From contig CAVYIK010000003.1 in the NCBI GenBank assembly GCA_963768625.1, positions 390,715-454,714 of the forward strand: a stretch of 64,000 nt of DNA, given 5' to 3'. The notes below the pieces were generated by a model. It had not been told where the DNA came from and did not search any database. It saw nothing but the letters and a program-made list of their open reading frames with translations. The position numbers and the translations under genes were made by a program. The DNA is from an uncultured bacterium. GTDB taxonomy: Bacteria > Patescibacteriota > Minisyncoccia > UBA6257 > 2-01-FULL-56-20. Positions 1 through 64,000 of this stretch are shown one piece after another (the first letter of the stretch is position 1; each line of letters begins with the position of its first letter).

Positions 1-81
1 ACCGCATATGCTTTTGAAACCAAATGTGAGATAAAATATATCATGAGGAAACCGTGCTTTCATTATAGCGCGCCGGGCTCC

Positions 82-1199
82 CTATCGCACGCTCCGGTAG
101 CCTCCCCTCGCTCCCTCTTTCGAAAGTACTACTTGCCAGAGCTGGTTCTGCCTCGCACGGAAGGATCCCGCGCAGGAAAGAAGATAGAATTTCCACATGC
201 GATAGAACGTTTCGCCATATTTTGCGCTGATTTCCGGCCAACGCCGGTCGAAGTTCGCGAACCACGCCATAAGCGTTTCATCGTAGTCCGTGCCGAAATT
301 GTGCCAGTCCTCCATCACGAACAATTTCTCCGCACTTTTACTTATCAACGCGACCGACGGGAGTATGCTGTTCGGAAAAATATATTTCTCGATCCATGGA
401 TCGTTATGGCGCCCCGAAACATTGCTTCCGATGGTGTGCAAGAGAAAAAGGCCGCCATCTTTCAAGCGGTCATAGACAACGCGCATATAGGTCCGATAAT
501 TTTTATGTCCCACATGCTCGAACATGCCGAGGGACACAACGTGGTCGAATGTGCCCGGACGTCTCGGTAATCCTCCAAGCGGAGCTCTACGGGCAATCCC
601 TTGCAGAGTTCCCTCCCGAGCTTCACTTGCTCTTCCGAGACCGTGACACCGACGACGCTCACGCCGTACCGTTCCACCGCAAACTTTGCGAAGCTCCCCC
701 ATCCGCATCCGATATCAAGAATTTTTTGCCCCTTTCGGAGATCGAGCTTCCGGCACACGAGATCCAGCTTCGCCTCCTGCGCCGCATCGAGATCCTTGGC
801 ATCGTGCCAATAGCCGCAGGTATAGGTCATCCGGCGGTCGAGCATTCGCACAAAAAGATCGTTCCCAATGTCATAATGTTTTTGGCCTATTTCAAAAGCT
901 TTCGTCCTCCTCCCGGGATTGCTTAACACCGTTTCCAGAAAAAGCAGCGCGTTCCCCGGGGTAAGTCGGATCTTTCGATCTATCTTACTGGACAACAACC
1001 GCGCTACGAGCTCGTCAAGCGCGTCCGCTTCCCACCAACCCGCCATATAGGCCTCCCCGAAAGCCAAGGTGCCTCCGCGAAGAACGGTTTTATAGAACCG
1101 CTCATCCCGTATTTGGATATCCGACGGACGGACGCCGTTCACGCGCACATCGGCTCCCGCAAACAATTTTTCTATTGCCACCTTGGCGCGGTTCATCAC
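82..1199 (-). pseudogene. cfa: cyclopropane-fatty-acyl-phospholipid synthase, reading frame broken once near 558
   Basis: ORF 462-1199 carries the N-terminal part (DIGCGWGSFAKFAVERYG SAM motif, LRLEDYRDV). ORF 82-708 continues in another frame (FDHVVSLGMFEHVGHKNY...FYRMWKFYLLSCAGSFRAR). The junction GACGTCCGGGCAC would be in frame with one extra C or G. Confidence 0.85.
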
Positions 1200-1221
1200 C
1201 TCATTATAACCCGTGAGGATT

Positions 1222-1503
1222 TTATCCGAGCGCTTCTTCTATTGCCGCCTTGAACTTTCTTGCTTTTACGCTATCGCCGGAACATTCAACGACGTAGGTT
1301 GTCTCTCTGAGCTCGCTGTGCATTGACGAGCCCGGTCCGAAAATAGCCGGGAAGATCTGCTCTTCGATGATCCTCCTCTTCTCGTCCGAACCGGCGAAAC
1401 GGAGGGGAATATGGAAAAGCATCTTACCGCCCCCGCTTGACTGCTGTGTTTCTATCATGATGGGCTCTTGCTCGCCCTGGTCTCTGGGCAACTCTTCGGG
1501 CAT
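1222..1503 (-). CDS. hypothetical small protein (93 aa)
   Basis: Open frame packed between the PAP2-like gene stop (1513) and the cfa start (1199) on the same strand. No recognisable motif. Confidence 0.35.
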   Translation of the reverse strand: MPEELPRDQGEQEPIMIETQQSSGGGKMLFHIPLRFAGSDEKRRIIEEQIFPAIFGPGSSMHSELRETTYVVECSGDSVKARKFKAAIEEALG

Positions 1504-1512
1504 ACCTTCAGA

Positions 1513-2589
1513 CTAACCCGTTTGGCTCCCCGTTGCGAGGAAGGACAGTTCGCTTCCCGCGAGCCAGATGGCGAGCGCGGCGACAGCAAGGCCGGCGGGA
1601 ATGTCCATAAAATAATGTTGCGCAAGAAGCACGGTGCCGAAGGTCGATGCGGAAAGGAACGGCAGCGCGACCCAGCCGAGCCACCGCTTCGCGCGGAAAA
1701 GATAATACCCTGCGAGCGCGGCCCAAAAGACATGTGCGGAAGGGATGGTCGAGGTCGGCAGCGATGGCAAACTGGCCTTGCCGACCCTCACTGACTGCAG
1801 AAAATCCGCGAGCTCCGGCTGCGGATGGTAGTTCTGGACCGCAAGCGCAAGCTGGGGCGGGTCCGGCAGATGATAGATGTTATTGATATATCTGTCCTGC
1901 GGCGAAAGCGCGGGGACGGCGAGCCATAACGGCACCATAAAAAGCATACCGACGGAGAACGCGACCAGGAGCTCCCGGAATCTCTCGAGCGCGATATAGG
2001 AGAGAATGATCCCTGCTGTGATGAGGATAAGATCCATGTTCACAAATGAAAAAATGATGAAGGTAATTAGCCAGTGGGGATAATGCACTGCGCCAAGCGC
2101 CGCGAACGCGTAGTTGCCGAAAAGCCATTGCTCTCCGCCGATGATCATTTGGTCCTGTAGCCGCGCCGGGGCAAAGATGTTCGCCTCCCCCATTATCAGC
2201 GCCACGGCAAGGACGAGCATTACCGCGAATATGATCCATACGGCTTCGCGCGACCGCTTTGCCGAAGCGATGAGGGTATCGCGAAGGTCGCCGCCTTTCG
2301 CGCCGCGCAAACGCGGGAAAATGATCCCAAGGAATTCTTTCCCGAAGCTCCACATGACGAGCATGATGACGGCCACGCACAAAAAGGTGACGGTTACCGA
2401 GAAAAAGCCCGAGAAGGATCCGCTGAACGTATGGCTATAATATGCGATCCATGCCGATGCGGAACTCCCGTCCGCGAACCCGCCTGCCGCCCCAAGCACA
2501 AAGAGCAAGAAAAGCGCGGTCATAATACTCGCCGCGAGGACGGCGCCCGCCGTGCCCCGCCGTTTCAGCCAATGCCCAATCTTTTCCAT
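1513..2589 (-). CDS. polytopic membrane protein, PAP2-superfamily-like phosphatase/phosphotransferase
   Basis: 358-aa ORF with many hydrophobic helices. The C-terminal region has PSAHV and LLAQHYFMDIPAG, resembling the PAP2 C2 (PSGH) and C3 (H-x3-D) motifs. Confidence 0.5.
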   Translation of the reverse strand: MEKIGHWLKRRGTAGAVLAASIMTALFLLFVLGAAGGFADGSSASAWIAYYSHTFSGSFSGFFSVTVTFLCVAVIMLVMWSFGKEFLGIIFPRLRGAKGGDLRDTLIASAKRSREAVWIIFAVMLVLAVALIMGEANIFAPARLQDQMIIGGEQWLFGNYAFAALGAVHYPHWLITFIIFSFVNMDLILITAGIILSYIALERFRELLVAFSVGMLFMVPLWLAVPALSPQDRYINNIYHLPDPPQLALAVQNYHPQPELADFLQSVRVGKASLPSLPTSTIPSAHVFWAALAGYYLFRAKRWLGWVALPFLSASTFGTVLLAQHYFMDIPAGLAVAALAIWLAGSELSFLATGSQTG

Positions 2590-2631
2590 TGTGAAAAGTA
2601 TATCAGGCCTGAACCCAAAAATCCTTTACTG

Positions 2632-2703
2632 GGTGCCTCACGGGAATCGAACCCGTATTGCTGCTGCCACAGAGCAGAGCTTTACCATTAAGCTAGAGGC
2701 ACC
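2632..2703 (-). tRNA. tRNA-His (anticodon GTG)
   Basis: The reverse complement folds as a cloverleaf: G-1, acceptor GTGCCTC/GAGGCAC, D arm GCTT-AATGGTA-AAGC, anticodon stem CTGCT/AGCAG with loop CTGTGGC, T arm ACGGG-TTCGATT-CCCGT, discriminator C. Confidence 0.85.
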
Positions 2704-2763
2704 ATCATCTTCCGACTCTTCAGTTGAAGATTATGCCACAACGGAATGCTATAATCAACAGGC

Positions 2764-3468
2764 GTGAGCACTCTCGTGGCTAATATCGGACTCCTCGCAA
2801 GCCAAAATCTTCTCTTGGCTTATTTTATTATCTACGTCGCAACGATCTTCCTCGGCAATATTTCCGCGTTCGTGAGCTTCTGGATCGTATTTCAGGGATA
2901 TTTCGGCGTGTGGGGCATCCCGCTTCTCATCCTCACGATCTTTCTCGCCGATATGACGGGCGACCTCCTTTGGTATTCGCTTGGCCGCGCGACGCGCGAG
3001 ACGCGCTTTGGGAATTGGATCAGGCGGCGCCTGCCCGCATGGCACGAGAAAGTGGAAAATGCGTTTGAGCACAACGGGAGGCGATGGATCTTCCTTTCAA
3101 AATTCGTGTATGCATCGGCGTTCCCCGTCATTTTTTCGGCGGGATGGAGCAGGATGAAGTTCCAGCAATTCTTCCGCAATTCCCTGTTCTCCGTGCTCCT
3201 CTGGCTCCCCGTCCTCCTCGGTCTTGCGTACGGCCTCATCTCCGGCCTCTCGCCTCTCGGCGCCGTCTATGCCTTCCGCGACCTCGGGCTCACGTTCTTC
3301 ATCGGCCTCGCCCTGTTCCTGCTCCTTGATTACTTCATCGCCAAGTTCATCGCGAAGGCGCTCGGCAAGGAACAAAAAGGATTGACCGCGAGCGCTGTCT
3401 TTCTTATACTAGATCGGTACATATGTCAAATCTCACAAAAAATATCCTCTGGGCGATCCGCGCGCTGA
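2764..3468 (+). CDS. DedA/VTT-domain family membrane protein
   Basis: 234-aa ORF (GTG start) with multiple TM helices and a DedA-like core (DMTGDLLWYSLGR...RWIFLSKFVYASAFPVIFSAGWSRMKF). Confidence 0.55.
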   Translation: MSTLVANIGLLASQNLLLAYFIIYVATIFLGNISAFVSFWIVFQGYFGVWGIPLLILTIFLADMTGDLLWYSLGRATRETRFGNWIRRRLPAWHEKVENAFEHNGRRWIFLSKFVYASAFPVIFSAGWSRMKFQQFFRNSLFSVLLWLPVLLGLAYGLISGLSPLGAVYAFRDLGLTFFIGLALFLLLDYFIAKFIAKALGKEQKGLTASAVFLILDRYICQISQKISSGRSAR

Positions 3469-5311
3469 TTGTGATCTCGCTCTTCTTTTCTCGCCTTTCT
3501 CGCGCCCGCGACGCAGCCGCAGACCTTAAGCCTGAACCAGCTTGTGGACAAAATAAACGCCGGGCAGGTGACGAAGATCGTCGTGAACGGCAACGATCTC
3601 GCGGTTACGCTCAAGGATGGGAGCACCGCGGCTTCCAAAAAGGAACGAGATCTGGCATTTCGGAGACGCTCAAAAATCTTGGCGTGAATCCGACAGCGCT
3701 CCAGAGCGTTGACCTTGAAGTGCAGGACCAGTCGGGCTGGCAGTTCTGGGCGGGATCTTCTGCTCCCTACGCTCCTTCCGCTCCTCGCGATCGGCGTCAT
3801 TTTCTGGTTCATGTTCCGGCAGGCGCGCACGGGCGTGAACCAGGCGTTCAATTTCGGCCGCTCCAACCTCCGCCTTTCCACTTTCAAGGACAAGGTGATG
3901 TTCAAGGACGTCGCGGGCCTCAAAGAAGCAAAGGAGGAACTGATCGAGGTCGTCGATTTCTTAAAAAATCCTAAAAAGTTCCTTGACTTGGGCGCGCGCA
4001 TCCCCCGCGGCATATTGCTCATGGGGCCTCCGGGAACCGGGAAAACGCTCGTCGCCCGCGCCGTCGCGGGCGAAAGCGGCGTCCCGTTCTTCTATATCTC
4101 CGCGTCGGAATTCGTGGAGATGTTCGTGGGCGTGGGCGCTTCGCGCACCCGCGACGCCTTCATGACGGCGAAGCGTGCCGCGCCCGCCATCCTTTTTATT
4201 GATGAGATCGACGCGGTCGGCCGCCAGCGCGGCGCAGGTCTGGGCGGCGGGAACGACGAACGGGAGCAAACACTGAACCAGATCCTCGTTGAAATGGACG
4301 GCTTTGACCGCGACACGCGCGTGATCGTGCTTGCGGCGACGAACCGCCCGGACATCCTGGACCCGGCGCTCCTCCGGCCCGGACGCTTTGACCGCCGCGT
4401 TATCCTTGACCTTCCCGACCTGAACGACCGCGAGGCGATCCTCAAGATCCACGCCGAAGGAAAAGTGCTCGAAAAGAACATTGATCTCCGCAAGGTCGCC
4501 ATCCGCACGCCCGGCTTCTCCGGCGCCGACCTTGCGAACCTTGATGAACGAAGCCGCCATCTATCGCCGCGCGGCGTCAGCAAAAAAGCGGTCGGGCAGG
4601 ACGACCTTTTTGAAGCGGCGGAGAAGGTGATCCTCGGGCCCGAGCGGAAGAGCCGCGTGATCTCACAGAAGGAGAAGGAGATCACGGCGTACCACGAAGG
4701 CGGGCACGCGCTTGTCGCGGCAGCGGTCAAGGACGCCGACCCGGTACAAAAAGTTTCCATCATCAGCCGCGGCTTCGCGGGCGGCTACACGATGAAACTC
4801 CCGACGGAGGACCAGCACCTAAAGACGCGCAAGCAGTTCCTCGCCGACCTCGCGATGATGATGGGCGGCTACGCTTCGGAGAAGCTCACGTTCGGCGATG
4901 TTTCAACGGGCGCCTCAAACGACCTTAAAGAGGCCTCCGAGCTTGCGCGGCGGCTCGTCACGAAATACGGCATGAGCGACCTCGGCCCGATCACCTTCGG
5001 CAAAAGCGAGGAGCTTATCTTCCTCGGCCGCGAGATCACGACCGAAAAGGATTATTCCGAAAAGGTGGCGGCGGAAATCGACGCGCAGGTGCACAATTTC
5101 CTTTCGCACGCCTACGACATCGCGGAAAAAATATTGAAGTCGCAGAAGCCGGCCCTCAAAAAGATCGCCGAGACCCTGATACAAAAGGAGACGCTGGAGC
5201 AGGAGGAGTTTTACGATCTTTTGAAGCCGTTCAAGATAAAGCCGATGCCGCGTAGCGCGCGGTGCCGCCGTGCAGCGGCCCGGCCGCGCCGGCGCAGGCC
5301 GCCTGCCCTAA
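3423..5311 (+). pseudogene. ftsH: ATP-dependent zinc metalloprotease FtsH, several frame changes
   Basis: Motifs present: N-terminal TM (MSNLTKNILWAIRALIVISLFF), Walker A GPPGTGKT, Walker [40 protein letters not shown] zinc site. The frame switches in the 3480-3720 region. A compensating indel pair garbles ADLANL-MNEAAI near 4540-4570. The annotated ORF reads through to 5565 only because the true stop frame is lost near 5250-5311. Confidence 0.85.
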
Positions 5312-5837
5312 AATTCCACTGTAAATTTCGCTTTTTGCCCTTTCTGGAACGGGTGTTTTATTTCCCTCATCTCCGTCGCGAGATCGGCCACGTCAATGAA
5401 TTCCTGCGGCGCTCCGCGGCCGCTCAAGATCAAAATCCTGTTCTCCGGGAAATCTTTTATCGCCGCAAGAACCTCCGCCACGGTCAAGAAGGCCAAGCGA
5501 AACCGCCACATTCACTTCATCAAGCGCAATCAGGTGCCAGACGCCGGACTCTTTTTCTCGGATGAACACGTCAAGCGCCTTTCGCGCTGCTTCTTTATGT
5601 TTTTCGATCGGCAATTGGTCGCCCAGAATCCCCACGAACCCCAATCCCATCTTCCGTATCTCGAATTTTTCCTTCGGAATCCCGAACTGTTTCGCAAATT
5701 CATCTTCGCCGGAGATCCACGGCCCTTTGATGAACTGGATCATGAGCGCCGATCTTCCCGCGTCCCAAAACGCGGGCCATCTGCCCAAGAGATGCCGTCG
5801 TTTTCCCTTTCCCGTTGCCCGTAAATACAATGATCAT
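5308..5837 (-). pseudogene. cob(I)yrinic acid a,c-diamide (corrinoid) adenosyltransferase CobO/BtuR family, frameshifted
   Basis: The N-terminus MIIVFTGNGKGKTTASLGQ (P-loop) sits at 5837 downward. It continues in another frame with LMIQFIKGPWISGE...WHLIALDEVN, and a third frame gives ILILSGRGAPQEFIDVADLATEMREIKHPF. Confidence 0.7.
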
Positions 5838-5912
5838 TGGTGCGCACGCCTGGATTCGAACCAGGAACCGGACGTGTATAAGACGTCTGCTCTGCCGTTG
5901 AGCTACGTGCGC
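5838..5912 (-). tRNA. tRNA-Ile (anticodon TAT), CCA encoded
   Basis: Reverse complement is GCGCACG-TA-GCTC-AACGGCA-GAGC-A-GACGT-CTTATAC-ACGTC-CGGTT-CCTGG-TTCGAAT-CCAGG-CGTGCGC-A-CCA. This is a perfect cloverleaf and the anticodon loop CTTATAC gives UAU. Confidence 0.85.
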
Positions 5913-5941
5913 ATTTTGGCGCCGCCGGCCGCTACTTTCCT

Positions 5942-6552
5942 ACTATAGCATCAAACCGGTCCATCGCCTGCCCGGCCTGGCGTTGAAATTATTGATCGCG
6001 TTCACGTCAATATTGATCTGGTTCACGAGCGCCGTGACCCGGCGTTCGTACTGCTTGAATCGCTCGCGCCCGAAAACCGTGCCCGCAGAACATCAGCAAG
6101 CTCCCAAGGTCGCCGCTGTAATTGATGAGTTGGTTGATGAGTGCGAGCCGGTTCGCGATGGACTCAAGCGCCGCTTGCTGGGCGTTGAAGTCGGAGATGT
6201 CCGAAGAGGGCCTTCGTCATCCCTTCTATCTGCGCCTGAAAGCTGGACCGCTTGATCGCGGATATCCTGGCTCTGCGTGACAAGCCCCGTCGTGAGCGTG
6301 AGCGCGTTCGCGTAATCCTGCTTTTTATCGAGCGTATCCATCTGCTCAAGCGTGGCCGTGGACTGGTTTGAGAGGTTCACGATGTTCTGCGCGATGATAG
6401 CGCCCTGCATCCGTGAATCGACGAAGCTTCTGCGGCACGCTGTTCCCGCTCTGCATCACGCCGGACGACGACGTAGCCCCACGATCACGATGCCTACGAA
6501 AGCCAAAATGATCTTTGTCCGCCGGGAGAAATGGCCAACATTTGATTATCAT
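5942..6552 (-). pseudogene. hypothetical membrane-anchored protein, apparently frameshifted several times
   Basis: Overlapping minus-strand ORF pieces at 6346-6552, 6093-6410 and 6164-6349, plus an untracked frame down to a TAG at 5942. An N-terminal hydrophobic stretch (KIILAFVGIVIVG) appears only in a shifted frame. No known domain recognised. Confidence 0.3.
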
Positions 6553-6657
6553 ACATTTTATCAGAAATATTTGAAAAGCGCAAGGAGAAGTGCTATTTTA
6601 GTAATACGTTTCTCGGGCGCGAAGAGTTGCGGATGCATCCGCACGCGCCGCCGTCCC

Positions 6658-6729
6658 GCGGGTATCGTATAATGGCATTACCTCAGCTTTCCAAGCTGAT
6701 GACAGGGGTTCGATTCTCCTTACCCGCTC
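6658..6729 (+). tRNA. tRNA-Gly (anticodon TCC)
   Basis: GCGGGTA acceptor paired with TACCCGC, anticodon stem TCAGC/GCTGA with loop TTTCCAA, T arm AGGGG-TTCGATT-CTCCT. Close to bacterial Gly-UCC tRNAs. Confidence 0.85.
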
Positions 6730-6734
6730 AGCAA

Positions 6735-6804
6735 CAGCCAGAGGCAAGTAGCTTCGAAGAGAGTTCTCAGAAGGGCTCTCTTCGAAGCTACTTGCCTCTG
6801 GCTG
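6735..6804 (+). terminator. 29-bp perfect inverted repeat (hairpin) directly after tRNA-Gly
   Basis: CAGCCAGAGGCAAGTAGCTTCGAAGAGAG (6735-6763), a 12-nt loop, then the exact reverse complement (6776-6804), followed by TTTGGTTGGTTGG. Confidence 0.5.
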
Positions 6805-6956
6805 TTTGGTTGGTTGGTGACGGGAATCTCGGTTAGTTCTCCGTGTAGGAGGGTCGCGTTCTTACGCGACAGTGCGGGACCGAGGGTTCCGCAAGCGCAG
6901 GCCGATCTTATCGGCCGAGCAGTGAGATTCTCCTGTTTCTTCGGCGGAAAAGAAAA

Positions 6957-6996
6957 GGCCCCACCAGAGAAGCGTGAGGCCTTTCTGCGTGGGGCG
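6957..6996 (-). terminator. rho-independent terminator of the 7004-7471 gene
   Basis: The minus strand reads CGCCCCACGCAGAAAGG...CTTCTCTGGTGGGG followed by CCTTTTCTTTTCC. Confidence 0.5.
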
Positions 6997-7003
6997 AGAT
7001 GAA

Positions 7004-7471
7004 CTACTGCGCCGGTACACTGCCGTCGTCGCAGTGGTGGTCGGTTGGCGCCTTACCGTCAGCGCAATGAGAAAGGGAAATGCCCAGGGCCGTCGCATCG
7101 TAAGAGCTCAGCCGTTCGAGCAAATACACCTCGTTGGCATCGGACTGGCGATGAAACGTCACAAGGACGACCTTGGTTCCTGGTGCAAATGCATGGGTAG
7201 AGAATCTCCCGCCGAATGGCTCCTTGCCTAAGACGAAACAATTGTACAAACCGTCGTCGGGGGTCGGTACGCATTTCTCAACGGTATAGACACTCTCCTG
7301 TGTAGGCTTTTCATGCTCCCAGGACACGCCGCCGCGAAGGATCGAGAACGTTTCGGCTTTCTCCGCAGCATCCGTCTTGTCCATAAGGATCCTCAAACGG
7401 ATTACGCCGATGACGGCACCGAGAGCCAGAACGCTAACGACGACCGGCAATACCATTCTTTTCGTATCCAT
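7004..7471 (-). CDS. hypothetical membrane-anchored protein (155 aa)
   Basis: ORF with an N-terminal TM helix (MVLPVVVSVLALGAVIGVI), SD-like GAGGAGAG 5 nt upstream of the ATG, and its own promoter and terminator. Confidence 0.55.
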   Translation of the reverse strand: MDTKRMVLPVVVSVLALGAVIGVIRLRILMDKTDAAEKAETFSILRGGVSWEHEKPTQESVYTVEKCVPTPDDGLYNCFVLGKEPFGGRFSTHAFAPGTKVVLVTFHRQSDANEVYLLERLSSYDATALGISLSHCADGKAPTDHHCDDGSVPAQ

Positions 7472-7546
7472 ATTCTCTCCTCAAGTTACAATGTGCAGTC
7501 TTCAGCGGCTCATGCGCTGGAAGTTACCATTCCTAGTAACAAGAAT

Positions 7547-7576
7547 ATTATACCCTATATATACCATATTTGTCAA
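7547..7576 (-). promoter_or_regulatory. sigma70-type promoter (TTGACA-18 nt-TATAAT)
   Basis: The minus strand reads TTGACA (7576-7571) and TATAAT (7552-7547), about 75 nt upstream of the 7471 start. Confidence 0.55.
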
Positions 7577-7790
7577 TACCACTAAAAACCGACGTTTCTT
7601 GAGGCTTTGCCTGTGGCGCCTCGACGGAAAAAATGACGCTTTTTTCTTCATGCTATCCTATTAGCTCGGCCCTTGCCCCTAGGGCCATCCCCCGGGCGAC
7701 GGAAGAGTCTACAGCGCCAACATCCGCAAGGGTCCCATACCCTGTTGGCCGCCAGACTTCCGTCGCCTATTTTTTATCTTTATAGGGCAA

Positions 7791-7821
7791 AAATAAAAGC
7801 AGGAGACCACTGGTCTCCTGC
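7791..7821 (-). terminator. rho-independent terminator of the 7840-8106 gene
   Basis: 10-bp perfect stem GCAGGAGACC/GGTCTCCTGC with a 3-nt loop, followed on the minus strand by TTTTATTTTT. Confidence 0.7.
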
Positions 7822-7839
7822 GCGTTCGATGCTGAAGCA

Positions 7840-8106
7840 TCACCTCATATCTTGAACGCACGCCAAAGCGGTTTGCCGAGCGGTGGCATGCTTCTCGCCG
7901 AGCGATTTCCTTGCCCATTCGTAGGCCTCTCGGTAAAGCCTCTCGCGGAGCGTGAGATCCCTCTCTTCGCCTGGACGGAGCGGGCGGACTTTCGGGCGCG
8001 CGCCTCCAGGCGTACTCCCCATGGTCGCGGTGTGTCGGCTTTCAAGCTGGATGATCCTCTTTAGCGTCAGTTTCTTCTGCTTCTGCTTCTGCTTCTTCTT
8101 CTGCAT
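7840..8106 (-). CDS. hypothetical small basic protein (88 aa)
   Basis: ORF with a lysine/glutamine-rich N-terminus (MQKKKQKQKQKK) encoded by a TTCTGC hexamer repeat. It is flanked by a promoter-like element and a strong terminator. Confidence 0.4.
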   Translation of the reverse strand: MQKKKQKQKQKKLTLKRIIQLESRHTATMGSTPGGARPKVRPLRPGEERDLTLRERLYREAYEWARKSLGEKHATARQTALACVQDMR

Positions 8107-8126
8107 AACGGAAAACCTCTGGCTTA

Positions 8127-8155
8127 TTTATAGGGCAGACGCTGTGATTCTGCAA
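8127..8155 (-). promoter_or_regulatory. sigma70-like promoter (TTGCAG-17 nt-TATAAA)
   Basis: Minus-strand TTGCAG (8155-8150) and TATAAA (8132-8127), upstream of the 8106 start. Confidence 0.4.
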
Positions 8156-8158
8156 GAT

Positions 8159-8196
8159 AAAAAACGACCGGCATCTCCACGAGGGAAAGGCCGGTC
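8159..8196 (-). terminator. rho-independent terminator downstream of tyrS
   Basis: Stem GACCGGC/GCCGGTC (8166-8172 and 8190-8196), followed on the minus strand by GTTTTTTAT. Confidence 0.55.
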
Positions 8197-8345
8197 AAAA
8201 ATCGCGCCCAAGAGAACAATCGTTCGGATAACCGAACTAGTAACAGCTCGTAAGCTGTTTAGAAAAGCGATTCACTTTTGGTGGGCTGATTTAACTATAG
8301 CCCCGCCTCCGGGCCGGTCAAGACATATTGTGGACAACCGGTGGA

Positions 8346-9551
8346 TTACTTTATTTTAATGCGATAAAACCGCTTCTTTCCGATCCTTACCACTTCCCCG
8401 CCCTTCAGTTTTAGCTTCTCCTGTGGATCCTTGATAGCTTTCCCGCCCACCTCAAATCCTCCTTGCTCAACAAGCCGCCATGCTTCGCTTTTACTTTTCA
8501 CCGCACCGGATGCGAGAACAATGGCTGCGCAATCAATAGAGGGTTGGCTGTCCGCTACGGAAATGGTCAGGGGCGGCAGCTCTGCGGGAATCTCTCTTTT
8601 GGAAAAGAGCTTTTCAAATTGCTCCTGCGCCGCGCTCGCTTTTTCCGCGTCGTGGTAGCGTTTCACGATCTCAAACGCAAGCTTTTCCTTTAATTGCTTC
8701 GGGTTTGTCCCTTTTTTGAGCTCCTTCTTTATATTCTCTATCTCCGCGAGGGAAAGCCCCGTTGCCGCCTCAAAATATTCAATAATAAGCTCGTCGCGCA
8801 GCGACATTATCTTCCCGAACTGCTCATCTGGCGCATCAATGATATTGATCACGTTCCCCCAGCTCGTGGACATCTTTCGGCCATCCGATCCCACGATCAT
8901 TTTCGTTACCATGATGTCCTGGGGTTTTTGGCCATACCGCGCCTGCACCTTCCTGCCTGCCAAAACATTGAACAATTGGTCGGTGCCGCCCAGTTCTACG
9001 TCGGCTTTCACCATCACGGAGTCGTATCCCTGCATGAGCGGGTACATTCCCTCACGGTAGCTTATTTCCTCGTGCTTCTTGAACCGCTCCGAGAAATTCT
9101 TCCGCTCCAGGATCTGCTGGAAGCTGAAAAGGTCGGCGAGATCGGAAATTTCCCGAAGATCGAGCTTGGCGAGCCACTCGCTATTATAGCGGACCTCGGT
9201 CTTTTTGAGGTCAATGATCTTCCCGATCTGTGGAAGATAATTTTTGAGATTTTTTTCTACTTGTTCCTTTGATAAAAATGGTCGCTTCTCCAATTTGTCG
9301 GATGGGTCGCCGATCTGCGCGGTGAAGTCGCCGATGATGAGAACGATCTTGTGGCCAAGGTCCTGGAACTCGCGGAGCTTCCAGAGCGCCACCGCGCGGC
9401 CGATGTGGATCTTGTCTCCGGTCGGATCAATACCCAGCTTCACGCGCAACTTTTTCCCGGACGCGAGCGCGGCGCGAAGATGGTCCTTCTCGATTGCCTC
9501 TTCAACGTTCCGTGAAAGCAACTGCTCTATTTTCTCGTTTTCCGTTTCCAT
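8346..9551 (-). CDS. tyrS: tyrosine--tRNA ligase
   Basis: Intact 401-aa ORF with HIGH-type motif (KIHIGRAVALWK), KMSKS-type motif (RKMSTSWGN) and a C-terminal S4-like domain (SKSEAWRLVEQGGFEVGGK). Confidence 0.9.
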   Translation of the reverse strand: METENEKIEQLLSRNVEEAIEKDHLRAALASGKKLRVKLGIDPTGDKIHIGRAVALWKLREFQDLGHKIVLIIGDFTAQIGDPSDKLEKRPFLSKEQVEKNLKNYLPQIGKIIDLKKTEVRYNSEWLAKLDLREISDLADLFSFQQILERKNFSERFKKHEEISYREGMYPLMQGYDSVMVKADVELGGTDQLFNVLAGRKVQARYGQKPQDIMVTKMIVGSDGRKMSTSWGNVINIIDAPDEQFGKIMSLRDELIIEYFEAATGLSLAEIENIKKELKKGTNPKQLKEKLAFEIVKRYHDAEKASAAQEQFEKLFSKREIPAELPPLTISVADSQPSIDCAAIVLASGAVKSKSEAWRLVEQGGFEVGGKAIKDPQEKLKLKGGEVVRIGKKRFYRIKIK

Positions 9552-9639
9552 TAAAGAAACTTTACCACGAAAAACAAAATCCCGCCTGTCGCGGAATTTT
9601 ATTCGCGTTGTTCGCGTCGCTTGCGGCGGTCGCTTCTGC

Positions 9640-10242
9640 CTACTTCCCCGGAATTATCTCATCGATCACTCCGTAGGCCTTCGCCTCTTCGGCAGAGAGC
9701 CAGAAATCGCGATCGGTGTCCTTCTCGATCTTCGCGAGCGATTGGCCGGTGTGCTTCGCAATAATTGGTTCAGCCGCTGCTTGGTCTTCACGATCTGCTT
9801 CGCCGCGATCTCAATCTCAATTGCCTGCCCTTCCGCGCCGCCCATCACCTGGTGAAGCAGAATCTGCGAGTTCGGCAAGGCGAACCGCTTTCCCTTTTTC
9901 GCCGGCTGCAAGCAGGAACGCGCCCATGGATGCCGCGATGCCGACGCACATCGTGGAAACGTCTGGCTTCACGTATTGCATCGTGTCGTAGATCGCCATG
10001 CCGGCCGTGACGGACCCGCCCGGGCTGTTGATATAGAGCTGGATGTCTTTTTTCTGGTCCTCGTGGTCCAGGAACAACAGCTGCGCAATCACCGTGTTCG
10101 CGACGGCGTCGTTGATCGCCCCGCCGAGAAAGATGATGCGTTCCTTAAGAAGGCGCGAGTAGATGTCGTACGCCCGTTCGCCGGACTGCGATTTTTCGAT
10201 GACCGTCGGGATAAGATATTGGTTCTCTGTTTCCATAGTCAT
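9640..10242 (-). pseudogene. clpP: ATP-dependent Clp protease proteolytic subunit, at least 2 frame changes
   Basis: [32 protein letters not shown]...[48 protein letters not shown], then a second frame ([41 protein letters not shown]) and a third ([41 protein letters not shown], stop at 9640). The first shift lies in the run GGGAAAG. Confidence 0.85.
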
Positions 10243-10247
10243 TGATT

Positions 10248-12252
10248 TTATCTTATAAGAATGGTACAAGAGCAAAGCGCGATAATGTTGATGATCTTGA
10301 TGACCGGGTTGATCGCGGGGCCCGCGGTGTCTTTATAGGGATCGCCCACCGTGTCGCCCGTGACTGCCGCTTTGTGCGCCTCCGAACCTTTGCCGCCGAG
10401 ATTTCCTTCTTCAATATATTTCTTCGCGTTGTCCCACGCCGCGCCGCCGGAGGTCATGGAGATCGCGACGAAGATGCCCGTCACGATGGAGCCGACGAGC
10501 AATCCGCCGAGCGCCATCGGCCCGAGCGCGAATGCGACGATGATCGGGACGAGTACCGGCAGAAGCGCAGGCACGATCATTTCCTTGATCGCCGCCGAGG
10601 TCACGATGTCAACGCACTTCGCATAATCCGGTTTCGCCGTCCCCGCCATAATGCCGGGAATCTCCCTGAACTGTCGGCGCACTTCAATCACGACGCTGCC
10701 TGCCGCCTTGCCCACCGCGCGCATGGAAATGGACGCGAAGAGGTACGGGATCATGCCGCCGAGAAGAAGGCCGACGATGATCTTTGGATCGCTCAGATCA
10801 AATCTGATGGCACCGCCGCCGATGCTTGTTCTGCAAAGCTTGCACATATGACGAGAAGAGCACGACTGCCGCGAGCCCCGCGGAACCGATCGCATAACCC
10901 TTCGTGATTGCCTTCGTTGTGTTCCCGACCGCGTCAAGCGCATCGGTCACTTCGCGCACCTCATCCGGCAGGCCCGCCATCTCGGCAATGCCGCCGGCGT
11001 TGTCCGTGATCGGACCGAACGCGTCAATCGCAACGACGATGCCCGCCATGGAAAGCATGCTCATTGTCGCAAGCGCGATGCCATAGAGGCCGGACACCGC
11101 ATATGCCGTGAGAATGCCCGCGACGATCACGATGACCGGAAGCGCTGTCGATTCCATCCCGACCGAAAGCCCCGTAATGATGTTCGTGCCATGGCCCGTC
11201 GTTGAGGATTCCGCGATGGAGCGCACTGGGCGGAATTTCTTCGCAGTGTAGTATTCCGTGATAACAACGATAAGGCCTGTCACCAGCGATGCCGATGAGC
11301 ATCGGGTAGAAGAGCTGGCCGAAACCGCAACTGCCGAATTCGCGTAACTGCTTGCGAGGAACCAGAAGCCGATGAGCGACAAGAATGCTTGATGCAATCA
11401 AGTCCTTTATAGAGCGCGCCCATGATCGACTGGTTCTTGCCGAGCCGCACGAAGAACACTGCCGAGGATGGAAGCGATGATGGAAATGCCGCCGATCATG
11501 AGTGGCAGGACGAGCATACGTTCTGCGACCCGGGAACGCCAGGTTCCCGAGGATCATCGCTGCGATCGCCGTCACTGCATACGTTTCAAAGAGGTCCGCC
11601 GCCATGCCGGCGCAATCGCCAACGTTGTCGCCCACATTGTCCGCGATGACCGCCGGGTTCCTCGGATCGTCTTCCGGGATCCCCGCTTCCACTTTGCCCA
11701 CGAGGTCCGCGCCGACATCCGCGCCTTTCGTGAAGATGCCGCCGCCCAACCGCGCGAAGACGGAGATCAAGCTTCCCCCGAAGCCGAGCCCGATGAGCGC
11801 GCTTACGTTATGCGTCGCAGCATAGAAACCAGAGACCGCGAGCAGCGCAAGGCCAACCACGAGAAGTCCCGTCACCGAGCCGCCTTCAAACGCGATGCCG
11901 AGCGCTTTCGCGAGTCCCGACTTCGCCGCCTCCGCCGTCTTCACATTCGCGCGCACCGAGACGTTCATGCCGATATAGCCCGCGAGCGCGGAAGCGAACG
12001 CGCCGATCACAAATCCCGCCATCGTGGTCAAGCCGAGGAATACTCCGATCAGAATGGCGACGACGACCGCGACAACCGCAACCGTTTTGTATTGCCGGTT
12101 CAAATATGCTTTCGCGCCGATCTGGATCGCGTGCGCGATCTCCTGCATTTTCTTATCGCCCGCCGGTGCTTTTGAGATCTTCCAGATCAGCACCGCCCGC
12201 GAACGCGATTGCAGCCACGCTGCACGCTAACGAGAATACTATTGGCGACATA
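10248..12252 (-). pseudogene. hppA: membrane-bound proton-translocating pyrophosphatase, at least 4 frame changes
   Basis: Pieces 11024-12193, 10798-11397 and 10248-10943 carry the H+-PPase signatures [75 protein letters not shown] and [27 protein letters not shown]. The N-terminus [20 protein letters not shown] at 12252 is in yet another frame. Confidence 0.9.
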
Positions 12253-12288
12253 TTTTTATTTTATAAAATTTACTTCGTTTGCCGATCG

Positions 12289-13570
12289 TTATGTGATGAT
12301 ATCCTCTTTTTCGTCATCCTCCTCCGGCGCCGCGATCTGGTCCGATTCAATGGCGCCCGCGATGCCGCCTTCCTGCGCTTCCTCCGGCCGCGTCTGCGAA
12401 CGGACGTCTATCTTCCAGCCGGTAAGCTTCGCGGCGAGCCGCACGTTCTGTCCGCCCTTGCCGATCGCCAAGCTCAATTGGCTCTCCGGCACGTACGCGC
12501 GCGCTTCGCGACGCGGAAGGACCTCTACCTTCTCCGCCTTCGCTGGCGAAAGCGCGTTCGCGATGAATTTCTCCGGCTCCTCGGACCACTCGGCGATATC
12601 TATCTTTTCGTTGCCCAGCTCGTTGTTCACCGCCATCACGCGCGTGCCCGCGCTGGCCGACGAGCGCGCCCACCGGATCGATGCCTTCCGACTTTGATGC
12701 CACCGCCACTTTCGTGCGGTTCCCCGGCTCGCGCGCGATCGCCTTGATCTCGATCGATCCTTCCGCGAGCTCCGGCACTTCCATGCGGAAAAGTTCCGTC
12801 ACGAATTTCGGATGTGAGCGCGAAAGGATGATCCCGGCAGCCGCGTGTCTTCCTGCACGGCGAGTACGAGGAACCGCAGCCGTTCGCCGGCGCGATAGTG
12901 CTCGCCCGGGATGGATTCGTTCGCGAACATCACGCCAATCGTCCGCCCGAGATCAATGAAGACATTCCCCCGCTCAAACCGCTGTACCGACGCCGCTTAC
13001 GATCTGGCCTTCTTTGCCGCGCCACTCGCCTAAAATAGAATCGCGCTCCGATTCGCGCAGTTTTTGCAGAATCACCTGTTTCGCCGTCTGCGCAGCGATC
13101 CTCCCGAAATCGTCATGCGTTTCAAGCGGGAACGTGACCTCGTCGCCGACCTGTAGCTCCCTTCTTTGCTTTCTTCGCCTCTTCAAGCGTGATGTGCCGC
13201 TCGGGATTGAACCGCGGGAGTTTCTGCTCCTCTGCTGCTGCAGGCCGCTGCTCTCGCGCTGGCTGCACCCCTCCTCTTTTCTTATCTCTCTCTTCCGCTT
13301 TTTCTTCCTTCTCTCTTTCTTCCGCTTCTTCCTCTCGGCGTCACAAAACGCACCGTCGTTTCATCAACTACGGTCTTCACCTGCCAGAACTTCAATTCGC
13401 CCGTCGATTGGTCAAGTTCACACTTCACCACTTCGCCACGCTGGCCATATTCTTTCTTATACGCTGCAGCGATGGACGACTCGAATGACCTCAAGCACCT
13501 TCTCCGGCTCAAGACCCTTCTCATCGGCAACCTGCTTCAGCGCTTTTGTTAATTCCTTTATATTGATCAT
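12289..13570 (-). pseudogene. nusA: transcription termination/antitermination factor NusA, at least 5 frame changes
   Basis: N-terminal MINIKELTKALKQVADEKGLEPEKVLEVI, the S1 region (QVGDEVTFPLETHDDFGRIAAQTAKQVILQKLRESERDSI) and KH regions (IDPVGALVGQRG..., AIGKGGQNVRLAAKLTGWKIDVRSQ) are spread over several frames. Confidence 0.85.
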
Positions 13571-13576
13571 TCCTTT

Positions 13577-13600
13577 AAAAAAGTCCGCTCACAAGCGGAC
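13577..13600 (-). terminator. rho-independent terminator after yraN, just upstream of nusA
   Basis: Stem GTCCGC/GCGGAC with a 6-nt loop, followed on the minus strand by TTTTTT. Confidence 0.55.
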
Positions 13601-13648
13601 CACGAATACCCCAACTATATTCCCCTTCCCTGATTCCGTCAAGCCGGC

Positions 13649-14035
13649 CTATATGTTTTCATAATGCCGGATGTCTTTAACAGCGCCATCGGGACTGATG
13701 TCTATTGCCAAAAGATCTATCCGCCAACCTTTATCTTCACTGATGAGTTCCTGATGCTCCCTGGCAAAAAATTCGCAGGTTCTGCTGATCTTCCTATATT
13801 TAGCGCTAGTTAGGTTATCTTCCGGAATAAGGCCGTCTGGAAAATCAGGGTTTTTTAATAAAGTTTTAACCTCGCAGAATATTAATGTTCCATCTACTGA
13901 TGCGGCAATTATATCTATTTCGTCCGATTTCCTACGGTAATTTCTGGCAATAATCCGGCAATTGGCTTTGCCGGTTAGATACTTCTCAGCCACATTTTCG
14001 CCGAATTTTCCTAATTTTGATTTTTTATTATCCAT
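13649..14035 (-). CDS. yraN: YraN family (UPF0102) endonuclease-like protein
   Basis: MDNKKSKLGKFGENVAEKYLTGKANCRIIARNYRRKSDEIDIIA...LIFCEVKT matches the YraN core pattern. The tracked ORF start at 14068 lies inside a palindrome, so the ATG at 14035 is preferred. Local GC is about 40-45%. Confidence 0.7.
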   Translation of the reverse strand: MDNKKSKLGKFGENVAEKYLTGKANCRIIARNYRRKSDEIDIIAASVDGTLIFCEVKTLLKNPDFPDGLIPEDNLTSAKYRKISRTCEFFAREHQELISEDKGWRIDLLAIDISPDGAVKDIRHYENI

Positions 14036-14041
14036 GGGTAT

Positions 14042-14115
14042 TTTTAATGTGTTTCGCGCGAAACACATTTTTAATTCAAAATGGCATTTTTAATATGTTT
14101 CACGCTAAACACTTT
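14042..14115. promoter_or_regulatory. 24-bp perfect palindrome plus a degenerate second copy in the yraN/dksA-like divergent region
   Basis: AATGTGTTTCGCGCGAAACACATT at 14046-14069 is a perfect palindrome. TTTTAATATGTTTCACGCTAAACACTTT at 14087-14115 repeats it with about 4 changes. Confidence 0.5.
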
Positions 14116-14220
14116 GTGAAACAATTTTGTAAAACAGTAGGAAAATCAAGCTTATCGGGTTATTGGAATTAAAAATAAATTATTAAAAAATGATTAAAAA
14201 TGATGCGGCAACGCTATATA

Positions 14221-14366
14221 ATCCGGCAATCCGGCAAGAAAACATCAATCCGGCAATTGCCGGATTTATAATTGCCGTTTTGCCGGATATCCGGCAAACA
14301 TTTAATGAATTTTTAATATACAGACTCTGCACAGGCTACCCACAGAACCCCTCGATTGCCGGATTC
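14221..14366. repeat. cluster of ATCCGGCAA / TTGCCGGAT half-sites (direct and palindromic)
   Basis: Tandem ATCCGGCAATCCGGCAA at 14221-14237, perfect 20-bp palindrome AATCCGGCAATTGCCGGATT at 14247-14266, ATTGCCG at 14271, perfect 18-bp palindrome TTGCCGGATATCCGGCAA at 14280-14297 and ATTGCCGGAT at 14355-14364. A further CCGGCAA-6 nt-TTGCCGG lies at 13955-13974 inside yraN. Confidence 0.75.
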
Positions 14367-14387
14367 ATTTTGTTAGAATACAACTCT

Positions 14388-14720
14388 ATGGATGCCAAAC
14401 AGATTGAGGAGTACAAAAAGAAGCTTGAGAAGGAACGGCTGCTGCTTCTTGCGGAGATAAAGCAGGATCAAAAACCGGTCGACTTCGGGCATGACGTTGA
14501 CCACTTTGACGAGGAAACCGACGAGGCGGAAGAGATGAGCAATCAGCTTGCGGCTGCCCAGGGTCTTAAGAACCGCCTGGACGAGATCGACGTCGCCCTC
14601 GGGAAGATCTATTCAGGGAAATACGGGCTCTGTGAAAAATGCGGTGGGAAGATAGAGGCGGCTATTCTTGACATAGACCCGGAGTCCCGCTTGTGTAAGC
14701 GTTGCAAATTGGGAAAATAA
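14388..14720 (+). CDS. DksA/TraR family C4-type zinc-finger protein (110 aa)
   Basis: Coiled-coil N-terminus, then KIYSGKYGLCEKCGGKIEAAILDIDPESRLCKRC (C-x2-C...C-x2-C). The tracked ORF start at 14190 runs through the repeat array, so the ATG at 14388 is preferred. Confidence 0.75.
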   Translation: MDAKQIEEYKKKLEKERLLLLAEIKQDQKPVDFGHDVDHFDEETDEAEEMSNQLAAAQGLKNRLDEIDVALGKIYSGKYGLCEKCGGKIEAAILDIDPESRLCKRCKLGK

Positions 14721-14772
14721 AAGCAAAGGTTTCTTTATAATTTTTTAATCGCCGAAGTGGTATTGGTAGAGG

Positions 14773-14873
14773 GTGGCCGTCAAAAATCTTTCGAAGGTTT
14801 CCTCCGCCGAACTTGAAGGGATCAATGCGAAGCTCATAGAGGTTGAGGTCGACATAAACGTCGGCCTTCATGC
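14773..14873 (+). pseudogene. comM: comM 5' fragment (first ~34 codons), separated from the rest of the gene by the inserted element
   Basis: From GTG 14773 the frame translates to VAVKNLSKVSSAELEGINAKLIEVEVDINVGLHA, the conserved ComM/YifB N-terminus. The frame then runs into element DNA and stops at 14890. Confidence 0.8.
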
Positions 14874-14900
14874 GTTCAAGACAGCGTGGCCGTAGGTACT
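14855..14900. other. attL (comM 5' side / element left end)
   Basis: GTCGGCCTTCATGC|GTTCAAGACAGCGTGGCCGTAGGTAC. The recombinase stop codon (14878-14876) is 2 nt from the CATGC core. Confidence 0.65.
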
Positions 14901-16450
14901 ACAAGCAACTCCTTAGGCAGGACGGCATTCACTACGGCAGTGTCTCCATCCAACTGGATTTGGCTTATAAAGTACTGCAAAACTTTTTGCTTCCTCAGGA
15001 CGTCTATCTTAGCTAGGGCAATCTTAATCCTTTGGGAGAAACCCTTAAGGTCCATCTTCTGGGGCGGCTCCTCGAATGAAATGCTTAGCTTTTTAGCGAG
15101 CGATTCCTTTTCCTCCAGCTGGCTATGGATCTGCTTCTCAATATCGTCCTTCTGGTGCTTAAGCTCCTCAAGCGTCATCACACCCTCGGAATAGGCGAGC
15201 AGGAGTCGATTCTTTTTCTCCTCGTCCCGGAGAATGGCTTTGTTTATCTCCAGAATACGGGACTCGATCTTTTCTTTCGCTGTGTCCCGGTTATTCACCT
15301 TTTGACTAATTCTCCTGAGCAACACAGCAGGGGACTGAACGATTTCCGAAAACTCATTCCAGACGAGACCCTCCAATTCCTCACCGTTATAATGCCTCGA
15401 GCTGTCGCACGTTCCTTCCTCTGGAAAAGCATTGCGCTTATTGGAGCAGATATAGTATTTCGTCCCGTGACAGAATTTCGAGTACATCCTCGCTCCGCAG
15501 GAGTGGATCATCAAACCCCTTAAAAGATAAGGATTTAGGGCCTTGTTAGGGGATAGGGATTTATTCGTTGTTCTCTTGATCTCAACTTGGGCAAAGGTGG
15601 CCCGATCGATAATTGGCGGCACTTCGATAGCTAGCCAGTCTTCCCTAGCCCTTTTTACGCGCTTTGTATTCTTCAATCTGCGATAGCCGTTCTTGGAATC
15701 TCCTTCAACCGACCTGAACTTGCCCCAGTGCGTAGTGCCTATATAGGTTTCGTTCGCAATGACCCTCGACACCATGCTTTGGGACCAATTGTTTGATCCG
15801 CTCCGATTTTTGATATTACGCTCATAGAGCTCCTGCCTGAGCGCTCCCAATCCCGAACAATTCTCGCTCAAATAGATAGAGAATATAAGCCTAACGGTCT
15901 CCGCTTCCTTTTCATCCACCTCATACCATCCTTGCCGAGATTTCTCATCCTTAACGTACCGGTAACCGTAGGGCGGGGTATTGCCTAGGATACTCCCGCG
16001 CCCAATCTTAAACAACTTGCCCCTCCGCAGCCGATCGAGTATCTTTGCTTTCTCGTATTCCGAGATTACGCTCTGTACATTGAATAGGAGCTTGTCTTCT
16101 ATGGTCTCTCCAATGGGCCTGTTCACGAAGACTATTTCCACCCCATAGCGGCCGAGGTCCTCCATGATAATCGCCGCATAGTGGTGCTTCCTAGCCAACC
16201 TGTCTGGGCTTAGAATGTAGACCTTACTGAACAACCTCTTACTAGCATCTGTTCTCAATTGATCCAAATCTGGTCGTTCCAATAGTTCCCCGGAATAGCC
16301 ATCGTCAATATATTTCTTTACCAAAATGTCCCCATTCGCCGCGATCGCCTTTTCAATCTCCGCAATCTGGCTCTCTACGGTGCCTTCCTTCTCTTGACGC
16401 TCCGAGCTCACCCGGGCGTACATTGCTACTAATTGATTTTTATCGCTCAT
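14876..16450 (-). CDS. large serine recombinase (integrase), 524 aa
   Basis: Resolvase-type catalytic N-terminus (VAMYARVSSERQEKEGTVESQ...SPDRLARK), recombinase domain, zinc-ribbon region (CGARMYSKFCHGTKYYICSNKRNAFPEEGTCDS) and a C-terminal coiled coil. It abuts attL. Confidence 0.9.
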   Translation of the reverse strand: MSDKNQLVAMYARVSSERQEKEGTVESQIAEIEKAIAANGDILVKKYIDDGYSGELLERPDLDQLRTDASKRLFSKVYILSPDRLARKHHYAAIIMEDLGRYGVEIVFVNRPIGETIEDKLLFNVQSVISEYEKAKILDRLRRGKLFKIGRGSILGNTPPYGYRYVKDEKSRQGWYEVDEKEAETVRLIFSIYLSENCSGLGALRQELYERNIKNRSGSNNWSQSMVSRVIANETYIGTTHWGKFRSVEGDSKNGYRRLKNTKRVKRAREDWLAIEVPPIIDRATFAQVEIKRTTNKSLSPNKALNPYLLRGLMIHSCGARMYSKFCHGTKYYICSNKRNAFPEEGTCDSSRHYNGEELEGLVWNEFSEIVQSPAVLLRRISQKVNNRDTAKEKIESRILEINKAILRDEEKKNRLLLAYSEGVMTLEELKHQKDDIEKQIHSQLEEKESLAKKLSISFEEPPQKMDLKGFSQRIKIALAKIDVLRKQKVLQYFISQIQLDGDTAVVNAVLPKELLVVPTATLS

Positions 16451-16623
16451 TTTGAATATTTTTGGATAAATTTATCGACCTCTTCCTTTGGGATCCGGAT
16501 AAGGGATGTCCTTCCGGTGCCAAGTTTGAAATATTTCATCTCCCCCTGCTTAAGCCAACGTTCTACTGTTTTTGGATGGACCTTTAGCATTTCCGCGACG
16601 TCTTTCTTGGTCAAGAACTCCAT
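16447..16623 (-). CDS. excisionase-family/MerR-like helix-turn-helix DNA-binding protein (58 aa), candidate Xis/RDF or regulator
   Basis: MEFLTKKDVAEMLKVHPKTVERWLKQGEMKYFKLGTGRTSLIRIPKEEVDKFI. The ATGA overlap with the recombinase start (16450-16447) implies translational coupling. Confidence 0.65.
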   Translation of the reverse strand: MEFLTKKDVAEMLKVHPKTVERWLKQGEMKYFKLGTGRTSLIRIPKEEVDKFIQKYSK

Positions 16624-16645
16624 TACTCCATTATATACCAAATCG

Positions 16646-18259
16646 CTACAAGCTGTCCAGAGGGGGTAAATCCACCCCACCATCCATTCCACTACTGTTT
16701 TGCAATGCCGATATAGTGGCTGCCGCGGTGGGGTAAACTAACATCTTCCTTCTATCCCCAGCTGGATCGGGCTCCTGAACGATAAGGCCAGCATTCTCTA
16801 GCAGGGGGAGTATCTGGGTCCGCGAAAACCAATCCGCCAATACCCGCCCTTTTACTTGCAGATGTTTCTGGGCTATCTCCCTTCGTGTAAGTCCTAAACC
16901 GCCACCCTCGCCAAAGAAAACATCGCTTCCTTGATTCTTTTCAATCCACGCGGGCACAATGACATCCTTGTAAATCTCGTGGACATACGGCGGTATGTTA
17001 AGCTCTTGGCTTTCCGAAATGGCATCCCATACTTTGAACGCTGCAGCGATATCTTCGTCATTCGCTACGATACTTGATCCGTTCCTCTCCCGAAACCAGA
17101 CATTGAGGAGTGCAAAACCCTTAGTAAGCGATATAATGCGCCCGATATCCCGTTGATGACGGGGCTTAAGGGTTCTGTTTTTCCCAAAGAAAGCATCTTC
17201 AAGTTTTTTAGGCGCGCCAATTTTTATGTCCATGATATGCTCCTGCCTAATCGCTCGGATTCGCTCCTTCAATAACTTACGCTTCGGGTCGTTATCTAAT
17301 GCACTAGCATAAGATTCTCGATTTGTTTCCTTGAGTATTTTTTCGTAAATGGCTGCGCGTATTTTTTCCCGGTCGGTCTGGGGACTGAGGAGAATAAACC
17401 GCGTCGTTTCCTGTTCGTCCGCCCTAAGGCCTGCTGTGCAGAAAATCACCGCTGGAAAACCTCTCAGAAATACGTTTTTGGTTCTTAGCCCTCCTTTCTG
17501 AGATTTATCTGTTATTTTAAGTTTGATTTCTTTCTTATCGTGCGAGAGAAGCGGTCGCAGATGTTGGAGTAGGAGTGTATGAGGCTGATCTAGGAAAATA
17601 AGAATCTTGCGAGAGAGATCAACAACCAACTCATTGGTTTCCTTTTTATATTCTTTGGAACGGTCGTGAAAGAATGCGGTAGGGGAGCAATAGCCCAGTT
17701 CGATTACGTCGTCGGCGGGAAAGAGCTGGGCAATCTCGGTGGGGATGTATGATTTGCCGGTAGACGACGGCGCATTGAAGCTGATGTTGAGCTGGTCGTT
17801 TTCGGTATAAGCGGAAAGTTCGCAGAGGAAGGCAATGAGCTTATTTTCCTCATCTTTCTTGATCGTAATACCAAGAATTTCCAAGATTTCGGCCGAGGAT
17901 AGCGGTTTAAACTGGGATAGATCTATCGGAACATCCGCCACCGATTCCAGCTCCATGATGGGTATTTCAACGACCTCATCGCGTTGCTTTTTCTTTGAGA
18001 CAAAGTGAATGATGCCCTCGGAAACCCTTTCTATGGCATCATCGAGCCCGAATTTCTTTACGACCTCCGCAAAATCACCAGTTTTTTTACATACATAACA
18101 TAGTCCATTGCCAGTGGACTGATTGATATAGAGCGTTGCTAGCGCCTCTCCCGTAGCTATGGCGTTCTCGCAAAAAGGGCAAGGAGTTATCAAATTAGCA
18201 CCGTCCACTCGGAATGCTATTTTGTTCTTGGTTAAGTATTGATTTATGTTCATGTTCAT
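16646..18259 (-). CDS. zinc-finger plus P-loop NTPase protein, putative element replication (primase/helicase-like) protein, 537 aa
   Basis: N-terminal CPFC...CYVC zinc finger, Walker A-like NAPSSTGKS, Walker B-like ILIFLDQP, and a C-terminal winged-helix-like region. The family assignment was not verified. Confidence 0.5.
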   Translation of the reverse strand: MNMNINQYLTKNKIAFRVDGANLITPCPFCENAIATGEALATLYINQSTGNGLCYVCKKTGDFAEVVKKFGLDDAIERVSEGIIHFVSKKKQRDEVVEIPIMELESVADVPIDLSQFKPLSSAEILEILGITIKKDEENKLIAFLCELSAYTENDQLNISFNAPSSTGKSYIPTEIAQLFPADDVIELGYCSPTAFFHDRSKEYKKETNELVVDLSRKILIFLDQPHTLLLQHLRPLLSHDKKEIKLKITDKSQKGGLRTKNVFLRGFPAVIFCTAGLRADEQETTRFILLSPQTDREKIRAAIYEKILKETNRESYASALDNDPKRKLLKERIRAIRQEHIMDIKIGAPKKLEDAFFGKNRTLKPRHQRDIGRIISLTKGFALLNVWFRERNGSSIVANDEDIAAAFKVWDAISESQELNIPPYVHEIYKDVIVPAWIEKNQGSDVFFGEGGGLGLTRREIAQKHLQVKGRVLADWFSRTQILPLLENAGLIVQEPDPAGDRRKMLVYPTAAATISALQNSSGMDGGVDLPPLDSL

Positions 18260-18377
18260 TTATTTCTTTCTGTGCTTTGGGGTCATCCTCAAGAATCTCG
18301 AAGATTCTCTCCCACCGGCCCCCGGAATCCTCCTTGAAATGAATTTCTATGTTTAGCGGTCTTTTCATCTGGCAACA

Positions 18378-18668
18378 TCAAAAATTCTCTTGATAAAGTT
18401 TGTCCTTCAGGGTCTTTATTGCCATAACGAGTTTTCGTACGTCCACTAAAACTTCCTCATTGTCCTCCTTGCCGAAATTGAACGACTCAATCATAAGCTC
18501 TCTCGTGGGCTCATCTACGAAAACGAATTGTGCCCGCTTCGGATCTGTGATTTTATCGATATTCACCAACTCCATTCCCTTGGCGAATAGGAAAGCGGCC
18601 AAATAAAAATTGGACAGTCGGAAATATTTGTCATCTTGAATGATCTCCTTACTCATTTTCGTAAACAT
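18378..18668 (-). CDS. DUF5659-like small protein (96 aa)
   Basis: FYLAAFLFAKGMELVNIDKITDPKRAQFVFVDEPTRELMIESF resembles the DUF5659 pattern common in phage and CPR elements. Confidence 0.45.
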   Translation of the reverse strand: MFTKMSKEIIQDDKYFRLSNFYLAAFLFAKGMELVNIDKITDPKRAQFVFVDEPTRELMIESFNFGKEDNEEVLVDVRKLVMAIKTLKDKLYQENF

Positions 18669-18951
18669 TACTTAGCTCCCGCTCTCTCAGCTCTTCAAGT
18701 GAGAACGAATTGTTGTCGAGGTAACGCTTTTGTGCGTTGGTACCCCTGACCAAATCGCGAATTTTGTTAGTAATGACCCTGTTGGTAAATGTCCTCGGGC
18801 TGGCGCCCCTGCTCGGATCATATTTATCGACAACCTGAAAAAGATGCACGTATAGCTCTTGGGCTACATCCTGCCACTCCATCCCTCGGATTCGACTTAC
18901 TTTGGCTTTTGCCGTAATATCACGCTGAAAATCCAAAATGTTTATACTCAT
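18649..18951 (-). CDS. sigma-70 region-2-like mini protein (100 aa)
   Basis: QELYVHLFQVVDKYDPSRGASPRTFTNRVITNKIRDLVR resembles sigma70 region 2. No region 4 is present. Confidence 0.5.
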   Translation of the reverse strand: MSINILDFQRDITAKAKVSRIRGMEWQDVAQELYVHLFQVVDKYDPSRGASPRTFTNRVITNKIRDLVRGTNAQKRYLDNNSFSLEELRERELSNVYENE

Positions 18952-19115
18952 AGCGATTTATATTTTTATTTTCGAGACCTCTCAGCATCGCTATGCGGTT
19001 GGTAAACAAAAAAGGCTACCAACGGCGCCCAGCGAACTGAGCAAACTACCGTCGATAGCCCTTCTATAACGCTATCTGTGGCACCCAGCGGATGCCAAAA
19101 TATTCAATTTCCCTA

Positions 19116-19144
19116 ATTTTAGCCCAAAACCCCACGCCTGTCAA
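19116..19144 (-). promoter_or_regulatory. strong sigma70-type promoter (TTGACA-17 nt-TAAAAT) for the leftward element operon
   Basis: Minus-strand TTGACA (19144-19139) and TAAAAT (19121-19116). It predicts a leader of about 158 nt before the 18951 start. Confidence 0.55.
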
Positions 19145-19194
19145 CCCCTTCCCTATCTCTGTGCCCCCTTATAGCAATATACGAAAAGCGCTAT

Positions 19195-21027
19195 TTAAGG
19201 CAACCACCCCCACTCAACAGATTTAACGTTGATTTCCTTACAGTTATTACATAAAGCCTTAATAGTCGCTTTCCCGTATTCCACTTCAACCGTAACTTCG
19301 GACCACCCTTTAGCGGTGAGATGATTCAAGAGGTTGTTGTAGGCAAATTTTGACAACAATTGGCCGCAATAATAACAAGGCCATTCCCCTTGCGATATTT
19401 GATTCAATTTTTTAGTGTTTATGCAATTATCACAAATTACCGATCGAGAAATTTCCATGGCGTTACGACCAGTGTTCTCTATATGTAACTGAACCGGCGT
19501 CTTCCGGCATGCACTGCAAAATACAACGTCTACGTACCAAGAAACTTTTTGACGAAACTCTTCCCCTCTCTTTCCCCAACCCTCAGCATCCCTCCTAACC
19601 TTGTCTTGTTCCGTCCTCAGCAATGCCCTTTGTTGAAGGCTGTCGAGATTATTGAACTTCCCTTCGCGAATCAGTTTCATCCATAAAGTGTTCCCCCCAT
19701 TAATCTCTTGCCAAGCCACATGCTCTCTCTCTCGAAATTGGCTATCAATCTGCGAAAAGGCGATTCGTAGTTCGTGTTGAAAATCGCCCAGCCTACTCAT
19801 TATTGCCCTAACAATCTCCTGCCTGATTTCCGTTTCGGTTGGTTTCTTACCCGATTGAACTTCGCGTTGCTTTAGTATCATGTCAACATAACGCCGAGTG
19901 GCAGGGTCAACTTTTTCTAGCACGATCGCATCTTTCTCGTTTATCCTCCTAAGATTTCCAGCGTAACTTCGGTTCCCATACAAACCTTCAAATTCTTTCA
20001 GCGCTGCTCCGACGGAATTGATCGTCTTTAAAACTTCGTCAGTGACGAATGTTTTATTATCGCCTTCCTTTTGCCATTGATTAAACTGTTCAATCGAATA
20101 TTTGAGCGCATTCAAATCCTCTCCCTGTTGATAGCTAGTTTTTGACATCAGATATGGTAAATGTTCGGGATGAAGAAACTCAAAAAACGGTCGAGTTTGC
20201 TGTCCACCCACCATTTCATGGATTTTCGTAAGAAAACCGTAAATTACATAAAGCTCTTGAGCGATTGCCGCGTCCCCTTTGAGTAGATCTTTTCTGTGTT
20301 GCGGGTGACGAGCGATATAGTAATACCAGCGCTCAAGGGGGTCGATTGCGGTAGCTGCATTGCCCACGTGCCATCTAAGTGTATTTATTTTATCGACGCT
20401 CAGGCCATATTGTTCCAAAAGATTTTTCCCATCCGTCCTGATCGGATCGAAATTGTAAGCGTAGGATGGTGCTCCTGCAAACATTCTTCCTTCACCATAC
20501 TCAATTTCATGCTGAGGATAGAGGTCAAAACTATGCAGGAGTTCCAAAAACTGATGATAATGTTCGCAAACCAGAAATGGGTCAAGCATCGGCGGCTCAA
20601 TCTTGCCCCTCTTTCCCCTTGCCGCCTCCACGCTGAATCTCATCCCCGACCCCCAGTTCATCATCCTGGAACCTTGGCTACGGTAGAAATCTAATTCTCC
20701 TCGGACAATGCGTCCCCATAAAAGGCTATCATCTAACACCGAGTTTTCTCTGAGTTCGGCAATGATGTAAATCTGGAATGGACTATAATAACTGACCAGC
20801 TCGGATTTTTCAGTGCCGTCTTGCTGTTTAATGTTCTCTTCTACTTTCAAGACGGGTTTGATAAAACCATCTTTCTCTGCTGCTGCAAGAAAAATTTCAT
20901 CAATATCGAGCTTACGAGCGGTGTGTACGCTTGCATCATCATAGGTACAGTGACTGATAAACCCTTGTCGACTGAGCAATTGATCCTTTTTAATCGCGGC
21001 TTTCTTCTCCTCGTTATTCATACTCAT
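19195..21027 (-). CDS. hypothetical protein, 610 aa, with a C-terminal multi-cysteine (zinc-ribbon-like) region
   Basis: Long intact ORF in about 40% GC DNA. The C-terminus reads CSACRKTPV...CDNCINTKK...CYYCGQLL...CNNCKEI. No family recognised. Confidence 0.6.
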   Translation of the reverse strand: MSMNNEEKKAAIKKDQLLSRQGFISHCTYDDASVHTARKLDIDEIFLAAAEKDGFIKPVLKVEENIKQQDGTEKSELVSYYSPFQIYIIAELRENSVLDDSLLWGRIVRGELDFYRSQGSRMMNWGSGMRFSVEAARGKRGKIEPPMLDPFLVCEHYHQFLELLHSFDLYPQHEIEYGEGRMFAGAPSYAYNFDPIRTDGKNLLEQYGLSVDKINTLRWHVGNAATAIDPLERWYYYIARHPQHRKDLLKGDAAIAQELYVIYGFLTKIHEMVGGQQTRPFFEFLHPEHLPYLMSKTSYQQGEDLNALKYSIEQFNQWQKEGDNKTFVTDEVLKTINSVGAALKEFEGLYGNRSYAGNLRRINEKDAIVLEKVDPATRRYVDMILKQREVQSGKKPTETEIRQEIVRAIMSRLGDFQHELRIAFSQIDSQFREREHVAWQEINGGNTLWMKLIREGKFNNLDSLQQRALLRTEQDKVRRDAEGWGKRGEEFRQKVSWYVDVVFCSACRKTPVQLHIENTGRNAMEISRSVICDNCINTKKLNQISQGEWPCYYCGQLLSKFAYNNLLNHLTAKGWSEVTVEVEYGKATIKALCNNCKEINVKSVEWGWLP

Positions 21028-21082
21028 TTTGCCCTTAATCTACCGCCTTTTGGCGATTTTCTCAAGCGAGTATAATAAAAAT

Positions 21083-21562
21083 ATGCTCTGGTTGATTGGG
21101 ATAGCGTTGTTTCTTCTCTTTTGGTTTATATTCCCGCCATTCCGGAAATTCGCCGTTATCGCTGGCATTTTAATTGTCGCGGGTATAGGCATCATCCTGT
21201 TGTGGTCTAGCCAACAAGAGCAAGCATCTATGTCTCTTATCAAACCTTATCAGATAGAAATAGACAATTTGCGCCTCGGCCAACAATATAGTAGTTACAG
21301 TCTTTCCGGCCAGATAAAAAATAATTCAGATCATGAATTGACCGACATTGTTTTGGACGTGAAAGCCTTCGACTGTCCAACTAGTTCTATAACGTCGGCA
21401 TGCAACACAATCGGAGAGGATAAGAACGCATATTTCTTTGTCGACGTACCGGCCGGGCAGGTGCGCTCGATGAGCGACTCATTTGTGTCATTTGGCGATA
21501 TGCCGCCTGTTCAAGGTCAATTCCTATGGTCATATTCAATCGTCGAGATCAAGGGAGGCTAG
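21083..21562 (+). CDS. hypothetical two-TM membrane protein with an extracytoplasmic domain
   Basis: MLWLIGIALFLLFWFIFPPFRKFAVIAGILIVAGIGIILLW, then a soluble domain. A TATAAT at 21071-21076 lies only 6 nt before this ATG (possible leaderless start). The tracked start is 21029. Confidence 0.5.
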   Translation: MLWLIGIALFLLFWFIFPPFRKFAVIAGILIVAGIGIILLWSSQQEQASMSLIKPYQIEIDNLRLGQQYSSYSLSGQIKNNSDHELTDIVLDVKAFDCPTSSITSACNTIGEDKNAYFFVDVPAGQVRSMSDSFVSFGDMPPVQGQFLWSYSIVEIKGG

Positions 21563-21601
21563 AAATTGACAGGGTCTCAGTAAGAGTTAGAGTGAATACA
21601 A

Positions 21602-22696
21602 ATGCAGCCGATTGCCCTGCGGGTCAGCATCGGTTGCCTACTTCTTGGAGCAGGGATGCTTTTGGCAGCCCCGTTGATGGCTTTTGCTACTTCAGGGGCA
21701 TGCTCCTATCACGGCGGCGTAGATTGCGCGGCGGGTCCGGGTATTTATGGGCAGGTCATCTGCAACGATGGATGGACGGATAGTAGTGTCAGTTATGATT
21801 CGATGGTCGAATGCGGTGGCGGTTACTATTCTCCACCGTCATGTCCGATATTCTCTAGTTACGATTCTTTATCCGGTTCCTGTAAGTGTAACTATGGCTA
21901 TGTAGCGAGTGGCGACCAATGCATCTCGCAAGATGAAGCTTGCCAAAATCAGTTAGGCTACGAATCTCAGTACAACATTTTAAACAATACGTGCGAGTGC
22001 AACTCCGGATATATTATCCAGGGAGGAACGTGCGTCAACGCCAATAATTACTGCTGGAATAATTTTGGTTACGGATCTGAGTTTAACAGCCTCAGCAAAC
22101 AATGCGAATGCAGCTCGGGATATCAGTTCGATTCCAGTTCCGAGCAATGCGTCAGTGCAGCAACCTATTGTGAAAATACCTACGGCAGCCATGCAGAATC
22201 TGATTATGCTGGTGTCTGTAAATGCCAATATGGATATGTACTTAACTCTACTAAGGACACGTGTATTAGCGGTGACGATTACTGCCAAGCCGCTTTTGGA
22301 AATTATGCGACATATGATTCCTTATCTAACACCTGTGGCTGCCAAGACGGCTATGAAATGACGAATGGTCAATGCCAAGAAGTTCCTGTCGTTTCAGACC
22401 AACCCGTGCCCATCATTGAAAACAATTACCCAACCACTTACAGTCCGACTCCAACGCCCACTCCAGCACCCGCTCCCAAGCCAAAACCGATTATTAAAAA
22501 AGCTCCCGTTGTTACTCCACTGCCCCCTGTTCAAATTGAAGCAACCACCTCCGCTTCGTCTAGCGTTACTACTGCGACATCTTCTGCGACAACGTCTACG
22601 GCCACAACAACGAACACTCAGACGGCATCTCAAGTTTCAAACGATGGATTTCTCGCTCGATTCTGGAAATTCTTAACAGGACTATTTAGCAATTGA
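21602..22696 (+). CDS. secreted cysteine-rich protein with five EGF-pattern repeats and a Pro/Thr-rich tail, 364 aa
   Basis: Signal peptide, then the ATSGACSYHGGVDC module, then five matches to C-x-C-x2-G-Y-x(6,8)-C (aa 94-258), then a PTPTPAPAPKPKP linker and S/T-rich region. Confidence 0.7.
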   Translation: MQPIALRVSIGCLLLGAGMLLAAPLMAFATSGACSYHGGVDCAAGPGIYGQVICNDGWTDSSVSYDSMVECGGGYYSPPSCPIFSSYDSLSGSCKCNYGYVASGDQCISQDEACQNQLGYESQYNILNNTCECNSGYIIQGGTCVNANNYCWNNFGYGSEFNSLSKQCECSSGYQFDSSSEQCVSAATYCENTYGSHAESDYAGVCKCQYGYVLNSTKDTCISGDDYCQAAFGNYATYDSLSNTCGCQDGYEMTNGQCQEVPVVSDQPVPIIENNYPTTYSPTPTPTPAPAPKPKPIIKKAPVVTPLPPVQIEATTSASSSVTTATSSATTSTATTTNTQTASQVSNDGFLARFWKFLTGLFSN

Positions 22697-22697
22697 G

Positions 22698-23006
22698 ATG
22701 GGCTTCTTATCAAAAATTAAACAGCGAAAGAGCGAGATTATAACGTGGGGTGTTATTGCGCTTGTTATTTTAGGAATTTATGGCTACTACCATTGGTATG
22801 TTCCCTATTGGGATCTAAAGCACGGGTTTGTGGTTGTTAGCGGCTTTGATTGCCCGAGCGATCATCCCATTAAAGCCCATCTAGGGAGCATGATTTATCA
22901 CTTGCCCGGCGATCCTTATTACGCCAGAACCAGTGCTTCAAATGGAGAATGTTTTGACACGTCTCAACACGCAGAACAGCAGAATTTCCGAGCAATAATC
23001 AGATAA
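22698..23006 (+). CDS. membrane-anchored small protein with a sunset-like domain (102 aa)
   Basis: N-terminal TM helix, then CPSDHPIKAHLGSMIYHLPGDPYYARTSASNGECFDTSQHAEQQNFRA, resembling the IKGN..YH.PG..Y....CF....A...G.R pattern. Confidence 0.45.
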   Translation: MGFLSKIKQRKSEIITWGVIALVILGIYGYYHWYVPYWDLKHGFVVVSGFDCPSDHPIKAHLGSMIYHLPGDPYYARTSASNGECFDTSQHAEQQNFRAIIR

Positions 23007-23008
23007 GA

Positions 23009-23782
23009 ATGAAAAAATATTTATCGTTCTGTTTGTTTATCGTGAGTATCGCACTACCGTTATCGGTTCTTGCAACATCGGGAGCGTGTTCTTATCACGG
23101 CGGCGTAAATTGTAAGGTGGTTTCGGAGGCGGGCGGTAATGCTATTTGTAATGACGGCTGGGTTAGTTCAGTTCAGTATTCGGATGTCGATGAATGTAAG
23201 CAAGCAGGTTCATGCTTGTATGGCATGGTCGACCAGGCAACTCACGATAAGGCCGTAAGTGATTTTAATACACTTACAACTAATTTTATGAACGATGCAA
23301 GTCAAACTTTTAACAATGCTTTGAAGAATTTAGGTTCTTATTCATATGCAGACCAAGTGATCGCCCAAGCAAAACTAGATGCGTATAATGCTCAAGTGAA
23401 ACTTTTGGAAGGGACGATTAGTTGCCCAATAAAACCGTCGGTAACAACTACTACCCCAACCTCATCGACTTTCGCGCCCTCACTAACCCCTCTCACTATC
23501 AATTCAACCTCAGCGGTGAGTCCTTTGGCCGTAATGAGTTCGTCGTCTTATGCCTCAGTAACTCAAAATCTCCAAGTCGGAGCTTTGGGCCAAAGCGTCA
23601 TAAACCTTCAACGCTTTCTTGAGGACAAAAGGTTTCTTACGCTTCCGTCAGGAACCAGCGAGGGGTACTTCGGGAATCTAACGAAGCAAGCGCTCGTCGC
23701 TTTTCAGAAATCAGCAGGGCTACCCGCGACGGGGTATTGCGGGCCAATGACCAGAGCGGCAATTACTGACTCGTCTAAATAG
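23009..23782 (+). CDS. secreted protein with an N-terminal SGACSYHGGV module and a C-terminal peptidoglycan-binding domain, 257 aa
   Basis: Signal peptide. ATSGACSYHGGVNC...ICNDGW...DEC is paralogous to the 21602 protein. The C-terminal LGQSVINLQRFLEDKRFL...GYFGNLTKQALVAFQKSAGLPATGYCGPMT is PG_binding_1-like. Confidence 0.65.
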   Translation: MKKYLSFCLFIVSIALPLSVLATSGACSYHGGVNCKVVSEAGGNAICNDGWVSSVQYSDVDECKQAGSCLYGMVDQATHDKAVSDFNTLTTNFMNDASQTFNNALKNLGSYSYADQVIAQAKLDAYNAQVKLLEGTISCPIKPSVTTTTPTSSTFAPSLTPLTINSTSAVSPLAVMSSSSYASVTQNLQVGALGQSVINLQRFLEDKRFLTLPSGTSEGYFGNLTKQALVAFQKSAGLPATGYCGPMTRAAITDSSK

Positions 23783-23834
23783 ATGACGTTCGCATTAGGT
23801 TCCTATTCAAGTCCGTGGCCGCAGTATAAAAGAA

Positions 23835-25310
23835 GTGGGAAATAAAAATATGTTTTGTAAAAACTGCGGGGCAAAAATAGAAGAAGGTGGTAAGTTTTGC
23901 AAACATTGCGGGCATCCTTTGGACATTCCCGCCGAGCCCAAGCCTTTGATACAACCCAATCCCGCCCCAGACGATAATGGCTCGGGACGAAACGCTTTGA
24001 GCGAAAAGGTGTCCAAGCCGAGTAGACAGGGAAGGGATATAGCCATACTTATCCTCGTCCTCGGCGGTGCCGCATTTTTGTTCTACTTTATGATCGAAGC
24101 AATACTGACAAGTAGTCTTCAGCCCCTGGCGACCCCCTTCGTTGCTGCAAATAGCAACAATATCGGGGCTACCGAGTCCAACACGCAGATATCATCGCCT
24201 ATTCAAACTGCACCGCAACAGCCAACTCAAGCTCCCCCCGTTGCGAGCGGCCAAACCAATCAGAGTACTAACAACCAACAACCCCAAGAGATCCCCTCAG
24301 ATTCATCCGGCAATTTATCACCTTCCTTAATCAATCAAATAGAACCCGCTATCGTTGAAATTAATTGCTACCCTGCGGGTAGCAACAGTGTCCGGATACA
24401 AGGTTCCGGCACTTCAGTGAATGTCAAAGGAACGATCGAAATTACAAGCAATTTTCACGTCTACGGCATGGCAGTTGAGGGAAGTGCCTTACCTACCTGC
24501 TATGCCGTTTATCCCCAACCGCCGGATTATTCATATAACTATGCATATGGGGACTACCAATTAACCCTAATTGGTGAACATTATGATGCTACCACGTACC
24601 AAGATTCGGCTATTTTCGAACTTGGGCAACTTTATCCTTCTGCCACTGCATTAAGTCATGTACCAGTGATAAATGACGCACCTGTTTCTGGTCTCAATTC
24701 CAACTGTGGTGGCGTTGAAGTCGGCGACACCGTGACAATTTTCGGATATCCGAGCTCAGGTAATTTGCTCGGCATTTCAGAAACGGTCACGCATGGAATA
24801 ATAAGCGGATTGGTGACGGGGCCGATTTATAAGACCGATGCGCCAATCGATCACGGCAATTCAGGAGGGCTCGCCATTTTGAACAAGAACCAGTGTGCGC
24901 TTGGTATCCCGACGCTAGGGGAGTCCGGCCTCACGGCAGGAATTGGTTATATCCAATCTTTTGCTCTCGCCTTATCTACTTCCAACAATAGCACCCAGCC
25001 CCAGAATGTTACTCCGGCACCAAGTGCGCCCTCTTATTCAGCGCCAACAAATCCAAGATATTTTCAACTCAACGTAACGGGCGTCTGTAGCGATTATGGT
25101 CAAAACGGTACCGTTATTCTCTCGGGTTATCCCATGACAAGCGATTATAGTATCCCCAGTGACGATATAACGAACTGGACCGATGGCGATGTGGCTTTCA
25201 CGGTGCCTACGGTTGTCCCTGCGGGCACCTATCAGGTGACTGTTCGGGGATATGAACCTGGAACGGGTTTTTGTGCGGACGTTCATGGCGGAAGTATCAC
25301 TATTCACTAA
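23835..25310 (+). CDS. zinc-ribbon / TM / trypsin-like (S1) serine protease with a C-terminal Ig-like domain, 491 aa
   Basis: MFCKNCGAKIEEGGKFCKHCGHP zinc ribbon, one TM helix and a Q/P-rich linker. Candidate catalytic triad contexts are TSNFHVYG, YQDSAIFEL and DHGNSGGLAI. Confidence 0.65.
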   Translation: MGNKNMFCKNCGAKIEEGGKFCKHCGHPLDIPAEPKPLIQPNPAPDDNGSGRNALSEKVSKPSRQGRDIAILILVLGGAAFLFYFMIEAILTSSLQPLATPFVAANSNNIGATESNTQISSPIQTAPQQPTQAPPVASGQTNQSTNNQQPQEIPSDSSGNLSPSLINQIEPAIVEINCYPAGSNSVRIQGSGTSVNVKGTIEITSNFHVYGMAVEGSALPTCYAVYPQPPDYSYNYAYGDYQLTLIGEHYDATTYQDSAIFELGQLYPSATALSHVPVINDAPVSGLNSNCGGVEVGDTVTIFGYPSSGNLLGISETVTHGIISGLVTGPIYKTDAPIDHGNSGGLAILNKNQCALGIPTLGESGLTAGIGYIQSFALALSTSNNSTQPQNVTPAPSAPSYSAPTNPRYFQLNVTGVCSDYGQNGTVILSGYPMTSDYSIPSDDITNWTDGDVAFTVPTVVPAGTYQVTVRGYEPGTGFCADVHGGSITIH

Positions 25311-25379
25311 AATCCGATTTATTGGCTAGATGTGAAGCAGTTTAGAATTTTTTAATCTCCTTTTTGGTAGCCTTCTCGT

Positions 25380-25520
25380 ATGAACGAGGATTTAACCGAC
25401 GAGGAGTTTAAGGAATTGTGCCGGAATTGGAATGAAGAAATGCGACTTAAAAGAGAGGAGATTGTGGGCCAGATCCACGAACTGACCAGGCTGTTATTAG
25501 AATTGCAAAAGCTTCTGTAG
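25380..25520 (+). CDS. possible small coiled-coil ORF (46 aa)
   Basis: MNEDLTDEEFKELCRNWNEEMRLKREEIVGQIHELTRLLLELQKLL. It is below the ORF-track cutoff and was found by manual translation. Confidence 0.25.
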   Translation: MNEDLTDEEFKELCRNWNEEMRLKREEIVGQIHELTRLLLELQKLL

Positions 25521-25563
25521 ATTGATTCCTGATATAATCTATTCGTGGTTCGCCCACAGCTGA

Positions 25564-26358
25564 ATGACCAAATTATCGTTTTCCAAAAAGCAGGTACTTA
25601 TCAACGTTCTTAAGCTTGTCATCGTCCTCGGCATATTATTGCTTGCGGTATATCTTTGGTTTATCTGGAGCCTCAGAACGGTCGTTGCTCAAAAGAGTTG
25701 GCTTGATCCGAGTTTTTGGGTGGGGGGCATCTTACTTATCGTCGGCTTTGTACTAGGAATCACTGAGGTTTGGCTATTGAAAAAACTTGATGCTTGGTTG
25801 GATAGAAAAATCTTCGAAATCAAAAATGCGCTCAAGGGAAATCGGGGCGAAAAGAAAACGTTTGAGCGGCTGAATGAGATGCTGGGTGATCGTTACAAGA
25901 TTTACAGAAACTTCCAGATTCCTAGCAGGAAATTCGATATCGACGCTATGGTGGTAGGGCCGAAGGGCATTATCACGTTCGAAATAAAGAATATCGGCAC
26001 AGAGAAGGACACGTATCGCTTTGAAGGAACCGACATATACAAAATCACGACATATAGCAATGGGAATGTGTGCTCCTGCAAATTGGGCGGATATAAAAGC
26101 GGCAATCCAGTCGAAGAAGCTATGCGACATAATCAAGTACTGGAAGAATGGCTCATGAAAAATGGCTACGAAGGCATAAAAATAAAAGGGGCCATCTTAA
26201 TGACGAGCGATGCAAAGATTGAGGATCTGAAAAACCCCGCCGTCTATGTCATCAAGGGATTCGACGGGATAAAGCGATATATGGACGGGGCATTTGAGGA
26301 CCAGAGATTCACGGATGACTTTTGCGCAAAACTGAATCGGCTATTTGCTGACCAATAG
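25564..26358 (+). CDS. membrane-anchored NERD (nuclease-related) domain protein, 264 aa
   Basis: Two N-terminal TM helices, then GNRGEKKTFERLNEMLGDRYKIYRNFQIPSRKFDIDAMVVGPKGIITFEIKNIG, the NERD pattern. An extended -10 (TGATATAAT) lies about 30 nt upstream. Confidence 0.65.
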   Translation: MTKLSFSKKQVLINVLKLVIVLGILLLAVYLWFIWSLRTVVAQKSWLDPSFWVGGILLIVGFVLGITEVWLLKKLDAWLDRKIFEIKNALKGNRGEKKTFERLNEMLGDRYKIYRNFQIPSRKFDIDAMVVGPKGIITFEIKNIGTEKDTYRFEGTDIYKITTYSNGNVCSCKLGGYKSGNPVEEAMRHNQVLEEWLMKNGYEGIKIKGAILMTSDAKIEDLKNPAVYVIKGFDGIKRYMDGAFEDQRFTDDFCAKLNRLFADQ

Positions 26359-26415
26359 TAAGCTTGAATGGAGGTCTTATTTGACTTTTTAATATCAATT
26401 CAGTAAATTGACAAT

Positions 26416-27015
26416 ATGGTCAAACTAGTGAATCAGACCAAGTTTGCCGCGAAGATAAAGGGGAAAAGGATACCCATATTCACCGTTCGTGAGGTACAGC
26501 AACTCTTTGGATTATCAAAGGGAACGGCGGTCAAGCTATTGCACCGTTACACTAAAAATGGTTTCACTGTACGCCTAAAGAGAGGATTGTATGCTTTCCC
26601 CGACGCTTTGCCGCCCGATTTGTTTATCGCAAATAAACTATATGAACCTTCGTATATTTCCTTACAATTCGCGCTTTCTTATCACGGAGTGATCCCAGAA
26701 ACAGTGTATGAAATAACATCGGTTACCACCAAGGCAACGCGCCGCTTTGAAGTGGGAGGAAAGATCTATACCTACCGCCGCATTAAGCGTCAATCGTTTA
26801 CGGGATACCAGACCGAGCGACAGGCGGGAATAAGCTTTCTTATTGCCGAGCCAGAAAAAGCATTTGTTGACCTTCTGTATTTCCGCTTATACTCAGGGAG
26901 GAAGCCACTCTCACGTTTTAATAAGGGGAAAATAGATGCAGCGAAAGCATTACGATATGCAGAATTATTTGGAAATTCAAAATTGACGGGCATTATAAAA
27001 ACCACATTACGATGA
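26416..27015 (+). CDS. AbiEi-family antitoxin (type IV TA / abortive infection)
   Basis: N-terminal wHTH (FTVREVQQLFGLSKGTAVKLLHRYTKNGFTVRLKRGLY), then SYISLQFALSYHGVIPE. An ATGA overlap links it to the downstream AbiEii gene. Confidence 0.7.
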   Translation: MVKLVNQTKFAAKIKGKRIPIFTVREVQQLFGLSKGTAVKLLHRYTKNGFTVRLKRGLYAFPDALPPDLFIANKLYEPSYISLQFALSYHGVIPETVYEITSVTTKATRRFEVGGKIYTYRRIKRQSFTGYQTERQAGISFLIAEPEKAFVDLLYFRLYSGRKPLSRFNKGKIDAAKALRYAELFGNSKLTGIIKTTLR

Positions 27016-27779
27016 TTGCAAAAGAATCACTACAGACATTAGCGCGAAATTATCAGACGAGCGAATTCCCCAATATTGTGCGGGAGTATTATCAGCATCT
27101 TTTTCTTTCGCAAATGTATAGGTTGAATGGGGCGGAAAAACTTCTTTTCAAGGGAGGGACTGCTCTGCGGATTGTTTACGGAAGCCCCCGTTTTTCAGAA
27201 GACCTTGATTTTTCTCTTTTTGGCGTCCCCGTGCATGAAACGAAAAAATATGTCGAAGATATATTCGTGAAGATTCTCGCAGAGATTGAGAGTCAGGGTA
27301 TAAAGGTGGATATCGGTGAAAAATCAGGCTCGACCAGCGGGGGATACTTCGGCATCGCTTCCTTCAAGACCGTTGATTATCAGCCGGTTAATGTGGAAAT
27401 AAATATATCTTCAAGAAACGGGAGAAATATTCAGGGCGAAGTAGACAGCGTAGCTAATAGTTTTGTGCCAAATTACACCCTCGTTCATTTGCCCCAAGGT
27501 GAACTAGTTGAGGAAAAGGTTTTTGGTGCGCTCCGTGAGCGGAAGAAGCCGCGAGATTATTATGATCTCTATTTCATTATGCGGCGAGGAATGCTTTCGC
27601 CAGATCAAAAAAAGCGGCTTGGAGAGATTAGTGCAACCATTATTTCAGAAGCAAACGCTATAGATTTCAAAGGGGAGCTTGGAGCGTTCCTACCGGCTGA
27701 TCAACAAGCAATTATACGTGACTTTCCACGCGCACTTGGTCAAGAAATGGACCGTCAACTTTCTTCGTTATCACATTAA
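27012..27779 (+). CDS. AbiEii/AbiGii-family nucleotidyltransferase toxin
   Basis: LLFKGGTALRIVYGSPRFSEDLDFSL is the family NTase motif. A C-terminal KPRDYYDLYF motif is also present. Confidence 0.75.
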   Translation: MIAKESLQTLARNYQTSEFPNIVREYYQHLFLSQMYRLNGAEKLLFKGGTALRIVYGSPRFSEDLDFSLFGVPVHETKKYVEDIFVKILAEIESQGIKVDIGEKSGSTSGGYFGIASFKTVDYQPVNVEINISSRNGRNIQGEVDSVANSFVPNYTLVHLPQGELVEEKVFGALRERKKPRDYYDLYFIMRRGMLSPDQKKRLGEISATIISEANAIDFKGELGAFLPADQQAIIRDFPRALGQEMDRQLSSLSH

Positions 27780-27833
27780 ACAGGTCCGAACGTCGTGCGC
27801 GCGAAGGGGGAATGTATTTAAAAATACTTTGCC

Positions 27834-28001
27834 ATGAAATACTCCGAAAAGCTCGTACAAGACTGCCGGGAGTACTATATGAAACGCGGCGTCGCCATCT
27901 CCGGGGAAACGGCGGAGCAATTTCTTGATACCCTTGCAGATCTTTGGGATTGCCTGGCTAAATCGCTAAAACGGAAGTCCAGCTCTCAGTCTAAGTCCTA
28001 A
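27834..28001 (+). CDS. possible small ORF (55 aa)
   Basis: MKYSEKLVQDCREYYMKRGVAISGETAEQFLDTLADLWDCLAKSLKRKSSSQSKS, found by manual translation. No motif recognised. Confidence 0.25.
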   Translation: MKYSEKLVQDCREYYMKRGVAISGETAEQFLDTLADLWDCLAKSLKRKSSSQSKS

Positions 28002-28148
28002 AATCGCATTTGTTCGAATCCTGGCCTGTGCACAGACTTGAGCATCCGTTCGAGGGAGCGGGATGCCTCAAAATATAAATGAGTTTTTGAACGTCGTATT
28101 AGGACAATCCGACTTCACAAAACTCTGAAGATGGCATAGGATAAAGCC

Positions 28149-29531
28149 ATGGAAAAATTCCCGACGCAACCGGGTAACGAAAGGGAGAAATCCGAGGGAT
28201 CGGTTGAGCACCCTGCGCTCCGTGAAAAATCTAACACTGAGCTTTTTGCGATCCGACTCATGGAAGATGAATTAAGGTCGTATGAAAAGAATTGGGAAGT
28301 CGGTGGGACGCTTGGAGCTGGAGAGAAAAGAAACATAGGCACAATGAGACAAACCCTCCAAGAGGGCGACTACACCCTTGTCTTGGGCCAACTTTTCTCT
28401 GAAAAGGGAGCACTCTTGGAGAATAAAGAAAATCCTGATTCCAAGTTTAATGCCGACGCCAGAGTTAGAGACATTGATCGGATCATCAAGACTTTGGGAT
28501 ACCAAGAATTTCCCGAAGCCAAAAAAGTTACAGAGCAGGACGTTGCGATATATCTCGATTCAATGGCGAGGGAGTTGGCCGACTTTGGGCGAAATCATGG
28601 CGGAGATATAAAATATATGAAAAAGATGATGCAGGAATCGGATTCATATCTGCAGTTATCGAACGAGATACTGAACCCATCCGGAGAAAATGGAGAAATG
28701 AGCGAAGAAGCTCGGAAGAAAGTTTATGAGGTGCTTCAGCAAAAGGAAATAGGATTCCGTTCGCGCAGAGCCGGAAGCGAGTATGCCACAATGGCCAATG
28801 GCGAGGGTAATTTGGAAGCATATCGAAATCCGTCTCCGCAAACTGAAATCCAGATTAAAGATCTTAAAAAAGAAATCGAGCAGGCGCTGAGAGTGGGGGC
28901 GATGGCAAATTTATTTGAGAAAAGCCCAGAAGGCGGCGCTGGGAAAGAAGCTAAAGAAGCTGAAGAGCGTGAGCGCAAACTACAGCAACTTCGCTCTGAA
29001 ATGCAGAGAACCGCACAGCCCCTCGATCGTCCTCAATCTGAAGAAGAGAGATTGAGAGAATCTAGGAATAAAATTGATAGTATGACTATCAATGCTGGAG
29101 TAAAAAAACAAGAAAAAAAAGAGGAGCTGCCAGGAAATCTCGGTAAGATAAAGCATGTTTTAAATAATTACGTTGAACAGTCGACGGGCCGTCCATCAAA
29201 CCAAGTGGACAGTATGACCCCCGCTGTTGAGGGTTTTAAAATGGCCTACCCGGAAGAAAATGATTGCTTATCCAGAATAAATGAGGTCGCCAAAATCTAT
29301 GGAACCAGAGTGCAGGAAGAATTAAAAACAGACGCAAGAAACGAAGGAGGGTATGCGAAGAACAGGGCGCTTGAATATATTGTGAGTTCCGTTCTGACCC
29401 AACAGGAAAGAGCAGCTTTTGATAGGGTTGCGAAGCAAGAAGAACAAAGACAATACACTCCGGGTATGCGTATGGTTGGGATCGTTCCTTTAAAAACATC
29501 CTTGCGAGATCTTTTTGAGGCCATAGCTTAA
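28149..29531 (+). CDS. hypothetical highly charged protein, 460 aa
   Basis: Intact ORF, rich in E/K/R coiled-coil-like segments. No recognisable domain. It is convergent with the second recombinase, with a 4-nt gap. Confidence 0.55.
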   Translation: MEKFPTQPGNEREKSEGSVEHPALREKSNTELFAIRLMEDELRSYEKNWEVGGTLGAGEKRNIGTMRQTLQEGDYTLVLGQLFSEKGALLENKENPDSKFNADARVRDIDRIIKTLGYQEFPEAKKVTEQDVAIYLDSMARELADFGRNHGGDIKYMKKMMQESDSYLQLSNEILNPSGENGEMSEEARKKVYEVLQQKEIGFRSRRAGSEYATMANGEGNLEAYRNPSPQTEIQIKDLKKEIEQALRVGAMANLFEKSPEGGAGKEAKEAEERERKLQQLRSEMQRTAQPLDRPQSEEERLRESRNKIDSMTINAGVKKQEKKEELPGNLGKIKHVLNNYVEQSTGRPSNQVDSMTPAVEGFKMAYPEENDCLSRINEVAKIYGTRVQEELKTDARNEGGYAKNRALEYIVSSVLTQQERAAFDRVAKQEEQRQYTPGMRMVGIVPLKTSLRDLFEAIA

Positions 29532-29535
29532 TCGA

Positions 29536-30876
29536 TTATTTTTCTATCCGCACCACCTTGCTTGCCAATATGAGCTTACTTCTGAGGCACGTTAGAAATT
29601 CACGCTTCTCAATCATCGTCCCTTCGCGCAGCGCATATGCAGCATAGTCCTTAAGTTTGATATGCTTTTGCTTTGATTTTGATGCTTCTTTCGTCCCGAA
29701 AAAATTCTTTTGGAATTTGTTGATCCTCTCGACTTCATCCTCAAACTTTTGCCGCATATGCATCTCACTGAGGTCAAGCTGGTCAATAATTTTCACAAGT
29801 TGCTCGATAAGGTCCTCTTCTCGTATATATCCGCATTTGCAGTTTTTATCCCGCGATCGCGTACAACCGTAATAGACATAGCGGTGGGTATTACCGTTTT
29901 TCTGTTCTTTGAATTTCTCGTCAGCAGTAACGCCCGATCCGCAGAGGCCGCAGGTGATGAGCTTCGTGAATGCGAACTCCTTCAGTTCCGATCTCACGAT
30001 CTTGTCACGCCTCAATTGTTCGATGGCTTTTTCAAATAATTCTTTCGTGATGAGCGGCTCATGTTTGCCCTGATACCAATTGCCGCTCTTTTCTGGATAT
30101 TCGAAGATGCCGTAATAAAATGGATTTTGAAGGAGGAGATAGATATTGCTCAGCGAAAAATCCTTACCTGTTCTCGTCTTGAATTTCAGGTCTTGCTTGA
30201 GCCATCGGAAGATTTTTCGGCCGGACCATTGTTCATTAGCGACCTTCTCAAAAATCTGTTTCACGATATGCCCTCGTTCGGGATCTATAATTACTTGGCA
30301 CTTACGATCACGATTCTTTTCGTTCAAATATCCCGTTGGTGCAACGCCAGGTCGCAGTCCCATCTCACATCTCGCACGTAGCCCACGTTTCACATTCTCG
30401 ACTTTATTATCATTTTCGAGCTTCGCCTGCGAACAAAGTATCATCAGCATGAACTTCTCGTTCGGAGAGTCCGCAAACTTCTGATTAAACGTTCGTATTT
30501 CAAGAAGTAGTTTTTGATCCATAAGATCGACGAGTGCACCAAGGTCGCCCGCGTTCCGCGATAGCCGATCCGGCGCCCACGTAAGGATGCCCGTAAACTT
30601 GCCGGAGCGAATATCAAGGACGATCTCGTTGAAAACTTCTCTCTGTCCGACCGCTTTCGCCGAATGACTCTCTCGCTTGATGTCCGTAATTTCCAACCTA
30701 TCCCGATCCGCGATCTTCAGCATCTCCTTGATCTGTGAATCGATGGAAAGAACCTGCTGTTCCTCCGACTCAGTGCTTTTTCTTGCGTAGAGGCAATACC
30801 TCGTTTTCACTTCGACCTTTGCCGTTTGGATGCCCGATTGACTCGAACCCCTTCCTACGATTTGTGCGTTCTCCAT
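29536..30876 (-). CDS. second serine recombinase (recombinase-family protein), 446 aa
   Basis: Catalytic N-terminus YCLYARKSTESEEQQVLSIDSQ...APDRLSRN, recombinase domain, and zinc ribbon CGLCGSGVTADEKF...YYGCTRSRDKNCKC. Confidence 0.85.
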   Translation of the reverse strand: MENAQIVGRGSSQSGIQTAKVEVKTRYCLYARKSTESEEQQVLSIDSQIKEMLKIADRDRLEITDIKRESHSAKAVGQREVFNEIVLDIRSGKFTGILTWAPDRLSRNAGDLGALVDLMDQKLLLEIRTFNQKFADSPNEKFMLMILCSQAKLENDNKVENVKRGLRARCEMGLRPGVAPTGYLNEKNRDRKCQVIIDPERGHIVKQIFEKVANEQWSGRKIFRWLKQDLKFKTRTGKDFSLSNIYLLLQNPFYYGIFEYPEKSGNWYQGKHEPLITKELFEKAIEQLRRDKIVRSELKEFAFTKLITCGLCGSGVTADEKFKEQKNGNTHRYVYYGCTRSRDKNCKCGYIREEDLIEQLVKIIDQLDLSEMHMRQKFEDEVERINKFQKNFFGTKEASKSKQKHIKLKDYAAYALREGTMIEKREFLTCLRSKLILASKVVRIEK

Positions 30877-30948
30877 ACCTCAATGGATGACGCACTGGCC
30901 GGGGAAGTCCAGGCCCTCATTACAAGGTCACAAAGAGGCCGAAGAGGC

Positions 30949-31206
30949 AAATGAGACAGTGACTTATCCTGTGTCTCATTCTGACTATGCTCAACAGCCC
31001 TTGGTTTTCCTATATAAAATGCCACCGGGACCCAAATGAGACACATTTCTGAAGTACCCGTTTTTGTGTCTCATTTGTCTCATTTGCTTTTTGGGACGGT
31101 GGGAATGGAACACAAACGGGACGCCCTGTTGTGTCCCATTTGTTCCGTTTTCGCCCTAAATGTTACACTCAGCAAAAGGGCAAAGTAGTGTAACATTTGT
31201 AACATT
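30949..31206. repeat. four inverted-repeat modules AAATG-NNN-ACAC / GTGT-NNN-CATT(TGT-NNN-CATT) with a module-specific central triplet
   Basis: Module 0 at 30949-30980, module 1 at 31034-31086, module 2 at 31103-31150, module 3 at 31158-31206. Details are in the findings. Confidence 0.8.
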
Positions 31207-31363
31207 CAGACCCGCCCGAGACACCTCGATTGTCGGATCGCTCCGGCCCCTCAAAAGACCCCATGAAACCTATCGTCGAAATTTGCGAGACCGGGTAAGG
31301 GCCCTGTTTCGTTGACTTAGTTTTTGGGCTGCATTAGGGTGGGAAGGTAGTTTGGAGGGTCAA

Positions 31364-31594
31364 ATGGGCTCTAGCTCCTTGGATGTTCAATGCTTGAGCT
31401 GCGAACGAGCTCGCTCTAGTTACAGTGGAAAACCGTTCGTACCTCCGGGTGGATCGTGTAACGATCTGTTCTGGACTTGTCATTGCGGCCAGATGTGGTT
31501 TCAGGGAAACAACTATTATCACCTTTGGCAGCCAGTGACTCCCGAGCAAGCCGATGCATTTCGAAGGGATTTGAACTCCCCTTCGGATTATTAA
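31364..31594 (+). CDS. small cysteine-rich (zinc-ribbon-like) protein, 76 aa
   Basis: GGAGG lies 5 nt upstream of the ATG at 31364. The protein has CLSC...C...CHC cysteines and is followed by a terminator. Confidence 0.5.
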   Translation: MGSSSLDVQCLSCERARSSYSGKPFVPPGGSCNDLFWTCHCGQMWFQGNNYYHLWQPVTPEQADAFRRDLNSPSDY

Positions 31595-31617
31595 TCCATA
31601 TCCATCACGGGGAGACC

Positions 31618-31645
31618 GGCCGCTTAGCGATAGGCGGCCTTTTTA
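31618..31645 (+). terminator. rho-independent terminator
   Basis: Stem GGCCGC/GCGGCC with a 10-nt loop, followed by TTTTTATT. Confidence 0.6.
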
Positions 31646-31683
31646 TTCAAAATCGTTCGAACATCGTCCAGGCCTGTGCACCA

Positions 31684-32376
31684 TTATCGAAGCGCTCTCA
31701 TTTCCGCCTCGGCCACACGCTTAATCCCATCAACTAGTCCTCCTACCTCTTTCTCGTCAGGGACAGGCTTTTTGACAAGATAGCTTTCTTTGTCTTGCAG
31801 GATAGGTTTCAAGAACTTTTTAATCTCGACGAGCTTGCAGAAGTGCTCGACGGAGACGTTGTAGCTTTCGATAAAGTCATCCACGACCTCATAATGGTTT
31901 GAGATCTCCTTCATTGTTTTCGGATCAAACAGCGGCACACCATATAGTTCTTGGCTAATCTCTGCAGTGGCCTCCCGGTAGGCATAAAAGTCTCTTGATT
32001 GCGCGGAGAGCATGGATACGTATTTCTTAAGACGCTCAAACCTCTCTGTTCTTTTTTCCTTGGAGAGTGTTTCGTCGGCATCTACGACCACCCTCTCCCA
32101 ATGATGGTTCAGAAACAAGTAGCAGGCATAGGTACGCAATTTTTCAGTTTCAATTTCCCTAACCCATAGAGCGTTCGCCCATCGGTAAAGCAGTACGCGA
32201 CGCGTGTATTCCTCCCATGCCTTCCTATCGTCGAAACGGAGGATAGCTTGCCGTTCCGATTCTGAAATCAAAGACTTCTCGCCTGCCACCTCTCTTTGAA
32301 AATCAGGGACGATGAGCTTGTACCGTTCTTCAGCGGAGAGCGTCGGCGCTAGCTTGATGAGATCTGGTGTTTGCAT
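31684..32376 (-). CDS. hypothetical protein, 230 aa
   Basis: Intact ORF in an operon with the 126-aa gene (3-nt gap). No recognised domain. Confidence 0.5.
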   Translation of the reverse strand: MQTPDLIKLAPTLSAEERYKLIVPDFQREVAGEKSLISESERQAILRFDDRKAWEEYTRRVLLYRWANALWVREIETEKLRTYACYLFLNHHWERVVVDADETLSKEKRTERFERLKKYVSMLSAQSRDFYAYREATAEISQELYGVPLFDPKTMKEISNHYEVVDDFIESYNVSVEHFCKLVEIKKFLKPILQDKESYLVKKPVPDEKEVGGLVDGIKRVAEAEMRALR

Positions 32377-32378
32377 AG

Positions 32379-32759
32379 TTACTTCTTTATCCTCACTTTT
32401 CGCTCCAGGATGATGCTGTTCACGAGATCCATCTTCTCGTCCAATTCCCCAACCTCAAGGGCCTTGAGGGCTATATTCGCCAAATAACCGATACAATTGG
32501 CCTTCTGGTGGGTCATGGGTTCGGTCCGGATACGGTTAATGGTGTCTTCAATCAGGGCAAGTACTCCCTCAATGTTCCTCACCGGAATGACCGTCAGAGC
32601 TCCCGCCTCCTTCCTGGGCTTCGGGGATAGGGCGCCCTTCCTGATAGCCGCCTCCCGCTGCTCCTTGGCGTCGGGATTGTGGATGAAGCAGTAATCCGCC
32701 CCGGTCATGGGGTTTGCTTTGCAGGGACTGCCGTCTGGCTTTATATATTGGCAATTCAT
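32379..32759 (-). CDS. hypothetical protein with an N-terminal Cys/His knuckle, 126 aa
   Basis: MNCQYIKPDGSPCKANPMTGADYCFIHNP (C-x10-C-x10-C-x2-H). It is the first gene inside the right end of the element. Confidence 0.5.
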   Translation of the reverse strand: MNCQYIKPDGSPCKANPMTGADYCFIHNPDAKEQREAAIRKGALSPKPRKEAGALTVIPVRNIEGVLALIEDTINRIRTEPMTHQKANCIGYLANIALKALEVGELDEKMDLVNSIILERKVRIKK

Positions 32760-32871
32760 TGGATTTGGCTAGGAGGGGTGGGGATGGATATATCGTGAGA
32801 GGGGGTGTGGGGTAAACTCGCGGTTCGTGCCTTTCTTCTAGGAATGGTGAGGGTAAATTGGAAGGGATACC

Positions 32872-32912
32872 CTATGTCGTACCTGTGTCCATGCAATAAA
32901 TATTGTCGGCCT
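32872..32912. other. attR (element right end / comM 3' side)
   Basis: CTATGTCGTACCTGTGTCCATGC|AATAAATATTGTCGGCC. The CATGC core is at 32890-32894. Confidence 0.65.
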
Positions 32913-34347
32913 CGCCGATAAAGCACTGAACGAAGCGAAAGAGCGGGTGAACTCGGCCTTAAAAAATTCCGGCGCGAAACCGCCGAATCGGGAGAATAGG
33001 AAGATCACCGTAAATCTCGCGCCGGCCGACGTCAAAAAGGCGGGGTCGCATTATGATCTCGCCATCGCACTCGGCTACCTCTCGGCGACAAAGCAGATCA
33101 GGCCGTTCAACGCGGCGAGAAAGATCTTCGTCGGAGAGCTCGCGCTTGATGGGCGACTGCGCCCCGTGAATGGGGCACTGAACATTGCCCAGATGGCGCG
33201 CGACCTTGGCTTTGAATATTTTTTCCTGCCGAGATGGAACGCGGATGAAGCCGCGGTCATACGGGGGATAAAAATAATCCCGCTCGAACATTTGTGCGAC
33301 GCCATTGATTTTCTTGAGGGAAGGGGACCAGCCCCGGCCCCGTCCACGTCGTCCGTTTCACCCGGGGCGCAAGCGGCATCTGCGCCACCCGAAGAGGCGT
33401 GCCCCGACCTTTCAGAGATAATCGCTCAAGAAAACGCCAAGCGGGCGCTCACGATCGCTGCCGCGGGCGGTCACAACATCCTCATGATCGGGCCTCCTGG
33501 CGTAGGGAAGAGTATGCTCGCACGCGCGCTCGCTGGCATCCTTCCCGATCTCGCGTCGGCCGAAGCCATAGAGATCACGAAGGTTTGGAGTGCGGCGGGG
33601 CTTTCGCCGGGGCATCTCATGCGCGAACGCCCATTCCGCGCGCCGCACCAAACGGCGTCCGTGACGGCAATGGTGGGTGGCGGGCAGGATCCGCGGCCAG
33701 GCGAGATAAGTCTTGCGCACCGAGGCATCCTTTTCCTTGATGAGCTGCCCGAGTTCCCGAAGAACGTGCTTGAAGCCCTGCGCGAGCCCATGGAATCAGG
33801 CATTGTGCGCATCGCAAGGGCGAAGCAGATCCTCACCCTGCCGGCAAAATTCGCGCTCGTTGCCGCGATGAACCCCTGCCCATGCGGTTATTACGGCGAT
33901 GCCGAGCGAACCTGCACGTGCACCGCTTACGAGGTCATACGTTATCAAAAGAAAATATCAGGGCCGCTGCTTGACCGTATTGATCTCCAGATAAAAGTAG
34001 GGCGTGTGAAGGTGAGCGAGCTGCGGAGAGGGAAGTGGCGCGCGCCCGCAAGTCCGGGCGTCAAAAAACAGATCGAGGCCGCGCGGAAGGTGCAGGAAAA
34101 ACGATTCGCATCCTTGAGTATAATCGTGAATGCAGAAATGAGTTCGCGGGAGGCACAGGCGATGGCTCAACTCGCGCCGCGCGCGGAAAAGTTTCTGGAA
34201 ACGCTTGACCGGAGCCGCATTTCCCCGCGCGCATATTATCGGATCATCAAAGTCGCCCGGACCATCGCCGACATTGAGGGGAGTGAATGCACTTCCGCGG
34301 AACACCTCGCCGAAGCATTCAGTTACCGCCTAAAGGAAGATTATTAA
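32895..34347 (+). pseudogene. comM: comM 3' fragment (Mg-chelatase-like AAA+ competence helicase, about 483 codons)
   Basis: INIVGLADKALNEAKERVNSALKNSGAKPPNRENRKITVNLAPADVKKAGSHYDLAIALGYL, Walker A GPPGVGKSML, Walker B GILFLDELPEF and the C-terminal ComM region. It is in the same frame as the 5' fragment. An internal ATG at 32947 gives the tracked 466-aa ORF. Confidence 0.9.
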
Positions 34348-34365
34348 ATGATGCCTGGCACGCCG

Positions 34366-35076
34366 CTAGTTCTTCGCGAACGGATTGTGCGCGCCAATGA
34401 CCTCGAAATGCACGTGGCAACCGGTCGCATCGCCGGTCTCGCCCATAAGCCCGATCTCCTGCCCCTGCTTCACGTAACTGCCGATCTGCACCAATGCTTT
34501 TTCGAGGTGAGCATAGCGGGTAAGGACATCATCGCCGAAGGGATGCTCTATGAGCACAAAATTCCCATAGCCATCGTTCCAGCCGTCTGTTACGTTCGTG
34601 ATATTCGGGTCGGGGACGATAAGCCCTTCTGCTGCAGCGACGACGGGCGTGCCGCAGTGGTTCGCGATATCAACCGCATTGTAATTATGTAAAATTCCCC
34701 AGTCGTAACCCTTGGCGGGCATGATAAACTTACTGTTCAGGTTCGGCAGTGCGGTGGGAACGTCGAGGTCGGGGGCTTGGATGGCGTTTGGTGCCCCCGG
34801 ATCTTTCATTGTGGCTCTATCCGAAGAAACTGCGTCCGCCAAGCCGACGCTCGGATATCCCAATGCCCCGCTGTCCGATCCGAGAAGAGCACCCTCCGTC
34901 ATGCTGCCGCCGAGCGCTGCCGACTGGGCGAGTTCCGCCCCTTCGGCGCTTGAAATGAGCGGGGGAGGACTATCCGGGCCCCCAAGGACTCCGCGTACCT
35001 CGGTAAAACCCGTTTTCCTAAAGAATAAAGAGCCCAGAAAAAGGCACCCCATAACCAAAAAAACGGCCACAGTCAA
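34366..35076 (-). CDS. M23 family metallopeptidase (membrane anchored)
   Basis: N-terminal TM helix, then DGYGNFVLIEHPFG...TRYAHL...GETGDATGCHVHFEV. Confidence 0.8.
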   Translation of the reverse strand: MTVAVFLVMGCLFLGSLFFRKTGFTEVRGVLGGPDSPPPLISSAEGAELAQSAALGGSMTEGALLGSDSGALGYPSVGLADAVSSDRATMKDPGAPNAIQAPDLDVPTALPNLNSKFIMPAKGYDWGILHNYNAVDIANHCGTPVVAAAEGLIVPDPNITNVTDGWNDGYGNFVLIEHPFGDDVLTRYAHLEKALVQIGSYVKQGQEIGLMGETGDATGCHVHFEVIGAHNPFAKN

Positions 35077-35135
35077 TGGTTTATTCTTCCCATATAATTG
35101 TCGTACTATCGTACTAATAAGAGCAGCTTATCACA

Positions 35136-37033
35136 ATGGCCTCAAAACATCAAATAAGGCAGGTTTTTCCGCTCAACCCAGCCCAAAAAGCGGCAGCCGA
35201 AGCCCCCATTACTCCTTTATTAATAGTGGCGGGAGCCGGAACCGGCAAAACAAGGACCCTCACGCGCCGCATCGTTCACCTTATAGAGACCGGCATGCCG
35301 CCGGAAGGATATGCGCCATAACCTTCACGAACAAGGCGGCGCAGGAAATGAGGAACCGCGTGGCGAACCCGGAACCCTTTATCGGCACCTTCCATTCGCT
35401 CGGGGCAAGAATATTCCGGAAGGAATGCCGCGCATTCGGCCGGAAGCCGAATTTCGTGATTTTTGATGACCATGATTCCTTTGAGCTTGTTAAAAAAATC
35501 ATTAAAGAACTGCTTGACGATCTCGGCAACGGGAAAAAAAAAAAAGTACGCCGGCGTTCTTCGCTCAGAAAATTTCCGAGATAAAAATATTGTTGGCGGA
35601 GGCGCTCGAAAACGCCGAAGGACTCGCCGAGAGAAAAGCGCTATAGCAAGGAAGTTTTCCAAAAATACGAAGCGGCGCTCATGCAGAGAACAATGCGTTT
35701 GATTTTGACGACCTCATTGAAAAGCCGGTCGCGCTCTTCAAAAAAGATCCCGCAGTCCTCGAGAAATATCAGGCGAAGTTCGACGCCTCCTCGTGGACGA
35801 ATATCAGGACATCAATCCGAAACAATACGAGCTCGTAAAGCTCCTCGCGGGAGGCCATCGGAATTTGAGCGTCGTAGGGGATGACGAACAAACGATCTAC
35901 AGCTGGCGGTATGCGGACATCCGCACCTTCTTGGATTTTGACAAAGAATTGGCCCGGGGCGAAAATTTATTTTCTTGAAGAGAATTATCGCTCAACCGGG
36001 AATATCATCCGCGCTGCGCAGGCGGTCGCAGGAAATAACCGCTACCGCACGCCGAAAACATTATGGACGAAAAATCCGGAAGGAGAAGCCATTTCGCTCT
36101 TTGAAGCGTGGGGCGAGAACGAGGAAGCGGAATGGATCGCGGAGGAGATCGCGGAAGATAAACTCGCGCGACGCAAGGCCGAGATCGCTATCCTCTATCG
36201 CACGAATGCGCAGTCGCGCGCGATCGAACAGGCGCTCATCCGCCGCGACATTCCCTACCAGATCTTCGGCGGCCTGAAATTCTATGAACGGCGCGAAGTG
36301 AAGGATGCTGTCGCCGCGCTGCGCTGGGCATCGAACGACCGCGACGAGATCGCGCGGGAGCGGCTCGAAAAAAATCTCTCAAAGCGGAAATTTGCGGCGT
36401 TCAAGGGGAAAGATCATGCCGACGCGAAGCATCCCAAGCCCGATCGATATTATCAAGATTTTCCTTGAAACGTTTGGTTATTTTGACTATCTCGAAGGAA
36501 AATTTTCTGAACGCCGACGAGCGAGAGGAGAACATCGCCGAGCTCATCGATTTCGCGTCTGGATTTGAAAATTTGCCCGATTTTCTTGAGAAAATATGCG
36601 CTTCTCCAGGCGACGACGACGATTGGCCGACAAACCGCAGACGCCGAGAAGAAAGCGGGGCGGAAAGACAAACGCAAGTGAACCTGATGACGATCCATCT
36701 TGCGAAAGGGCTTGAATTCGAAAAAGTGTTCATCGCGGGCGTCTGCGAAGGGCTCCTGCCGCATATCCGCTCGATTGACAACGAGCGTCGATCGAAGAAG
36801 AGCGGCGGCTCATGTATGTCGCGATGACGCGCGCGAAGGAAAAACTGCACGTGAGCTTTTACGGCATGCCGTCGCGGTTCATCGCGGAGATCCCGGAAGA
36901 TTGCATCAAGCTCATCGTCATGGATGGGACGGCGGATGAGGCAGCGGACGAGACAGAGAGGGGGAGAACGGCCGCCAAACGCAGGCCATTTTCCGAAAGC
37001 GACGACTTCGAGGAAAATGTGATAGACATTTGA
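35136..37033 (+). pseudogene. uvrD: UvrD/PcrA-type ATP-dependent DNA helicase, at least 7 frame changes
   Basis: Motifs are spread over many frames: AGAGTGKTRTL (Walker A), [88 protein letters not shown], and VNLMTIHLAKGLEFEKVFIAGVCEGLLPH. Confidence 0.85.
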
Positions 37034-37833
37034 CCGCGATGCCAAACAAATTTCTTGGACAACATTTTTTGAAAAATGAGGGGGTGGTCAAAAAGATCAT
37101 CGCCGCAATCGCGCCTCAAAAGGGCGAGACGATCATTGAGATCGGTCCGGGGCATGGCGAACTCACGCACCTGCTTGCGACAGCGTGCAAAAAAACTGGC
37201 GCAAAGCTCATTGCGATAGAAAAGGACCACGGTCTCGCGTTGATGCTGAAGGGCGAGTTTCAGGACGATCTGTCGGAGAGAAGGATGGAGATAATAGAGG
37301 GCGACATCCTCGATGCTTTCGCCGAGGGGACGATCGCGCCGAAATCGCCTTTTAAGATCGCGGGTAATATTCCGTACTATCTTACGGGACATCTCCTCCG
37401 GACCATTGGCGAGCTCGGCGAACGGCCGCTGCGTACGGTCCTCATGGTGCAAAAAGAAGTGGCCGAGCGCCTGATGGCGGAGCCACCGGACATGAACCGC
37501 TTTGCGGCAAGCGTCCAATTCTGGGCAAAAGCGGACATCGTAACGGCGGTCCCGAAAGAAGATTTTGATCCCAAGCCGAAAGTGGATTCTGCGGTGTTGA
37601 TCCTTGACCGCAACGATGATGCGGAACACGGTGCGAAAGCGGACGCGTACTATGCGGTCGTAAGAACTCTCTTTGCTCAACCGCGCAAAACCGTAGAGAA
37701 CAATCTTCGGGCTCGCTTTGGGAAGGATGGCGCAATCCGCATATTGGCGGCCGCGCATATTGATCCGAAGCTTCGCCCGCAGAACCTGTCCATCCAAAAT
37801 ATAAAGCAGATCGGGGATAACCTAATGCTATAA
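37030..37833 (+). CDS. rsmA: 16S rRNA (adenine1518/1519-N6)-dimethyltransferase
   Basis: LGQHFLKNEGVVKKII...IIEIGPGHGELT...IAGNIPYYLTGHLL. Intact 267-aa ORF. Confidence 0.85.
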   Translation: MTAMPNKFLGQHFLKNEGVVKKIIAAIAPQKGETIIEIGPGHGELTHLLATACKKTGAKLIAIEKDHGLALMLKGEFQDDLSERRMEIIEGDILDAFAEGTIAPKSPFKIAGNIPYYLTGHLLRTIGELGERPLRTVLMVQKEVAERLMAEPPDMNRFAASVQFWAKADIVTAVPKEDFDPKPKVDSAVLILDRNDDAEHGAKADAYYAVVRTLFAQPRKTVENNLRARFGKDGAIRILAAAHIDPKLRPQNLSIQNIKQIGDNLML

Positions 37834-37857
37834 TTGGAGTAATCACGGCTCCCGCCC

Positions 37858-39042
37858 ATGAACGACCATCAAAAAATTCTCGCATTGGTGCTGCTTGCAT
37901 TCGTAATACTGATCGGTGCCGCTTTCTTCTTGCCATCCCTTTGGTTCCACCCGGGAACGACCGGTGCCACTCCCGGCATCGCCTCCCTCCCCGTAGGAAA
38001 CTCTCCTTCCGCGGCGGCCCCTCTTTCTGGAAATGCCTTTGTCCCCGCGACCGGCATGGCCGGTACTTCGGGCGGTGGCACATCAAGTGGGCCGAATTCT
38101 CCCGCTGCGCCTGCCACAAATCAGCCGTCAACGCCTAATGCAGGGCGGGCCACCGGCTCCGCTCCGGCCACCGCCACGACGCCCGTACCTGCGGCCCCGA
38201 CTGCCCAAGCGACCGCCACGTCGACCCCAACCTTTGCACTTCCTAATATCCCCGACAGCGAGATAGCCATTAGCTCGTCGGGTGTGGCAACCACGATGGG
38301 CTACTTGATCTACCTGAGCACCCATCCTTCCGGCGTTTCCTTTGACCCGCAAAAATTCAGCGCTGCCCTTAAGCAAGGGACCAGTACCCCGCTTTTTATC
38401 GAAGACCTTATCAGTAAAGCGGTCGCGGACGATAATTTTTCGGAAATAAGCAGTTCGTTATTGATCCATCAGGGCTTTATCAACGCAGAAATAAATTTCT
38501 TAAAATCCATAGGGGTGACGGGAAATGCGGTCACGCTGGACAAGGAAACGATCGGCTTCGAAGAGCTCACGCTTGACCTTATCAACAACGCCCTCGCTGT
38601 CGGCTCCGGGAAAATGTCCGAAAGCGACTTCCTGAATTACTATCAGGAATTCAACAGGACCGCGTCTCTCGCAAACCAGCAACTCCTGGGGCAGGTGGGG
38701 CTGCTTCCTTCGCCCAGCGGGCAAAGCTGGCTTGTGCCAACTGCATTCGCCCAGGGAGCAGGCGTCCCCTTCGGGGGGCCCATTGTGGGCGTACCCATTG
38801 ACTGCTTGTGCGATTTTGGGCTCCTCGTGATCATAGGCCCCCCGGTTCCCGCCCAACTTTTCGTTTCATATCTTTTTCTTGAGACGCCGCTTTTCTTTCT
38901 CGACAAGTCCCTCCTCCCGGGGTCCTACTGGCTTGGGCTCTATAATCCGCTTGCGCCTATCCCTTGCGCCGAACTGCCGGTCTGCGAACCCATCGATGTC
39001 GGAGGGCCTGTCATCTTGACCGGTACAAGTCTAGGCCCGTAA
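37858..39042 (+). CDS. hypothetical secreted/membrane-anchored protein with a Pro/Ala/Thr-rich region, 394 aa
   Basis: N-terminal TM helix (ILALVLLAFVILIGAAFFL), a low-complexity PATNQPSTP... segment, and a cysteine-containing C-terminal domain. Confidence 0.5.
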   Translation: MNDHQKILALVLLAFVILIGAAFFLPSLWFHPGTTGATPGIASLPVGNSPSAAAPLSGNAFVPATGMAGTSGGGTSSGPNSPAAPATNQPSTPNAGRATGSAPATATTPVPAAPTAQATATSTPTFALPNIPDSEIAISSSGVATTMGYLIYLSTHPSGVSFDPQKFSAALKQGTSTPLFIEDLISKAVADDNFSEISSSLLIHQGFINAEINFLKSIGVTGNAVTLDKETIGFEELTLDLINNALAVGSGKMSESDFLNYYQEFNRTASLANQQLLGQVGLLPSPSGQSWLVPTAFAQGAGVPFGGPIVGVPIDCLCDFGLLVIIGPPVPAQLFVSYLFLETPLFFLDKSLLPGSYWLGLYNPLAPIPCAELPVCEPIDVGGPVILTGTSLGP

Positions 39043-39054
39043 GAGCCGCGGGAC

Positions 39055-40338
39055 CTACGGGAGCGCCACGCCGTACAACCTCTGGTCGTAGCGGTTGATG
39101 AAGAACAATCTGTTGTTGAATATCTTGAGGTCGGTCGCGTCGAGATTGTAGCTTTGGTCGGAAAATACCACGCTGAGCGTCCCGTCATTCGTGTTGACCT
39201 TATAAAAATCGTCTGCGGTGAGGATTATCTTCTGATTGTACTCATCCGGCAGGCGCGCGATCGTAAGCGTCTGCTGATCGCGCGGTACGGCGCAGTAGAG
39301 ATCGAGGGTGGTGGTCGTCGCAGCCATGGCCGTGGTCGTGGCCTTGGCGGTAGTCGAGGTCGCCGCAGTGGTCGAAGCTCCCTGCGGCAGGGCGACGACA
39401 TCCTCATTGAACGCGCACTTAGAAGGCAGCGTGACGAACGTGAGGACCGTCTGGCTCCCCGAGAAGTTTAACAAGGAAATGTCGCCGCCCACGTATCCGG
39501 TAGTGCCCCTAAAGATAAGCCCCAGGCCACTCGTGGCATTACTCCAGATACTTTGCAGTGCCAGGTCTTGGAAATCCACGGAGATAATGGTTTTGTTCGA
39601 TATATTAAAGGCCCAGGCTGATCCGACTATATAGGCATCCGGCTTGTCGGAAAGGATGAGTGTGCCTTTATTGGGCCACCGGAGAAGCATATCTTCCATG
39701 GCCACCGTCGCAAGGACCGACGGCGCAGCGCCTGGAGCTACGGAGTTCAGGATCACGATATTCTCTTTGCCGCTCCCGCTTGCCCCGCTCGTAAGGTATG
39801 CCACCTGATAGCTACTTGGCGACCAAGCGGGGCTTTGCATCCCCTGGGGAAGCGGTGTCCATGCCTTTGAGGCAAGGTCGAAAACGCTTGTTTGCGGGTC
39901 GGCCCCGTCGCCAAAATTCACGAGTATCTTCTTCCCGTCATACGAAAAGCTCGCGCCTATGATGTCCTGGATCTTGGATGAGCTCAAAATGACCGGCTGG
40001 CCGTTCGTGAGCGTGAGAATTGTGCCATCGGGCTGGATGAGCGTAGTATTGTTTCCACTATCAACGTAATAATCCATCGCCTGCTCATCCCCCAGGACGC
40101 CGAATGTTTGTGACGAGTTCGTGGTGCCGGAAGGAGAGCTCCCAGAGGTCCCACCGGTATTTCCCGTTTGATTCCCGGAAGTTCCTTGGGCGGGGACGTT
40201 AGGGAGCGATCCGGTTTGTCCCGCCGGCGTTACGGCACCTCCGCTCTGGCGGAAGAAAAGATAATAGAGCAAAATGCCGACGAGGATAATCACGACGATG
40301 ACGCCCAAGATAATAAGTGTTTTTTTGTTCCTACTCAT
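39055..40338 (-). CDS. hypothetical membrane-anchored extracytoplasmic protein (possibly beta-propeller-like), 427 aa
   Basis: N-terminal TM helix, a G/S/T-rich linker, and repeated beta-strand-like segments (MQSPAWSPSSYQVAYL). The fold was not verified. Confidence 0.45.
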   Translation of the reverse strand: MSRNKKTLIILGVIVVIILVGILLYYLFFRQSGGAVTPAGQTGSLPNVPAQGTSGNQTGNTGGTSGSSPSGTTNSSQTFGVLGDEQAMDYYVDSGNNTTLIQPDGTILTLTNGQPVILSSSKIQDIIGASFSYDGKKILVNFGDGADPQTSVFDLASKAWTPLPQGMQSPAWSPSSYQVAYLTSGASGSGKENIVILNSVAPGAAPSVLATVAMEDMLLRWPNKGTLILSDKPDAYIVGSAWAFNISNKTIISVDFQDLALQSIWSNATSGLGLIFRGTTGYVGGDISLLNFSGSQTVLTFVTLPSKCAFNEDVVALPQGASTTAATSTTAKATTTAMAATTTTLDLYCAVPRDQQTLTIARLPDEYNQKIILTADDFYKVNTNDGTLSVVFSDQSYNLDATDLKIFNNRLFFINRYDQRLYGVALP

Positions 40339-40340
40339 GG

Positions 40341-41036
40341 CTATTCGGCGTAGGTGAGGTTTGTCGAGTCGTAGGCGGACATCCCACTCGCCTGATCGGT
40401 TATGGTGAGCGATACGGCATACGCGGATCCGAGCGATGTGCCGGAGGCGATGTTCACCTGGAAAGTCTCCGGATTTTCAGCGGTGGCAGGAGATTGCCCG
40501 TTCACTGACCACGCGTAAGAAAGCGATGACGGATTCGCTACGCTGAAAAAGTAGGGGGTCGCCTGCAGCGTGAACGATTTCGCCAAAAAGTTTTCCTGGG
40601 GATGCTGGGCTTCAATGACCGCTTTCGGCTGAATGATGGGGATCTGTACGGTGTTTTGAAGCAGGCTCCCGTTGTCGCCGTAGCTCGGCACTTGCGCATT
40701 AAGTGTCAGGAATGTCGGCGCCGTGCCGAAAGGGGAGAAGAAAATATATTGGACTCCCTGCCCGCCGTCGATCAGCGTGCCGTTTTCGTACCAATAGATC
40801 GTTTGGCCCGAAAGATCCACTTGCCTTCCGCCTGAGATCAATGTGAGCGAGGCTGTGATCCGGGACGATTGGTTGGGAAGCACTTTGTCTGGATAGTTCG
40901 ACGGGGCGTAGCTCCCCTGAGCGCTCCACGTGATGAGGAGCTCGGGACCCGCCGTTTGGGCGTTTACCCTGAGCGTGGCGGCACCGACAATGATGAGAGC
41001 TGCAAAGAGGATGACGACAATGAGTTTGAGCTTCAT
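40341..41036 (-). CDS. hypothetical secreted protein (Ig/PKD-like repeats?), 231 aa
   Basis: Signal peptide MKLKLIVVILFAALIIVGAATLRVNA. A 3-nt gap separates it from the downstream gene. Confidence 0.45.
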   Translation of the reverse strand: MKLKLIVVILFAALIIVGAATLRVNAQTAGPELLITWSAQGSYAPSNYPDKVLPNQSSRITASLTLISGGRQVDLSGQTIYWYENGTLIDGGQGVQYIFFSPFGTAPTFLTLNAQVPSYGDNGSLLQNTVQIPIIQPKAVIEAQHPQENFLAKSFTLQATPYFFSVANPSSLSYAWSVNGQSPATAENPETFQVNIASGTSLGSAYAVSLTITDQASGMSAYDSTNLTYAE

Positions 41037-41122
41037 AGGCGTTGTTTTTATTATATCATGCCTGGTTTCCCTGTGGACAGGAATGTATGCTTGACGCCCC
41101 CGTTAAGTTATAATAAAACCAA

Positions 41123-43387
41123 ATGCCGGACGTAAAAAAGCTTATTACGGGGTTCCTGATCCTGGCCGGAGCCACCGCTACCTCGGCAGCGATTTTGTCG
41201 AGCGTGAACATCGGGAACTCCGGTGAACCGGCGCCTGTTGCGGCGGTTGCCGCAGCACCGGCGAGCGCTCCTTCCGTTCCCGACAATGCTTTTGTAGACA
41301 ATTCGCAGCCACAGAACGCCGCCATCGCGGGCGTGGTCGCGTCTTCGACGGATTCTGCCGACGGCGACCCGAGTAACGTCACCGAAAACCTTGCCGACGC
41401 CTTTGCAAGCGGCGTAGTGGAATCGAACCCGACCGTTCCTCAATCGGCTAGCGCCGGCAATGTTCAACTCGCGGATCCTGACCCGCAGACGATGGCGGAG
41501 GCGCTTTTGAACGAGCCGGCGGTGGCGAGCATGACGCTGCCCGACTGGGATAACGAATCCAACCTTCTCCAGAATGAAATGAAGATCGTGCAGGACTCGA
41601 CCGATACCCTCGTCACCTACCTGAACGCTTTCGCGAAGATCAATAATGAGCGGCTCGTCCAATCGGGGCTTCTCGATACGGTGAAAAACGAGGTGAACGC
41701 GAATAATGAAGAGGATGCTTCCGTGCTGCCCAGGGCGGGCTCGGCGGTCGTCGACATGCTCGGCGCCGCCATCGCGCTGCCCACGCCCGCGTCGCTCGTC
41801 GATTTCCAGAAAAGTTTCATCAAGCTCTTAGTGTACGAGAACGCCGTCTCCTCGCTCGAACAAAATACTTCGGACGATCCGGGGAAGGCCGCTCTTGTCC
41901 TCCAATACAAGCAGAGCGATTATGACCAGGCCGTACAGAACTTTAGCGATCAGTCGCAGGTACTCAATAAATTCATAACGGAAAAACCGCCTCAATCCAA
42001 GGAAAGCGGGTTGCTGTCATTGATGCAAGATTTGTTTTTGCCCGGGATCGCCAACGCGCAGGTGTTCGTCCCCGTAATCGATCCCACTGCCAAGGCGGCG
42101 ATTGCGGCGGCGGCGGCGGAGAATGACGAACATGGATGGGCGGTGTTTTTCGAACAACTTGGGAGGAATATAGGAATTCAGATCCTCAAAAACACGCTGA
42201 TGCTGCTCGTCCAAAAGAAGGTGCTCAAATGGATCCAGGGGAGCGGTGCGCCGCGCTTCGTGCAGCAATGGGGCACCATGGCCGTGAACGCTTTTACGAC
42301 TGCTGCAATAAATAAATTAAACCAAAGCATGGCCTGTATAGCCCCGGTCCAGGCGGGTTCGCTAAAAATACTCTTCGCGACCCCGAACGCCAGCGCCCAG
42401 GGTAATTTTTGTGCGAATACCTTTAATAGCTTCCTGCGCGCCCCGAATTTTCAACAGCTTTCCACCCATTTCACGAACTTCAATGATTATTTCGGACTGC
42501 TCCAGCCGGGCAACAATATGTGGTCGAATATTATCACCCTCCAAGACCAGGCGCGCGCTGCCGGCGCCAACAATCAATCCGCAGTCCAATTAAAATCGGT
42601 CGCCGGCCAAGGGATGACCGGCTCCCAGGCCTGTAGCGACGGCAGTAACCCGAACGGCATAGACACCGTCTGCGAGTCTCAAGGTGCAGGCACGGGGCCT
42701 ACGGGGGCTAAGCCTCCATGTCCCGCCGGACAAGTAGCGGTGCAGATTCAGAACAACGGCCAGTGTTCCAACGGCACGGAGCCGGCGGTCACCATGCCGG
42801 CCATCGTGACCGGGCAGTCGCTTCAGACCGCAATCGGCGCCAGCACCCTGAACACCGCAACAGCAAACGAGATTGCCGGGATCATCGACGCGCTGGCGTC
42901 TTCGCTTTTAACGAGCATCACCCAGGAGGTCATCGGTGCCGTGACGAAAGACATAAACGGCGTCTTGACGGCTGGCTCGAGCGGCGGCTTACTCACCATT
43001 TCGGCAAGCTCAACGGTCCCGCTCGACATCAACGTCCCCTCCTCAACGACTGCGTCGACTTCGGGGAGCGGCGTCCAATGCGATACCCTGCAGACCACCG
43101 GCAGTCTTGATCTCACGACTGGCCTCGCCACGGTGAGTCTCTACGCGCAAGGAGGAGCCCTTGACATAAACGCCATATCAAGCGGGACCGGCGACGGCGA
43201 ACCGATCTATACGTGGTCCGCGCCAGGAGCGGTAGGCACGATCACCGGGACAACTACCGTATCAACGCCCTTTACCGTGACCTATAACGCCGCGGGCGTA
43301 TATCACGCGGCCGTCACCGCCTCGACCGACAATTCTGTCGCAAGCTGTGAAGTCGATATCTCAACCGCCACATCAACAACGCCCTAA
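41123..43387 (+). CDS. large secreted protein of the T4SS-like operon with a C-terminal PKD-like domain, 754 aa
   Basis: Signal/TM N-terminus. C-terminal YTWSAPGAVGTITGTTTVSTPFTVTYNAAGVYHAAVTASTDNSVASCEV. It is the first gene of a tightly packed plus-strand operon. Confidence 0.5.
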   Translation: MPDVKKLITGFLILAGATATSAAILSSVNIGNSGEPAPVAAVAAAPASAPSVPDNAFVDNSQPQNAAIAGVVASSTDSADGDPSNVTENLADAFASGVVESNPTVPQSASAGNVQLADPDPQTMAEALLNEPAVASMTLPDWDNESNLLQNEMKIVQDSTDTLVTYLNAFAKINNERLVQSGLLDTVKNEVNANNEEDASVLPRAGSAVVDMLGAAIALPTPASLVDFQKSFIKLLVYENAVSSLEQNTSDDPGKAALVLQYKQSDYDQAVQNFSDQSQVLNKFITEKPPQSKESGLLSLMQDLFLPGIANAQVFVPVIDPTAKAAIAAAAAENDEHGWAVFFEQLGRNIGIQILKNTLMLLVQKKVLKWIQGSGAPRFVQQWGTMAVNAFTTAAINKLNQSMACIAPVQAGSLKILFATPNASAQGNFCANTFNSFLRAPNFQQLSTHFTNFNDYFGLLQPGNNMWSNIITLQDQARAAGANNQSAVQLKSVAGQGMTGSQACSDGSNPNGIDTVCESQGAGTGPTGAKPPCPAGQVAVQIQNNGQCSNGTEPAVTMPAIVTGQSLQTAIGASTLNTATANEIAGIIDALASSLLTSITQEVIGAVTKDINGVLTAGSSGGLLTISASSTVPLDINVPSSTTASTSGSGVQCDTLQTTGSLDLTTGLATVSLYAQGGALDINAISSGTGDGEPIYTWSAPGAVGTITGTTTVSTPFTVTYNAAGVYHAAVTASTDNSVASCEVDISTATSTTP

Positions 43388-45040
43388 ATGAGCAAGATCA
43401 AGAGGATTCTCTATGTACCTGGTGTGGTGTTAAGTGGCATTGCGGCCATGGCAATCCCCGTCGTGGCTAACGCCGCTAGCTGGTACAACCCTGCTAGCTG
43501 GCTTACTATCGGTGATGTCGGCTCTTCATTAATCGCCGATGTTGCTTTTTTCTTTAGCTACATACTGGCGCTCATCGGCGGTATCGTTATCGGCATTGAG
43601 GCATGGATCATCGGTGTCGTATTGAATATAAACACCGGCATTTTCCAAACGGCGATTGTCCAGCAGGGATTCAGCATATCGCTCAGCATCGCGAACCTCG
43701 GTTTCGTACTAGGGATCATCGTCATCGCCATCGCGACCATCCTCCACCGCCAGTCCTACGGCATAAAGCAGATACTCTGGAAGCTTGTTCTTATGGCGAT
43801 TCTTGTTAATTTCGGCCTGGTCATCATGGCTCCTATCGTCGGATTCGGGAATTCCCTCACGCAATACTTCTTGAACTGTGTTGATCCGACCGGCGGCGGC
43901 TGTAGCACGACCAGGAACGGCCTTCAGAGCATGAATGATTTCGCCACGAGTCTTGCGGGATCCTTTAACCCTCAGAGCGATTTTGCCGTTGGCTCAAATA
44001 TGAACTCGAGCCAGCTTACCCAAACTTTGGGCAGCACGGCCAGCAGCAGCATTCAAGGGGCTTTCTCCACGGCGGGAAGTGATCTGGGCCAAATGGTGCT
44101 CCCCATAGCGGCCCTATTCTTTGTCGCCGTCCAATTGATTGTGGAAGTCATCGTGCTTGGAGTTTTTATCGTCATGCTTCTCATCCGCTATGTTTATATC
44201 GCTATCCTCGCGGTCATTTTGCCATTCGCTTGGCTTTCCTTTGTCTTCCCAGCATTCAAGAGTAACTTCACTAAGTGGTGGAGTCAGCTCATCCGGTGGA
44301 CGTTCTTCGCTCCTATCGTTGTGTTTTTCCTTTGGCTGGCAAATCAGACCATGACCGGAATGAGCAAGGCCGCAAGTGGCTCGCAGTCCTTTGCAACATA
44401 CGCCAGCCCCAGTAACGCGGTGTGGACAAGTTTATCCAATTTCTTCAGTAATATTTTCTCCCCGATTATCCAGAACTTTCTGAACATGTTGGTGATGGTC
44501 GGCTTGAGCATCGGCGGGATGATCGTCGCGGACAAGCTTGGCATCCAGGGGGCTAATGTGGCTGTCGGCGCGGTAAGGGAGGGGGCCAAGGACTTCGGGG
44601 TTTGGGCCGGCAAAACAACGGCGCGGTATGGCGGCCGCGCGGCCCAAGGCACTCTCAATGCCGCTTCGCGGCTGGCGGGACCAAAAGCGAAGATATCGGC
44701 AAGCGGGGGGCTATACACCCCGCTTACGGAATGGAGCAAGTTGCGCGCGCAAGCAGCTCAACGATTGGCGTCGGGGGCGCAGACGGCGGGCAAGTGGGCA
44801 TCGAGCCCGGATCTTAAAACAAAGGGCATAGGGGCAACCCTCTGGGGTGGGATAAAAAGAGGTTCGGGACTTTTCAAGGGGAAGCAGGCAAATGACTGGG
44901 AATGTCAGAGCTGCCAGCACATCGAAAGATCTACCAAAAAACCCTCCAGAAGTTGTCCGATTTGCGGAGCAATGCCTACTGAGGCAACAGCCTCCGCGGC
45001 AGGAGTAGCGTGGGCAAACTGGACCCAGATCCAGTCGTAA
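43388..45040 (+). CDS. polytopic membrane protein, VirB6/TrbL-like candidate, with a C-terminal zinc ribbon, 550 aa
   Basis: At least 7 hydrophobic helices. It sits upstream of the PrgI-like and VirB4-like genes. The tail reads WECQSCQHIERSTKKPSRSCPICG. Confidence 0.45.
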   Translation: MSKIKRILYVPGVVLSGIAAMAIPVVANAASWYNPASWLTIGDVGSSLIADVAFFFSYILALIGGIVIGIEAWIIGVVLNINTGIFQTAIVQQGFSISLSIANLGFVLGIIVIAIATILHRQSYGIKQILWKLVLMAILVNFGLVIMAPIVGFGNSLTQYFLNCVDPTGGGCSTTRNGLQSMNDFATSLAGSFNPQSDFAVGSNMNSSQLTQTLGSTASSSIQGAFSTAGSDLGQMVLPIAALFFVAVQLIVEVIVLGVFIVMLLIRYVYIAILAVILPFAWLSFVFPAFKSNFTKWWSQLIRWTFFAPIVVFFLWLANQTMTGMSKAASGSQSFATYASPSNAVWTSLSNFFSNIFSPIIQNFLNMLVMVGLSIGGMIVADKLGIQGANVAVGAVREGAKDFGVWAGKTTARYGGRAAQGTLNAASRLAGPKAKISASGGLYTPLTEWSKLRAQAAQRLASGAQTAGKWASSPDLKTKGIGATLWGGIKRGSGLFKGKQANDWECQSCQHIERSTKKPSRSCPICGAMPTEATASAAGVAWANWTQIQS

Positions 45041-45055
45041 GCCGCCCGCCCAACT

Positions 45056-45934
45056 ATGAATAAATTCGAAAGGCAACAAGGAGAGGGATCCGAGCCTGAA
45101 AAGGAAAATCCCCTGGCGATCGTCCCGAGAAAATCAGAAAAGCGGGAGGCACCACCCAGCGGTGACCAGCAAAAAGAAGGGGAGAGAACAGAGGCTCTCG
45201 CGCGCATACGCAGAGACATCCAAGCATCTTCGCCCGAAACGCAGCCCTCTTCCGGTGAAGTGTACGAGGCAGAATTCGTAGAGGAAGGCGAATTTTCTCG
45301 CGGAGGGCGATCGGGCAACGCCACCCGGGGCCGCGCCCATCCTTCTTCTATCCCGAGAACTTCCAGCGCGAGAGGCGGCGGGGCGGATCCCGATCATCCA
45401 AACCCGTTCTGGGAAGAACAGGAGGCGTTGCTTTCGCCCCGCGACAGGTTCCTTGATAAATTCGCCATTGGTCTGAAGAAGGCATACCACGGAGTGCGCA
45501 AGGGAAAGGAATGGGCTACCACGAGGACGAAAAATTTCCTTGAGCCGCTTCGCCTGCACGAGAATCCCGACCTTGCCCGAAGACGGATGGAAAAACTTCA
45601 GGACATGGTGATCGCCGGGGAGGCGGAATACATGGGGGAGCAATATATGGGGAACCCCCAGTATCTCGGGGACTTGTCCCGCCGCGTCAACCGCACAAAA
45701 GAACAGATAGAAGCAGAGAGGGAAGCGGAACGTAAGCGCATTGCGGAACGCAAACCCAAACCAAAGGAGCAGCCTCTCCCAGGACAAACTACGGAAAATG
45801 CGTTTTATCCTAATTACCGCATGCTCAAGAGGGCCCACGCGCAAAGTAAAGAATTCAGGTCCGTCGCAGTCTATGACGAGAAAGGAAGGTTCACCGGCCG
45901 GGTAAAAACGTACCGTATAAAAGAAAAAGATTAG
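45056..45934 (+). CDS. hypothetical charged protein, 292 aa
   Basis: Intact ORF within the operon. No recognised domain. Confidence 0.4.
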   Translation: MNKFERQQGEGSEPEKENPLAIVPRKSEKREAPPSGDQQKEGERTEALARIRRDIQASSPETQPSSGEVYEAEFVEEGEFSRGGRSGNATRGRAHPSSIPRTSSARGGGADPDHPNPFWEEQEALLSPRDRFLDKFAIGLKKAYHGVRKGKEWATTRTKNFLEPLRLHENPDLARRRMEKLQDMVIAGEAEYMGEQYMGNPQYLGDLSRRVNRTKEQIEAEREAERKRIAERKPKPKEQPLPGQTTENAFYPNYRMLKRAHAQSKEFRSVAVYDEKGRFTGRVKTYRIKEKD

Positions 45935-45960
45935 GAAGTATTTTGTGATATACTGGAAAG

Positions 45961-47121
45961 ATGATACCCGTCGACCTCATCACCGAAACAGAACTTGATA
46001 AGCGGTTTGACGCTCTGCCCGACAAATTGAAGGAGGCGCTCACCTCCGATCGCAACCTGACGATAATCGACCAGGTCTGCCAAAAGAACAGGATTGCCGA
46101 CGAAGATAAAAAGGAGACGATCCAGCAGATCGCCGCCCTTGTCCTTTTCGGCTTTGTCCATCCCTATGACGCCGGCGCCGAGATCAATGATGCACTTTTG
46201 TTGAATAACCCCCGATTTTCCGCGTCCGTCGCCGACGAGCTGAACGCGAAGATATTCGCGCCGCTCAAGACCGAACTGGAGAACAATTATCATCCGCCCG
46301 CAGGGACCAGTGCGGATATCGTAAAAGAGCCTGCGGCTAAAAACAAAATCCAGGTCCCGGCGCCGAAAATAATCTCCCAAGCGCCGGCGCTGATGCCCGC
46401 ACAACCGATCGTGAAAGTCGCGGGACCGACGACCGTAGCCAAGCCCGCGCCGCCGCCTGCCGCCCTACCCCTTACCCCGCCCCCCGTTAGTTCGCCGACC
46501 GGTCCTCCCACCGGGTGGTCCCGCTCGACCCCGAACAGCCCGTGGTGAAATTAAGCCAGACCCCGGCAGCGGCACAAAGCGTCGTCGCGCCGAAGTCACC
46601 CGCAGCACCGATTCCTGCCGCCCCGACCCCGCCCGCAAAGCCGGCGAACGGCCTCCTCGGAGAATTCGAACGGCGAGCGGCGCAGACCGGAGCACCAAAA
46701 CCCGCGATGCCCGGCTGTTCCGGCTCCCGTCATCATTCACGAAGACGCCGTCTTCAAGCCCGCGCAGCAGCCCGCCGATTTCCATCTTCAACTGCCTTCG
46801 GAAAAATTTGACATGGGGAAGGGCTCCGGTCCCGGAGTACCGAGACCTGCGGTCCTTGAGATCGGAAAGGGGACACTTCCTGCAGCAGGGAAACCAGGCT
46901 CGCTCTCCACGCCGCGCGTCGTCCATTACAGCGAATATAAACCGTCGCAGCCCACGCAGCCTACGGCGCCCGCAGCACCCGCCGCACCGCAAGGTCCGCG
47001 GCAGATATCGGAGCTCACCTCCATGCCCGTTGCCAGACCACCCGTCCTTCCTGCAGCTCCCGCGATCCCGGTGCCAAAGCCACCGCAACCGCCACTGCCC
47101 CCGCAACCGCCCCAGCGTTAG
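45961..47121 (+). pseudogene. proline-rich hypothetical protein, about 2-3 frame changes
   Basis: ORF 45961-46548 continues as 46515-46811 and 46813-47121 in other frames. Pro-rich PAPxP repeats are present throughout. Confidence 0.4.
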
Positions 47122-47153
47122 CCCTATGGGCGGATTGGAACTATAATTAGTGC

Positions 47154-47670
47154 GTGCAATTTCAGGTCCCACAATTCATAGAAACGGAGGATAAGATCGT
47201 AGGCCCGCTTTCCCTGCGGCAATTTTTCTATGTGTGCGGAGGCGTTGGGCTTGCAGCGCTGCTTTACTTCATTTTGCAATTTTGGATATGGGTCATTTTC
47301 GCGTTCATTATTGTAGCCGCTACGGTAGCGCTTGCCTTTGTGAAAGTACAGGGCCGGCCGCTCGTAAACGTCCTCCTTTCCGCGTTTAATTTCTATTGGA
47401 AACCCCAGACCTATATCTGGAAGCCGGAGCATGCCGCGCTTTCGCTTTCAAAGAAAAGGTTGCCCGCTGAGCCGCAAAATCAAAGGAGTGTCCTCCCGAT
47501 CAGAGAAGATCGCCGCCGGCACGGCGCTCCATAAAAGCTGGCAAAGCGTCCAGACGGGCGAAAAAATGTCCGACCGGCAGTTCTCTGAACAGAAAATGTA
47601 CGGGCGTTACCAGATATTCCAAAAGCTGGCAGGCGACCGGCAAGCCGCGCGGCGCGTGGACTACCGATAG
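47154..47670 (+). pseudogene. PrgI-family (VirB3-like) T4SS membrane protein, one frame change near 47440-47500
   Basis: MQFQVPQFIETEDKIVGPLSLRQFFYVCGGVGLAALLYFILQFWIWVIFAFIIVAATVALAFVK matches the PrgI pattern. The C-terminus continues in the frame of ORF 47431-47670. Confidence 0.6.
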
Positions 47671-47725
47671 GCGGCAGGCAGCGATGGACTGCGATGGACC
47701 GGAAAATGATGAGAAAATAGAAACA

Positions 47726-50178
47726 ATGGCATTAAAAAAAGAAGAATTCGGCAATTCGCTTGACCTTGTAAATATCAAAGAGATCCGCGACAACGTCGTC
47801 GATCATGAAGGACGGCGGCTTGCGGCAGATCGTGATGGTCGGCGGCGTGAATTTTGCGCTCAAATCGGAAACGGAGCAGAACATCATGACGCAGGGATAC
47901 CAGAACTTTCCTGAACGGCATCGATTTCCCGCTCCAGATCGTCATCCACTCGCGCAAGGTGAACATTGATAAATATATCGAGGGGCTCATGCGCGCGCAA
48001 GGAAGTGGAACAATCGCCGATCCTGCAGAGCCAGATCAGACGAATACGTGGAGTTCATGAAGGGGTTTGTGGAAAAGAACGCGATCATGGAAAAGACATT
48101 TCTGGTGGTCGTGCCGTTCTATCCCGCGTCAGCGATCGCCGTCGACAAAAAGCGGCCGCGAGAGCTCTTCTCGTTCTTCGGCAAGAAGAAAAACGCCAGA
48201 GGCGAAGCGGCGAAGAACGCCGAGGAAGCGGAGCACGATCGTTCCAGCGAGAACCTCGCGCAGCTCAACCAACGCGACGAGCCAGGTAATGAACGGCCTC
48301 CTGGGCATCGGCCTTGAGGCGACCGTCCTTGAATGACGAGCAGCTCATCGAACTTTTCTATAATTTCTACAACCCGCAGACCATCGAGCGGAAGAATATC
48401 GCGCTGCCGCCGCAACAGCAAGAATAACAACCACTGCCATGCCCGAACAAGCACCAGGACCAATTTCAAGGACGTCAAGAAGATCATCGCCCCTGCGGGC
48501 GCGCAGGTGTTCCCGAACTATCTGAAGATCGGCGACAAGCTCGCGAAGACGTTCTTTGTCTTTTCCTATCCGCGCTATCTCTCGACGGGATGGTTCGAGC
48601 CGCTCATCAACCTGCCGAATCTTTTTGATATTTCCATCTTCGTGAACCCGATCGACACCGGCACGGCGCTCAAGAATCTCCGCAAGAAAGCCGGCCAGCT
48701 GGAATCGCAGATGAACGACGAGCAGGAAAAGGGGCTCGTGCGCAACCCGATGCTTGAAACCGCCATCCAGGACGTCGAAAATCTGCGCGACTCGCTCCAG
48801 CAATCCGAAGAAAAACTTTTCGACACCGGCGTCTATATCACGATCTACGCCGACACCGAGGATGAGCTCGCGCGGCTCGAAAGCAAGCTGGTCACGCATG
48901 ATGGAGGCGAAGCTGATCTATCTCAAGCCGGCGCTTTTTGAACAGCTTGAAGGGCTCTTTTCCATCCTGCCGCTCGACGAGGACAAGATCCAGGTCTATA
49001 CGCCGATGAACACGGGCCCCATCTCGTCGTTCTTCCCGTTCGTTTCGGAAGACCTCTCTTCGAACCAGGGGATCATGTACGGCATCAATCTGCACAACAA
49101 CAACCTCGTGATTTTTGACCGCTTCTCGCTTGAGAACGCGAACCAGGTGGTCTTCGCAAAATCCGGCTCCGGAAAATCGTATACGACGAAGCTTGAGATC
49201 ATCCGCTCGCTCATGGCGGGCATCGACATGGTGCTCGTCATAGACCCGGAGAACGAATACCAGCGGCTTGCGGAGACGTTCGGCGGCAGCATGTTCAATA
49301 TTTCGCTTTCGTCGCACGAGCACATCAATCCGTTCGACATCCCGCTCGATCCCGGAGGGCGAAACGCCGTCCGACGTCCTGCGTTCGCACATCGTGACGC
49401 TCGCGAGCTTGCTGAAGCTGATGCTCGGGAAAGTTACGCCCGAAGAGGACGCGCTCCTTGACCGCGCGATCACGGAAACCTACGCCTCGCGCGAGATCGT
49501 CGCCGACACCGATTTACCGGGAAGGAACCGCCGCTCTTCGGCGACCTTGAAACGGTACTGCGCAACCTTGAAGGCGGCCGCGACATGGCGGAAAAGCTTT
49601 ATAAATACACCAAGGGCAGCTTCGCGGGATTCCTGAACCAGCCGACGAACATTGATGTCTCAAACCGCCTCATCGTCTTTTCCATCCGCGATCTTGAGGA
49701 AGAGCTCCGCCCGATCGGCATGTTCGTCGTCCTGAACTTCATCTGGAGCCTCATCCGCGCAAAGCTCGCAAAGCGCCTGCTCTTTATTGACGAGGCGTGG
49801 ATCATGATGAAAAACGAGGACAGCGCGACGTTCCTTTTCGGCCTCGTAAAGCGCGCGCGCAAATATTATCTCGGCGTCTCCACCATCACGCAGGACGTGG
49901 AGGACTTCTTGCGCTCGCCGTACGGCCGCCCGATCATCACAAACTCATCCCTCCAGCTGCTTTTGAAGCAGGCGCCGGCGACGATAGACATCGTCGCAAA
50001 GGCATTCGACCTCACCGACGCGGAGAAGAATTTCCTGCTCGGCGCCGAGGTCGGCACCGGCATCTTCTTCGCCGGCAAGCGCCACGTCGCCATCCAGATC
50101 GTCCCGTCATATTTTGAGGACCAGATCATCACCACGAACCCCGAACAGCTGCTGGAAGAAAAAAGGCAAGCTCAATAA
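47726..50178 (+). pseudogene. VirB4/TraE/PrgJ-type T4SS ATPase, at least 6 frame changes
   Basis: LDLVNIKEIRDNVV at the N-terminus, Walker A FAKSGSGKSYTTK, VIDPENEYQRLAE, Walker B LLFIDEAWIMMKNE, and YYLGVSTITQDVEDFL. The pieces lie in ORFs 47684, 48048, 48333, 48754 and 49585. Confidence 0.8.
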
Positions 50179-50181
50179 AGC

Positions 50182-50934
50182 ATGGACGAAGAGTCCCAGG
50201 AGCCGCAATCAAAAATCTCCATCGTTATATGGATGGTGGGGTTTATAGTGGCTATCGTCTTTGACGTCCTCAGCTTGATCCCACTCGTTGGAGATATCGA
50301 AGAGGTCCCCGCAGGGGCAGTTTTCGTCCTTAACGCGATCTTCGGAGTGCAAAACGCCATCTTAATTGCGCAGGGGGCAGCGATGGCTATCAAAGCGATT
50401 CCGGTCGTGCAATGGCTTCCCGCCTGGACTGGCGGCGTGGCCTTCGCCTGGTATATAGAACATTCCTCCTCTAAGTTAGCTTCTAAGATAGAGGAGGGCG
50501 CCGCCATCGCGGGGGCTCTCGAAGGGGAGGAGGGCGGCTTAGAAACGGAGGCGGAGAAAGCCAGCCAAGCCGGAGCGGTAACCGAAGAGGTTGGCGCCAG
50601 CGCGGCCGGCGCAGAAGCGGCCGGAGCGGAAGGCGCCGCTGGAGCTGGGGCCGAGGCAGAAGAGGCCGGCGGGGCTCCGGAGCGGGAGAATGCGAGGCCT
50701 TCCGAAACAAGCACTGAACGCGGGGGTGAAGGCGAAGAAGGTGCCCGGGGCGGAGAAGAAGAGGAAGCAGCAGCGGAGCAGGAAGAGGGTGCTAAAAAAG
50801 AGAAAGAGGAAGAATCGGAAAAAGAGATGGAAACTAAGGCGCAGCGGCCGCCCGAAGAAGGAGCCATGGAGGCGGACTTTGGACCAAGTCAAGAAGATGA
50901 GGATTCCGACGAAGAGGACCAGTTGGCGGCCTGA
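50182..50934 (+). CDS. membrane protein with a long acidic Glu/Ala/Gly-rich tail, 250 aa
   Basis: Three to four TM helices, then about 140 aa of low-complexity EEGAAGAEAE... sequence. Confidence 0.45.
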   Translation: MDEESQEPQSKISIVIWMVGFIVAIVFDVLSLIPLVGDIEEVPAGAVFVLNAIFGVQNAILIAQGAAMAIKAIPVVQWLPAWTGGVAFAWYIEHSSSKLASKIEEGAAIAGALEGEEGGLETEAEKASQAGAVTEEVGASAAGAEAAGAEGAAGAGAEAEEAGGAPERENARPSETSTERGGEGEEGARGGEEEEAAAEQEEGAKKEKEEESEKEMETKAQRPPEEGAMEADFGPSQEDEDSDEEDQLAA

Positions 50935-50967
50935 TACTTTCGTTATCCATTATGCTAATATCATAAG

Positions 50968-51348
50968 ATGAATTGGCTTTTGAGGGCGCATGCGGCCACC
51001 ATCACTATAATCGGCAATATTCCGGGCCCGAATAACATCTCCACCACGGGCCCCAGTGGTTTCGTCGCCAATTTCTATCTCTACGCGCTTCTCGTATCAG
51101 GATTACTTGCTTTTGGGGCTATCGTCTATGGAGGGGTGAAGTATGCCACGGGGAGAGGGAATCCTACGGCAGAGAGCGAGGGGAGGAGCTGGATCACGGG
51201 TGCCTTGTGGGGGCTCCTGCTCTTGGCAGGGGCGTATGTTCTGCTGAGGACCATCAACCCGAATATTGTAAATCTCCAGCTGCCGACGAATATCGCTCCC
51301 ATGACCAACCCCAACGCGGGCATAATGACCGGACCGACGCCGCAGTAG
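50968..51348 (+). CDS. TrbC/VirB2-like pilin candidate, 126 aa
   Basis: Signal-like N-terminus, then two hydrophobic helices (FYLYALLVSGLLAFGAIVYGG, ALWGLLLLAGAYVLL) separated by a short basic loop. It is the last gene of the operon. Confidence 0.5.
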   Translation: MNWLLRAHAATITIIGNIPGPNNISTTGPSGFVANFYLYALLVSGLLAFGAIVYGGVKYATGRGNPTAESEGRSWITGALWGLLLLAGAYVLLRTINPNIVNLQLPTNIAPMTNPNAGIMTGPTPQ

Positions 51349-51362
51349 CGCGAAGCCCCGTG

Positions 51363-51799
51363 TTATTTCGTAAGCGGCTTTATAATAACGTACCGCTCCT
51401 TCCCTTCGCCGATGGATTCCGTCGTCACTTCGGGATGAACCGCGAGTGCGACGTGCACTAAGCGCCGTTCGTAAGAATTCATCGCCGGGAGCGAAACTTC
51501 TCCTTTCGTCGCCATCGCCTTTTTTGCTGCCGCACGCGCAAGCTCGGCGATAAGGTTCTCCCGTTCCTGCCGGTAATTGTTCACGTCAAGAAAAATAAGT
51601 TCTGTCGCCGTTCTTTTTCGCGACCATCTGGAAAATATGGTTGATGCTCTCCACGATGCTCGGGAGGTTCTCTTTTAAAGAAATTTCCGCCGTCGTAGAT
51701 AAAGAGCGAGCCCCGCTTTTCCTCGGGCTTGATCTCTATGTGGTAATCGCGGAACCCCATGCCGTCCACGATCTTTTTGGTTAGTTCCTCCCAGTTCAT
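51363..51799 (-). pseudogene. jag: Jag/SpoIIIJ-associated KH-R3H RNA-binding protein, one frame change near 51585
   Basis: R3H motif NSYERRLVHVALA in ORF 51363-51584. The N-terminal KH-like part is in ORF 51581-51799. It lies downstream of yidC. Confidence 0.7.
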
Positions 51800-51880
51800 T
51801 TCTCGTACTATTCCATATTCTGCAGCGCAAAATCAAGCGGCGCGGCCGGCAAGCCCGCTCTCGGCACACTAAGGCCGTCC

Positions 51881-52600
51881 TTATATCGCCGCCGTCTCGC
51901 CTTTCCGGAAATGCCTATTTATGACCGCTTGCTGGAGGATGGAGAACAGGGAAGTCACGAGCCAGTAGAGGCCGACGGCGGCCGGCAAGCTGTAGAAAAT
52001 GAAGATGGTGACGAGGGGGCCGATGAACACCATCTGCCGCGCCATCTTCTCGGCCTGCGAGAGCGGTGCGGTATTCTTGGGGTCGCGGTAAATGGCCAAG
52101 TTAGCCTGGAAATACTGGGCAAGCGCGGCGAGGAGGATGAGGATGATGTTGGGCTTCGCGAGATTCACGAGGCCGATAAAAATTGGGTTTACGGTCCCCG
52201 GCTGCGCCACGAAAGAATAGAGTCCCGAGAGCTCGCCCGGAGTAAGACCCGACCGCACCACCCAATACAGCCCAATCATAATGGGCAGTTGGATCATAAG
52301 AAGGAGGATGCTTGAGAACGGATTCACGCCATGTTCTTTATAAAGTTCCATGAGCGCCTGCGCCTGTTTCTCCTTGTCGTTCTTATGCAGCTCCTGGATC
52401 TTTTTCACTTTCGGCTGGATGCGCTGCATCATCATCTGCTGCTTCGCGCTTTTATGGAAAAACGGGTAGAGGATGAGCCGGATAAGGACCGTGACAAAAA
52501 TGATCGCAAGCCCGAAGTCCTTGAATGCGATCGTCCCGTAAAAATAAACAAGCGCATTAAGGATGGGCCGGTAGAAAATAGATTGGAAAAGATAGGTCAT
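51881..52600 (-). CDS. yidC: membrane protein insertase YidC (short form)
   Basis: ILNALVYFY..., KQQMMMQRIQPKVKKIQELHKNDKEKQAQALMELYKEHGVNPFSS, and five TM helices. It lies in the rnpA-yidC-jag context. Confidence 0.85.
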   Translation of the reverse strand: MTYLFQSIFYRPILNALVYFYGTIAFKDFGLAIIFVTVLIRLILYPFFHKSAKQQMMMQRIQPKVKKIQELHKNDKEKQAQALMELYKEHGVNPFSSILLLMIQLPIMIGLYWVVRSGLTPGELSGLYSFVAQPGTVNPIFIGLVNLAKPNIILILLAALAQYFQANLAIYRDPKNTAPLSQAEKMARQMVFIGPLVTIFIFYSLPAAVGLYWLVTSLFSILQQAVINRHFRKGETAAI

Positions 52601-52603
52601 GGA

Positions 52604-52927
52604 TTATTTCGCAAAGCGCGCCGCTGATTTGGCGACCTCGCTTCTGAACTGTTTTTTTGTGAGCGTGGTCACCCGTGGAGAGAGAATGATGAGCAGGTCG
52701 TCGCCCCCGCCCGCGCCATAGAGCCCCGCAAGCGCCGTTTTCGCCTGCCGCTTCCAAAAATTTCTTTTCGCGGCGCTTTTGTGGACGGCGGCGTTCGCGA
52801 CCACCCCGATCCTCGGCTTCCCGCTCTGGTTCATTTTTATTTTAAGAGAAAAATAGGGGCCCGCGACGGATTTATAGCGCGGCGAGTGGAATTCGCGGCT
52901 TGGCAATCGTGTTGCTCTTGGAAGCAT
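52604..52927 (-). CDS. rnpA: ribonuclease P protein component
   Basis: MLPRATRLPSREF...RIGVVANAAVHKSAAKRNFWKRQAK. It sits between rpmH and yidC. Confidence 0.75.
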   Translation of the reverse strand: MLPRATRLPSREFHSPRYKSVAGPYFSLKIKMNQSGKPRIGVVANAAVHKSAAKRNFWKRQAKTALAGLYGAGGGDDLLIILSPRVTTLTKKQFRSEVAKSAARFAK

Positions 52928-52949
52928 GGCGAGGTATTCCCTGGCCCGC

Positions 52950-53084
52950 CTAAACAGCCAACCGACGTCTCCCTTTTGCCCTACGCCGCGAAAGGACGCG
53001 CCGGCCGCCGGTCGTGCGTTGCCGCTTAAGGAATCCGTGCGTGCGCCGCCTCTTTTTCTTCTTCGGGTTATAGGTGAACGACAT
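52950..53084 (-). CDS. rpmH: 50S ribosomal protein L34
   Basis: Manual translation gives [44 protein letters not shown]. This 44-aa ORF is below the ORF-track cutoff. Confidence 0.85.
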
Positions 53085-53215
53085 TGAGAAGATACTATCA
53101 TGAAAATTTTTGCCGCGCTAGGGGCGCTCGGTTATGCACACGCAGTCCACATAATCGTCTCCATTTGACTCTTTCCCTGCAACCCGCGTAAGAATTAAGA
53201 TTATCAAACATCAAT
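53085..53215. promoter_or_regulatory. rpmH/dnaA divergent intergenic region with DnaA-box-like motifs
   Basis: TTATGCACA at 53132-53140 has one mismatch to TTATCCACA. CAGTCCACA at 53143-53151 has the TCCACA core. Confidence 0.4.
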
Positions 53216-54573
53216 ATGGATCTCGAAAAACTTTGGCAATCAACACTTGGGGAAGATGGAGATCCAACTTACGAAGAGCCAATTTTTCGATGTGGCTGAA
53301 GGATAGCCGCCCCATCGACCGGAAAGAGGGCACGCTCTATGTCGCCCTGCCGAGCAATTTTGCAAAGACATGGGTCGAGGATAAATACCAGAAGAATATT
53401 TTAGGGGTTCTCCGGAATCTCGACAGTTCCGTAAAGAAAGTGGAGTTCGTGATCAATTCCCAGACGGTCCCCGCGCCGCAGAGGATCGCCCTGGACGCAA
53501 AGGAGTTGGGTAAGCTTGACGCGGCCGAACTTGATTTCAGCAAAGCCGACCCGGAAACCGGCCTTAACCCGCGCTATACCCTTTCCTCGTTCGTCGTCGG
53601 CCCTTCGAACGAGCTGGCGTTCTCCGCCGCGAAGGCGATCAGTGAAGATATCGGCAAGTACAATCCGTTCTTTGTCTACGGCGGCGTCGGCCTTGGGAAG
53701 ACACACCTCATCCAGGCGATCGGCAACGAGATCCTCGCAAAGTATCATCAAAAAATAAAACCGAAATATGTTCGCTTCGGAACAGTACACGCGCGAAATG
53801 GTGTGGGGGATCCGGAACGACCGGATAGAGAGCGTGAAGAAAAAATATCGCGACGTGGACGTGCTGATCATTGACGATATTCAATTCATTGGCGGAAAGG
53901 AAAAGACCGAAGAAGAATTTTTCCACACCTTCAACGCGCTTTATGAGAATAATAAACAGATCATTATTTCTTCCGATCGGCCGCCACAGTCCATCCCCAC
54001 GCTCGAGGAACGCCTCCGGTCGCGTTTTGAGGGGGGATTTGTGGCCGACATCGGCTACCCGGAATACGAGATGCGGGTCGCGATCATCCGGAGCAAGCTT
54101 TCCGAAGCGAACCGCAGCCTTACCGACGAGGTGATGGATCTCCTCGCGAAGCGGCTGAGGAAAAATATCCGCGAACTGGAGGGTGTTCTTAAAAAACTGC
54201 TTTTTATGCAGGAGCAGAAACAGGACGGAAATCACTAAGGAGAATGGCGGAGGAGATCATAGAAAAATCAACCAAAAACCGTCGCAAGGCGGGTGAGTGA
54301 CGCGCCAGATCTTAAAGGCGGTTGCGGAGTTCTTTAATATTTCCATTGAGGACCTTGTGAGCCATAATCGGCGGAAAGAAGTGGTGGAGCCGCGGCAGAT
54401 CGCCATGTATCTTCTTCGGGAAATCTCCGAGCTTTCCTATCCGTATATTGGGGAAAAGATGGGGAGGGACCACACGACCGCCATCCACTCGTATGAGAAG
54501 ATCAACCAGGAAATCAACAAGAAGTCCGTCACTTAACCAGAAGATATTAACAATCAAGAGATATAATTTATAA
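53216..54573 (+). pseudogene. dnaA: chromosomal replication initiator DnaA, at least 4 frame changes
   Basis: MDLEKLWQSTLGE, FSMWLKDSRPI, Walker A GGVGLGKTHLIQAIGNE, LIIDDIQFIGGKEKTEEEFFHTFNALYENNKQIIISSDRPP, and the DNA-binding domain VEPRQIAMYLLREISELSYPYIGEKMGRDHTTAIHSYEKI. Confidence 0.9.
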
Positions 54574-54669
54574 GAGTTAGAATAAGGGATAAAAATAACT
54601 TATCCACCAAATTAACCCCTCATTAAAAGTAGTAATAAGTATTTAATAAATTATTAATATTAATTCTTT
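54574..54669. other. candidate oriC unwinding region (AT-rich dnaA-dnaN spacer with a DnaA box)
   Basis: A spacer of about 80% AT in a 60% GC genome. TTATCCACC lies at 54600-54608, followed by AT-rich runs (AAAGTAGTAATAAGTATTTAATAAATTATTAATATTAATT). Confidence 0.45.
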
Positions 54670-55784
54670 ATGAAATTCATTGCGATACGGTCAAACATCA
54701 AGGAGGCGATTTCTGCTCGTTGAGCGTGCCACCGGAGAAAACCTCAACCTTCCCATCCTTCAAAAATATACTCATTGAGACGACGAGTGAGGGTATTGCT
54801 TTTACCGCCACAAATCTGGAGCTTGCCATCACCTGCCATGTTTCAGGGAAGGTGATAGAGAATGGGAAGATGACGGCGCCCACCTGCCACCTTTTCAAAC
54901 CTCATCACGAACATCCAGAGCGACCGGCTTAATTTCAATAAAAAAGAGAACTCCCTTGAGATGAAGACTGATAATTATAGCGCGACACTCCAGGGGCTGC
55001 CCGCGGAGGATTTTCCAATAACCCCGAAAATAAAGACTCCGGAGAATACCTGGAGATAAAAAGGGCGTTCCTTAAAGAGGCGCTCCAGCAGACCGCGGTG
55101 GCGTCGCAATTTTCCGATCTTCGGCCGGAACTTAACGCGATACTATTTGATTTCTCCATCGACAATCTAAAACTCGCCGCCACCGACGGTTTCCGCCTCA
55201 CAGAAAAATCCCTTTCACAGAATTTATTTACCGCAACCTATAAAGAACCATTCCGGCTACTCATCCCCCTGAAGACCACCCAGGAAGTCTTGCGAATGTC
55301 CCGCGACGAAGACGTGGTCCGGATATTCCACGACGAAAACCAAATTCTTTTCAAGACCGATCGGGCGGAGCTCATTTCGCGCCTGACGGAAGGGAACTTC
55401 CCCGATTACTCGCCGATCATCCCCAAGAAATTTGCCACGGAGGTCGTCATGAACCGGGAGGAGTTTGCGAACGCGATAAAGCTCGCCGGCATCTTCGGCC
55501 AAAAGAACAGCGAGGTGAAAATATCCGCGCAGCCCGGCAAGAAAACAGTCGAGGTAAGTTCCGCGGACCAGTCGCTTGGCGAGAATGCTTATCTCCTCTC
55601 CGCGAAGATCAAAGGGGAAGCAGTGGAGGTATTTTTCAATTGGCGGTATCTCGCCGACCCTACAAGAGCCATAAAGACGGAAGAGATATTCATCGGGTTC
55701 CAGGAGGAAACAAATCCGGCGATGATCCGGCCGATGGGGGACGGTTCGTATTACTATATTTTAAAACCAATCCTTAAGTCCTGA
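54670..55784 (+). pseudogene. dnaN: DNA polymerase III beta sliding clamp, at least 4 frame changes
   Basis: MKFIAIRSNIKEAIS, PILKNILIETTSEGIAFTATNLELAI, LKLAATDGFRLTEKS, and a C-terminal piece 55098-55784 (EVSSADQSLGENAYLL...NPAMIRP). Confidence 0.85.
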
Positions 55785-55807
55785 TCCTCGGGGCGGGAAC
55801 GCGGGCT

Positions 55808-58304
55808 TCAGTGATAGACGATGACCTCGCTTTTGCCGATATTCCCCGACGCTCCAGATGCTTGGACCGCGAGAACATTCTGCCCGTTCAGGGATGGCGG
55901 CGTGAACAGCCAGGAGAAGTTATAACTGGCCCCAAAAGGCCCTGAGAAATCTCCCACGTCAACACCATTCCACAAGACCGACAACTTCGCGATGGTTTCC
56001 GTGTCGGTGATCTTCGCCGCTACCGCCACCGTATTGCCGATGAACGTGCCTGGCGAAGGCGCCGCGATCGCGATCTGCGGTGGGCCGCCTGGGAAAGGAG
56101 CCTGTGGCTGATTTGACGCGGGAGAAAATATCGGTTGGTTGTAAGAAGAGAAGTTCGGCATATTTTTCGCGGCCCACGTGAGGAGGCGGTCTCCCAATTA
56201 TGGAATTGCGGGTCGGCATTCGGATCGGTGGGCGTGCGGCCCCGTCGGGTCGTTCTTGTCTACGTAGTACAGAATGGTGTGCAGTTGGTTATTGTAAAGA
56301 TAATTGCCCGCGAGGATCGGCTTTGTGGGGTTCGTGGGGTCCGGCTTCATAAAGGTCGCGAGCGGCTGGTTTGCAAGCGCTTTTGCCATAAAGGCGTGCC
56401 AGATCGGGACCGCAGCGAGAATGCTTGACCCATTTTTTTGCATGGGGGTGTTGTCGTTATTGCCCGCCCAGACGCCAACAACGAACGCGGGGGTGTATCC
56501 CATCGCCCACGCGTCACGGTAATCGTTCGAGGTTCCGGTCTTGAGGGCTACATCATAGCCGGGGAAGTCGGTGAGGTTCATGCTGTTTTGGAAAAGCGGC
56601 TCGCGCGCCTGCGCGTCGGAGAGAATGTCGTTCACGAGGCGGACCGATTGCGCGTCAGCGACCGTGCGTAGACTGGTCGGCATAGGACTCGAGCGTGTTG
56701 CCGTTCGCATCCTGCACCGAGAGGATCATGGTTTGCGCGTGTTTCACGCCGTCCTCCGCAAGCGCGGCATATGCCTCCGTGAGGTCGATGAGCTGCACCG
56801 CGCCGCCGCCGAGCACGAGCGAAAGGCCGTACGCGTCGGGATCGGTGAGCGTCGTGAGCCCGAAGTTGTAGGCGTTGTTCACCGCGTTCTTGATCCCCAC
56901 GAGATAGAGCATCTCCACCGCCGGGACGTTCACCGATTGGGCGAGCGCGTTGCGGATGGAGATGGGCCCCTGGAACGTTCCTTCAAAATCCTGCGGATGG
57001 AAACAGTGTGTGTCGGTGTTGTTAAGATCGGGGATCGCGGGGCATGCGGGGTCGGTGCTGAATTCCGTGGGGACATCAAAGAGCGTCGGTGTCGGGCGTG
57101 TATCCTTTTTGGAATGCGGTGAGATACACAAATGGCTTGAGTGAGGATCCCGGCTGGCGGAGCCCCTGCGTGGCAACATTGAAGTTCGGTTCAAATTTGC
57201 AGTTCGACGCCCGGCGTGCAGCCGACAGGGAGCGACGAGGTCGCAAAATAATCGCGCGAGCCCACCATGGCGAGCACTTGCCCCGTCGTGGGGTCCTGCG
57301 CCACAAGCGCGGCGTTATAGCCCTGATAGAGCTTCTGGTTCTGCTCGGCGCCGGTCTTTACCGCGTTCTCCGCGTCCTGTTGCAGGTTCCAATCAAGCGT
57401 GGTCATCACCTTGAGCCCGCCGTGGGTCACAAGGTTTTCGCCGTATTTTTGGACGAGATAATCCTCCACCGCCATCACGAAAGTGCGGCGCTTTGATGCC
57501 GCCCGTTGATTGCGGCTGGAAGGTGATTTTGTAGGCGAGCGCGTCGTTAAATTGCGCCTTCGTGATTTTTCCCAGTGTCGTACATCCTCTGGAGCACGAG
57601 CTTTTGGCGGTTGAGAAGTTCGCTCGCGTGGCTGCCCCACGGCGAATAGTAGGTTGGCGCCTGCGGGATCGCGGCGAGGAGCGCGCTTTGCGCAAGGTTG
57701 AGCTGCGCACCGGTTCGTTGAAATACGCTTCGCTTGCCTCCTCAACGCCCGAGATGGTCGCGCCGTAGGGAGCTTCGTTCAGATAGAGCGCAGAGGATCT
57801 GGTCCTTTGAATAATATTCATTGAGCTTGATCGCGAGGATGAAGCTCTTTTATTTTCCGCGAGACGGTTTGGTCAAGCGTGAGGAACGCGGTCCGCGCGA
57901 GCTGCTGGGTGATGGTGGAGCCGCCCTGCGCGAGGGAGCCGGTCGTCACGTCCACATAGAGCGCGCGGAGGATCCCCTTCCAATCAAACGCGGGCTCGTT
58001 ATAAAAATTTTCGATCTTCAATGGCGATCGTCGCGTCCTTCAGGGTCTGCGGGATTTGGTCAAAGGGCACCACCGTCCTCCGCTCGCCGGCGTTGATCTC
58101 GTAGAGCAGCACGGTGCCGGTGCGGTCGTAGATCTTGGTTGACTGGCCGATCTGCTGGTTTGAGATTTCCTCAATGGAGGGGAGCGTGTTCGCAAAATAA
58201 AGGACGGCGAGGAAGAAAACGATGAACCCCGCAGCCACCGCGATGCCGATCATTTGAACGAATGCGCACCACGTTCTCTTTTTGTCGCCGTTCTCTTCTT
58301 TCAT
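55808..58304 (-). pseudogene. class A penicillin-binding protein (transglycosylase/transpeptidase), at least 6 frame changes
   Basis: N-terminal TM helix, GT51 motifs ATIAIEDRKF and GGSTITQQLAR, transpeptidase motifs GSSLKPFVY (SxxK) and KTGTSNDYRDAWAMGYTP (KTG), then a C-terminal Ig-like extension in ORF 55808-56197. Confidence 0.85.
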
Positions 58305-58366
58305 ACCCCCTTATTATCAAATAAAAACAGCCCTCTCCGCAAGCCCGCTGGGCAGCGAGAGCTATT

Positions 58367-58579
58367 TTATATCAAGACGGGCTTACTCCTCGTTATGAGG
58401 TCGCCGCTCCTACATCCGTATTCTTCCCCCTTTTCCTTCTCCTCGTCTCTCGGCTCTTCGGTCCGCTGTCGTCGGCGCCGTCTTTCGTCATCGTCGAGGT
58501 CCACGTCGCCGTCTTCCTTGGGTCCTCGTCGCTCAAGCGGCCGAAACGCAAGATTTAAAATTTTTAATTCAGTCGCCAT
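58367..58579 (-). CDS. hypothetical small charged protein (70 aa)
   Basis: ORF between ruvC and the PBP gene. Its low-complexity R/E/D-rich sequence makes coding status uncertain. Confidence 0.2.
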   Translation of the reverse strand: MATELKILNLAFRPLERRGPKEDGDVDLDDDERRRRRQRTEEPRDEEKEKGEEYGCRSGDLITRSKPVLI

Positions 58580-58669
58580 GGTAACCGATAGTTCACGACC
58601 TTTCTTTTTGTTTCAATCAGTATATGGAGCGCGTTTCCGTGTCAATCCACAGATACAAGCATAACGGCC

Positions 58670-59151
58670 TTAAAAGCCTGTTAAACCGGTTTCCGCGCGC
58701 GCCATAATGGCGAGCGCCAGGGCGTCGCTCGCGTCGTCAATGATCGTCAAGGCCGGGCTTTTGAAGGATAAGGCGGACCATCTTGAGGATCGCGGCCTTG
58801 TCCGCAAAGCCGTAGCCCGTCATGCCGAGCTTCACCTCGTTCGGGGCGTATTCCCTTATGGGGATCTTCTGCTTCTCTCGCTGCGAGAAGGATCACGCCG
58901 CGCGCCTGCGCGACCGCAATGGCCGTTTTCTGATTCTTTGCGAAATACAATTTTTCGACGCCGAGAACGTCCGGCTCATATTTTTTGATCAGCCGGTCAA
59001 CCCCCTTTTTCGTTTCTTCGAGCGCCGAGACGTCGTCCATGCTTTTTATTTTTAAGATGCCGGCCGCGAGGTACGCGAGCGCGGTTCCCTCGCTGCGGAC
59101 GATGCCGTAGCCGATCCTCCGCGTGCCCGGGTCAATGCCTAGTGCGATCAT
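58670..59151 (-). pseudogene. ruvC: crossover junction endodeoxyribonuclease RuvC, at least 2 frame changes
   Basis: MIALGIDPGTRRIGYGIV...VEKLYFAKNQKTAIAVAQARGVILLAA. Shifted frames give IPIREYAPNEVKLGMTGYGFADK and IIDDASDALALAIMA. Confidence 0.8.
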
Positions 59152-59155
59152 ATTG

Positions 59156-59706
59156 TTAATTTGCCGTGGGCATGGCGGCGTTCGTAAAGATCTTTTGCAC
59201 GTCATCGTTTTCCTCGAGCGCTTCAGTGAGCGACGCAAGCTTTTGCCTGTCGTCGAGGTGTGACCTCCTGCGGGAATTTCGCGTTCCATTCTCCCTCCGC
59301 GCCCGCGCGGTTCGAAAGCCCATCGGACGCTGCCCGACTCCGCCCACTTCCCACCCGATTCTTTCAGGACGGTTTTTATTTCCTGTACCGTGCGGTTCTT
59401 ATTGTCGCTGATCGCCTCGATCATGATCGCGATGCCGCCGGGCCCGTACGCTTCAAACGTGAGTTCCTCAAGGTTCGCGCCTGCCTCCGCGGCATGTTTC
59501 ACTGCGCGCTCAATGTTTTCCTGCGGCACGCTTGCCTCTCTCGCTTTCAAGATCGCCGTGCGGAGCCGCGGGTTGAAATCCGGATTCGGCTCGGATTTCG
59601 CCGCGGCGGAGACCGCCGCAAGCAATTTCGAAAAAACCTTCCCGCGTTTCTGGTCCGTGGCTTCTTTTTTGTGCTTTATCCCCGCCCAATGAGAGTGGCC
59701 CGACAT
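59156..59706 (-). pseudogene. yebC: YebC/PmpR family DNA-binding transcriptional regulator, frameshifted
   Basis: MSGHSHWAGIKHKKEATDQKRGKVFSKLLAAV...FEAYGPGGIAIMIEAISDNKNRT. The C-terminus DDRQKLASLTEALEENDDVQKIFTNA is in the frame of ORF 59156-59347. Confidence 0.8.
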
Positions 59707-59767
59707 TTCGTTAAGATTATAGCACCACGCTTGAGAGAATGGCCCTTTCGCGCTACAATCAAGGGAA

Positions 59768-61452
59768 ATGGCGGACCCCCAGGCAAAGGACCTTCAGTCA
59801 AAACTTACGAAGCTTCGGCGCGAGGGCGAAGAACGCGCGGCAGAGCGGCTCGCGGAAAAACTGGGCTTGACCTACGTAGACCTCTCAAAAATCCCCGTTT
59901 CGCTTGAGGCGGTGAGGGTTATCCCCGAGGATAAGGCCCGCGACGCGAAGGTCGCGGCGATAGCGCTGCGGGTGCGGAAAATCGCGGTCGCCGCGGCAAA
60001 CCCGGAGCTCCCGGCGGTCAAGGCGCTTGTCCGCGATTTGGAGGCGCAAAGATATGAAGTAAAAACATTCGTTGTTTCCCCGTCCGGGCTTGAGGCGGCA
60101 TGGCGCTTCTATAAGTTCATAAAGCCGACGACGGCGGAGATCACCGGGAAGGTTTCGATTGCACGCGAGAGGATCGACGAATTGAAGGCGCGCCTCATGA
60201 GCCTCGACGCGATTAAAAAAGAATTCGCCGGCTTGGACTTTGCGAAGGTGTCGCCCGTTACCATGATCGAGATAATGCTCGCCGGTGCTTTCGCGATGCG
60301 CGCGTCGGACATCCATACCGAAGCCGGAGAAAAAAAAGCGAAGATCCGTTTCCGCGTGGACGGGCTGCTGCACGACGTGTTCGATGACATGCCGCTCCAC
60401 GCGTACGAGGCGCTCGTTTCGCGCATCAAACTTGCTATCGGAGATGAAGTTGAACGTTCGCGACGAGGCGCAGGACGGACGGTTCACGATCGCGGCTTGC
60501 GGGGAAGGAGATCGAGATGCGCGTCTCGGTGATCCCGGCGGAGTTCGGCGAGACGATCGTGATGAGGATCTTGGACCCGTCGGCGACGCTCGTGGGGCTT
60601 CCCGACCTTGGCCTCCGCGACGGACAATCTGGCGATCGTGAAAAAGCAGCTCGAGAGGCCGAACGGGCTTATTTTGAACACCGGCCCCACCGGCTCCGGG
60701 AAGACGACGACGCTCTACGCGTTCCTGCGCACGATCAACAGACCCGGAGATAAAGATCATCACGCTGGAAGACCCGATCGAATACCGCATTGAGGGAATT
60801 GAACAGACGCAGGTGGACGACGAGGCGGGGTATACGTTCGCGAACGGACTGCGGGCCATCGTGCGGCAGGACCCCGACGTGATCCTTGTGGGCGAGGTGC
60901 GCGATCTTGAGACCGCGGACATCGCTCTGCAGGCGGCCCTGACCGGCCACCTCGTGCTTTCCACGCTCCACACGAACGACGCCGTGGGCGCCGTGCCGCG
61001 GCTCATCAATCTGGGCGTGAAGGCGGTAAGCATCGGCCCGGCGCTTTCGCTCGCGATCGCGCAGCGTCTCGTGCGCGTGCTCTGTCCGGACTGTAAAAAG
61101 CCGGCGGCCGTGAGGCGAAGAGCAGAAAGCCAAAATAAAAAAGTTCCTCGACCGGTTGCCGGCCAAGGTGGACAAGACGAAATACCAAACATACACGCAT
61201 CTATGAACCGGTGGGCTGTACAAAGTGCAACGAGCATCGGGTATAAAGGTCGGAGTAGGGATCTTTGAATTTTTGGAAGGCGGGCCCGACCTTGAAAAGA
61301 CGATTCTGAAAGAAGCGTCCGAGGTCGCGCTCCGCGAAGTGGCGGAGCGGCAGGAGATGGTCACGATGCAGGAGGATGGCATCCTGAAAGTTCTGGACGG
61401 GAAGACGACATTCGACGAAGTCGAGAGCGTGACCGGAGAGATCGAATGGTAG
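59768..61452 (+). pseudogene. GspE/PilB-type secretion (type IV pilus assembly) ATPase, at least 5 frame changes
   Basis: N-terminal GspE_N-like domain, [45 protein letters not shown], Walker [59 protein letters not shown], and CPDCKKP. Confidence 0.85.
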
Positions 61453-61687
61453 CAAACCGTTGGAGGTAGTTGGCTCAAACCTGGGGGCAAATTCCTCGTG
61501 AAAGGATTAAAACCCTTCTATCTAAAGATAAAAGGGACTAGAATTACTCAAAGGAGAGAACCAGCCGGAACCGGTTCATCCTGAAATTTTAGAAATAATT
61601 CCCGCCCCCAGATTTGAATCAGCTACTTCAAGGATATGTTAGCATATAAATTTATCTTGTCAAGGGGGTCTTGGGCACGCCATTTTC

Positions 61688-62704
61688 ATGCCATATTTCA
61701 TGAAAAAAACCACAAAGAATCCCCATATAACAAAGAAGACCAGAATATCGACCTCACGCTCCGGCCCGACGAGCTGGGACGAATATGTCGGACAGGAGAA
61801 GATCAAGGAGAATTTGAAGGTGATACTCGAGGCGGCGAAGAAACGGGGAGAGTCAGCCGACCATCTTTTATTCTCCGGTCCCGCGGGGCTCGGGAAGACG
61901 ACGCTCGCGTATCTTGTCGCGCGCGAGCTCGGCGGCATGATCAAGACCACTTCCGGTCCGGCGCTCGAGAAGACGGGCGACCTCGCCGCGATCCTTACGA
62001 ACCTCTCGCCCGGCGAAATTCTTTTTATTGACGAGGCGCATCGCGTGAATCCGATGATCGAGGAGGTTTTGTATCCCGCGATGGAGTCGCGGAAGCTGCA
62101 TCTCGTGGTCGGCAAGGGGCCGTCCGCGCGGACGCTCTCGCTCGACCTCCCGCCGTTCACCCTGATCGCCGCCACCACGCGCGAAAATCTCCTCTCGCAA
62201 CCGCTGCGCTCGCGGTTCGGGGCGACGCTCGCCTCGGCTACTACACGTGGAGGACATTAAAAAAATATTAAACCGTTCGGCGAAGATATTGGACATTAGG
62301 CAACGCCGGAGGCGATCGAGATTCTTGCGCGCGCCTCGCGCGGTACGCCCCGCGTCGCGAACCGGCTCCTCCGGCGCGCGCGCGACTTCGCCGAAGTGCA
62401 CGGGGAGAAGACGATAGACGATGTAGCGGCCCGGAAGACGCTTGAAATGCTCGAAATTGATGAGGCGGGGCTTGAGCCGCAAGATCGGCGGCTCCTCCTG
62501 ACGATCATCGAGAAGTTCAACGGCGGCCCGGTGGGGATCAATACGCTTGCCGCCGCGCTTTCCGAAGATAAAGGCGTGATCGAGGATATCTACGAGCCGT
62601 TCCTCATGACGCTTGGATTTCTCCAGCGCTCTTCCGCGGGCCGCATCGTGCTCCCGGCGGCATATAAACACTTAAAGATCCACGGCAAGGGCGAGCTGCT
62701 CTAA
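61688..62704 (+). pseudogene. ruvB: Holliday junction branch migration helicase RuvB, at least 2 frame changes near 62230-62320
   Basis: [14 protein letters not shown], Walker [12 protein letters not shown], Walker [10 protein letters not shown], and [20 protein letters not shown]. After the shifts come RGTPRVANRLLRRARDFAEV and the C-terminal wHTH (GLEPQDRRLLLTIIEKFNGGPVGINTLA). Confidence 0.85.
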
Positions 62705-62785
62705 GCCCCTCTCGCGCACAATCCGAGATAAAAAAGCCCGGGTCGCTTACGCTCCCCGGGCCATCGCCGAATCGACGTCCACCAG

Positions 62786-63349
62786 CTAACGCACTCCCAG
62801 AAAATAACCCCTGAGAAGCAGATCGTCGGGTTCCCGGACGCCCTCAAAGCTACCGCCGACCACGTACTGGTCAAGGCGCCGACCTCCAGCTTCCGTTTTC
62901 ACAATGCAGGGAATAACCGTCGTTGATAATCCTATCCGTCCTATTTCGCCGCCTTTCCACCCGTGGGAGTAAAAAAGACCAGTGGCAAACAACGGATATT
63001 CATGTTTGTCGAGATGTTGCGCTTCGTACGCAACTAGATGCGCCAGGGTAGCCGGTTGCCAACCCTCCGCTCGAATCTTGTTTCGGATCGCCTCGATGAC
63101 ATCCCCGGCGTAGACGGGCCTCATGAGCTTCAACCGCTGAAGGAATTTCTTCAGAAGGCCTACGCTGCTGATACTCAGATCTTCCAAGCTGAATATCTTC
63201 GCCTCGAACCCAGTCGCCGTTACAGAACCTCCATCAGCTTCGAGATCGCGATACGCAGCCTCATAGATGCTTTCATAGCGTCCCGCCTCAACGAGAGGGT
63301 ACCGTACCAACTTCTGTTTCGCGGGAGCTACTGACGCTTGTTTGCTCAT
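62786..63349 (-). CDS. hypothetical protein, 187 aa
   Basis: A strong SD (AAAGGAGAG) lies 5 nt upstream of the ATG at 63349. The tracked ORF starts further up at 63415. No domain recognised. Confidence 0.45.
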   Translation of the reverse strand: MSKQASVAPAKQKLVRYPLVEAGRYESIYEAAYRDLEADGGSVTATGFEAKIFSLEDLSISSVGLLKKFLQRLKLMRPVYAGDVIEAIRNKIRAEGWQPATLAHLVAYEAQHLDKHEYPLFATGLFYSHGWKGGEIGRIGLSTTVIPCIVKTEAGGRRLDQYVVGGSFEGVREPDDLLLRGYFLGVR

Positions 63350-63495
63350 AACTCTCCTTTTGTTCGCATTCCGACGAACTGGCAAAAGGGTAACACAGCC
63401 GATCGACAAAGTCAATGGTCGATTTCACGCTGCAACCAAAATCGCTCGAAGATCGTCCAGGCCCGCGCACAAAACATTCTGTTATAGTTAGGTTA

Positions 63496-64000
63496 ATGAA
63501 ATGGGATGGGGCTTTACCGATCACTCTTCTGCTCATTGTAGTAATGGCTTCGGTTGGTGGTGGAATTTGGTACTATAAAACCAATATCTCGCCTACTATG
63601 CCACCTATCAACAACAGCGGTGAGCAGGGTAAGTCACCATCGGACCTGAACAACACCACTCCCGGAAAGGGCCAAGAGATCGCCCTTTCTGTCGGACAGC
63701 AAGCCCAGATCAGAAAAGATCTTGGCATGACGTTGGTTGCCGTTGCGGACGACAGCAGATGCCCCGTCGGCGTGGATTGCGTTTGGTCCGGGGAGCTCGT
63801 TGTCGAAATAAAATTGGATGATTATAACGGCGATACGAATACGACGTTTTTAAGCACGTTGGGTCCACCCGCGTTGAATCCAGAGAAGTACAACGTCAAT
63901 AAAAGTGACTATAGGGCATTCGCCTATCTGTTTAACGGCTACGCAATACAGATTGAAAAAGCATCGCCGCAGCGAACGCCGGCGGACAAGAATCCCACCC
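63496..64000 (+). CDS. hypothetical membrane-anchored protein, 3' end outside the window
   Basis: ATG at 63496, TM helix (ITLLLIVVMASVGGGIWYY), and an open frame to the window end. It is not in the ORF track because no stop is reached. Confidence 0.4.
   Translation, partial: MKWDGALPITLLLIVVMASVGGGIWYYKTNISPTMPPINNSGEQGKSPSDLNNTTPGKGQEIALSVGQQAQIRKDLGMTLVAVADDSRCPVGVDCVWSGELVVEIKLDDYNGDTNTTFLSTLGPPALNPEKYNVNKSDYRAFAYLFNGYAIQIEKASPQRTPADKNPT

Follow-up and report, generated by a model that had tools for sequence, protein, structure and literature searches.

The roughly 100 frameshifts that break conserved genes in the 64,000-nucleotide stretch of DNA analysed here (hereafter the window) are an artefact of assembly or polishing, not biological pseudogenes. 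The metagenomic contig to which the window belongs is 588,419 bp long and comes from a bacterium of the Paceibacterota (Minisyncoccia), within the candidate phyla radiation. This contig is probably a mosaic in quality, whose dirty blocks blend the reads of related populations, and in the organism itself dnaA, dnaN, ftsH, nusA and the rest of the genes concerned are almost certainly intact.

Frameshifts are grouped in blocks

Shifts were counted using a frameshift-aware protein-to-DNA dynamic programme, the references being unbroken orthologues at loci L006, L010 and L001 of relatives. Plain tblastn spanned the shifts via low-identity extensions and could not be used for the counts, which rest on my own frameshift-aware aligner. 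The window divides into the following dirty (D) and clean (C) blocks, given with their genes and shifts:

82–586, minus strand: D1, dirty; 3' half of cfa (1 shift), with a one-base deletion in the G run at 554–560
587–3420 (end at about 3,400): C1, clean; 5' half of cfa, PAP2 gene, tRNA-His, VTT-domain gene
3423–6527: D2, dirty; ftsH, cobO, tRNA-Ile(UAU), gene for a 197-aa hypothetical protein
3423–5247, plus strand: ftsH (D2), 6 shifts; intact in relatives, 609 aa
5311–5837, minus strand: cobO (D2), 2 shifts
5838–5912: tRNA-Ile(UAU) (D2)
5935–6527, minus strand: gene for the 197-aa hypothetical protein (D2), 8 shifts
6530–9659: C2, clean; tRNA-Gly, small ORFs, tyrS
8346–9551, minus strand: tyrS (C2), 0 shifts
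9660–13570, minus strand: D3, dirty; clpP, hppA, nusA
9643–10242, minus strand: clpP (D3), 2 shifts
10256–12251, minus strand: hppA (D3), 9 shifts
12295–13570, minus strand: nusA (D3), 6 shifts (protein alignment) or 13 indels (DNA alignment)
13571–35077: C3, clean; UPF0102 gene, low-GC integrated element, comM, M23 peptidase gene
about 14.1–32.8 kb: low-GC integrated element (C3), with a serine recombinase at 14876–16450
35078–36886, plus strand: D4, dirty; uvrD minus its last 145 nt, at least 10 shifts (at least 3 N-terminal, 7 C-terminal), with an A12 run at 35534–35545
36887–45940: C4, clean; 3' end of uvrD, ksgA, six lineage-specific genes without Pfam matches
45949–50172, plus strand: D5, dirty; genes for a Pro-rich protein (at least 2 shifts), prgI-like (1), traC-like (6) and virB4-like (3) products
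51372–51760, minus strand: D6, dirty; jag (R3H domain), 2 shifts relative to the intact 132-aa L010 gene
51881–53131, minus strand: C6, clean; yidC and rnpA, Pfam matches full length, 0 shifts relative to L010
53216–62701: D7, dirty; dnaA (8 shifts), dnaN (4), PBP1A gene (11), 56-aa ORF (2), ruvC (2), yebC (2), pilB-like gene (8), ruvB (5)

The frameshift-aware protein alignment that the original prediction had called for found 94 shifts in 19 genes (6,545 codons). Outside these 94 are the shift in cfa, those in the N-terminal part of uvrD and those in the gene for the Pro-rich protein, and overall at least 100 frame changes affect at least 22 conserved genes. By contrast, no shift was found in eight control genes (VTT, tyrS, ksgA, yidC, rnpA, two hypotheticals and a T4SS pilin; 1,907 codons), some of which have a mere 40–58% identity to relatives. 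All 18 genes that had been named as needing frame changes do need them, and the estimate of more than 50 shifts made at that time was too modest. Pfam profile matches tell the same story: the domains of broken genes are divided among different frames, as for the CMAS profile in D1, broken at position 126 across two frames, the UvrD domains in D4, distributed among three, and the domains in D7, where one ORF is a YebC-RuvC fusion.

Indels are mostly insertions outside homopolymers

At the DNA level, 35 insertions were counted against 4 deletions, most of them single additional bases; at the protein-guided level, the figures are 78 and 16. The indel rate in the dirty blocks is about 1.4%. No motif common to the indel sites was found, their sequence contexts being heterogeneous. 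The original prediction placed the shifts in short homopolymers, and both of its examples hold: GTCCGGG in cfa (554–560) is short of a G, and adding one restores the ...FDHVVSLGMFEHVG motif, and GGGAAAG in clpP has one A in excess. The generalisation fails, however: of the 29 single-base indels whose exact position could be fixed, 20 lie in no run at all and 2 in runs of at least three. Clean and dirty blocks have similar homopolymer densities, which therefore do not account for the block pattern, and an A8 run inside the integrated element is the same in an independent contig. The insertion bias outside homopolymers matches no platform or tool signature that the analysis could assign.

GC content was considered as a cause of the blocks and rejected, the clean host block at 37–45.9 kb having a GC content equal to that of the dirty blocks. 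The GC content of C3 is 44–47%.

Independent contigs match the clean blocks and diverge abruptly in the dirty ones

An independent assembly of run ERR11594402 provides four contigs that cross block edges: L092, L002, L093 and L001. (A literature search on the run accession gave no match.) Across the clean blocks covered, some 26.9 kb in total, these contigs differ from the window by a total of 2 mismatches and 1 indel, while over 2.7 kb of dirty blocks they display 5.4% substitutions and 39 indels. The switch from near-identity to divergence is abrupt at the block edges. L092 ends at position 587, 27–33 nt from the shift site in cfa, and has 1 mismatch and no gap relative to the window over 587–2666 in C1, whose VTT gene has no shift relative to L006. 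L002 and the window agree fully over 8073–9659 (C2) but differ over 9660–10471 (D3) by 43 mismatches and 5 indel events. L093 differs over 12447–13570 by 55 mismatches and 13 indels, the difference beginning exactly at the nusA start codon, and is 100% identical over 13571–29403 (15.8 kb of C3); in the remainder of C3, ORFs are long and intact, with complete Pfam domains. Finally, 48 mismatches and 21 indel events separate L001 from the window over 36106–36886 (D4); the two are identical over 36887–43661 and 43666–44261 (C4).

The alternation of broken and clean blocks that had been described earlier is therefore borne out quantitatively (indels at 39 of 2,717 nt in dirty blocks versus 1 of about 26,870 nt in clean ones; Fisher p = 1e-39). 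The list of clean blocks given at that time had overlooked the one from 587 to about 3,400, and block edges are refined to 9,659/9,660, 13,570/13,571 and 36,886/36,887.

Where the window is broken, clpP (in L002), nusA (in L093) and uvrD (in L001) are intact and in frame. Since the contigs that carry them match the window in the adjoining clean blocks, they support the earlier view that no real pseudogenisation has occurred. The substitutions in the dirty blocks comprise 110 synonymous and 36 non-synonymous changes (75% synonymous), and codon position 3 takes 110 of the 146 (chi-square p = 2e-26), which indicates that the source sequences are functional and under purifying selection. Purifying selection in the substitutions is incompatible with old pseudogenes or random base-call error.

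The affected genes are called as single unbroken ORFs in L001, L002, L093, L003–L011 and L094/L095, the relatives having been assembled by others; the exception is yebC, which looks short (179 aa) in L010. Thus, the D5 genes are intact in L010 and, yebC apart, each D7 gene is called as one ORF in L010 and L011. No lesion common to close relatives or strains was found among the loci compared. Conservation is higher among dirty genes, whose median amino-acid identity to relatives is about 85%, than among clean genes, where it is about 58% (Mann-Whitney p = 5.5e-4). Conservation separates the two classes imperfectly, since VTT (78% amino-acid identity) and yidC (80%) are clean and the prgI-like (64%) and traC-like (70%) genes are dirty.

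The dirty blocks carry a mixed allelic signal

Where the window and the intact version have different bases, the outgroup shares that of the window in 68 cases and that of the intact version in 30 (p = 1.6e-4). Likewise, the ClpP and NusA residues of the window are shifted to the family consensus, and few residues are private to the window. In nusA, nucleotide identity of the window is 94.3% to the intact version and 88.3% to the sister lineage of the latter. Divergence from the intact version is evenly spread along the gene, without long stretches of exact match. A four-taxon test was applied to this gene, with A the intact version, W the window, C the sister lineage and O the outgroup. Pattern (A,W)|(C,O) was found at 40 sites, (A,C)|(W,O) at 22 and (A,O)|(W,C) at 7, the asymmetry between 22 and 7 having a p value of 0.008 for this single 1.1-kb gene and single outgroup species. 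At the 22 sites, the window has the outgroup allele where the intact version and the sister lineage have a derived base in common. Sites of the first and second patterns follow each other in random order along the gene (runs test z = -0.95). Interleaving site by site is what a per-site consensus of mixed populations would produce, as opposed to a natural lineage or recombination tracts; the sequence of nusA thus points to a per-site blend of populations.

A scan of metagenome contigs with ClpP returned distant ClpPs alone, at most 78% identical, and hence no candidate for the contaminating lineage. A scan of genome contigs with a 754-aa lineage-specific protein returned no relative, and exact-protein look-ups with five clean ORFs gave no match, probably because start codons had been called differently. 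A search with the frame-corrected NusA returned no intact protein with the allele set of the window, the best match (92%) being a member of the clade of the intact version.

Origin of the dirty blocks

The explanation that I consider probable is the following. Unique blocks, which contain the integrated element, genes specific to the lineage and weakly conserved housekeeping genes, would be base-perfect. In conserved-gene blocks, reads of related co-occurring populations would have been recruited beside those of the organism itself during consensus building and/or polishing. The output would be a per-site majority blend, made mainly of the organism's own alleles, with about 5% of sites replaced by alleles of the wider family, and additionally loaded with about 1.4% spurious indels, chiefly single extra bases. 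Correction by accurate reads would later have succeeded in the unique blocks only. I infer both the read recruitment and the software step responsible. The frameshifts are then artefacts, the real genes being intact, as the ERR11594402 contigs show. Uneven polishing, consensus collapse and chimeric assembly had been put forward earlier as possible causes. The site-by-site blend of alleles favours the second, as does the high conservation of the dirty genes among relatives; as for the first, a plain lack of polishing would not give 5% mainly synonymous differences.

An alternative that I regard as unlikely is gap filling in a hybrid assembly: the clean blocks would be short-read contigs, and the dirty blocks gaps, left where conserved genes had entangled the short-read graph and filled with a low-depth, uncorrected long-read consensus. 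This would explain the sharp block transitions, the correspondence of clean blocks with ERR11594402 contigs, the proximity of the L092 terminus to the cfa shift and the conserved nature of the genes affected, and a low-depth long-read consensus could plausibly have about 1.4% indels. However, bridging long reads from the same organism predict the intact version plus random errors, whereas a 5.4% difference that is 75% synonymous was observed, together with a blended phylogenetic signal. Gap filling from the organism's own reads alone would not yield 5% mainly synonymous differences; long reads from other populations are needed too, at which point this alternative merges into read blending.

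It is more doubtful still that the long reads came from a distinct strain, about 95% identical in core genes, whose unique blocks were over-polished to the dominant short-read strain while its conserved blocks missed polishing (for example through ambiguous mapping to another contig) and kept true alleles plus raw indel errors. The substitutions would then be genuine evolutionary differences, and the even divergence of nusA, without long stretches equal to the intact version, is in keeping with this. Yet about 26.9 kb would have to be converted perfectly to 100% identity. Moreover, a natural sister should have the derived alleles common to the intact version and its distant sister lineage, whereas the window lacks 22 of them, at interleaved positions, and its private residues are few.

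That the frameshifts are real, through gene decay or through recoding (programmed frameshifting, transcriptional slippage or editing) in a reduced symbiont genome, is close to refuted: candidate-phyla-radiation bacteria do have reduced genomes and unusual biology, and broken gene calls are deposited in public databases (P0001, P0121), but at least 100 shifts strike dnaA, dnaN, ftsH, nusA, ruvB and others, they are of both signs, without common motif and up to 11 per gene, they end exactly where blocks identical to independent contigs begin, the substitutions show purifying selection where decay would relax it, and intact versions exist in same-sample contigs and in relatives (the yebC of L010 being short). 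Insertions predominate, whereas pseudogenes of bacteria have a deletional bias. Pseudogene-rich genomes in reductive evolution are those of Mycobacterium leprae and of recently host-restricted symbionts; the window resembles them in its many recognisable frameshifted genes, but here the damage extends to essential genes of replication and transcription, there are more insertions than deletions, most substitutions are synonymous and same-sample contigs contain intact copies. Programmed frameshifting and transcriptional slippage, as in prfB and dnaX, also change frame within a functional gene, but they do so at a single conserved site in each gene, whose slippery motif is kept in homologues; genes of the window have as many as 11 sites, without a motif, and no site is common to any relative. 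Were the window accurate after all, which is hardly credible, it would describe a Paceibacterota with about 100 insertion-biased frameshifts in core genes, hence an unfamiliar form of recoding or a collapsing lineage, whose core genes would be a fine-scale mosaic of two lineages and whose accessory DNA would be identical to that of a co-occurring strain.

Comparison with known assembly artefacts

Read blending of the kind proposed here has two close parallels. Gaps in the short-read polishing of long-read metagenome-assembled genomes leave patchy frameshifts (PMC8863827), and the idea of an IDEEL-type interrupted-ORF diagnostic was used in PMC9426551. As in such artefacts, conserved genes of the window are fragmented relative to full-length homologues, in patches, and the damage is gone where accurate reads made the correction. 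The window differs in that most indels are single-base insertions outside homopolymers, nanopore data being described with homopolymer-length errors, and in that the uncorrected blocks hold foreign alleles besides indels.

The second parallel is the strain- or species-collapsed consensus in metagenome assembly, a problem tackled by strain-separation tools such as Strainberry (PMC8302730). In both cases, one contig stands for several populations in common regions, with alleles of lineages interleaved. A collapse would also be confined to sequence common with relatives, and the dirty genes are, with exceptions, the more conserved ones. The usual form is a mosaic of SNPs; here, by contrast, the collapse seems to involve more distant relatives and the most conserved genes only, and comes with a heavy indel load.

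Consequences for the use of the contig

The biology is ordinary, and the practical value of these results is a warning about pseudogene calls. The caveat that the original prediction attached to every such call holds for the dirty blocks, where the shifts are artefacts: across the 588-kb contig, calls of pseudogenes, truncated genes or missing functions in such blocks are unreliable. Protein databases already contain products of broken genes, such as a 584-aa FtsH and a 228-aa fragment of DnaN. Furthermore, the nucleotide alleles of the dirty blocks do not come from one organism, and core-gene phylogenies, ANI and population-genetic measures would be biased to the family consensus.

Clean blocks, including the integrated element, are trustworthy. 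A search for terminal direct repeats of this element gave just one 11-nt match, which is at chance level. As a diagnostic, frameshift density combined with agreement with an independent k-mer assembly of the same run marks the usable parts of a contig.

Extent of the frameshifts

Frameshifts were counted with a purpose-written protein-to-DNA aligner that has frameshift states, using as references the orthologues at syntenic loci of relatives (L003-L009 from VTT to nusA, L010 and L011 from prgI to ruvB), whose genes are single ORFs as called with the exception of a short yebC (179 aa) in L010. This frameshift-aware alignment, a check proposed with the original prediction, gave 94 shifts in 19 genes (6,545 codons), with the window one base too long in 78 cases and one too short in 16, while the same aligner found none in eight control genes (1,907 codons), some of which are only 40-58% identical to their reference. 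Beyond these, one shift lies in cfa, at least three in the N-terminus of uvrD and at least two in the Pro-rich protein. The window thus holds at least 100 shifts, twice the earlier estimate of more than 50; all 18 genes named as frameshifted are so, and a 197-aa hypothetical gene, a traC-like gene and a 56-aa ORF are also affected. In Pfam searches, the CMAS profile on cfa is split at position 126 between frames, domain pieces of ftsH, uvrD, dnaA, PBP1A, the pilB-like gene and ruvB are spread over two or three frames, and YebC and RuvC are joined in one ORF. Two broken products of the window, P0001 (a 584-aa FtsH) and P0121 (a 228-aa DnaN fragment), lie on one 588,419-bp contig present in NCBI and ENA. 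Homologues of FtsH, DnaN and NusA bear the source names Minisyncoccia, Candidatus Paceibacterota or Patescibacteria, and the GC content of host sequence in the window is 52-60%.

The frameshifted blocks differ from independent contigs

Comparing the window with four contigs that exact-protein look-ups found in the Logan assembly of run ERR11594402 separated clean from frameshifted (dirty) blocks:

L092, window 587-2666: clean over its full span (1 mismatch, 0 gaps), no dirty part
L002, window 8073-10471: identical over 8073-9659; dirty over 9660-10471 (43 mismatches, 5 indel events)
L093, window 12447-29403: identical over 13571-29403 (15.8 kb, most of the integrated element); dirty over 12447-13570 (55 mismatches, 13 indels), the divergence beginning at the nusA start codon
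L001, window 36106-44261: identical over 36887-43661; dirty over 36106-36886 (48 mismatches, 21 indel events)

At every dirty stretch compared, clpP, nusA and uvrD are intact in the independent contigs. The 2,717 dirty nt compared hold 39 indels and the roughly 26,870 clean nt a single one (Fisher p = 1e-39); homopolymers are about equally dense in the two classes. The indels are mostly insertions in the window (35, against 4 deletions). The original prediction placed them in short homopolymers; its two examples, in cfa and clpP, are correct but not typical, since 20 of the 29 single-base indels lie outside any homopolymer, 7 in runs of 2 and 2 in runs of 3-4.

Of the 146 substitutions, 110 are synonymous and 36 are not, and 110 fall at codon position 3 (p = 2e-26). 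They are therefore true evolutionary differences between functional genes, and stem neither from base-calling noise nor from drift in dead genes.

The longest homopolymer in the window, an A12 run at 35534-35545 in the helicase domain of uvrD (dirty block), probably owes part of its length to spurious bases; the independent contig bears out an A8 run in the element (29113-29120). The sole place where the window copy is intact and the independent contig broken is 43662-43665, at which L001 has a G/A difference and lacks one base (CCGGC-GGG versus CCAGCAGGG), so that a 550-aa lineage-specific ORF (43388-45040) is cut into pieces of 107 aa and longer. Either a genuine difference between strains or an error in L001 may be the cause.

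Frameshifted genes tend to be the conserved ones

Median amino acid identity to the relatives fetched is about 85% for dirty genes (virB4-like 94%, ftsH 91%, ruvB 90%), whereas clean genes are at about 58% or have no homologue (Mann-Whitney p = 5.5e-4). Exceptions are VTT (78%) and yidC (80%), which are clean, and the prgI-like (64%) and traC-like (70%) genes, which are dirty. Compared with lineage C (L094, L095; protein P0241), sister to the intact version A of the independent contigs, the clean UPF0102 gene has a divergence of 15-19% and no indel, while next to it the window carries numerous single-base insertions in nusA and hppA.

Origin of the dirty alleles

Where the window and A differ, the outgroup L006 sides with the window at 68 sites and with A at 30 (p = 1.6e-4). 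In the proteins, the window has the residue that relatives commonly carry at 8 of 9 sites in ClpP and at most sites in NusA, and the derived residues of A are shared with lineage C. A four-taxon test on nusA alone (window, A, C and one outgroup) showed A to be closest to the window (94.3% nucleotide identity, versus 88.3% between A and C), so that a natural lineage in that place is expected inside the A-C clade and with its derived bases. Yet at 22 sites the base is common to A and C but the window matches the outgroup, as against 7 with the reciprocal pattern (p = 0.008); the window is grouped with A by 40 sites. Along nusA, sites of the two kinds are intermixed at random (26 runs, 29.4 expected, z = -0.95), which rules out recombination tracts. 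The data do not fit a single organism's sequence; they fit alleles called site by site as the majority in a mixture of A's own reads and those of relatives.

Explanation

The frameshifts are an assembly artefact and hold little biological interest. Their best explanation is, with fair probability, that reads of co-occurring related populations were recruited to conserved genes during consensus building, polishing or both; this would yield blended alleles and spurious indels in conserved blocks, while unique blocks would be corrected cleanly. Patchy frameshifts are known in nanopore MAGs from gaps in short-read polishing (PMC8863827), and errors of this kind are usually diagnosed from interrupted ORFs (PMC9426551). 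Simple non-polishing, or a gap filled by the organism's own long reads, predicts intact alleles with random errors and is contradicted by the substitution pattern. The insertion-biased, non-homopolymer signature points to no particular platform or tool. Genuine decay or recoding is extremely improbable: essential genes are among those broken; a single gene can have as many as 11 sites, extra and missing bases both occur, and no motif is shared; insertions outnumber deletions; substitutions bear the mark of purifying selection; the genes are unbroken in the ERR11594402 contigs and in relatives (single ORFs, the L010 yebC being short); and the shifts fall exactly in those blocks where the window departs from the independent contigs. 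The earlier doubt about real pseudogenisation was thus well founded. The block map is a guide to the trustworthy parts of the contig.

Other features

The clean and dirty blocks include the following:

14.1-32.8 kb (approximate): low-GC (44-47%) integrated element, between a UPF0102 (yraN-like) gene and comM
14876-16450, - strand: large serine recombinase of the element
26416-27779: AbiEi/AbiEii toxin-antitoxin pair of the element
5838-5912, - strand: tRNA-Ile (UAU anticodon), same position in a relative (L006 12676-12748)
47154-51345 (L010 467-6728): type IV secretion-like cluster (prgI-like, traC-like, virB4-like, T4SS pilin)

The element also encodes HTH_17 excisionase-like, sigma-70 region-2, NERD, PG_binding and trypsin-like proteins; its part within L093 (to 29403) is 100% identical to the window, and no terminal direct repeats longer than 11 nt were found. 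The tRNA-Ile has no internal indel despite its dirty-block location. Its fold is preserved relative to L006 by compensatory substitutions in the acceptor and T stems, and its 3' CCA is encoded in the window copy but not in that of L006.

The secretion cluster adjoins jag-yidC-rnpA-dnaA. Because this chromosomal synteny is conserved in L010 and few proteins here are as conserved as the VirB4-like ATPase (94% aa), the cluster seems to belong to the core gene set of these bacteria and not to a mobile element. Homologues (40-41% aa) of two L010 genes between virB4 and jag (4315-6728) lie about 8 kb away and inverted in the window (39061-41036, - strand), within a clean lineage-specific block, indicating local rearrangement or paralogy.

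L010 (ENA ERZ25039515) and L094 (ERZ25039509) come from ENA analyses whose accession numbers are adjacent and whose records are named 'contig_N', which suggests that a single project produced many related Paceibacterota assemblies; all their genes are single ORFs as called except yebC of L010 (14425-14964), which is short and overlaps ruvC. Occasional broken or variable genes also occur in relatives' assemblies made by others: VTT (L003, L004, L008 9346-9967) is two short ORFs of 94-103 and 74 aa (204 aa in L005-L007), the nitroreductase (L003, L006 about 13750-14340) is a 74-aa ORF in L003 with no gene call in L006 (194 aa in L004, L005 and L007), and the dCache gene encodes 451, 367 or 335 aa.

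Follow-up and report, generated by a model that had tools for sequence, protein, structure and literature searches.

The 64,000-nucleotide stretch of DNA analysed here (the window) comes from Patescibacteria (CPR, small genome), and it raises the question of what has interrupted its DNA-recombination gene comM (yifB) and whether the interruption can be undone. An element of 18,021 bp divides the gene into a 5' stub and a 3' body (Table 1), and a sequence-only reading had proposed that removal of this DNA would rebuild the gene. Both pieces lie where that reading had placed them (the first beginning at GTG 14773, the second running from 32895 up to its stop at 34347), and deletion of the 18,021 bp indeed yields a 1554-nt open reading frame (ORF) of 517 amino acids. 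When checked against ComM models, as had been advised, the rebuilt ORF matches TIGR00368 from end to end (546.9 bits, cutoff 362.4). It also carries the Pfam domains ChlI (residues 24-149, all 121 profile positions, across the joint), Mg_chelatase and Mg_chelatase_C, and it aligns without gaps across the joint with 119 of 119 homologs, whose N-termini are matched by the 5' part. These findings identify the target as a YifB/ComM ortholog, and the conclusion that a serine-recombinase element splits comM, and that its precise excision would rebuild the gene, is supported.

The insertion cuts the ChlI domain at residues 35/36, and the element sequence does not restore this domain. The earliest in-frame start available to the 3' part is GTG 32947 (codon 52), and the source genome carries a 466-aa gene call for this part (P0001). 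Neither comM half shows any decay, and no intact comM allele at 90% identity or above is present in a collection of 15 billion proteins. A neighbouring UvrD-like gene, unlike the comM halves, is full of frame changes.

Table 1. Features of the interrupted comM locus, in window coordinates.
Feature	Position	Strand	Remarks
comM 5' part, host DNA	14773-14879	+	GTG start to crossover AA; codons 1-35 and two bases of Asn36
attL crossover dinucleotide AA	14878-14879	.	Host-variable bases on both sides; attP dyad centre
LSR1, large serine recombinase, 524 aa integrated	14876-16450	-	Pfam Resolvase, Recombinase, Zn_ribbon_recom
HTH_17/excisionase-family gene, 58 aa	16447-16623	-	ATG 16623; Pfam HTH_17; possible extension to GTG 16692, 81 aa
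p537, conserved core gene	16646-18259	-	~51% identical to 412-aa proteins beside HTH-LSR in L002/L154, L004
DUF5659 gene	18378-18668	-	Homologs in the same place in L002, L004, L157, L159, L160
Short sigma-70 region-2-like gene	18649-18951	-	Pfam
Variable cargo, whole block	19195-29531	.	Pfam, PADLOC
p610	19195-21027	-	Cargo
Membrane/secreted protein block	21029-25310	+	Includes PG_binding_1 protein, zinc-ribbon/trypsin-like protease (Pfam)
NERD nuclease	25564-26358		Cargo; Pfam
AbiEi/AbiEii	26416-27779		Cargo; PADLOC AbiEi and AbiEii
p460	28149-29531		Cargo
LSR2, second large serine recombinase, 446 aa	29536-30876	-	~20% identical to LSR1; missed in the sequence-only reading
p230, conserved right-end gene	31684-32376	-	Homologs in L002/L154, L159, L160, L161-L165, L097
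p126, conserved right-end gene	32379-32759	-	Homologs in L002/L154, L159, L160, L161-L165, L097
Detached LSR1 3' end	32756-32899	-	47 codons (LLHGHRYDIGYPFQFTLTIPRRK...) and TGA; TGA overlaps p126 ATG; right arm of attP
attR crossover dinucleotide AA	32899-32900	.	Host-variable bases on both sides; attP dyad centre
comM 3' part, host DNA	32899-34347	+	Asn36 to stop; Walker A GPPGVGKS, Walker B LFLDELPEF

The pentamer CATGC, previously taken as the recombination core, is present at both junctions (14869-14873 and 32890-32894), but it is not the crossover. A joint formed at CATGC gives Ile35, yet Phe occupies this position in 119 of 119 homologs. Joining the halves at the dinucleotide AA, 9 nt to the right of CATGC, leaves the element length unchanged and gives HAFNIVG, which restores the invariant Phe35 (...VGLHAFNIVGL...). 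This AA is bracketed by host sequence variation in five junction sets, and by host synonymous variation in four other genomes with related elements. Among element-bearing genomes, differences in the bases immediately to its left are confined to codon positions of the host (GCG TTC in the window, GCT TTT in L002 and L087, TGC TTT in L004), and those immediately flanking AA on either side at attL (L002, L004, L087) and attR (L154, L165, L161-163) all fall at synonymous or codon positions of the host. The attP dyad centred on AA has 16/24 matches, a score reached by only 6 of the ~64,000 centres in the window, and the dyad of a second element has 18/30. The site therefore combines the 2-bp core and imperfect dyad-symmetric attP of a serine integrase. 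The outer palindrome arms noted earlier (GTACCT...AGGTAC) are real, although their centre is AA rather than CATGC; the TGTC/GACA pair is centred elsewhere and was given no weight. Because the core and joint had been misplaced, the attP and empty-site sequences first derived from them were wrong.

The recombinase next to attL, LSR1, was correctly described as a 524-aa large serine recombinase (Resolvase PF00239, Recombinase PF07508, Zn_ribbon_recom PF13408). As in serine integrases, the catalytic, Recombinase and zinc-ribbon domains are found in one protein of ~450-700 aa, and the LSR1 homolog P0127 aligns along nearly its entire chain (residues 19-531) to the SPbeta integrase SprA (PDB 9dxh, residues 26-537 of 545). 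The TGA stop of LSR1 (14878-14876), which had been placed 2 nt off the core, instead spans the junction and consists of one core base and two host comM bases. Because the crossover is the AA dinucleotide, attP falls inside the LSR1 reading frame, and reading through the circular junction yields a 571-aa LSR1.

The tail that is detached from LSR1 (LLHGHRYD.GYP...) is contiguous with the rest of the protein in homologs P0127-P0131, and contiguous homolog genes retain the same attP dyad (15/24 and 16/24 matches). An intact attP within the ORF is not proof of an episomal state, since full-length homologs are found in chromosomal-looking contigs (L166). The tail is kept in frame at the right ends of four other elements, and comparison with the tail in L154 reveals 6 synonymous and 3 non-synonymous codon differences among 25, a synonymous excess. 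In an AF2 model of P0127, a paired beta strand lies within the tail.

The element has a GC content of 0.46, compared with 0.55-0.56 around it, rather than the drop from 60% to 42% reported at first. The 58-aa HTH ORF, which begins at ATG 16623 and whose stop shares an ATGA with the start of LSR1, is as originally described. Its product scores 44.6 bits against the excisionase-family model TIGR01764 (cutoff 28.8), and in L002-L006, L008, L087, L097 and L105 the gene immediately precedes a related LSR, a synteny that spans clades. We infer that the HTH protein is a candidate directionality factor or regulator. To our knowledge, none of the serine-integrase RDFs known so far is of the excisionase-type HTH class. 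PMC12286644 makes no mention of an HTH-type RDF. Searches of Pfam, PHROGs, NCBIfam and PADLOC gave no hit for the adjacent p537. No phage hallmarks (capsid, portal, terminase, tail) that would mark a prophage were found among the element ORFs with Pfam and PHROGs, and the element contains no recognisable conjugation genes.

At least four further contig sets from Patescibacteria (L002/L154, L004/L165, L087 and L161-163) have related elements, whose LSRs are 61-79% identical to LSR1, inserted at precisely this point of comM, and the 119 intact homologs represent uninterrupted orthologs. One integrase clade is thus found in several independent elements at one position, and the cargo of the L154 element is unlike that of the window element. 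LSR1 relatives were absent from IMG/VR. The attP junction of the element was not found in IMG/VR or the fetched loci, and neither an empty site nor a circular junction was present in the protein collection, IMG/VR or the fetched loci.

A comM-splitting switch had been put forward as a new regulatory arrangement, but insertion in comM by a mobile element is already a well-known type. Mg-chelatase/YifB genes are the commonest target of predicted site-specific LSRs (12.4%; Durrant 2022, PMC10083194), yifB has been published as a candidate for "regulated gene integrity" (Mageeney 2020, PMC7192596), and sr1WO phages insert into the Mg-chelatase gene of Wolbachia (Bordenstein & Bordenstein 2022, PMC9203015). 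Competence genes are also LSR targets (PMC10083194, PMC7192596). The elements in the Durrant 2022 and Mageeney 2020 surveys likewise have the same type of large serine integrase within comM/yifB, disrupt the Pfam domain without replacing it, and are represented by multiple independent insertions at one position alongside many uninterrupted orthologs. However, those surveys used isolate genomes, whereas the lineage studied here is uncultured. What is new is the Patescibacteria host and a recombinase gene that is split by its own attP; no description of a crossover at a single AA dinucleotide inside the recombinase's own reading frame was found in PMC10083194 or PMC7192596.

Among phage-database entries, the recombinases of the WO phages come closest to LSR1 (33% identity). 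The WOVitA2 record ends in ...GTC AA TATTGTTGGCTTGCCGGATAA, corresponding to ComM ...NIVGLPD, and this WO junction, the one recovered, apparently agrees to within a codon with the comM insertion point in the window. Its recombinase ORF likewise ends at a stop in host DNA. In contrast with the element described here, WO (40-66 kb) is a tailed prophage, and its recombinase gene is co-directional with comM whereas LSR1 is antisense to it.

We consider it probable that the 18,021-bp insert (e.g. 14880-32900) is an integrative element, belonging to a family present in several Patescibacteria, that was put into comM by its own LSR1. As read from the sequence, recombination took place at the AA dinucleotide spanning comM codons Phe35/Asn36, and the matching attP is the dyad-symmetric site in the 3' part of the LSR1 frame. 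Because attP lies inside this frame, integration has a double effect, splitting both comM and LSR1. The part of comM that bears its promoter side, start codon and codons 1-35 is parted from the remaining gene, and LSR1 loses 47 codons, its new stop being read from the reverse strand of the comM TTY-AA (Phe-Asn) codons. The circular form would carry HTH, 571-aa LSR1, p126 and p230 in this order, with ATGA overlaps at the first two gene junctions. If attL and attR recombined precisely, the 517-aa comM would be recovered undamaged. The 524-aa LSR1 presumably still performs excision, given that essentially the whole SprA-like architecture is kept, and the HTH protein may act as its directionality factor or regulator. 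The knock-out of comM may benefit the element, and the published view is that losing transformation-driven recombination shields such elements from replacement (PMC10083194).

The LSR1 tail differs between the integrated and free states because the insertion point lies within the LSR1 gene, and this difference might alter the properties of the enzyme. More tentatively, there could be two enzyme forms, a 571-aa one in the circle whose translation is coupled to that of p126 and p230 and a 524-aa one in the integrated element, with the tail serving as a built-in state sensor; we regard this as a doubtful but conceivable arrangement. If true, the tail would bias directionality, stability or expression according to state, and the system would be a bacterial serine-recombinase counterpart of archaeal self-splitting integrases. 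It would operate in a lineage whose recombination of taken-up DNA could be gated by reversible inactivation of comM.

The initial interpretation, in which a host-regulated excision switch, a strict case of regulated gene integrity, is set off by the cell or the element under defined conditions to turn comM on, appears unlikely. Scarless reconstitution of comM is possible in this case, as it is for skin/sigK (SpoIVCA), SPbeta/spsM (SprA with SprB) and phi10403S/comK, where an LSR element likewise resides in a coding sequence that is restored by excision. The excisionase-family gene coupled to the LSR and the published candidacy of yifB (PMC7192596) are consistent with a switch, as is the undecayed condition of the comM halves compared with the frame-changed UvrD-like gene, although a recent insertion explains intact halves equally well. 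However, experiments have demonstrated the excision of skin, SPbeta and phi10403S, which is linked to a host programme, whereas the collections searched contain no sign of excision of the element in the window. Moreover, the element resembles an ordinary mobile element in having varied cargo of its own and in recurring across different hosts, and the literature favours competence knock-out as an element strategy.

Similarly improbable, and given somewhat less credence, is an immobilised remnant that lost excision along with the LSR1 tail, leaving comM permanently off. This is how SSV-type 'suicidal' integrases behave, which are exclusive to archaea according to a review (Badel et al. 2021, PMC8371274). 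These integrases likewise carry attP within the integrase gene, such that integration splits the gene and it is whole only in the free form. The 47-aa shortfall of integrated LSR1 and the lack of a circular form in IMG/VR or the fetched loci are compatible with such a fate. However, in SSV-type integrases, which are tyrosine recombinases, the catalytic domain is detached and inactivated, whereas LSR1 is a bacterial serine recombinase in which all recognised domains remain and the loss is limited to a C-terminal extension of 47 aa. The SprA-like core is whole despite the truncation, every ORF of the integration module is intact, the detached tail still shows in-frame conservation from element to element, and comM is free of decay. 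Repeated mobility is also required, because the same element family resides at this site in several diverged hosts.

The presence of two unrelated LSRs could mean that there are two elements in tandem or nested, one per recombinase, or that LSR2 made the comM junctions. The LSRs of L159, L160 and L157 share 34-40% identity with LSR2 and come after p126-p230, and in such relatives LSR2 is part of its own p126-p230-LSR module. These relatives, however, adjoin tRNA-like DNA and not comM, and a comM-inserted element that lacks LSR2 (L154) still has p126 and p230 at its right end. Furthermore, LSR1 is the recombinase whose ORF is split and to which the attP dyad belongs, and the DNA beside LSR2 showed neither an internal att-like junction nor a split gene. 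We conclude that LSR2 is not the comM integrase and regard either version of this alternative as very improbable, although LSR2 may have a part in the behaviour of the element.

Finally, a chimera of metagenome assembly or binning, as might be suspected from a metagenome-assembled contig with GC shifts at the element borders, is hardly credible given that the attL side recurs in a Logan assembly made independently from ERR11594402 (identical recombinase protein, 220/220 junction bases identical) and that four other sample sets exhibit the same attL and attR architecture.

The 18,021-bp element splits comM (yifB), and the sequence at both of its borders matches the description in the sequence-only reading. 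When nucleotides 14773-14873 and 32895-34347 are joined, they yield a 517-amino-acid ORF that scores 546.9 bits against the TIGR00368 (YifB) model (cutoff 362.4). This ORF is colinear with ComM, with ChlI (residues 24-149) matching over its whole profile across the joint, and with additional domain matches to Mg_chelatase and Mg_chelatase_C. Its nearest intact relatives are 75% identical and, where a source is named, come from Liptonbacteria, Paceibacterota or Patescibacteria, while the sole 100% match is a 466-amino-acid truncated gene call on a 588-kb contig. The possibility that the insert is an assembly chimera was rejected, because an independent Logan assembly of ERR11594402 carries an identical recombinase and agrees across the left junction at all 220 compared bases. 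The comM-splitting element is a real feature and a new member of a class that is well known, found here in a new group of hosts. The lower GC content originally described for the insert is present, but the step is smaller than claimed (0.46 in the insert versus 0.55-0.56 in the flanks).

The proposal that CATGC forms the crossover core did not hold, since that joint places Ile at residue 35 of ComM, where Phe is found in 119 of 119 homologs. After CATGC, attL reads GCG TTC AA (Ala-Phe-As(n)), matching the host consensus, and the corresponding sister sites read GCT TTT AA (loci L002 and L087) or TGC TTT AA (L004), with the differences falling at host codon positions. At attR, the element side is invariant (…GTGTCCATGCAATA) and the base directly after AA is T or C, which fits the Asn codon (AAT or AAC) of the respective hosts. 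Because the bases to the left and right of AA vary with the host, exchange is limited to this dinucleotide (14878-14879 and 32899-32900), as expected for the 2-bp staggered cut of serine recombinases. The AA joint gives ...VGLHAFNIVGL... and leaves the lengths unchanged (517 amino acids and 18,021 bp). The protein rebuilt in this manner deviates at 1 of 167 highly conserved columns, and the median for intact homologs is likewise 1.

The reconstructed attP, ACCCTATGTCGTACCTGTGTCCATGCAATA-AA-GACAGCGTGGCCGTAGGTACTACAAGCAAC (predicted 40-mer GTACCTGTGTCCATGCAATAAAGACAGCGTGGCCGTAGGTAC), contains a dyad with 16 of 24 matches whose centre falls exactly on AA. This is the top-scoring centre within the 400-nt junction, and among the roughly 64,000 centres of the window just 6 attain the same score. 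The outer arms of the palindrome noted earlier coincide with this dyad, but the inner TGTC/GACA arms were rejected as part of it because their centre corresponds to neither the core nor a dinucleotide. The predicted empty site, attB, is represented by the 40-mer CGTCGGCCTTCATGCGTTCAATATTGTCGGCCTCGCCGAT, and CATGC is a motif that attP and attB share in their left half-sites, not the core. At the level of sequence, these comparisons establish the anatomy of attL, attR, attB and attP. A serine-integrase crossover can hence be mapped to one dinucleotide from natural variation alone, and clean attP and attB sequences are available for a Patescibacteria recombinase family whose hosts have almost no genetic tools.

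Elements of this family in related genomes rule out one outcome that would have undermined the original interpretation, namely an 18-kb block lacking comM halves at its ends. Recombinases 77-79% identical to LSR1, the 524-amino-acid large serine recombinase beside comM, abut the comM 5' stub in Logan contigs from SRR23300980/85 and in one JGI contig, and a 61%-identical relative likewise lies directly against this stub. On the full SRR23300980 contig, the two comM parts enclose a complete sister element (about 12 kb) with p126, p230, DUF5659, a p537 homolog, the HTH gene and the LSR, but with other cargo and without the second recombinase, LSR2. More right-hand junctions are present in JGI contigs L165 (from the sample that provides the L004 left junction) and L161-163. 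These junctions show that the element family recurs at this comM site.

A profile search of genome and metagenome contigs with the LSR1 family returned mostly distant LSRs from Firmicutes or Negativicutes, and the source genome was not among the matches. Its useful yield was locus L087 and a second comM-targeting clade. Members of this clade are 33-38% identical to LSR1 and abut comM near Walker A (…GGHNILM|IGPPG…, residues about 227-232), and their LSR ORFs also cross the junction into host DNA. Loci L094, L095 and L097 carry comM from about amino acid 227 onward, co-directional with the LSR, and L102 and L106 carry amino acids 4-232, antisense to it. Locus L097 also has p126 and HTH genes.

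With AA as the core, the LSR1 stop codon (TGA, 14878-14876) takes two of its bases from comM, and the reverse complement of TTY-AA gives TRA, a stop, in every case. At the predicted circular junction, the LSR1 frame instead remains open (...TLS-LLHGHRYDIGYPFQFTLTIPRRK...) for a total of 571 amino acids, through a 47-codon tail now detached at 32756-32899. Thus, excision would reconstitute both comM and full-length LSR1. This tail is no accident, because homologs P0127-P0131 (65-69% identical, 558-587 amino acids, not in comM) carry it contiguously (TLSLLHEHRYDNGYPMEI..IP.RR). More distant LSR1 relatives keep its Y-[PA]-F-E-F motif, and the right ends of four other elements hold 41-47 tail codons in frame. 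Between the window and L154, the full contig of L002, 25 tail codons differ by six synonymous and three non-synonymous changes. Contiguous genes in loci L005 and L166 have the same dyad (15 and 16 of 24) at the same dinucleotide.

The AlphaFold model of P0127 has a mean pLDDT of 80.8. In it, the C-terminal hairpin is followed by the tail, which folds into a short helix and a paired beta strand (residues 537-545, pLDDT about 62-78). Alignment of P0127 with SPbeta SprA extends to chain residue 537 of 545. Because of this match, the 524-amino-acid integrated form retains an essentially complete known architecture, with the detached piece representing an extension and not a core domain. The tail stop overlaps the p126 start (CAATGA), and therefore HTH, LSR, p126 and p230 again make up a coupled array in the free form. 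Integration exchanges the LSR1 C-terminus and breaks this coupled operon. Should the tail influence directionality, the element would have a simple protein-encoded means to sense integration.

L005/L006 (69%-identical LSR, from an Ignavibacteriaceae MAG) and L166 (66%) were considered as free forms of the element and rejected. Each has an intact attP-like dyad, but p126 and p230 are missing and the neighbourhoods differ. The dyads lie near 11580 in L005 (a 72.8-kb contig) and near 11665 in L166, and both contigs are non-Patescibacteria. In L005, the neighbours of the full-length LSR1 homolog are TraG-like, DUF932 and PycTM genes. Neither the empty site nor a circle of the element was found in the protein collection, in an attP-junction scan of IMG/VR or in the 166 fetched loci. 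A 17.5-kb contig with a p126 homolog (L156; ENA ERZ25039480 contig_104319) terminates exactly at the crossover, with position 1 starting TTATTGCATGG…, and an assembly graph would branch at this point if both integrated and free forms, or else several hosts, were present together.

Excision would be performed by the 524-amino-acid LSR1, with the tail having a state-specific function and the 58-amino-acid HTH protein setting directionality. The HTH protein may instead be a regulator, because serine-integrase directionality factors are not known to be excisionase-type HTH proteins. Loss of comM would benefit the element. The role of ComM lies in recombining incoming DNA and not in taking it up, and so an insertion in comM should leave uptake of DNA for nutrition unblocked. 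For the same reason, the link originally drawn to DNA-uptake dependence in this lineage is weakened.

Serine-recombinase elements in comM are by now a textbook-level pattern, to which this case contributes little apart from a new group of hosts. For example, 12.4% of predicted site-specific LSRs have a homolog of Mg-chelatase/ATP-dependent proteases as their target, and the enrichment of competence genes has been read as an evolved strategy of elements (Durrant et al., PMC10083194). Mageeney et al. (PMC7192596) list yifB among new cases of regulated gene integrity, with many comM entries in their serine-integrase tree and domain-disruption table. The Mg-chelatase gene of Wolbachia is the integration target of sr1WO phages (PMC9203015).

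The newly found variant is a serine recombinase gene that its own attP splits and that ends at a host-supplied stop codon. [quoted passage not shown] Open-access literature yielded nothing relevant on attP inside a serine integrase gene or on comM-inserted elements in Patescibacteria, although such absence is not proof of novelty. The best phage-database relatives of LSR1 are recombinases of Wolbachia phage WO, at 33% identity. The WOVitA2 record terminates with …GTC AA TATTGTTGGCTTGCCGGATAA, encoding ComM …NIVGLPD, which is the position used in the window to within a codon. The WOVitA2 recombinase ORF (HQ906663.1, start of record; L167, 4560-4623) crosses the Mg-chelatase junction and stops at a TAA within host codons (…CCG GAT AA), as LSR1 stops in host DNA. 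This same layout seems to occur, unremarked, in phage WO. The WO crossover cannot be mapped from both sides because no comM stub was seen at the far end of WOVitA2.

Features of the element are as follows.

Features of the comM-inserted element
Feature	Position	Strand	Basis
LSR1, three-domain large serine recombinase	14876-16450	-	domain match
HTH_17 ORF, 58 aa; ATGA overlap with LSR1 start	16447-16623	-	meets excisionase-family TIGR01764
p537	16646-18259	-	no family match
DUF5659 gene and short sigma-70 region-2 protein	18378-18951	-	domain match
p610	19195-21027	-	no family match
Membrane/secreted protein block	21029-25310	+	
NERD nuclease	25564-26358	+	
AbiEi/AbiEii pair	26416-27779	+	domain match, including PADLOC
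p460	28149-29531	+	no family match
LSR2, about 20% identical to LSR1	29536-30876	-	
p230 and p126	31684-32759	-	

The five ORFs named by length (p537, p610, p460, p230 and p126) have no match in Pfam, PHROGs or NCBIfam, and all but p126 have none in PADLOC. No phage structural or packaging family was detected among the element ORFs with PHROGs, and no LSR1 relatives were found in IMG/VR. The AbiEi/AbiEii genes form a complete pair, representing an abortive-infection or toxin-antitoxin system, and adjoin the NERD nuclease gene. An NCBIfam model of IS607-family transposases matches the HTH ORF (16447-16692) at positions 1-46 and LSR1 residues 4-129 at positions 52-171, such that the overlapping ORFs mimic the IS607 order of HTH followed by catalytic domain.

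LSR2 was missed in the sequence-only reading. Recombinases in L159, L160 and L157 share 34-40% identity with it; they come after p126-p230 and end against tRNA-like DNA (at contig ends in L159 and L160). In L157, the end of the recombinase ORF (11735-13528) overlaps tRNA-Gln (13316-13390); Mageeney et al. (2020, PMC7192596) noted that no earlier report had serine integrases using tRNA genes. Because LSR2-type genes in relatives form a p126-p230-LSR layout at tRNA-like DNA, the window element unites two integration modules. The idea that LSR2 marks a nested element was also considered, and the LSR2 stop showed no tRNA-like or att-like sequence and no split gene. In the two-module arrangement, only LSR1 is linked to comM, as judged from the split ORF, the attP dyad and the lack of LSR2 in the sister element.

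Downstream of comM, a UvrD-like helicase gene (35172-36967, + strand) has at least five frame changes relative to the intact 647-amino-acid ortholog in L154, and is either a decayed pseudogene or a local assembly error. Unlike this adjacent gene, comM, LSR1 and the other element genes are uninterrupted. To the left of comM, host DNA at 13000-14772 also has low GC content (0.457) and includes a 176-amino-acid ORF (14190-14720) with just a weak match to the DksA/TraR zinc finger. This stretch may be a small variable islet, because another ORF, of 108 amino acids, takes its place in sister genome L004. A 389-amino-acid ORF (11024-12193, - strand) covers just positions 13-232 of the H+-pyrophosphatase profile (645 positions) and may be a truncated or fragmented gene.

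Follow-up and report, generated by a model that had tools for sequence, protein, structure and literature searches.

Conserved tandem and inverted 9-bp words form candidate protein-binding sites in the non-coding arm of a large serine recombinase element

The window analysed here (the whole stretch of DNA, 64 kb) contains on its minus strand a large serine recombinase (LSR) gene of 446 aa (29536-30876), whose product carries the Pfam domains Resolvase, Recombinase and Zn_ribbon_recom. More than 8000 homologues of this LSR are known, many of them named as proteins of Patescibacteria/CPR MAGs. Upstream of the gene lies a non-coding arm of ~425 bp (30877-31302), which extends from a tRNA-3'-end-like boundary to the LSR start codon and contains four inverted-repeat modules. 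The arm and the LSR together are the only block common to the window and three related loci (L001, L003 and L005), the contexts of which are unrelated. Homology to these loci in blastn ends at the LSR stop codon, and the LSR is the only protein-coding gene conserved with the modules in the compact elements, as judged from ORFs of 60 aa or more. The element in the window is itself compact, about 3.3 kb in length (roughly 28.0-31.3 kb). A cargo ORF of 460 aa (28149-29531, plus strand), located between the other end of the element and the recombinase gene, matches no Pfam family and lacks conservation across related elements. The first-pass annotation of this DNA had proposed a link between the modules and a 76-aa Zn protein; this link is unsupported, because the gene, at 31364, lies beyond the conserved element, which ends at 31302.

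Conservation among the window, L001, L003 and L005 starts at GCCCTTACCCGGTCTCG. The tRNA-3'-end-like fragment at this boundary (31282-31302, plus strand) is composed of a T-loop-like GCGAGA, followed by CCGGG and then TAAGGGC. Since conservation stops exactly at the end of the fragment, it is probably the attachment junction of the element, and the homology breakpoint of L159 and L253 falls at the same place. In 35 aligned units of the widespread type described below, the geometry TGG-C-7 nt-5 nt-TCTNGAA corresponds to the CCA, discriminator, acceptor, T-stem and T-loop of a tRNA, and GGTCT.G.A is invariant. Only the 3' side is tRNA-like, as the complement of the T-stem is not maintained. No whole tRNA was identified by ARAGORN at the tRNA-like end, nor at the unit in 28 loci, and RNAalifold gave essentially no structure on either strand; the possibility that the ~170-nt unit is a structured or tRNA-like RNA was thus rejected. 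None of the three tRNAs encoded in the window matches the tRNA-like fragments, and the window contains neither a second copy of the terminal 17-mer nor a matching tRNA 5' half. The other end of the element is probably located at 28011-28066 (plus strand), where a second tRNA-3'-end fragment (TGTTCGAATCCTGGCCTGTGCA, 28011-28032) is joined to a sequence that we call block X (28030-28066). Block X is 94% identical to positions 3497-3530 of L005, where nothing separates it from the tRNA-like start of the next arm, and it abuts tRNA-like 3' ends twice in L003. Copies of the repeated words were not found near block X and this end (28.0-28.15 kb), and repeats were found at one end only.

The four modules reported by the first-pass annotation are real, every string given for them being present at its position. 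Module 0 (30949-30980, minus strand) carries a GAG word, with AAATGAGACAG at 30949-30959 and GTGTCTCATT at 30971-30980. It is composed of one AATGAGACA(C) site and an inverted TGTCTCATT with a 13-nt spacer and has no tandem copy; in L070, L079 and L228 its right-hand site is kept and its left-hand site is degenerate. Module 1 (31034-31086, minus strand), also of the GAG type, reads AATGAGACA-AATGAGACAC, a 21-nt loop and GTGTCTCATTT in the recombinase sense. It contains a perfect 13-nt inverted repeat (31033-31045 and 31065-31077) and a second TGTCTCATT at 31076, and its word copies are identical in L001, L003, L005, L070, L079 and L228. Module 2 (31103-31150, minus strand) reads AACGGAACA-AATGGGACAC, loop, GTGTTCCATT, with the strings AATGGAACA (31104), TGTCCCATT (31132) and TGTTCCGTT (31141); its GGR word type is also found in the arrays of L006, L231, L217, L302 and L310. 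Module 3 (31158-31207, minus strand), with a GTT word, reads AATGTTACA-AATGTTACAC, a 19-nt loop and GTGTAACATTT, and contains a perfect 12-nt inverted repeat (31158-31169 and 31187-31198) and a second TGTAACATT at 31198. This module occupies the place where the widespread unit has its GAG module: the stretch bounded by the T-loop-like end and the end of module 3 measures 167 nt, and both this length and the order of the blocks are the same as in the GAG units.

The modules are beyond chance expectation. A pattern consisting of an exact 9-nt inverted repeat, a spacer of 8-30 nt and a tandem copy after the 3' arm was found in the 64-kb window at modules 1 and 3 only, and in 0 of 40 dinucleotide-preserving shuffles of the window. 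Elsewhere in the window the word 9-mers are absent, except for a single AATGAGACA at 28343. The modules are built from a 9-bp word without palindromic symmetry, AAW-NNN-ACA. Two copies of it are arranged head to tail with a 9-bp period, and an optional third, inverted copy is located 10-21 bp away. On comparative data the framing AAW-NNN-ACA (with the triplets GAG, GGR and GTT) describes the variable core better than the AATG-NNN-CAC proposed earlier. The tandem extra copy of the proposed template is present in modules 1-3 but not in module 0, whose left arm moreover ends in G, and the three copies of module 2 are non-identical (GGAAC, GGGAC and CGGAAC). Three distinct words are thus present in the window arm (GTT, GGR and GAG, the last of them twice) and at least nine are found elsewhere, where the triplets include CGG, TAG, GTG, GGC and CTG.

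Several other blocks are recognizable in the arm. A leader just upstream of the ATG (30877-30912, minus strand; CTGGACTTCCCCGGCCAGTGCGTCATCCATTGAGGT) is present family-wide, including relatives that have no modules, and was seen in L006, L007, L008, L011 and L070; 30912 is where homology to arm-diverged copies starts. An invariant TAAAATGC block (31015-31022, plus strand), situated between modules 0 and 1, is a -10-like hexamer, and GCATTTTA is invariant in the alignment of the window with L001, L003 and L005. This block provides the sole sigma-70-like match that a consensus promoter scan gave in the region, a weak one on the plus strand (TCAACA-18-TAAAAT), and may have a -10-like function; the same scan gave no convincing placement for the recombinase promoter. 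Between the element end and the first module, a GTCTCGG(G/T)C block (31214-31225; GGTGTCTCGGGC on the minus strand) has the consensus GCGTCTCGGTCGGG in the unit alignment and is conserved in L001, L003 and L005. The CATGGGGTCTTTTGAGG block (31249-31265, minus strand) is also conserved and is the counterpart of the TATAAGGGYTTTT block of the widespread unit.

A metagenome scan recovered the 19-mer of the GAG module from at least 120 loci, the flanks of which have otherwise diverged. These GAG units are typically located ~86-96 bp from the same tRNA-like end, with heterogeneous cargo genes alongside; the distance from the T-loop-like motif to the tandem pair falls mostly within 59-107 bp and is usually 86 or 96 bp. 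The tandem copy is found in nearly every module of unbiased loci. The inverted copy is more variable: it is missing within 60 nt downstream in 67 of 166 tandem modules (~40%), and in some tandem modules it is located upstream rather than downstream. L003, L067 and L257 have three or four tandem copies or lack the inverted copy altogether, and some loci carry symmetric arrays of two direct and two inverted copies. Word and inverted partner match in 8 of 9 loci with the GTT word, 4 of 5 with GTG and 3 of 3 with CGGAA. A TATAAA-like box directly follows the tandem pair in 31 of 116 units, and TAnnnA does so in many more. Since well over a hundred metagenome contigs share this architecture, we conclude that it is a widespread, undescribed putative control region with candidate binding sites; a full-text literature search returned no account of the repeats or of the lineage to which the recombinase belongs. 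Neither the window nor 34 long contigs contain word sites outside this one place, and the confinement of the words to one place per element led us to reject dispersed sites similar to DNA uptake sequences or stoperators. Further ideas were set aside as unsupported, namely that the U-NNN-A frame mimics an anticodon loop and that the sequences are type IIS restriction sites (GTCTC), DnaA boxes or IHF sites.

We also clustered the ORFs encoded around 122 units. The recombinase is the only recurrent neighbour and the commonest one; in 16 of the 19 loci that have it, the gene shares the strand of the unit and lies downstream of it. Among the neighbours of these units we found no integrase-like cluster, and a conserved neighbouring regulator was rejected as a candidate because the convergent downstream genes are mutually unrelated. 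The genes next to the modules are of many kinds and frequently point towards the module (65 of 101), so that the constant partner of the modules is the element end and not a particular gene.

In order to compare sites with spacers we used an alignment of four loci (the window, L001, L003 and L005) fetched by protein and not by motif. Invariant columns make up 88 of 100 (88%) in the sites versus 73 of 161 (45%) outside them (Fisher p ~1e-12), and the tandem copy, which is partnerless in a simple hairpin, is conserved as well as the paired copy. Judging from this alignment, the word sites are under purifying selection at the sequence level. In L070, L079 and L228 the GAG word is unchanged, with recombinases only ~60% identical to that of the window and with surrounding DNA that cannot be aligned. 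Close relatives differ in the number of modules (a TAG module is absent from the window, and L005 has a single GTT copy), and between related arms whole modules are lost or gained with breakpoints in the constant AAT frame. Such variation in number could be expected of decaying duplications with no function. However, the excess of invariant columns in the sites, the recurrence of an identical 19-mer architecture between otherwise diverged flanks in 120 or more metagenome loci, and the conserved spacing to the element end all speak against decay, which is strongly disfavoured by these data and to which we attach next to no credence.

The same gain and loss of whole modules could reflect the action of the recombinase on the modules themselves. 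A module measures 31-43 bp with the inverted repeats outermost, which resembles serine-integrase att sites in size and symmetry, although the loops are poorly conserved and carry other motifs. Modules 0 and 1 have the same arms and spacers that differ by 10 bp. The modules might accordingly be recombinase substrates, either as extra att-like sites or as a module 0/1 pair inverting or deleting an ~85-bp promoter-bearing segment, and both versions had been raised in the first-pass annotation. For the att-like sites, the breakpoints lead to a different conclusion: they place the boundary and the crossover at 31282-31302, at the tRNA-like end and 75-350 bp from the modules, which are internal to an element whose junctions are 31302 and the joint of block X with the tRNA fragment. 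The invertible switch is not supported by ten related arms (the window, L001/L002, L003/L004, L005 (both), L265, L070, L079 and L228 (both)), in which the module 0-1 segment and every loop have the same orientation; a segment of 85 bp would also be very short for synapsis. Changes in copy number are explained equally well by replication slippage between 9-bp repeats, and we consider it highly improbable that the modules are recombination substrates in either form.

Inverted repeats also suggest hairpins, and tandem RNA hairpins had been proposed for three of the modules. Hairpins would form in single-stranded nucleic acid of the recombinase-sense (window minus) strand, carried by the 5' leader of the recombinase mRNA, by a short ncRNA ending at the module or by extruded or single-stranded DNA, and they would control translation, stability or termination or be recognised as structures, the tandem copy serving as an alternative pairing register. 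Each module can form a stem of 10-13 bp, both strands of the arm fold better than their shuffles (z -3.3 and -4.1), the word matches its inverted copy across all word types, and TTTT usually follows the inverted arm. A hairpin on the recombinase-sense strand predicts a G·U bias in well-matched arms and a G·U pair in module 2. Among inverted arms that differ at one internal position, 19 differences are G·U-compatible on the recombinase-sense strand versus 6 on the other, and 8 are non-pairing (binomial p ~0.015 for 19 versus 6, with events that are not all independent). Module 2 retains a G·U-compatible difference in the window, L001, L005, L217 and L302, i.e. in at least three lineages. However, when all candidate partners are considered, wobble-type differences are distributed 31 versus 21 between the strands, a bias that is not significant (p = 0.21); another 51 differences are incompatible with pairing on either strand. 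The first-pass annotation had suggested a test of whether the triplets co-vary across genomes; within orthologous modules the words do not co-vary and are invariant, and the stems, being invariant, are uninformative on compensatory pairing. Further evidence against hairpins includes the conservation of the unpaired tandem copy, the ~40% of tandem modules that have no downstream partner, the frequent convergence of neighbouring genes on the module, and long loops (18-21 nt) with conserved sequence of their own. RNAalifold found no consensus structure on either strand. Rfam gave no match at the modules: there was no relevant match at E <= 10 in 30000-32500 and none at the gathering score in the whole window, and in eight related loci the only match was LOOT RNA, located away from the modules in two of them. 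The hairpin proposal is weakly supported at best: the G·U bias of well-matched arms speaks for it, the RNAalifold and Rfam results and the invariant words speak against it, and we regard hairpins as unlikely.

The modules also invite comparison with integron attC sites. Like the modules, attC sites are repeated imperfect palindromes with constant outer parts and module-specific, mirrored inner parts, and they are associated with heterogeneous cargo genes. They are recognised as folded single strands, however, and their sequence drifts with pairing kept, whereas here the sequence is invariant, an unpaired tandem copy is conserved and the serine enzyme crosses over elsewhere.

Specificity iterons of rolling-circle and Rep-dependent replicons consist of two direct copies and one inverted copy near an A+T-rich, TATA-like stretch. 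The words have this arrangement as well, and they could act as origin iterons in the replication of the excised circular form (or serve it in packaging or partition), with the adjacent A+T-rich TATAAAAA stretch acting as the unwinding region. The unit is present in L159, an apparently circular 9.1-kb phage-like element with terminase-like and ParB-methylase genes, and the words behave like incompatibility-type alleles. Geminivirus, circovirus and rolling-circle iterons, which are matched to their cognate Rep, offer a close parallel, with two direct copies and one inverted copy by a TATA-like box and discrete word alleles that differ between elements within a constant frame. In contrast to those systems, the element described here is bacterial and has no recognizable Rep gene, no nonanucleotide hairpin and several words per array, the last of which would be unexpected for one initiator. 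Rep, primase and partition genes were not found in the 3.3-kb element or in its tandem relatives. In addition, there are only two direct copies, their period is 9 bp and not about 22 bp, and their position is fixed to the attachment end and not to any replication gene. A role as iterons therefore appears improbable.

The invariant words, the conserved unpaired tandem copy, the dispensable inverted copies and the lack of a consensus RNA structure or an Rfam match argue for recognition of the words as double-stranded DNA. From this evidence we infer protein binding. Protein sites with distinct specificities were among the first-pass proposals, and of these it is the one that the evidence favours. 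We tentatively suggest, as a reading that may quite possibly be correct, that proteins recognise the modules as clustered, sequence-specific sites on double-stranded DNA, and that these sites, located in the non-coding arm close to the attachment site of an LSR-driven mobile element, control the element end. A DNA-binding protein would bind the tandem pair cooperatively and bridge to the inverted copy. The most likely binder would be the recombinase, working either in cis or in trans, and failing that another factor of the element or the host. Its occupancy would control transcription that starts at or passes the element end, including expression of the recombinase, and may also hold the element end in a defined architecture. 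Different triplets would represent different addresses for different cognate binders, and the window arm would carry three such addresses.

Several observations do not fit easily with such protein-binding sites, in particular if the recombinase is the binder. Close relatives of the LSR (72-75% identity) have no arm at all, and it follows that the recombinase functions without the modules. The presumed LSR half-sites around the T-loop-like junction, as read from the alignment, are unlike the words. The word type does not track the recombinase phylogeny: GAG is found beside recombinases 60% identical to that of the window, and GTG beside one that is 64% identical. In L159 the unit is present despite the absence of a recombinase gene. 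Finally, the spacing between the element end and the tandem pair shows no 10.5-bp periodicity, and helical phasing was rejected.

Three known systems are instructive for the putative protein-binding sites. The first is the res site of Tn3/gamma-delta resolvases, where the crossover site I and the accessory sites II and III lie between the recombinase gene and its neighbour and autoregulate the gene. Both res and the modules are inverted-repeat sites with varied spacers located directly upstream of a serine-recombinase gene and near a recombination site, and in both the array plausibly joins gene regulation with the architecture of the end. However, the enzyme here is a 446-aa LSR with Recombinase and Zn-ribbon domains and not a small resolvase, the crossover is outside the array, there are several words with no single half-site consensus, the tandem direct copies are constant, and the polarity of the half-sites is reversed, with TGT facing inward. 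The second system is the arm-type sites of lambda-like attP (P'1-P'2-P'3), which are tandem 9-10-bp direct repeats ~60-150 bp from a tRNA-like crossover, adjoined by the integrase gene. Those sites belong to a tyrosine integrase, whereas the enzyme here is a serine recombinase without an arm-binding domain; the repeats here are also restricted to one end, with several words per arm, and close recombinase relatives do without any arm. The third system comprises the operators of ribbon-helix-helix proteins (the heptads of pSM19035 omega and the met-boxes of MetJ). Their short, non-palindromic repeats are contiguous, recur every 7-9 bp and occur in both orientations, and a minimum of two neighbouring copies seems to be required, as is the case here. 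Unlike in those operators, no conserved protein other than the recombinase was found in the compact elements as a candidate cognate small protein, the third copy is located 10-21 bp away, and the array is found at an element end and not at an operon promoter of known function.

We also considered a bolder possibility, an address code in which the triplet within the AAW...ACA frame specifies the partner allowed to act on the element end. Candidates for such a partner include a paralogue of the recombinase, a factor supplied by a co-resident element, and a nucleic-acid strand that pairs with the exposed tandem copy. We consider such a code distinctly unlikely. If it were true, an arm with several words could be mobilised or silenced by several different elements, and large serine recombinases would possess a combinatorial, possibly structure- or pairing-based, layer of specificity.

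Large serine recombinases are prized for genome engineering because short, simple att sites of 40-50 bp are believed to suffice for them, without any accessory DNA. A very abundant lineage of these enzymes, apparently from small-genome (CPR/Patescibacteria-type) bacteria, repeatedly carries a conserved modular array of coded words, typically some 60-105 bp from the tRNA-like attachment end. Should this array regulate expression or directionality, it would add a new layer of control to these enzymes and could supply orthogonal parts. Should something else bind it, the array would point to a regulatory language that mobile elements share in a poorly understood region of the bacterial tree. The combination of the tRNA-like end, the GTCTCGG block and the tandem word is also a sequence signature that could be used to find element ends in metagenomes. 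In viral contigs, a 16-mer gave 99 stretches, nearly all of them chance or coding matches; real modules are carried by L105, L154 and L159 only.

The repeat modules 0 to 3 (30949-30980, 31034-31086, 31103-31150 and 31158-31207) lie in the non-coding arm (30877-31302) upstream of the start codon of a large serine recombinase (LSR). The LSR gene itself (29536-30876, minus strand), which encodes Resolvase, Recombinase and Zn-ribbon domains, is to the left of them. All the repeat strings reported in the first-pass annotation were found where that annotation had placed them. Modules 1 and 3 are perfect inverted repeats (13 and 12 nt), in each of which the right arm is repeated at a 9-nt shift; module 2 follows the same plan but its three copies differ slightly, and module 0 is a plain inverted repeat of 9 nt. 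An exact 9-nt inverted repeat with a tandem copy after the 3' arm occurs in the 64-kb window only in modules 1 and 3, and the same pattern was seen in 0 of 40 dinucleotide-preserving shuffles. Comparison across loci sets the frame of the repeated 9-bp site, here called a word and named by its central triplet, as AAW-NNN-ACA. On the recombinase-sense strand a module consists of a word copy, a word copy followed by C, a loop and an inverted copy. The window carries the words GTT (module 3), GGR (module 2) and GAG (modules 0 and 1), and other loci carry CGG, TAG, GTG, GGC, CTG, CAG and GTA. Word 9-mers are absent from the rest of the window except for a single AATGAGACA at 28343. Copies inside one module have a common word, and a matching inverted copy accompanies 8 of 9 GTT, 4 of 5 GTG and 3 of 3 CGGAA tandem pairs.

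The three closest LSR relatives (86-89% identity; loci L001, L003 and L005) lie in unrelated gene contexts, yet their upstream regions, modules and words are all alike. Because blastn homology to the window spans only 31302 to about 29541, with its end at the LSR stop codon, the conserved block does not reach the Zn-protein gene at 31364, which had been linked to the modules. Among four aligned loci, 88 of 100 word-site columns are invariant versus 73 of 161 others (Fisher p ~1e-12), and loops and inter-module spacers diverge freely. A TAG-word module, absent from the window, is present in all three relatives and a CGG-word module in L003; three GAG copies stand in tandem in L003, and the GTT copy is single in L005. 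Units thus come and go in the array. Compared with these loci, deletion of the TAG module at 31207-31213 of the window fuses two word frames (CTGAAT/AGACAC... and ...AGAAT/GTTACAC), which places the break in the invariable AAT of both sites. Multi-word arrays, whose last word is usually GAG, are also found in L006, L231, L265, L286, L302, L310 and L217. The LSR family numbers over 8000 proteins (E <= 1e-20), with identity mostly 60-70%, and the host is almost always a Patescibacteria/CPR MAG where the source names an organism. The majority of the family is without modules, including the next tier of relatives (72-75% identity), in which the intergenic stretch upstream is just 80-170 bp long. 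Contig L257 holds five repeat units of ~88-140 nt each (2200-2700), every one with a different tandem word (TAG/CGG, GAG, GTA/GTT, CTG and TAG/CAG). The same ~65-nt sequence follows each tandem pair, terminator-like hairpins lie between units and inverted word copies are absent; this looks like a cassette array, with word sites within a constant frame.

A metagenome scan found the 19-mer AATGAGACAAATGAGACAY in at least 120 loci. The 19-mer loci listed have a common architecture: a tRNA-3'-end-like segment, a TATAAGGGYTTTT-like block, a GCGTCTCGGTCGGG-like block, the tandem pair, TATAAAAAGGG or TAYTTAAGGGTAT, and often an inverted copy. Among them the distance between the T-loop-like motif and the module end hardly varies and is mostly 166-168 or 175-178 nt. 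In the window the stretch from 31306 down to 31140, with module 3 at its end, measures 167 nt and has its blocks in the same order; module 3 (GTT) therefore holds the place that the GAG module takes in the common unit. Genes flanking the 122 GAG units listed (from the tRNA-like end through a first module with the GAG word) are heterogeneous, and in 65 of 101 cases the gene that follows is oriented toward the module; the only recurrent neighbor is the recombinase (19/122), downstream on the same strand in 16 of 19. Word sites are restricted to one spot per element. The module array is a real, conserved and widespread cis-element of LSR-driven mobile elements that is apparently undescribed so far; full-text literature searches turned up no description of it.

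Some contigs from the scan depart from this arrangement. Four tandem 9-mers (AAATGAGACA-ATGGAGACA-AATGAGACA-AATGAGACAC) followed by a T-run are found in L193, L216, L237, L256, L263, L268, L272, L289 and L292, in which G+C is higher to the eye and the inverted copy and recombinase are both absent. At least L263, L272 and L289 have a D-aminoacyl-tRNA-deacylase-like gene 360-500 nt downstream of the 9-mers, and the 9-mer may have a different, chromosomal role in these contigs. LOOT RNA (RF03000) was matched in L246 (1771-1890, minus strand, 97 bits), ~40 nt past the 3' end of an LSR-family recombinase gene fragment, and in L224 (1243-1367, 77 bits); an Rfam search of the window gave no LOOT RNA match.

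The first 25 columns of 35 aligned units are arranged like a tRNA 3' end in reverse complement: CCA, discriminator, a 7-nt acceptor strand, a 5-nt T-stem strand and a 7-nt T-loop. GGTCT.G.A is invariant there and the acceptor sequences vary; the complementary T-stem strand is mostly not kept, and ARAGORN detected no tRNA at the tRNA-like end. Conservation between loci begins exactly at this segment. Judged from sequence, it is probably the attachment junction, and the element would target a tRNA gene in its T-loop region. Block X (28030-28066), a conserved piece that is probably the opposite element end, adjoins another tRNA 3' fragment (28011-28032); in L005 it lies directly against the following arm, at that arm's tRNA-like start, and in L003 twice against tRNA-like 3' ends. 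Arm-plus-recombinase units are doubled in tandem, ~2.9-3.4 kb apart, in L005 and L228, which suggests repeated insertion at the same target. Given these placements of block X and the tandem units, the window element is most likely ~3.3 kb long (roughly 28.0-31.3 kb), made up of block X, a single cargo ORF, the LSR gene and the arm. It appears to occupy the outermost position in an island built by accretion. The window has a low-G+C island at ~14-32 kb, versus 55% outside. Neither a matching intact tRNA nor a second copy of the element end was found in the window. Two GAG modules are present in each of L295 and L301, spaced ~3.1 and 1.8 kb apart, respectively. Past the tRNA fragment, the minus strand at 27970-28010 carries GAGAGCTGGACTTCCG, with which the family-wide recombinase leader begins, and no recombinase gene comes after it; a decayed neighbor element, now holding an AbiEi/AbiEii toxin-antitoxin pair, may have left this remnant.

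The first-pass annotation had suggested that the modules bind protein and resemble att sites. The att-like part is not supported: the modules are not where crossover takes place, because the junction lies at the tRNA-like end. The binding part is the reading we favor, if tentatively: the modules may be protein-binding sites on double-stranded DNA. Triplets that might have co-varied across homologous loci instead form words that are invariant even in very distant loci. The tandem copy, of no use to a simple hairpin, is conserved; some loci have three or four copies or no inverted partner, and 67 of the 166 tandem modules have no inverted copy downstream. When all candidate partners are counted, pairing is lost on both strands in 51 differences, versus 31 and 21 of wobble type. 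RNAalifold gave no consensus structure on either strand, Rfam had no match at the modules, and a TATAAA-like box lies against the tandem pair in many units. Hairpins on the recombinase-sense strand, in RNA or as DNA structure, are the less likely reading but a live rival, which draws on two patterns of substitution. Where arms have one internal difference, G·U is kept on the recombinase-sense strand in 19, on the other strand in 6 and pairing is broken in 8 (a hand count, p ~0.015, in which some events are kin by descent), and the wobble of module 2, G·U-compatible on the same strand, is kept in several lineages. Folding energy does not discriminate between the readings, since both strands are better than shuffles. 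The sole sigma-70-like match in our scan is TCAACA-18-TAAAAT on the plus strand, its -10-like hexamer inside an invariant block. As for an invertible switch, also proposed earlier, every loop, and the module 0-1 segment, kept a single orientation in ten related arms. Iterons are possible, but no Rep gene was found and the geometry is atypical.

If the modules do bind protein, the recombinase would be the first candidate binder because it is the only conserved protein in compact elements. However, its presumed half-sites are unlike the words, close relatives are without arms, word type does not track recombinase phylogeny, and the gene is absent from L159, an apparently circular, phage-like 9.1-kb locus that has the unit. 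A trans-acting factor or a small protein so far unrecognised could equally be the binder. L159 is an IMG/VR contig of 26 kb with an exact direct repeat of 9117 bp, which suggests that assembly joined copies of a small circular phage-like replicon into a concatemer. The locus carries terminase-like, ParB-methylase and ribonucleotide-reductase genes, and ~100 nt downstream of its tRNA-like end and GAG unit begins an operon of eight genes that includes terminase-like and methylase genes.

Several known systems resemble the module array. The res sites of Tn3-type resolvases and lambda-like attP arm-type sites are likewise arrays of accessory or operator sites beside a recombinase gene, ribbon-helix-helix repressor operators form short-period arrays, and specificity iterons have two direct and one inverted copy as well as word alleles. 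The module array nevertheless does not match the full definition of any of these systems. It would belong with the known arrays of repeated binding sites beside recombinases or att regions, the mechanism being only a proposal.

A second repeat-site array, unrelated to the modules, lies close to the left boundary of the low-G+C island: dense 9-10-mers ATCCGGCAA / TTGCCGGAT, direct and inverted, at 14200-14300 around the start of an ORF (14190-14720) whose C-terminal part has a CxxC...CxxC zinc-finger motif, read by eye from the sequence. A perfect hairpin of 19-20 nt (6746-6795) directly follows tRNA-Gly (6658-6729). A UvrD-like helicase is divided between two ORFs ~300 bp apart (34712-35584, N-terminal, and 35881-36468, C-terminal domains), which may reflect a frameshift, a pseudogene or an insertion.
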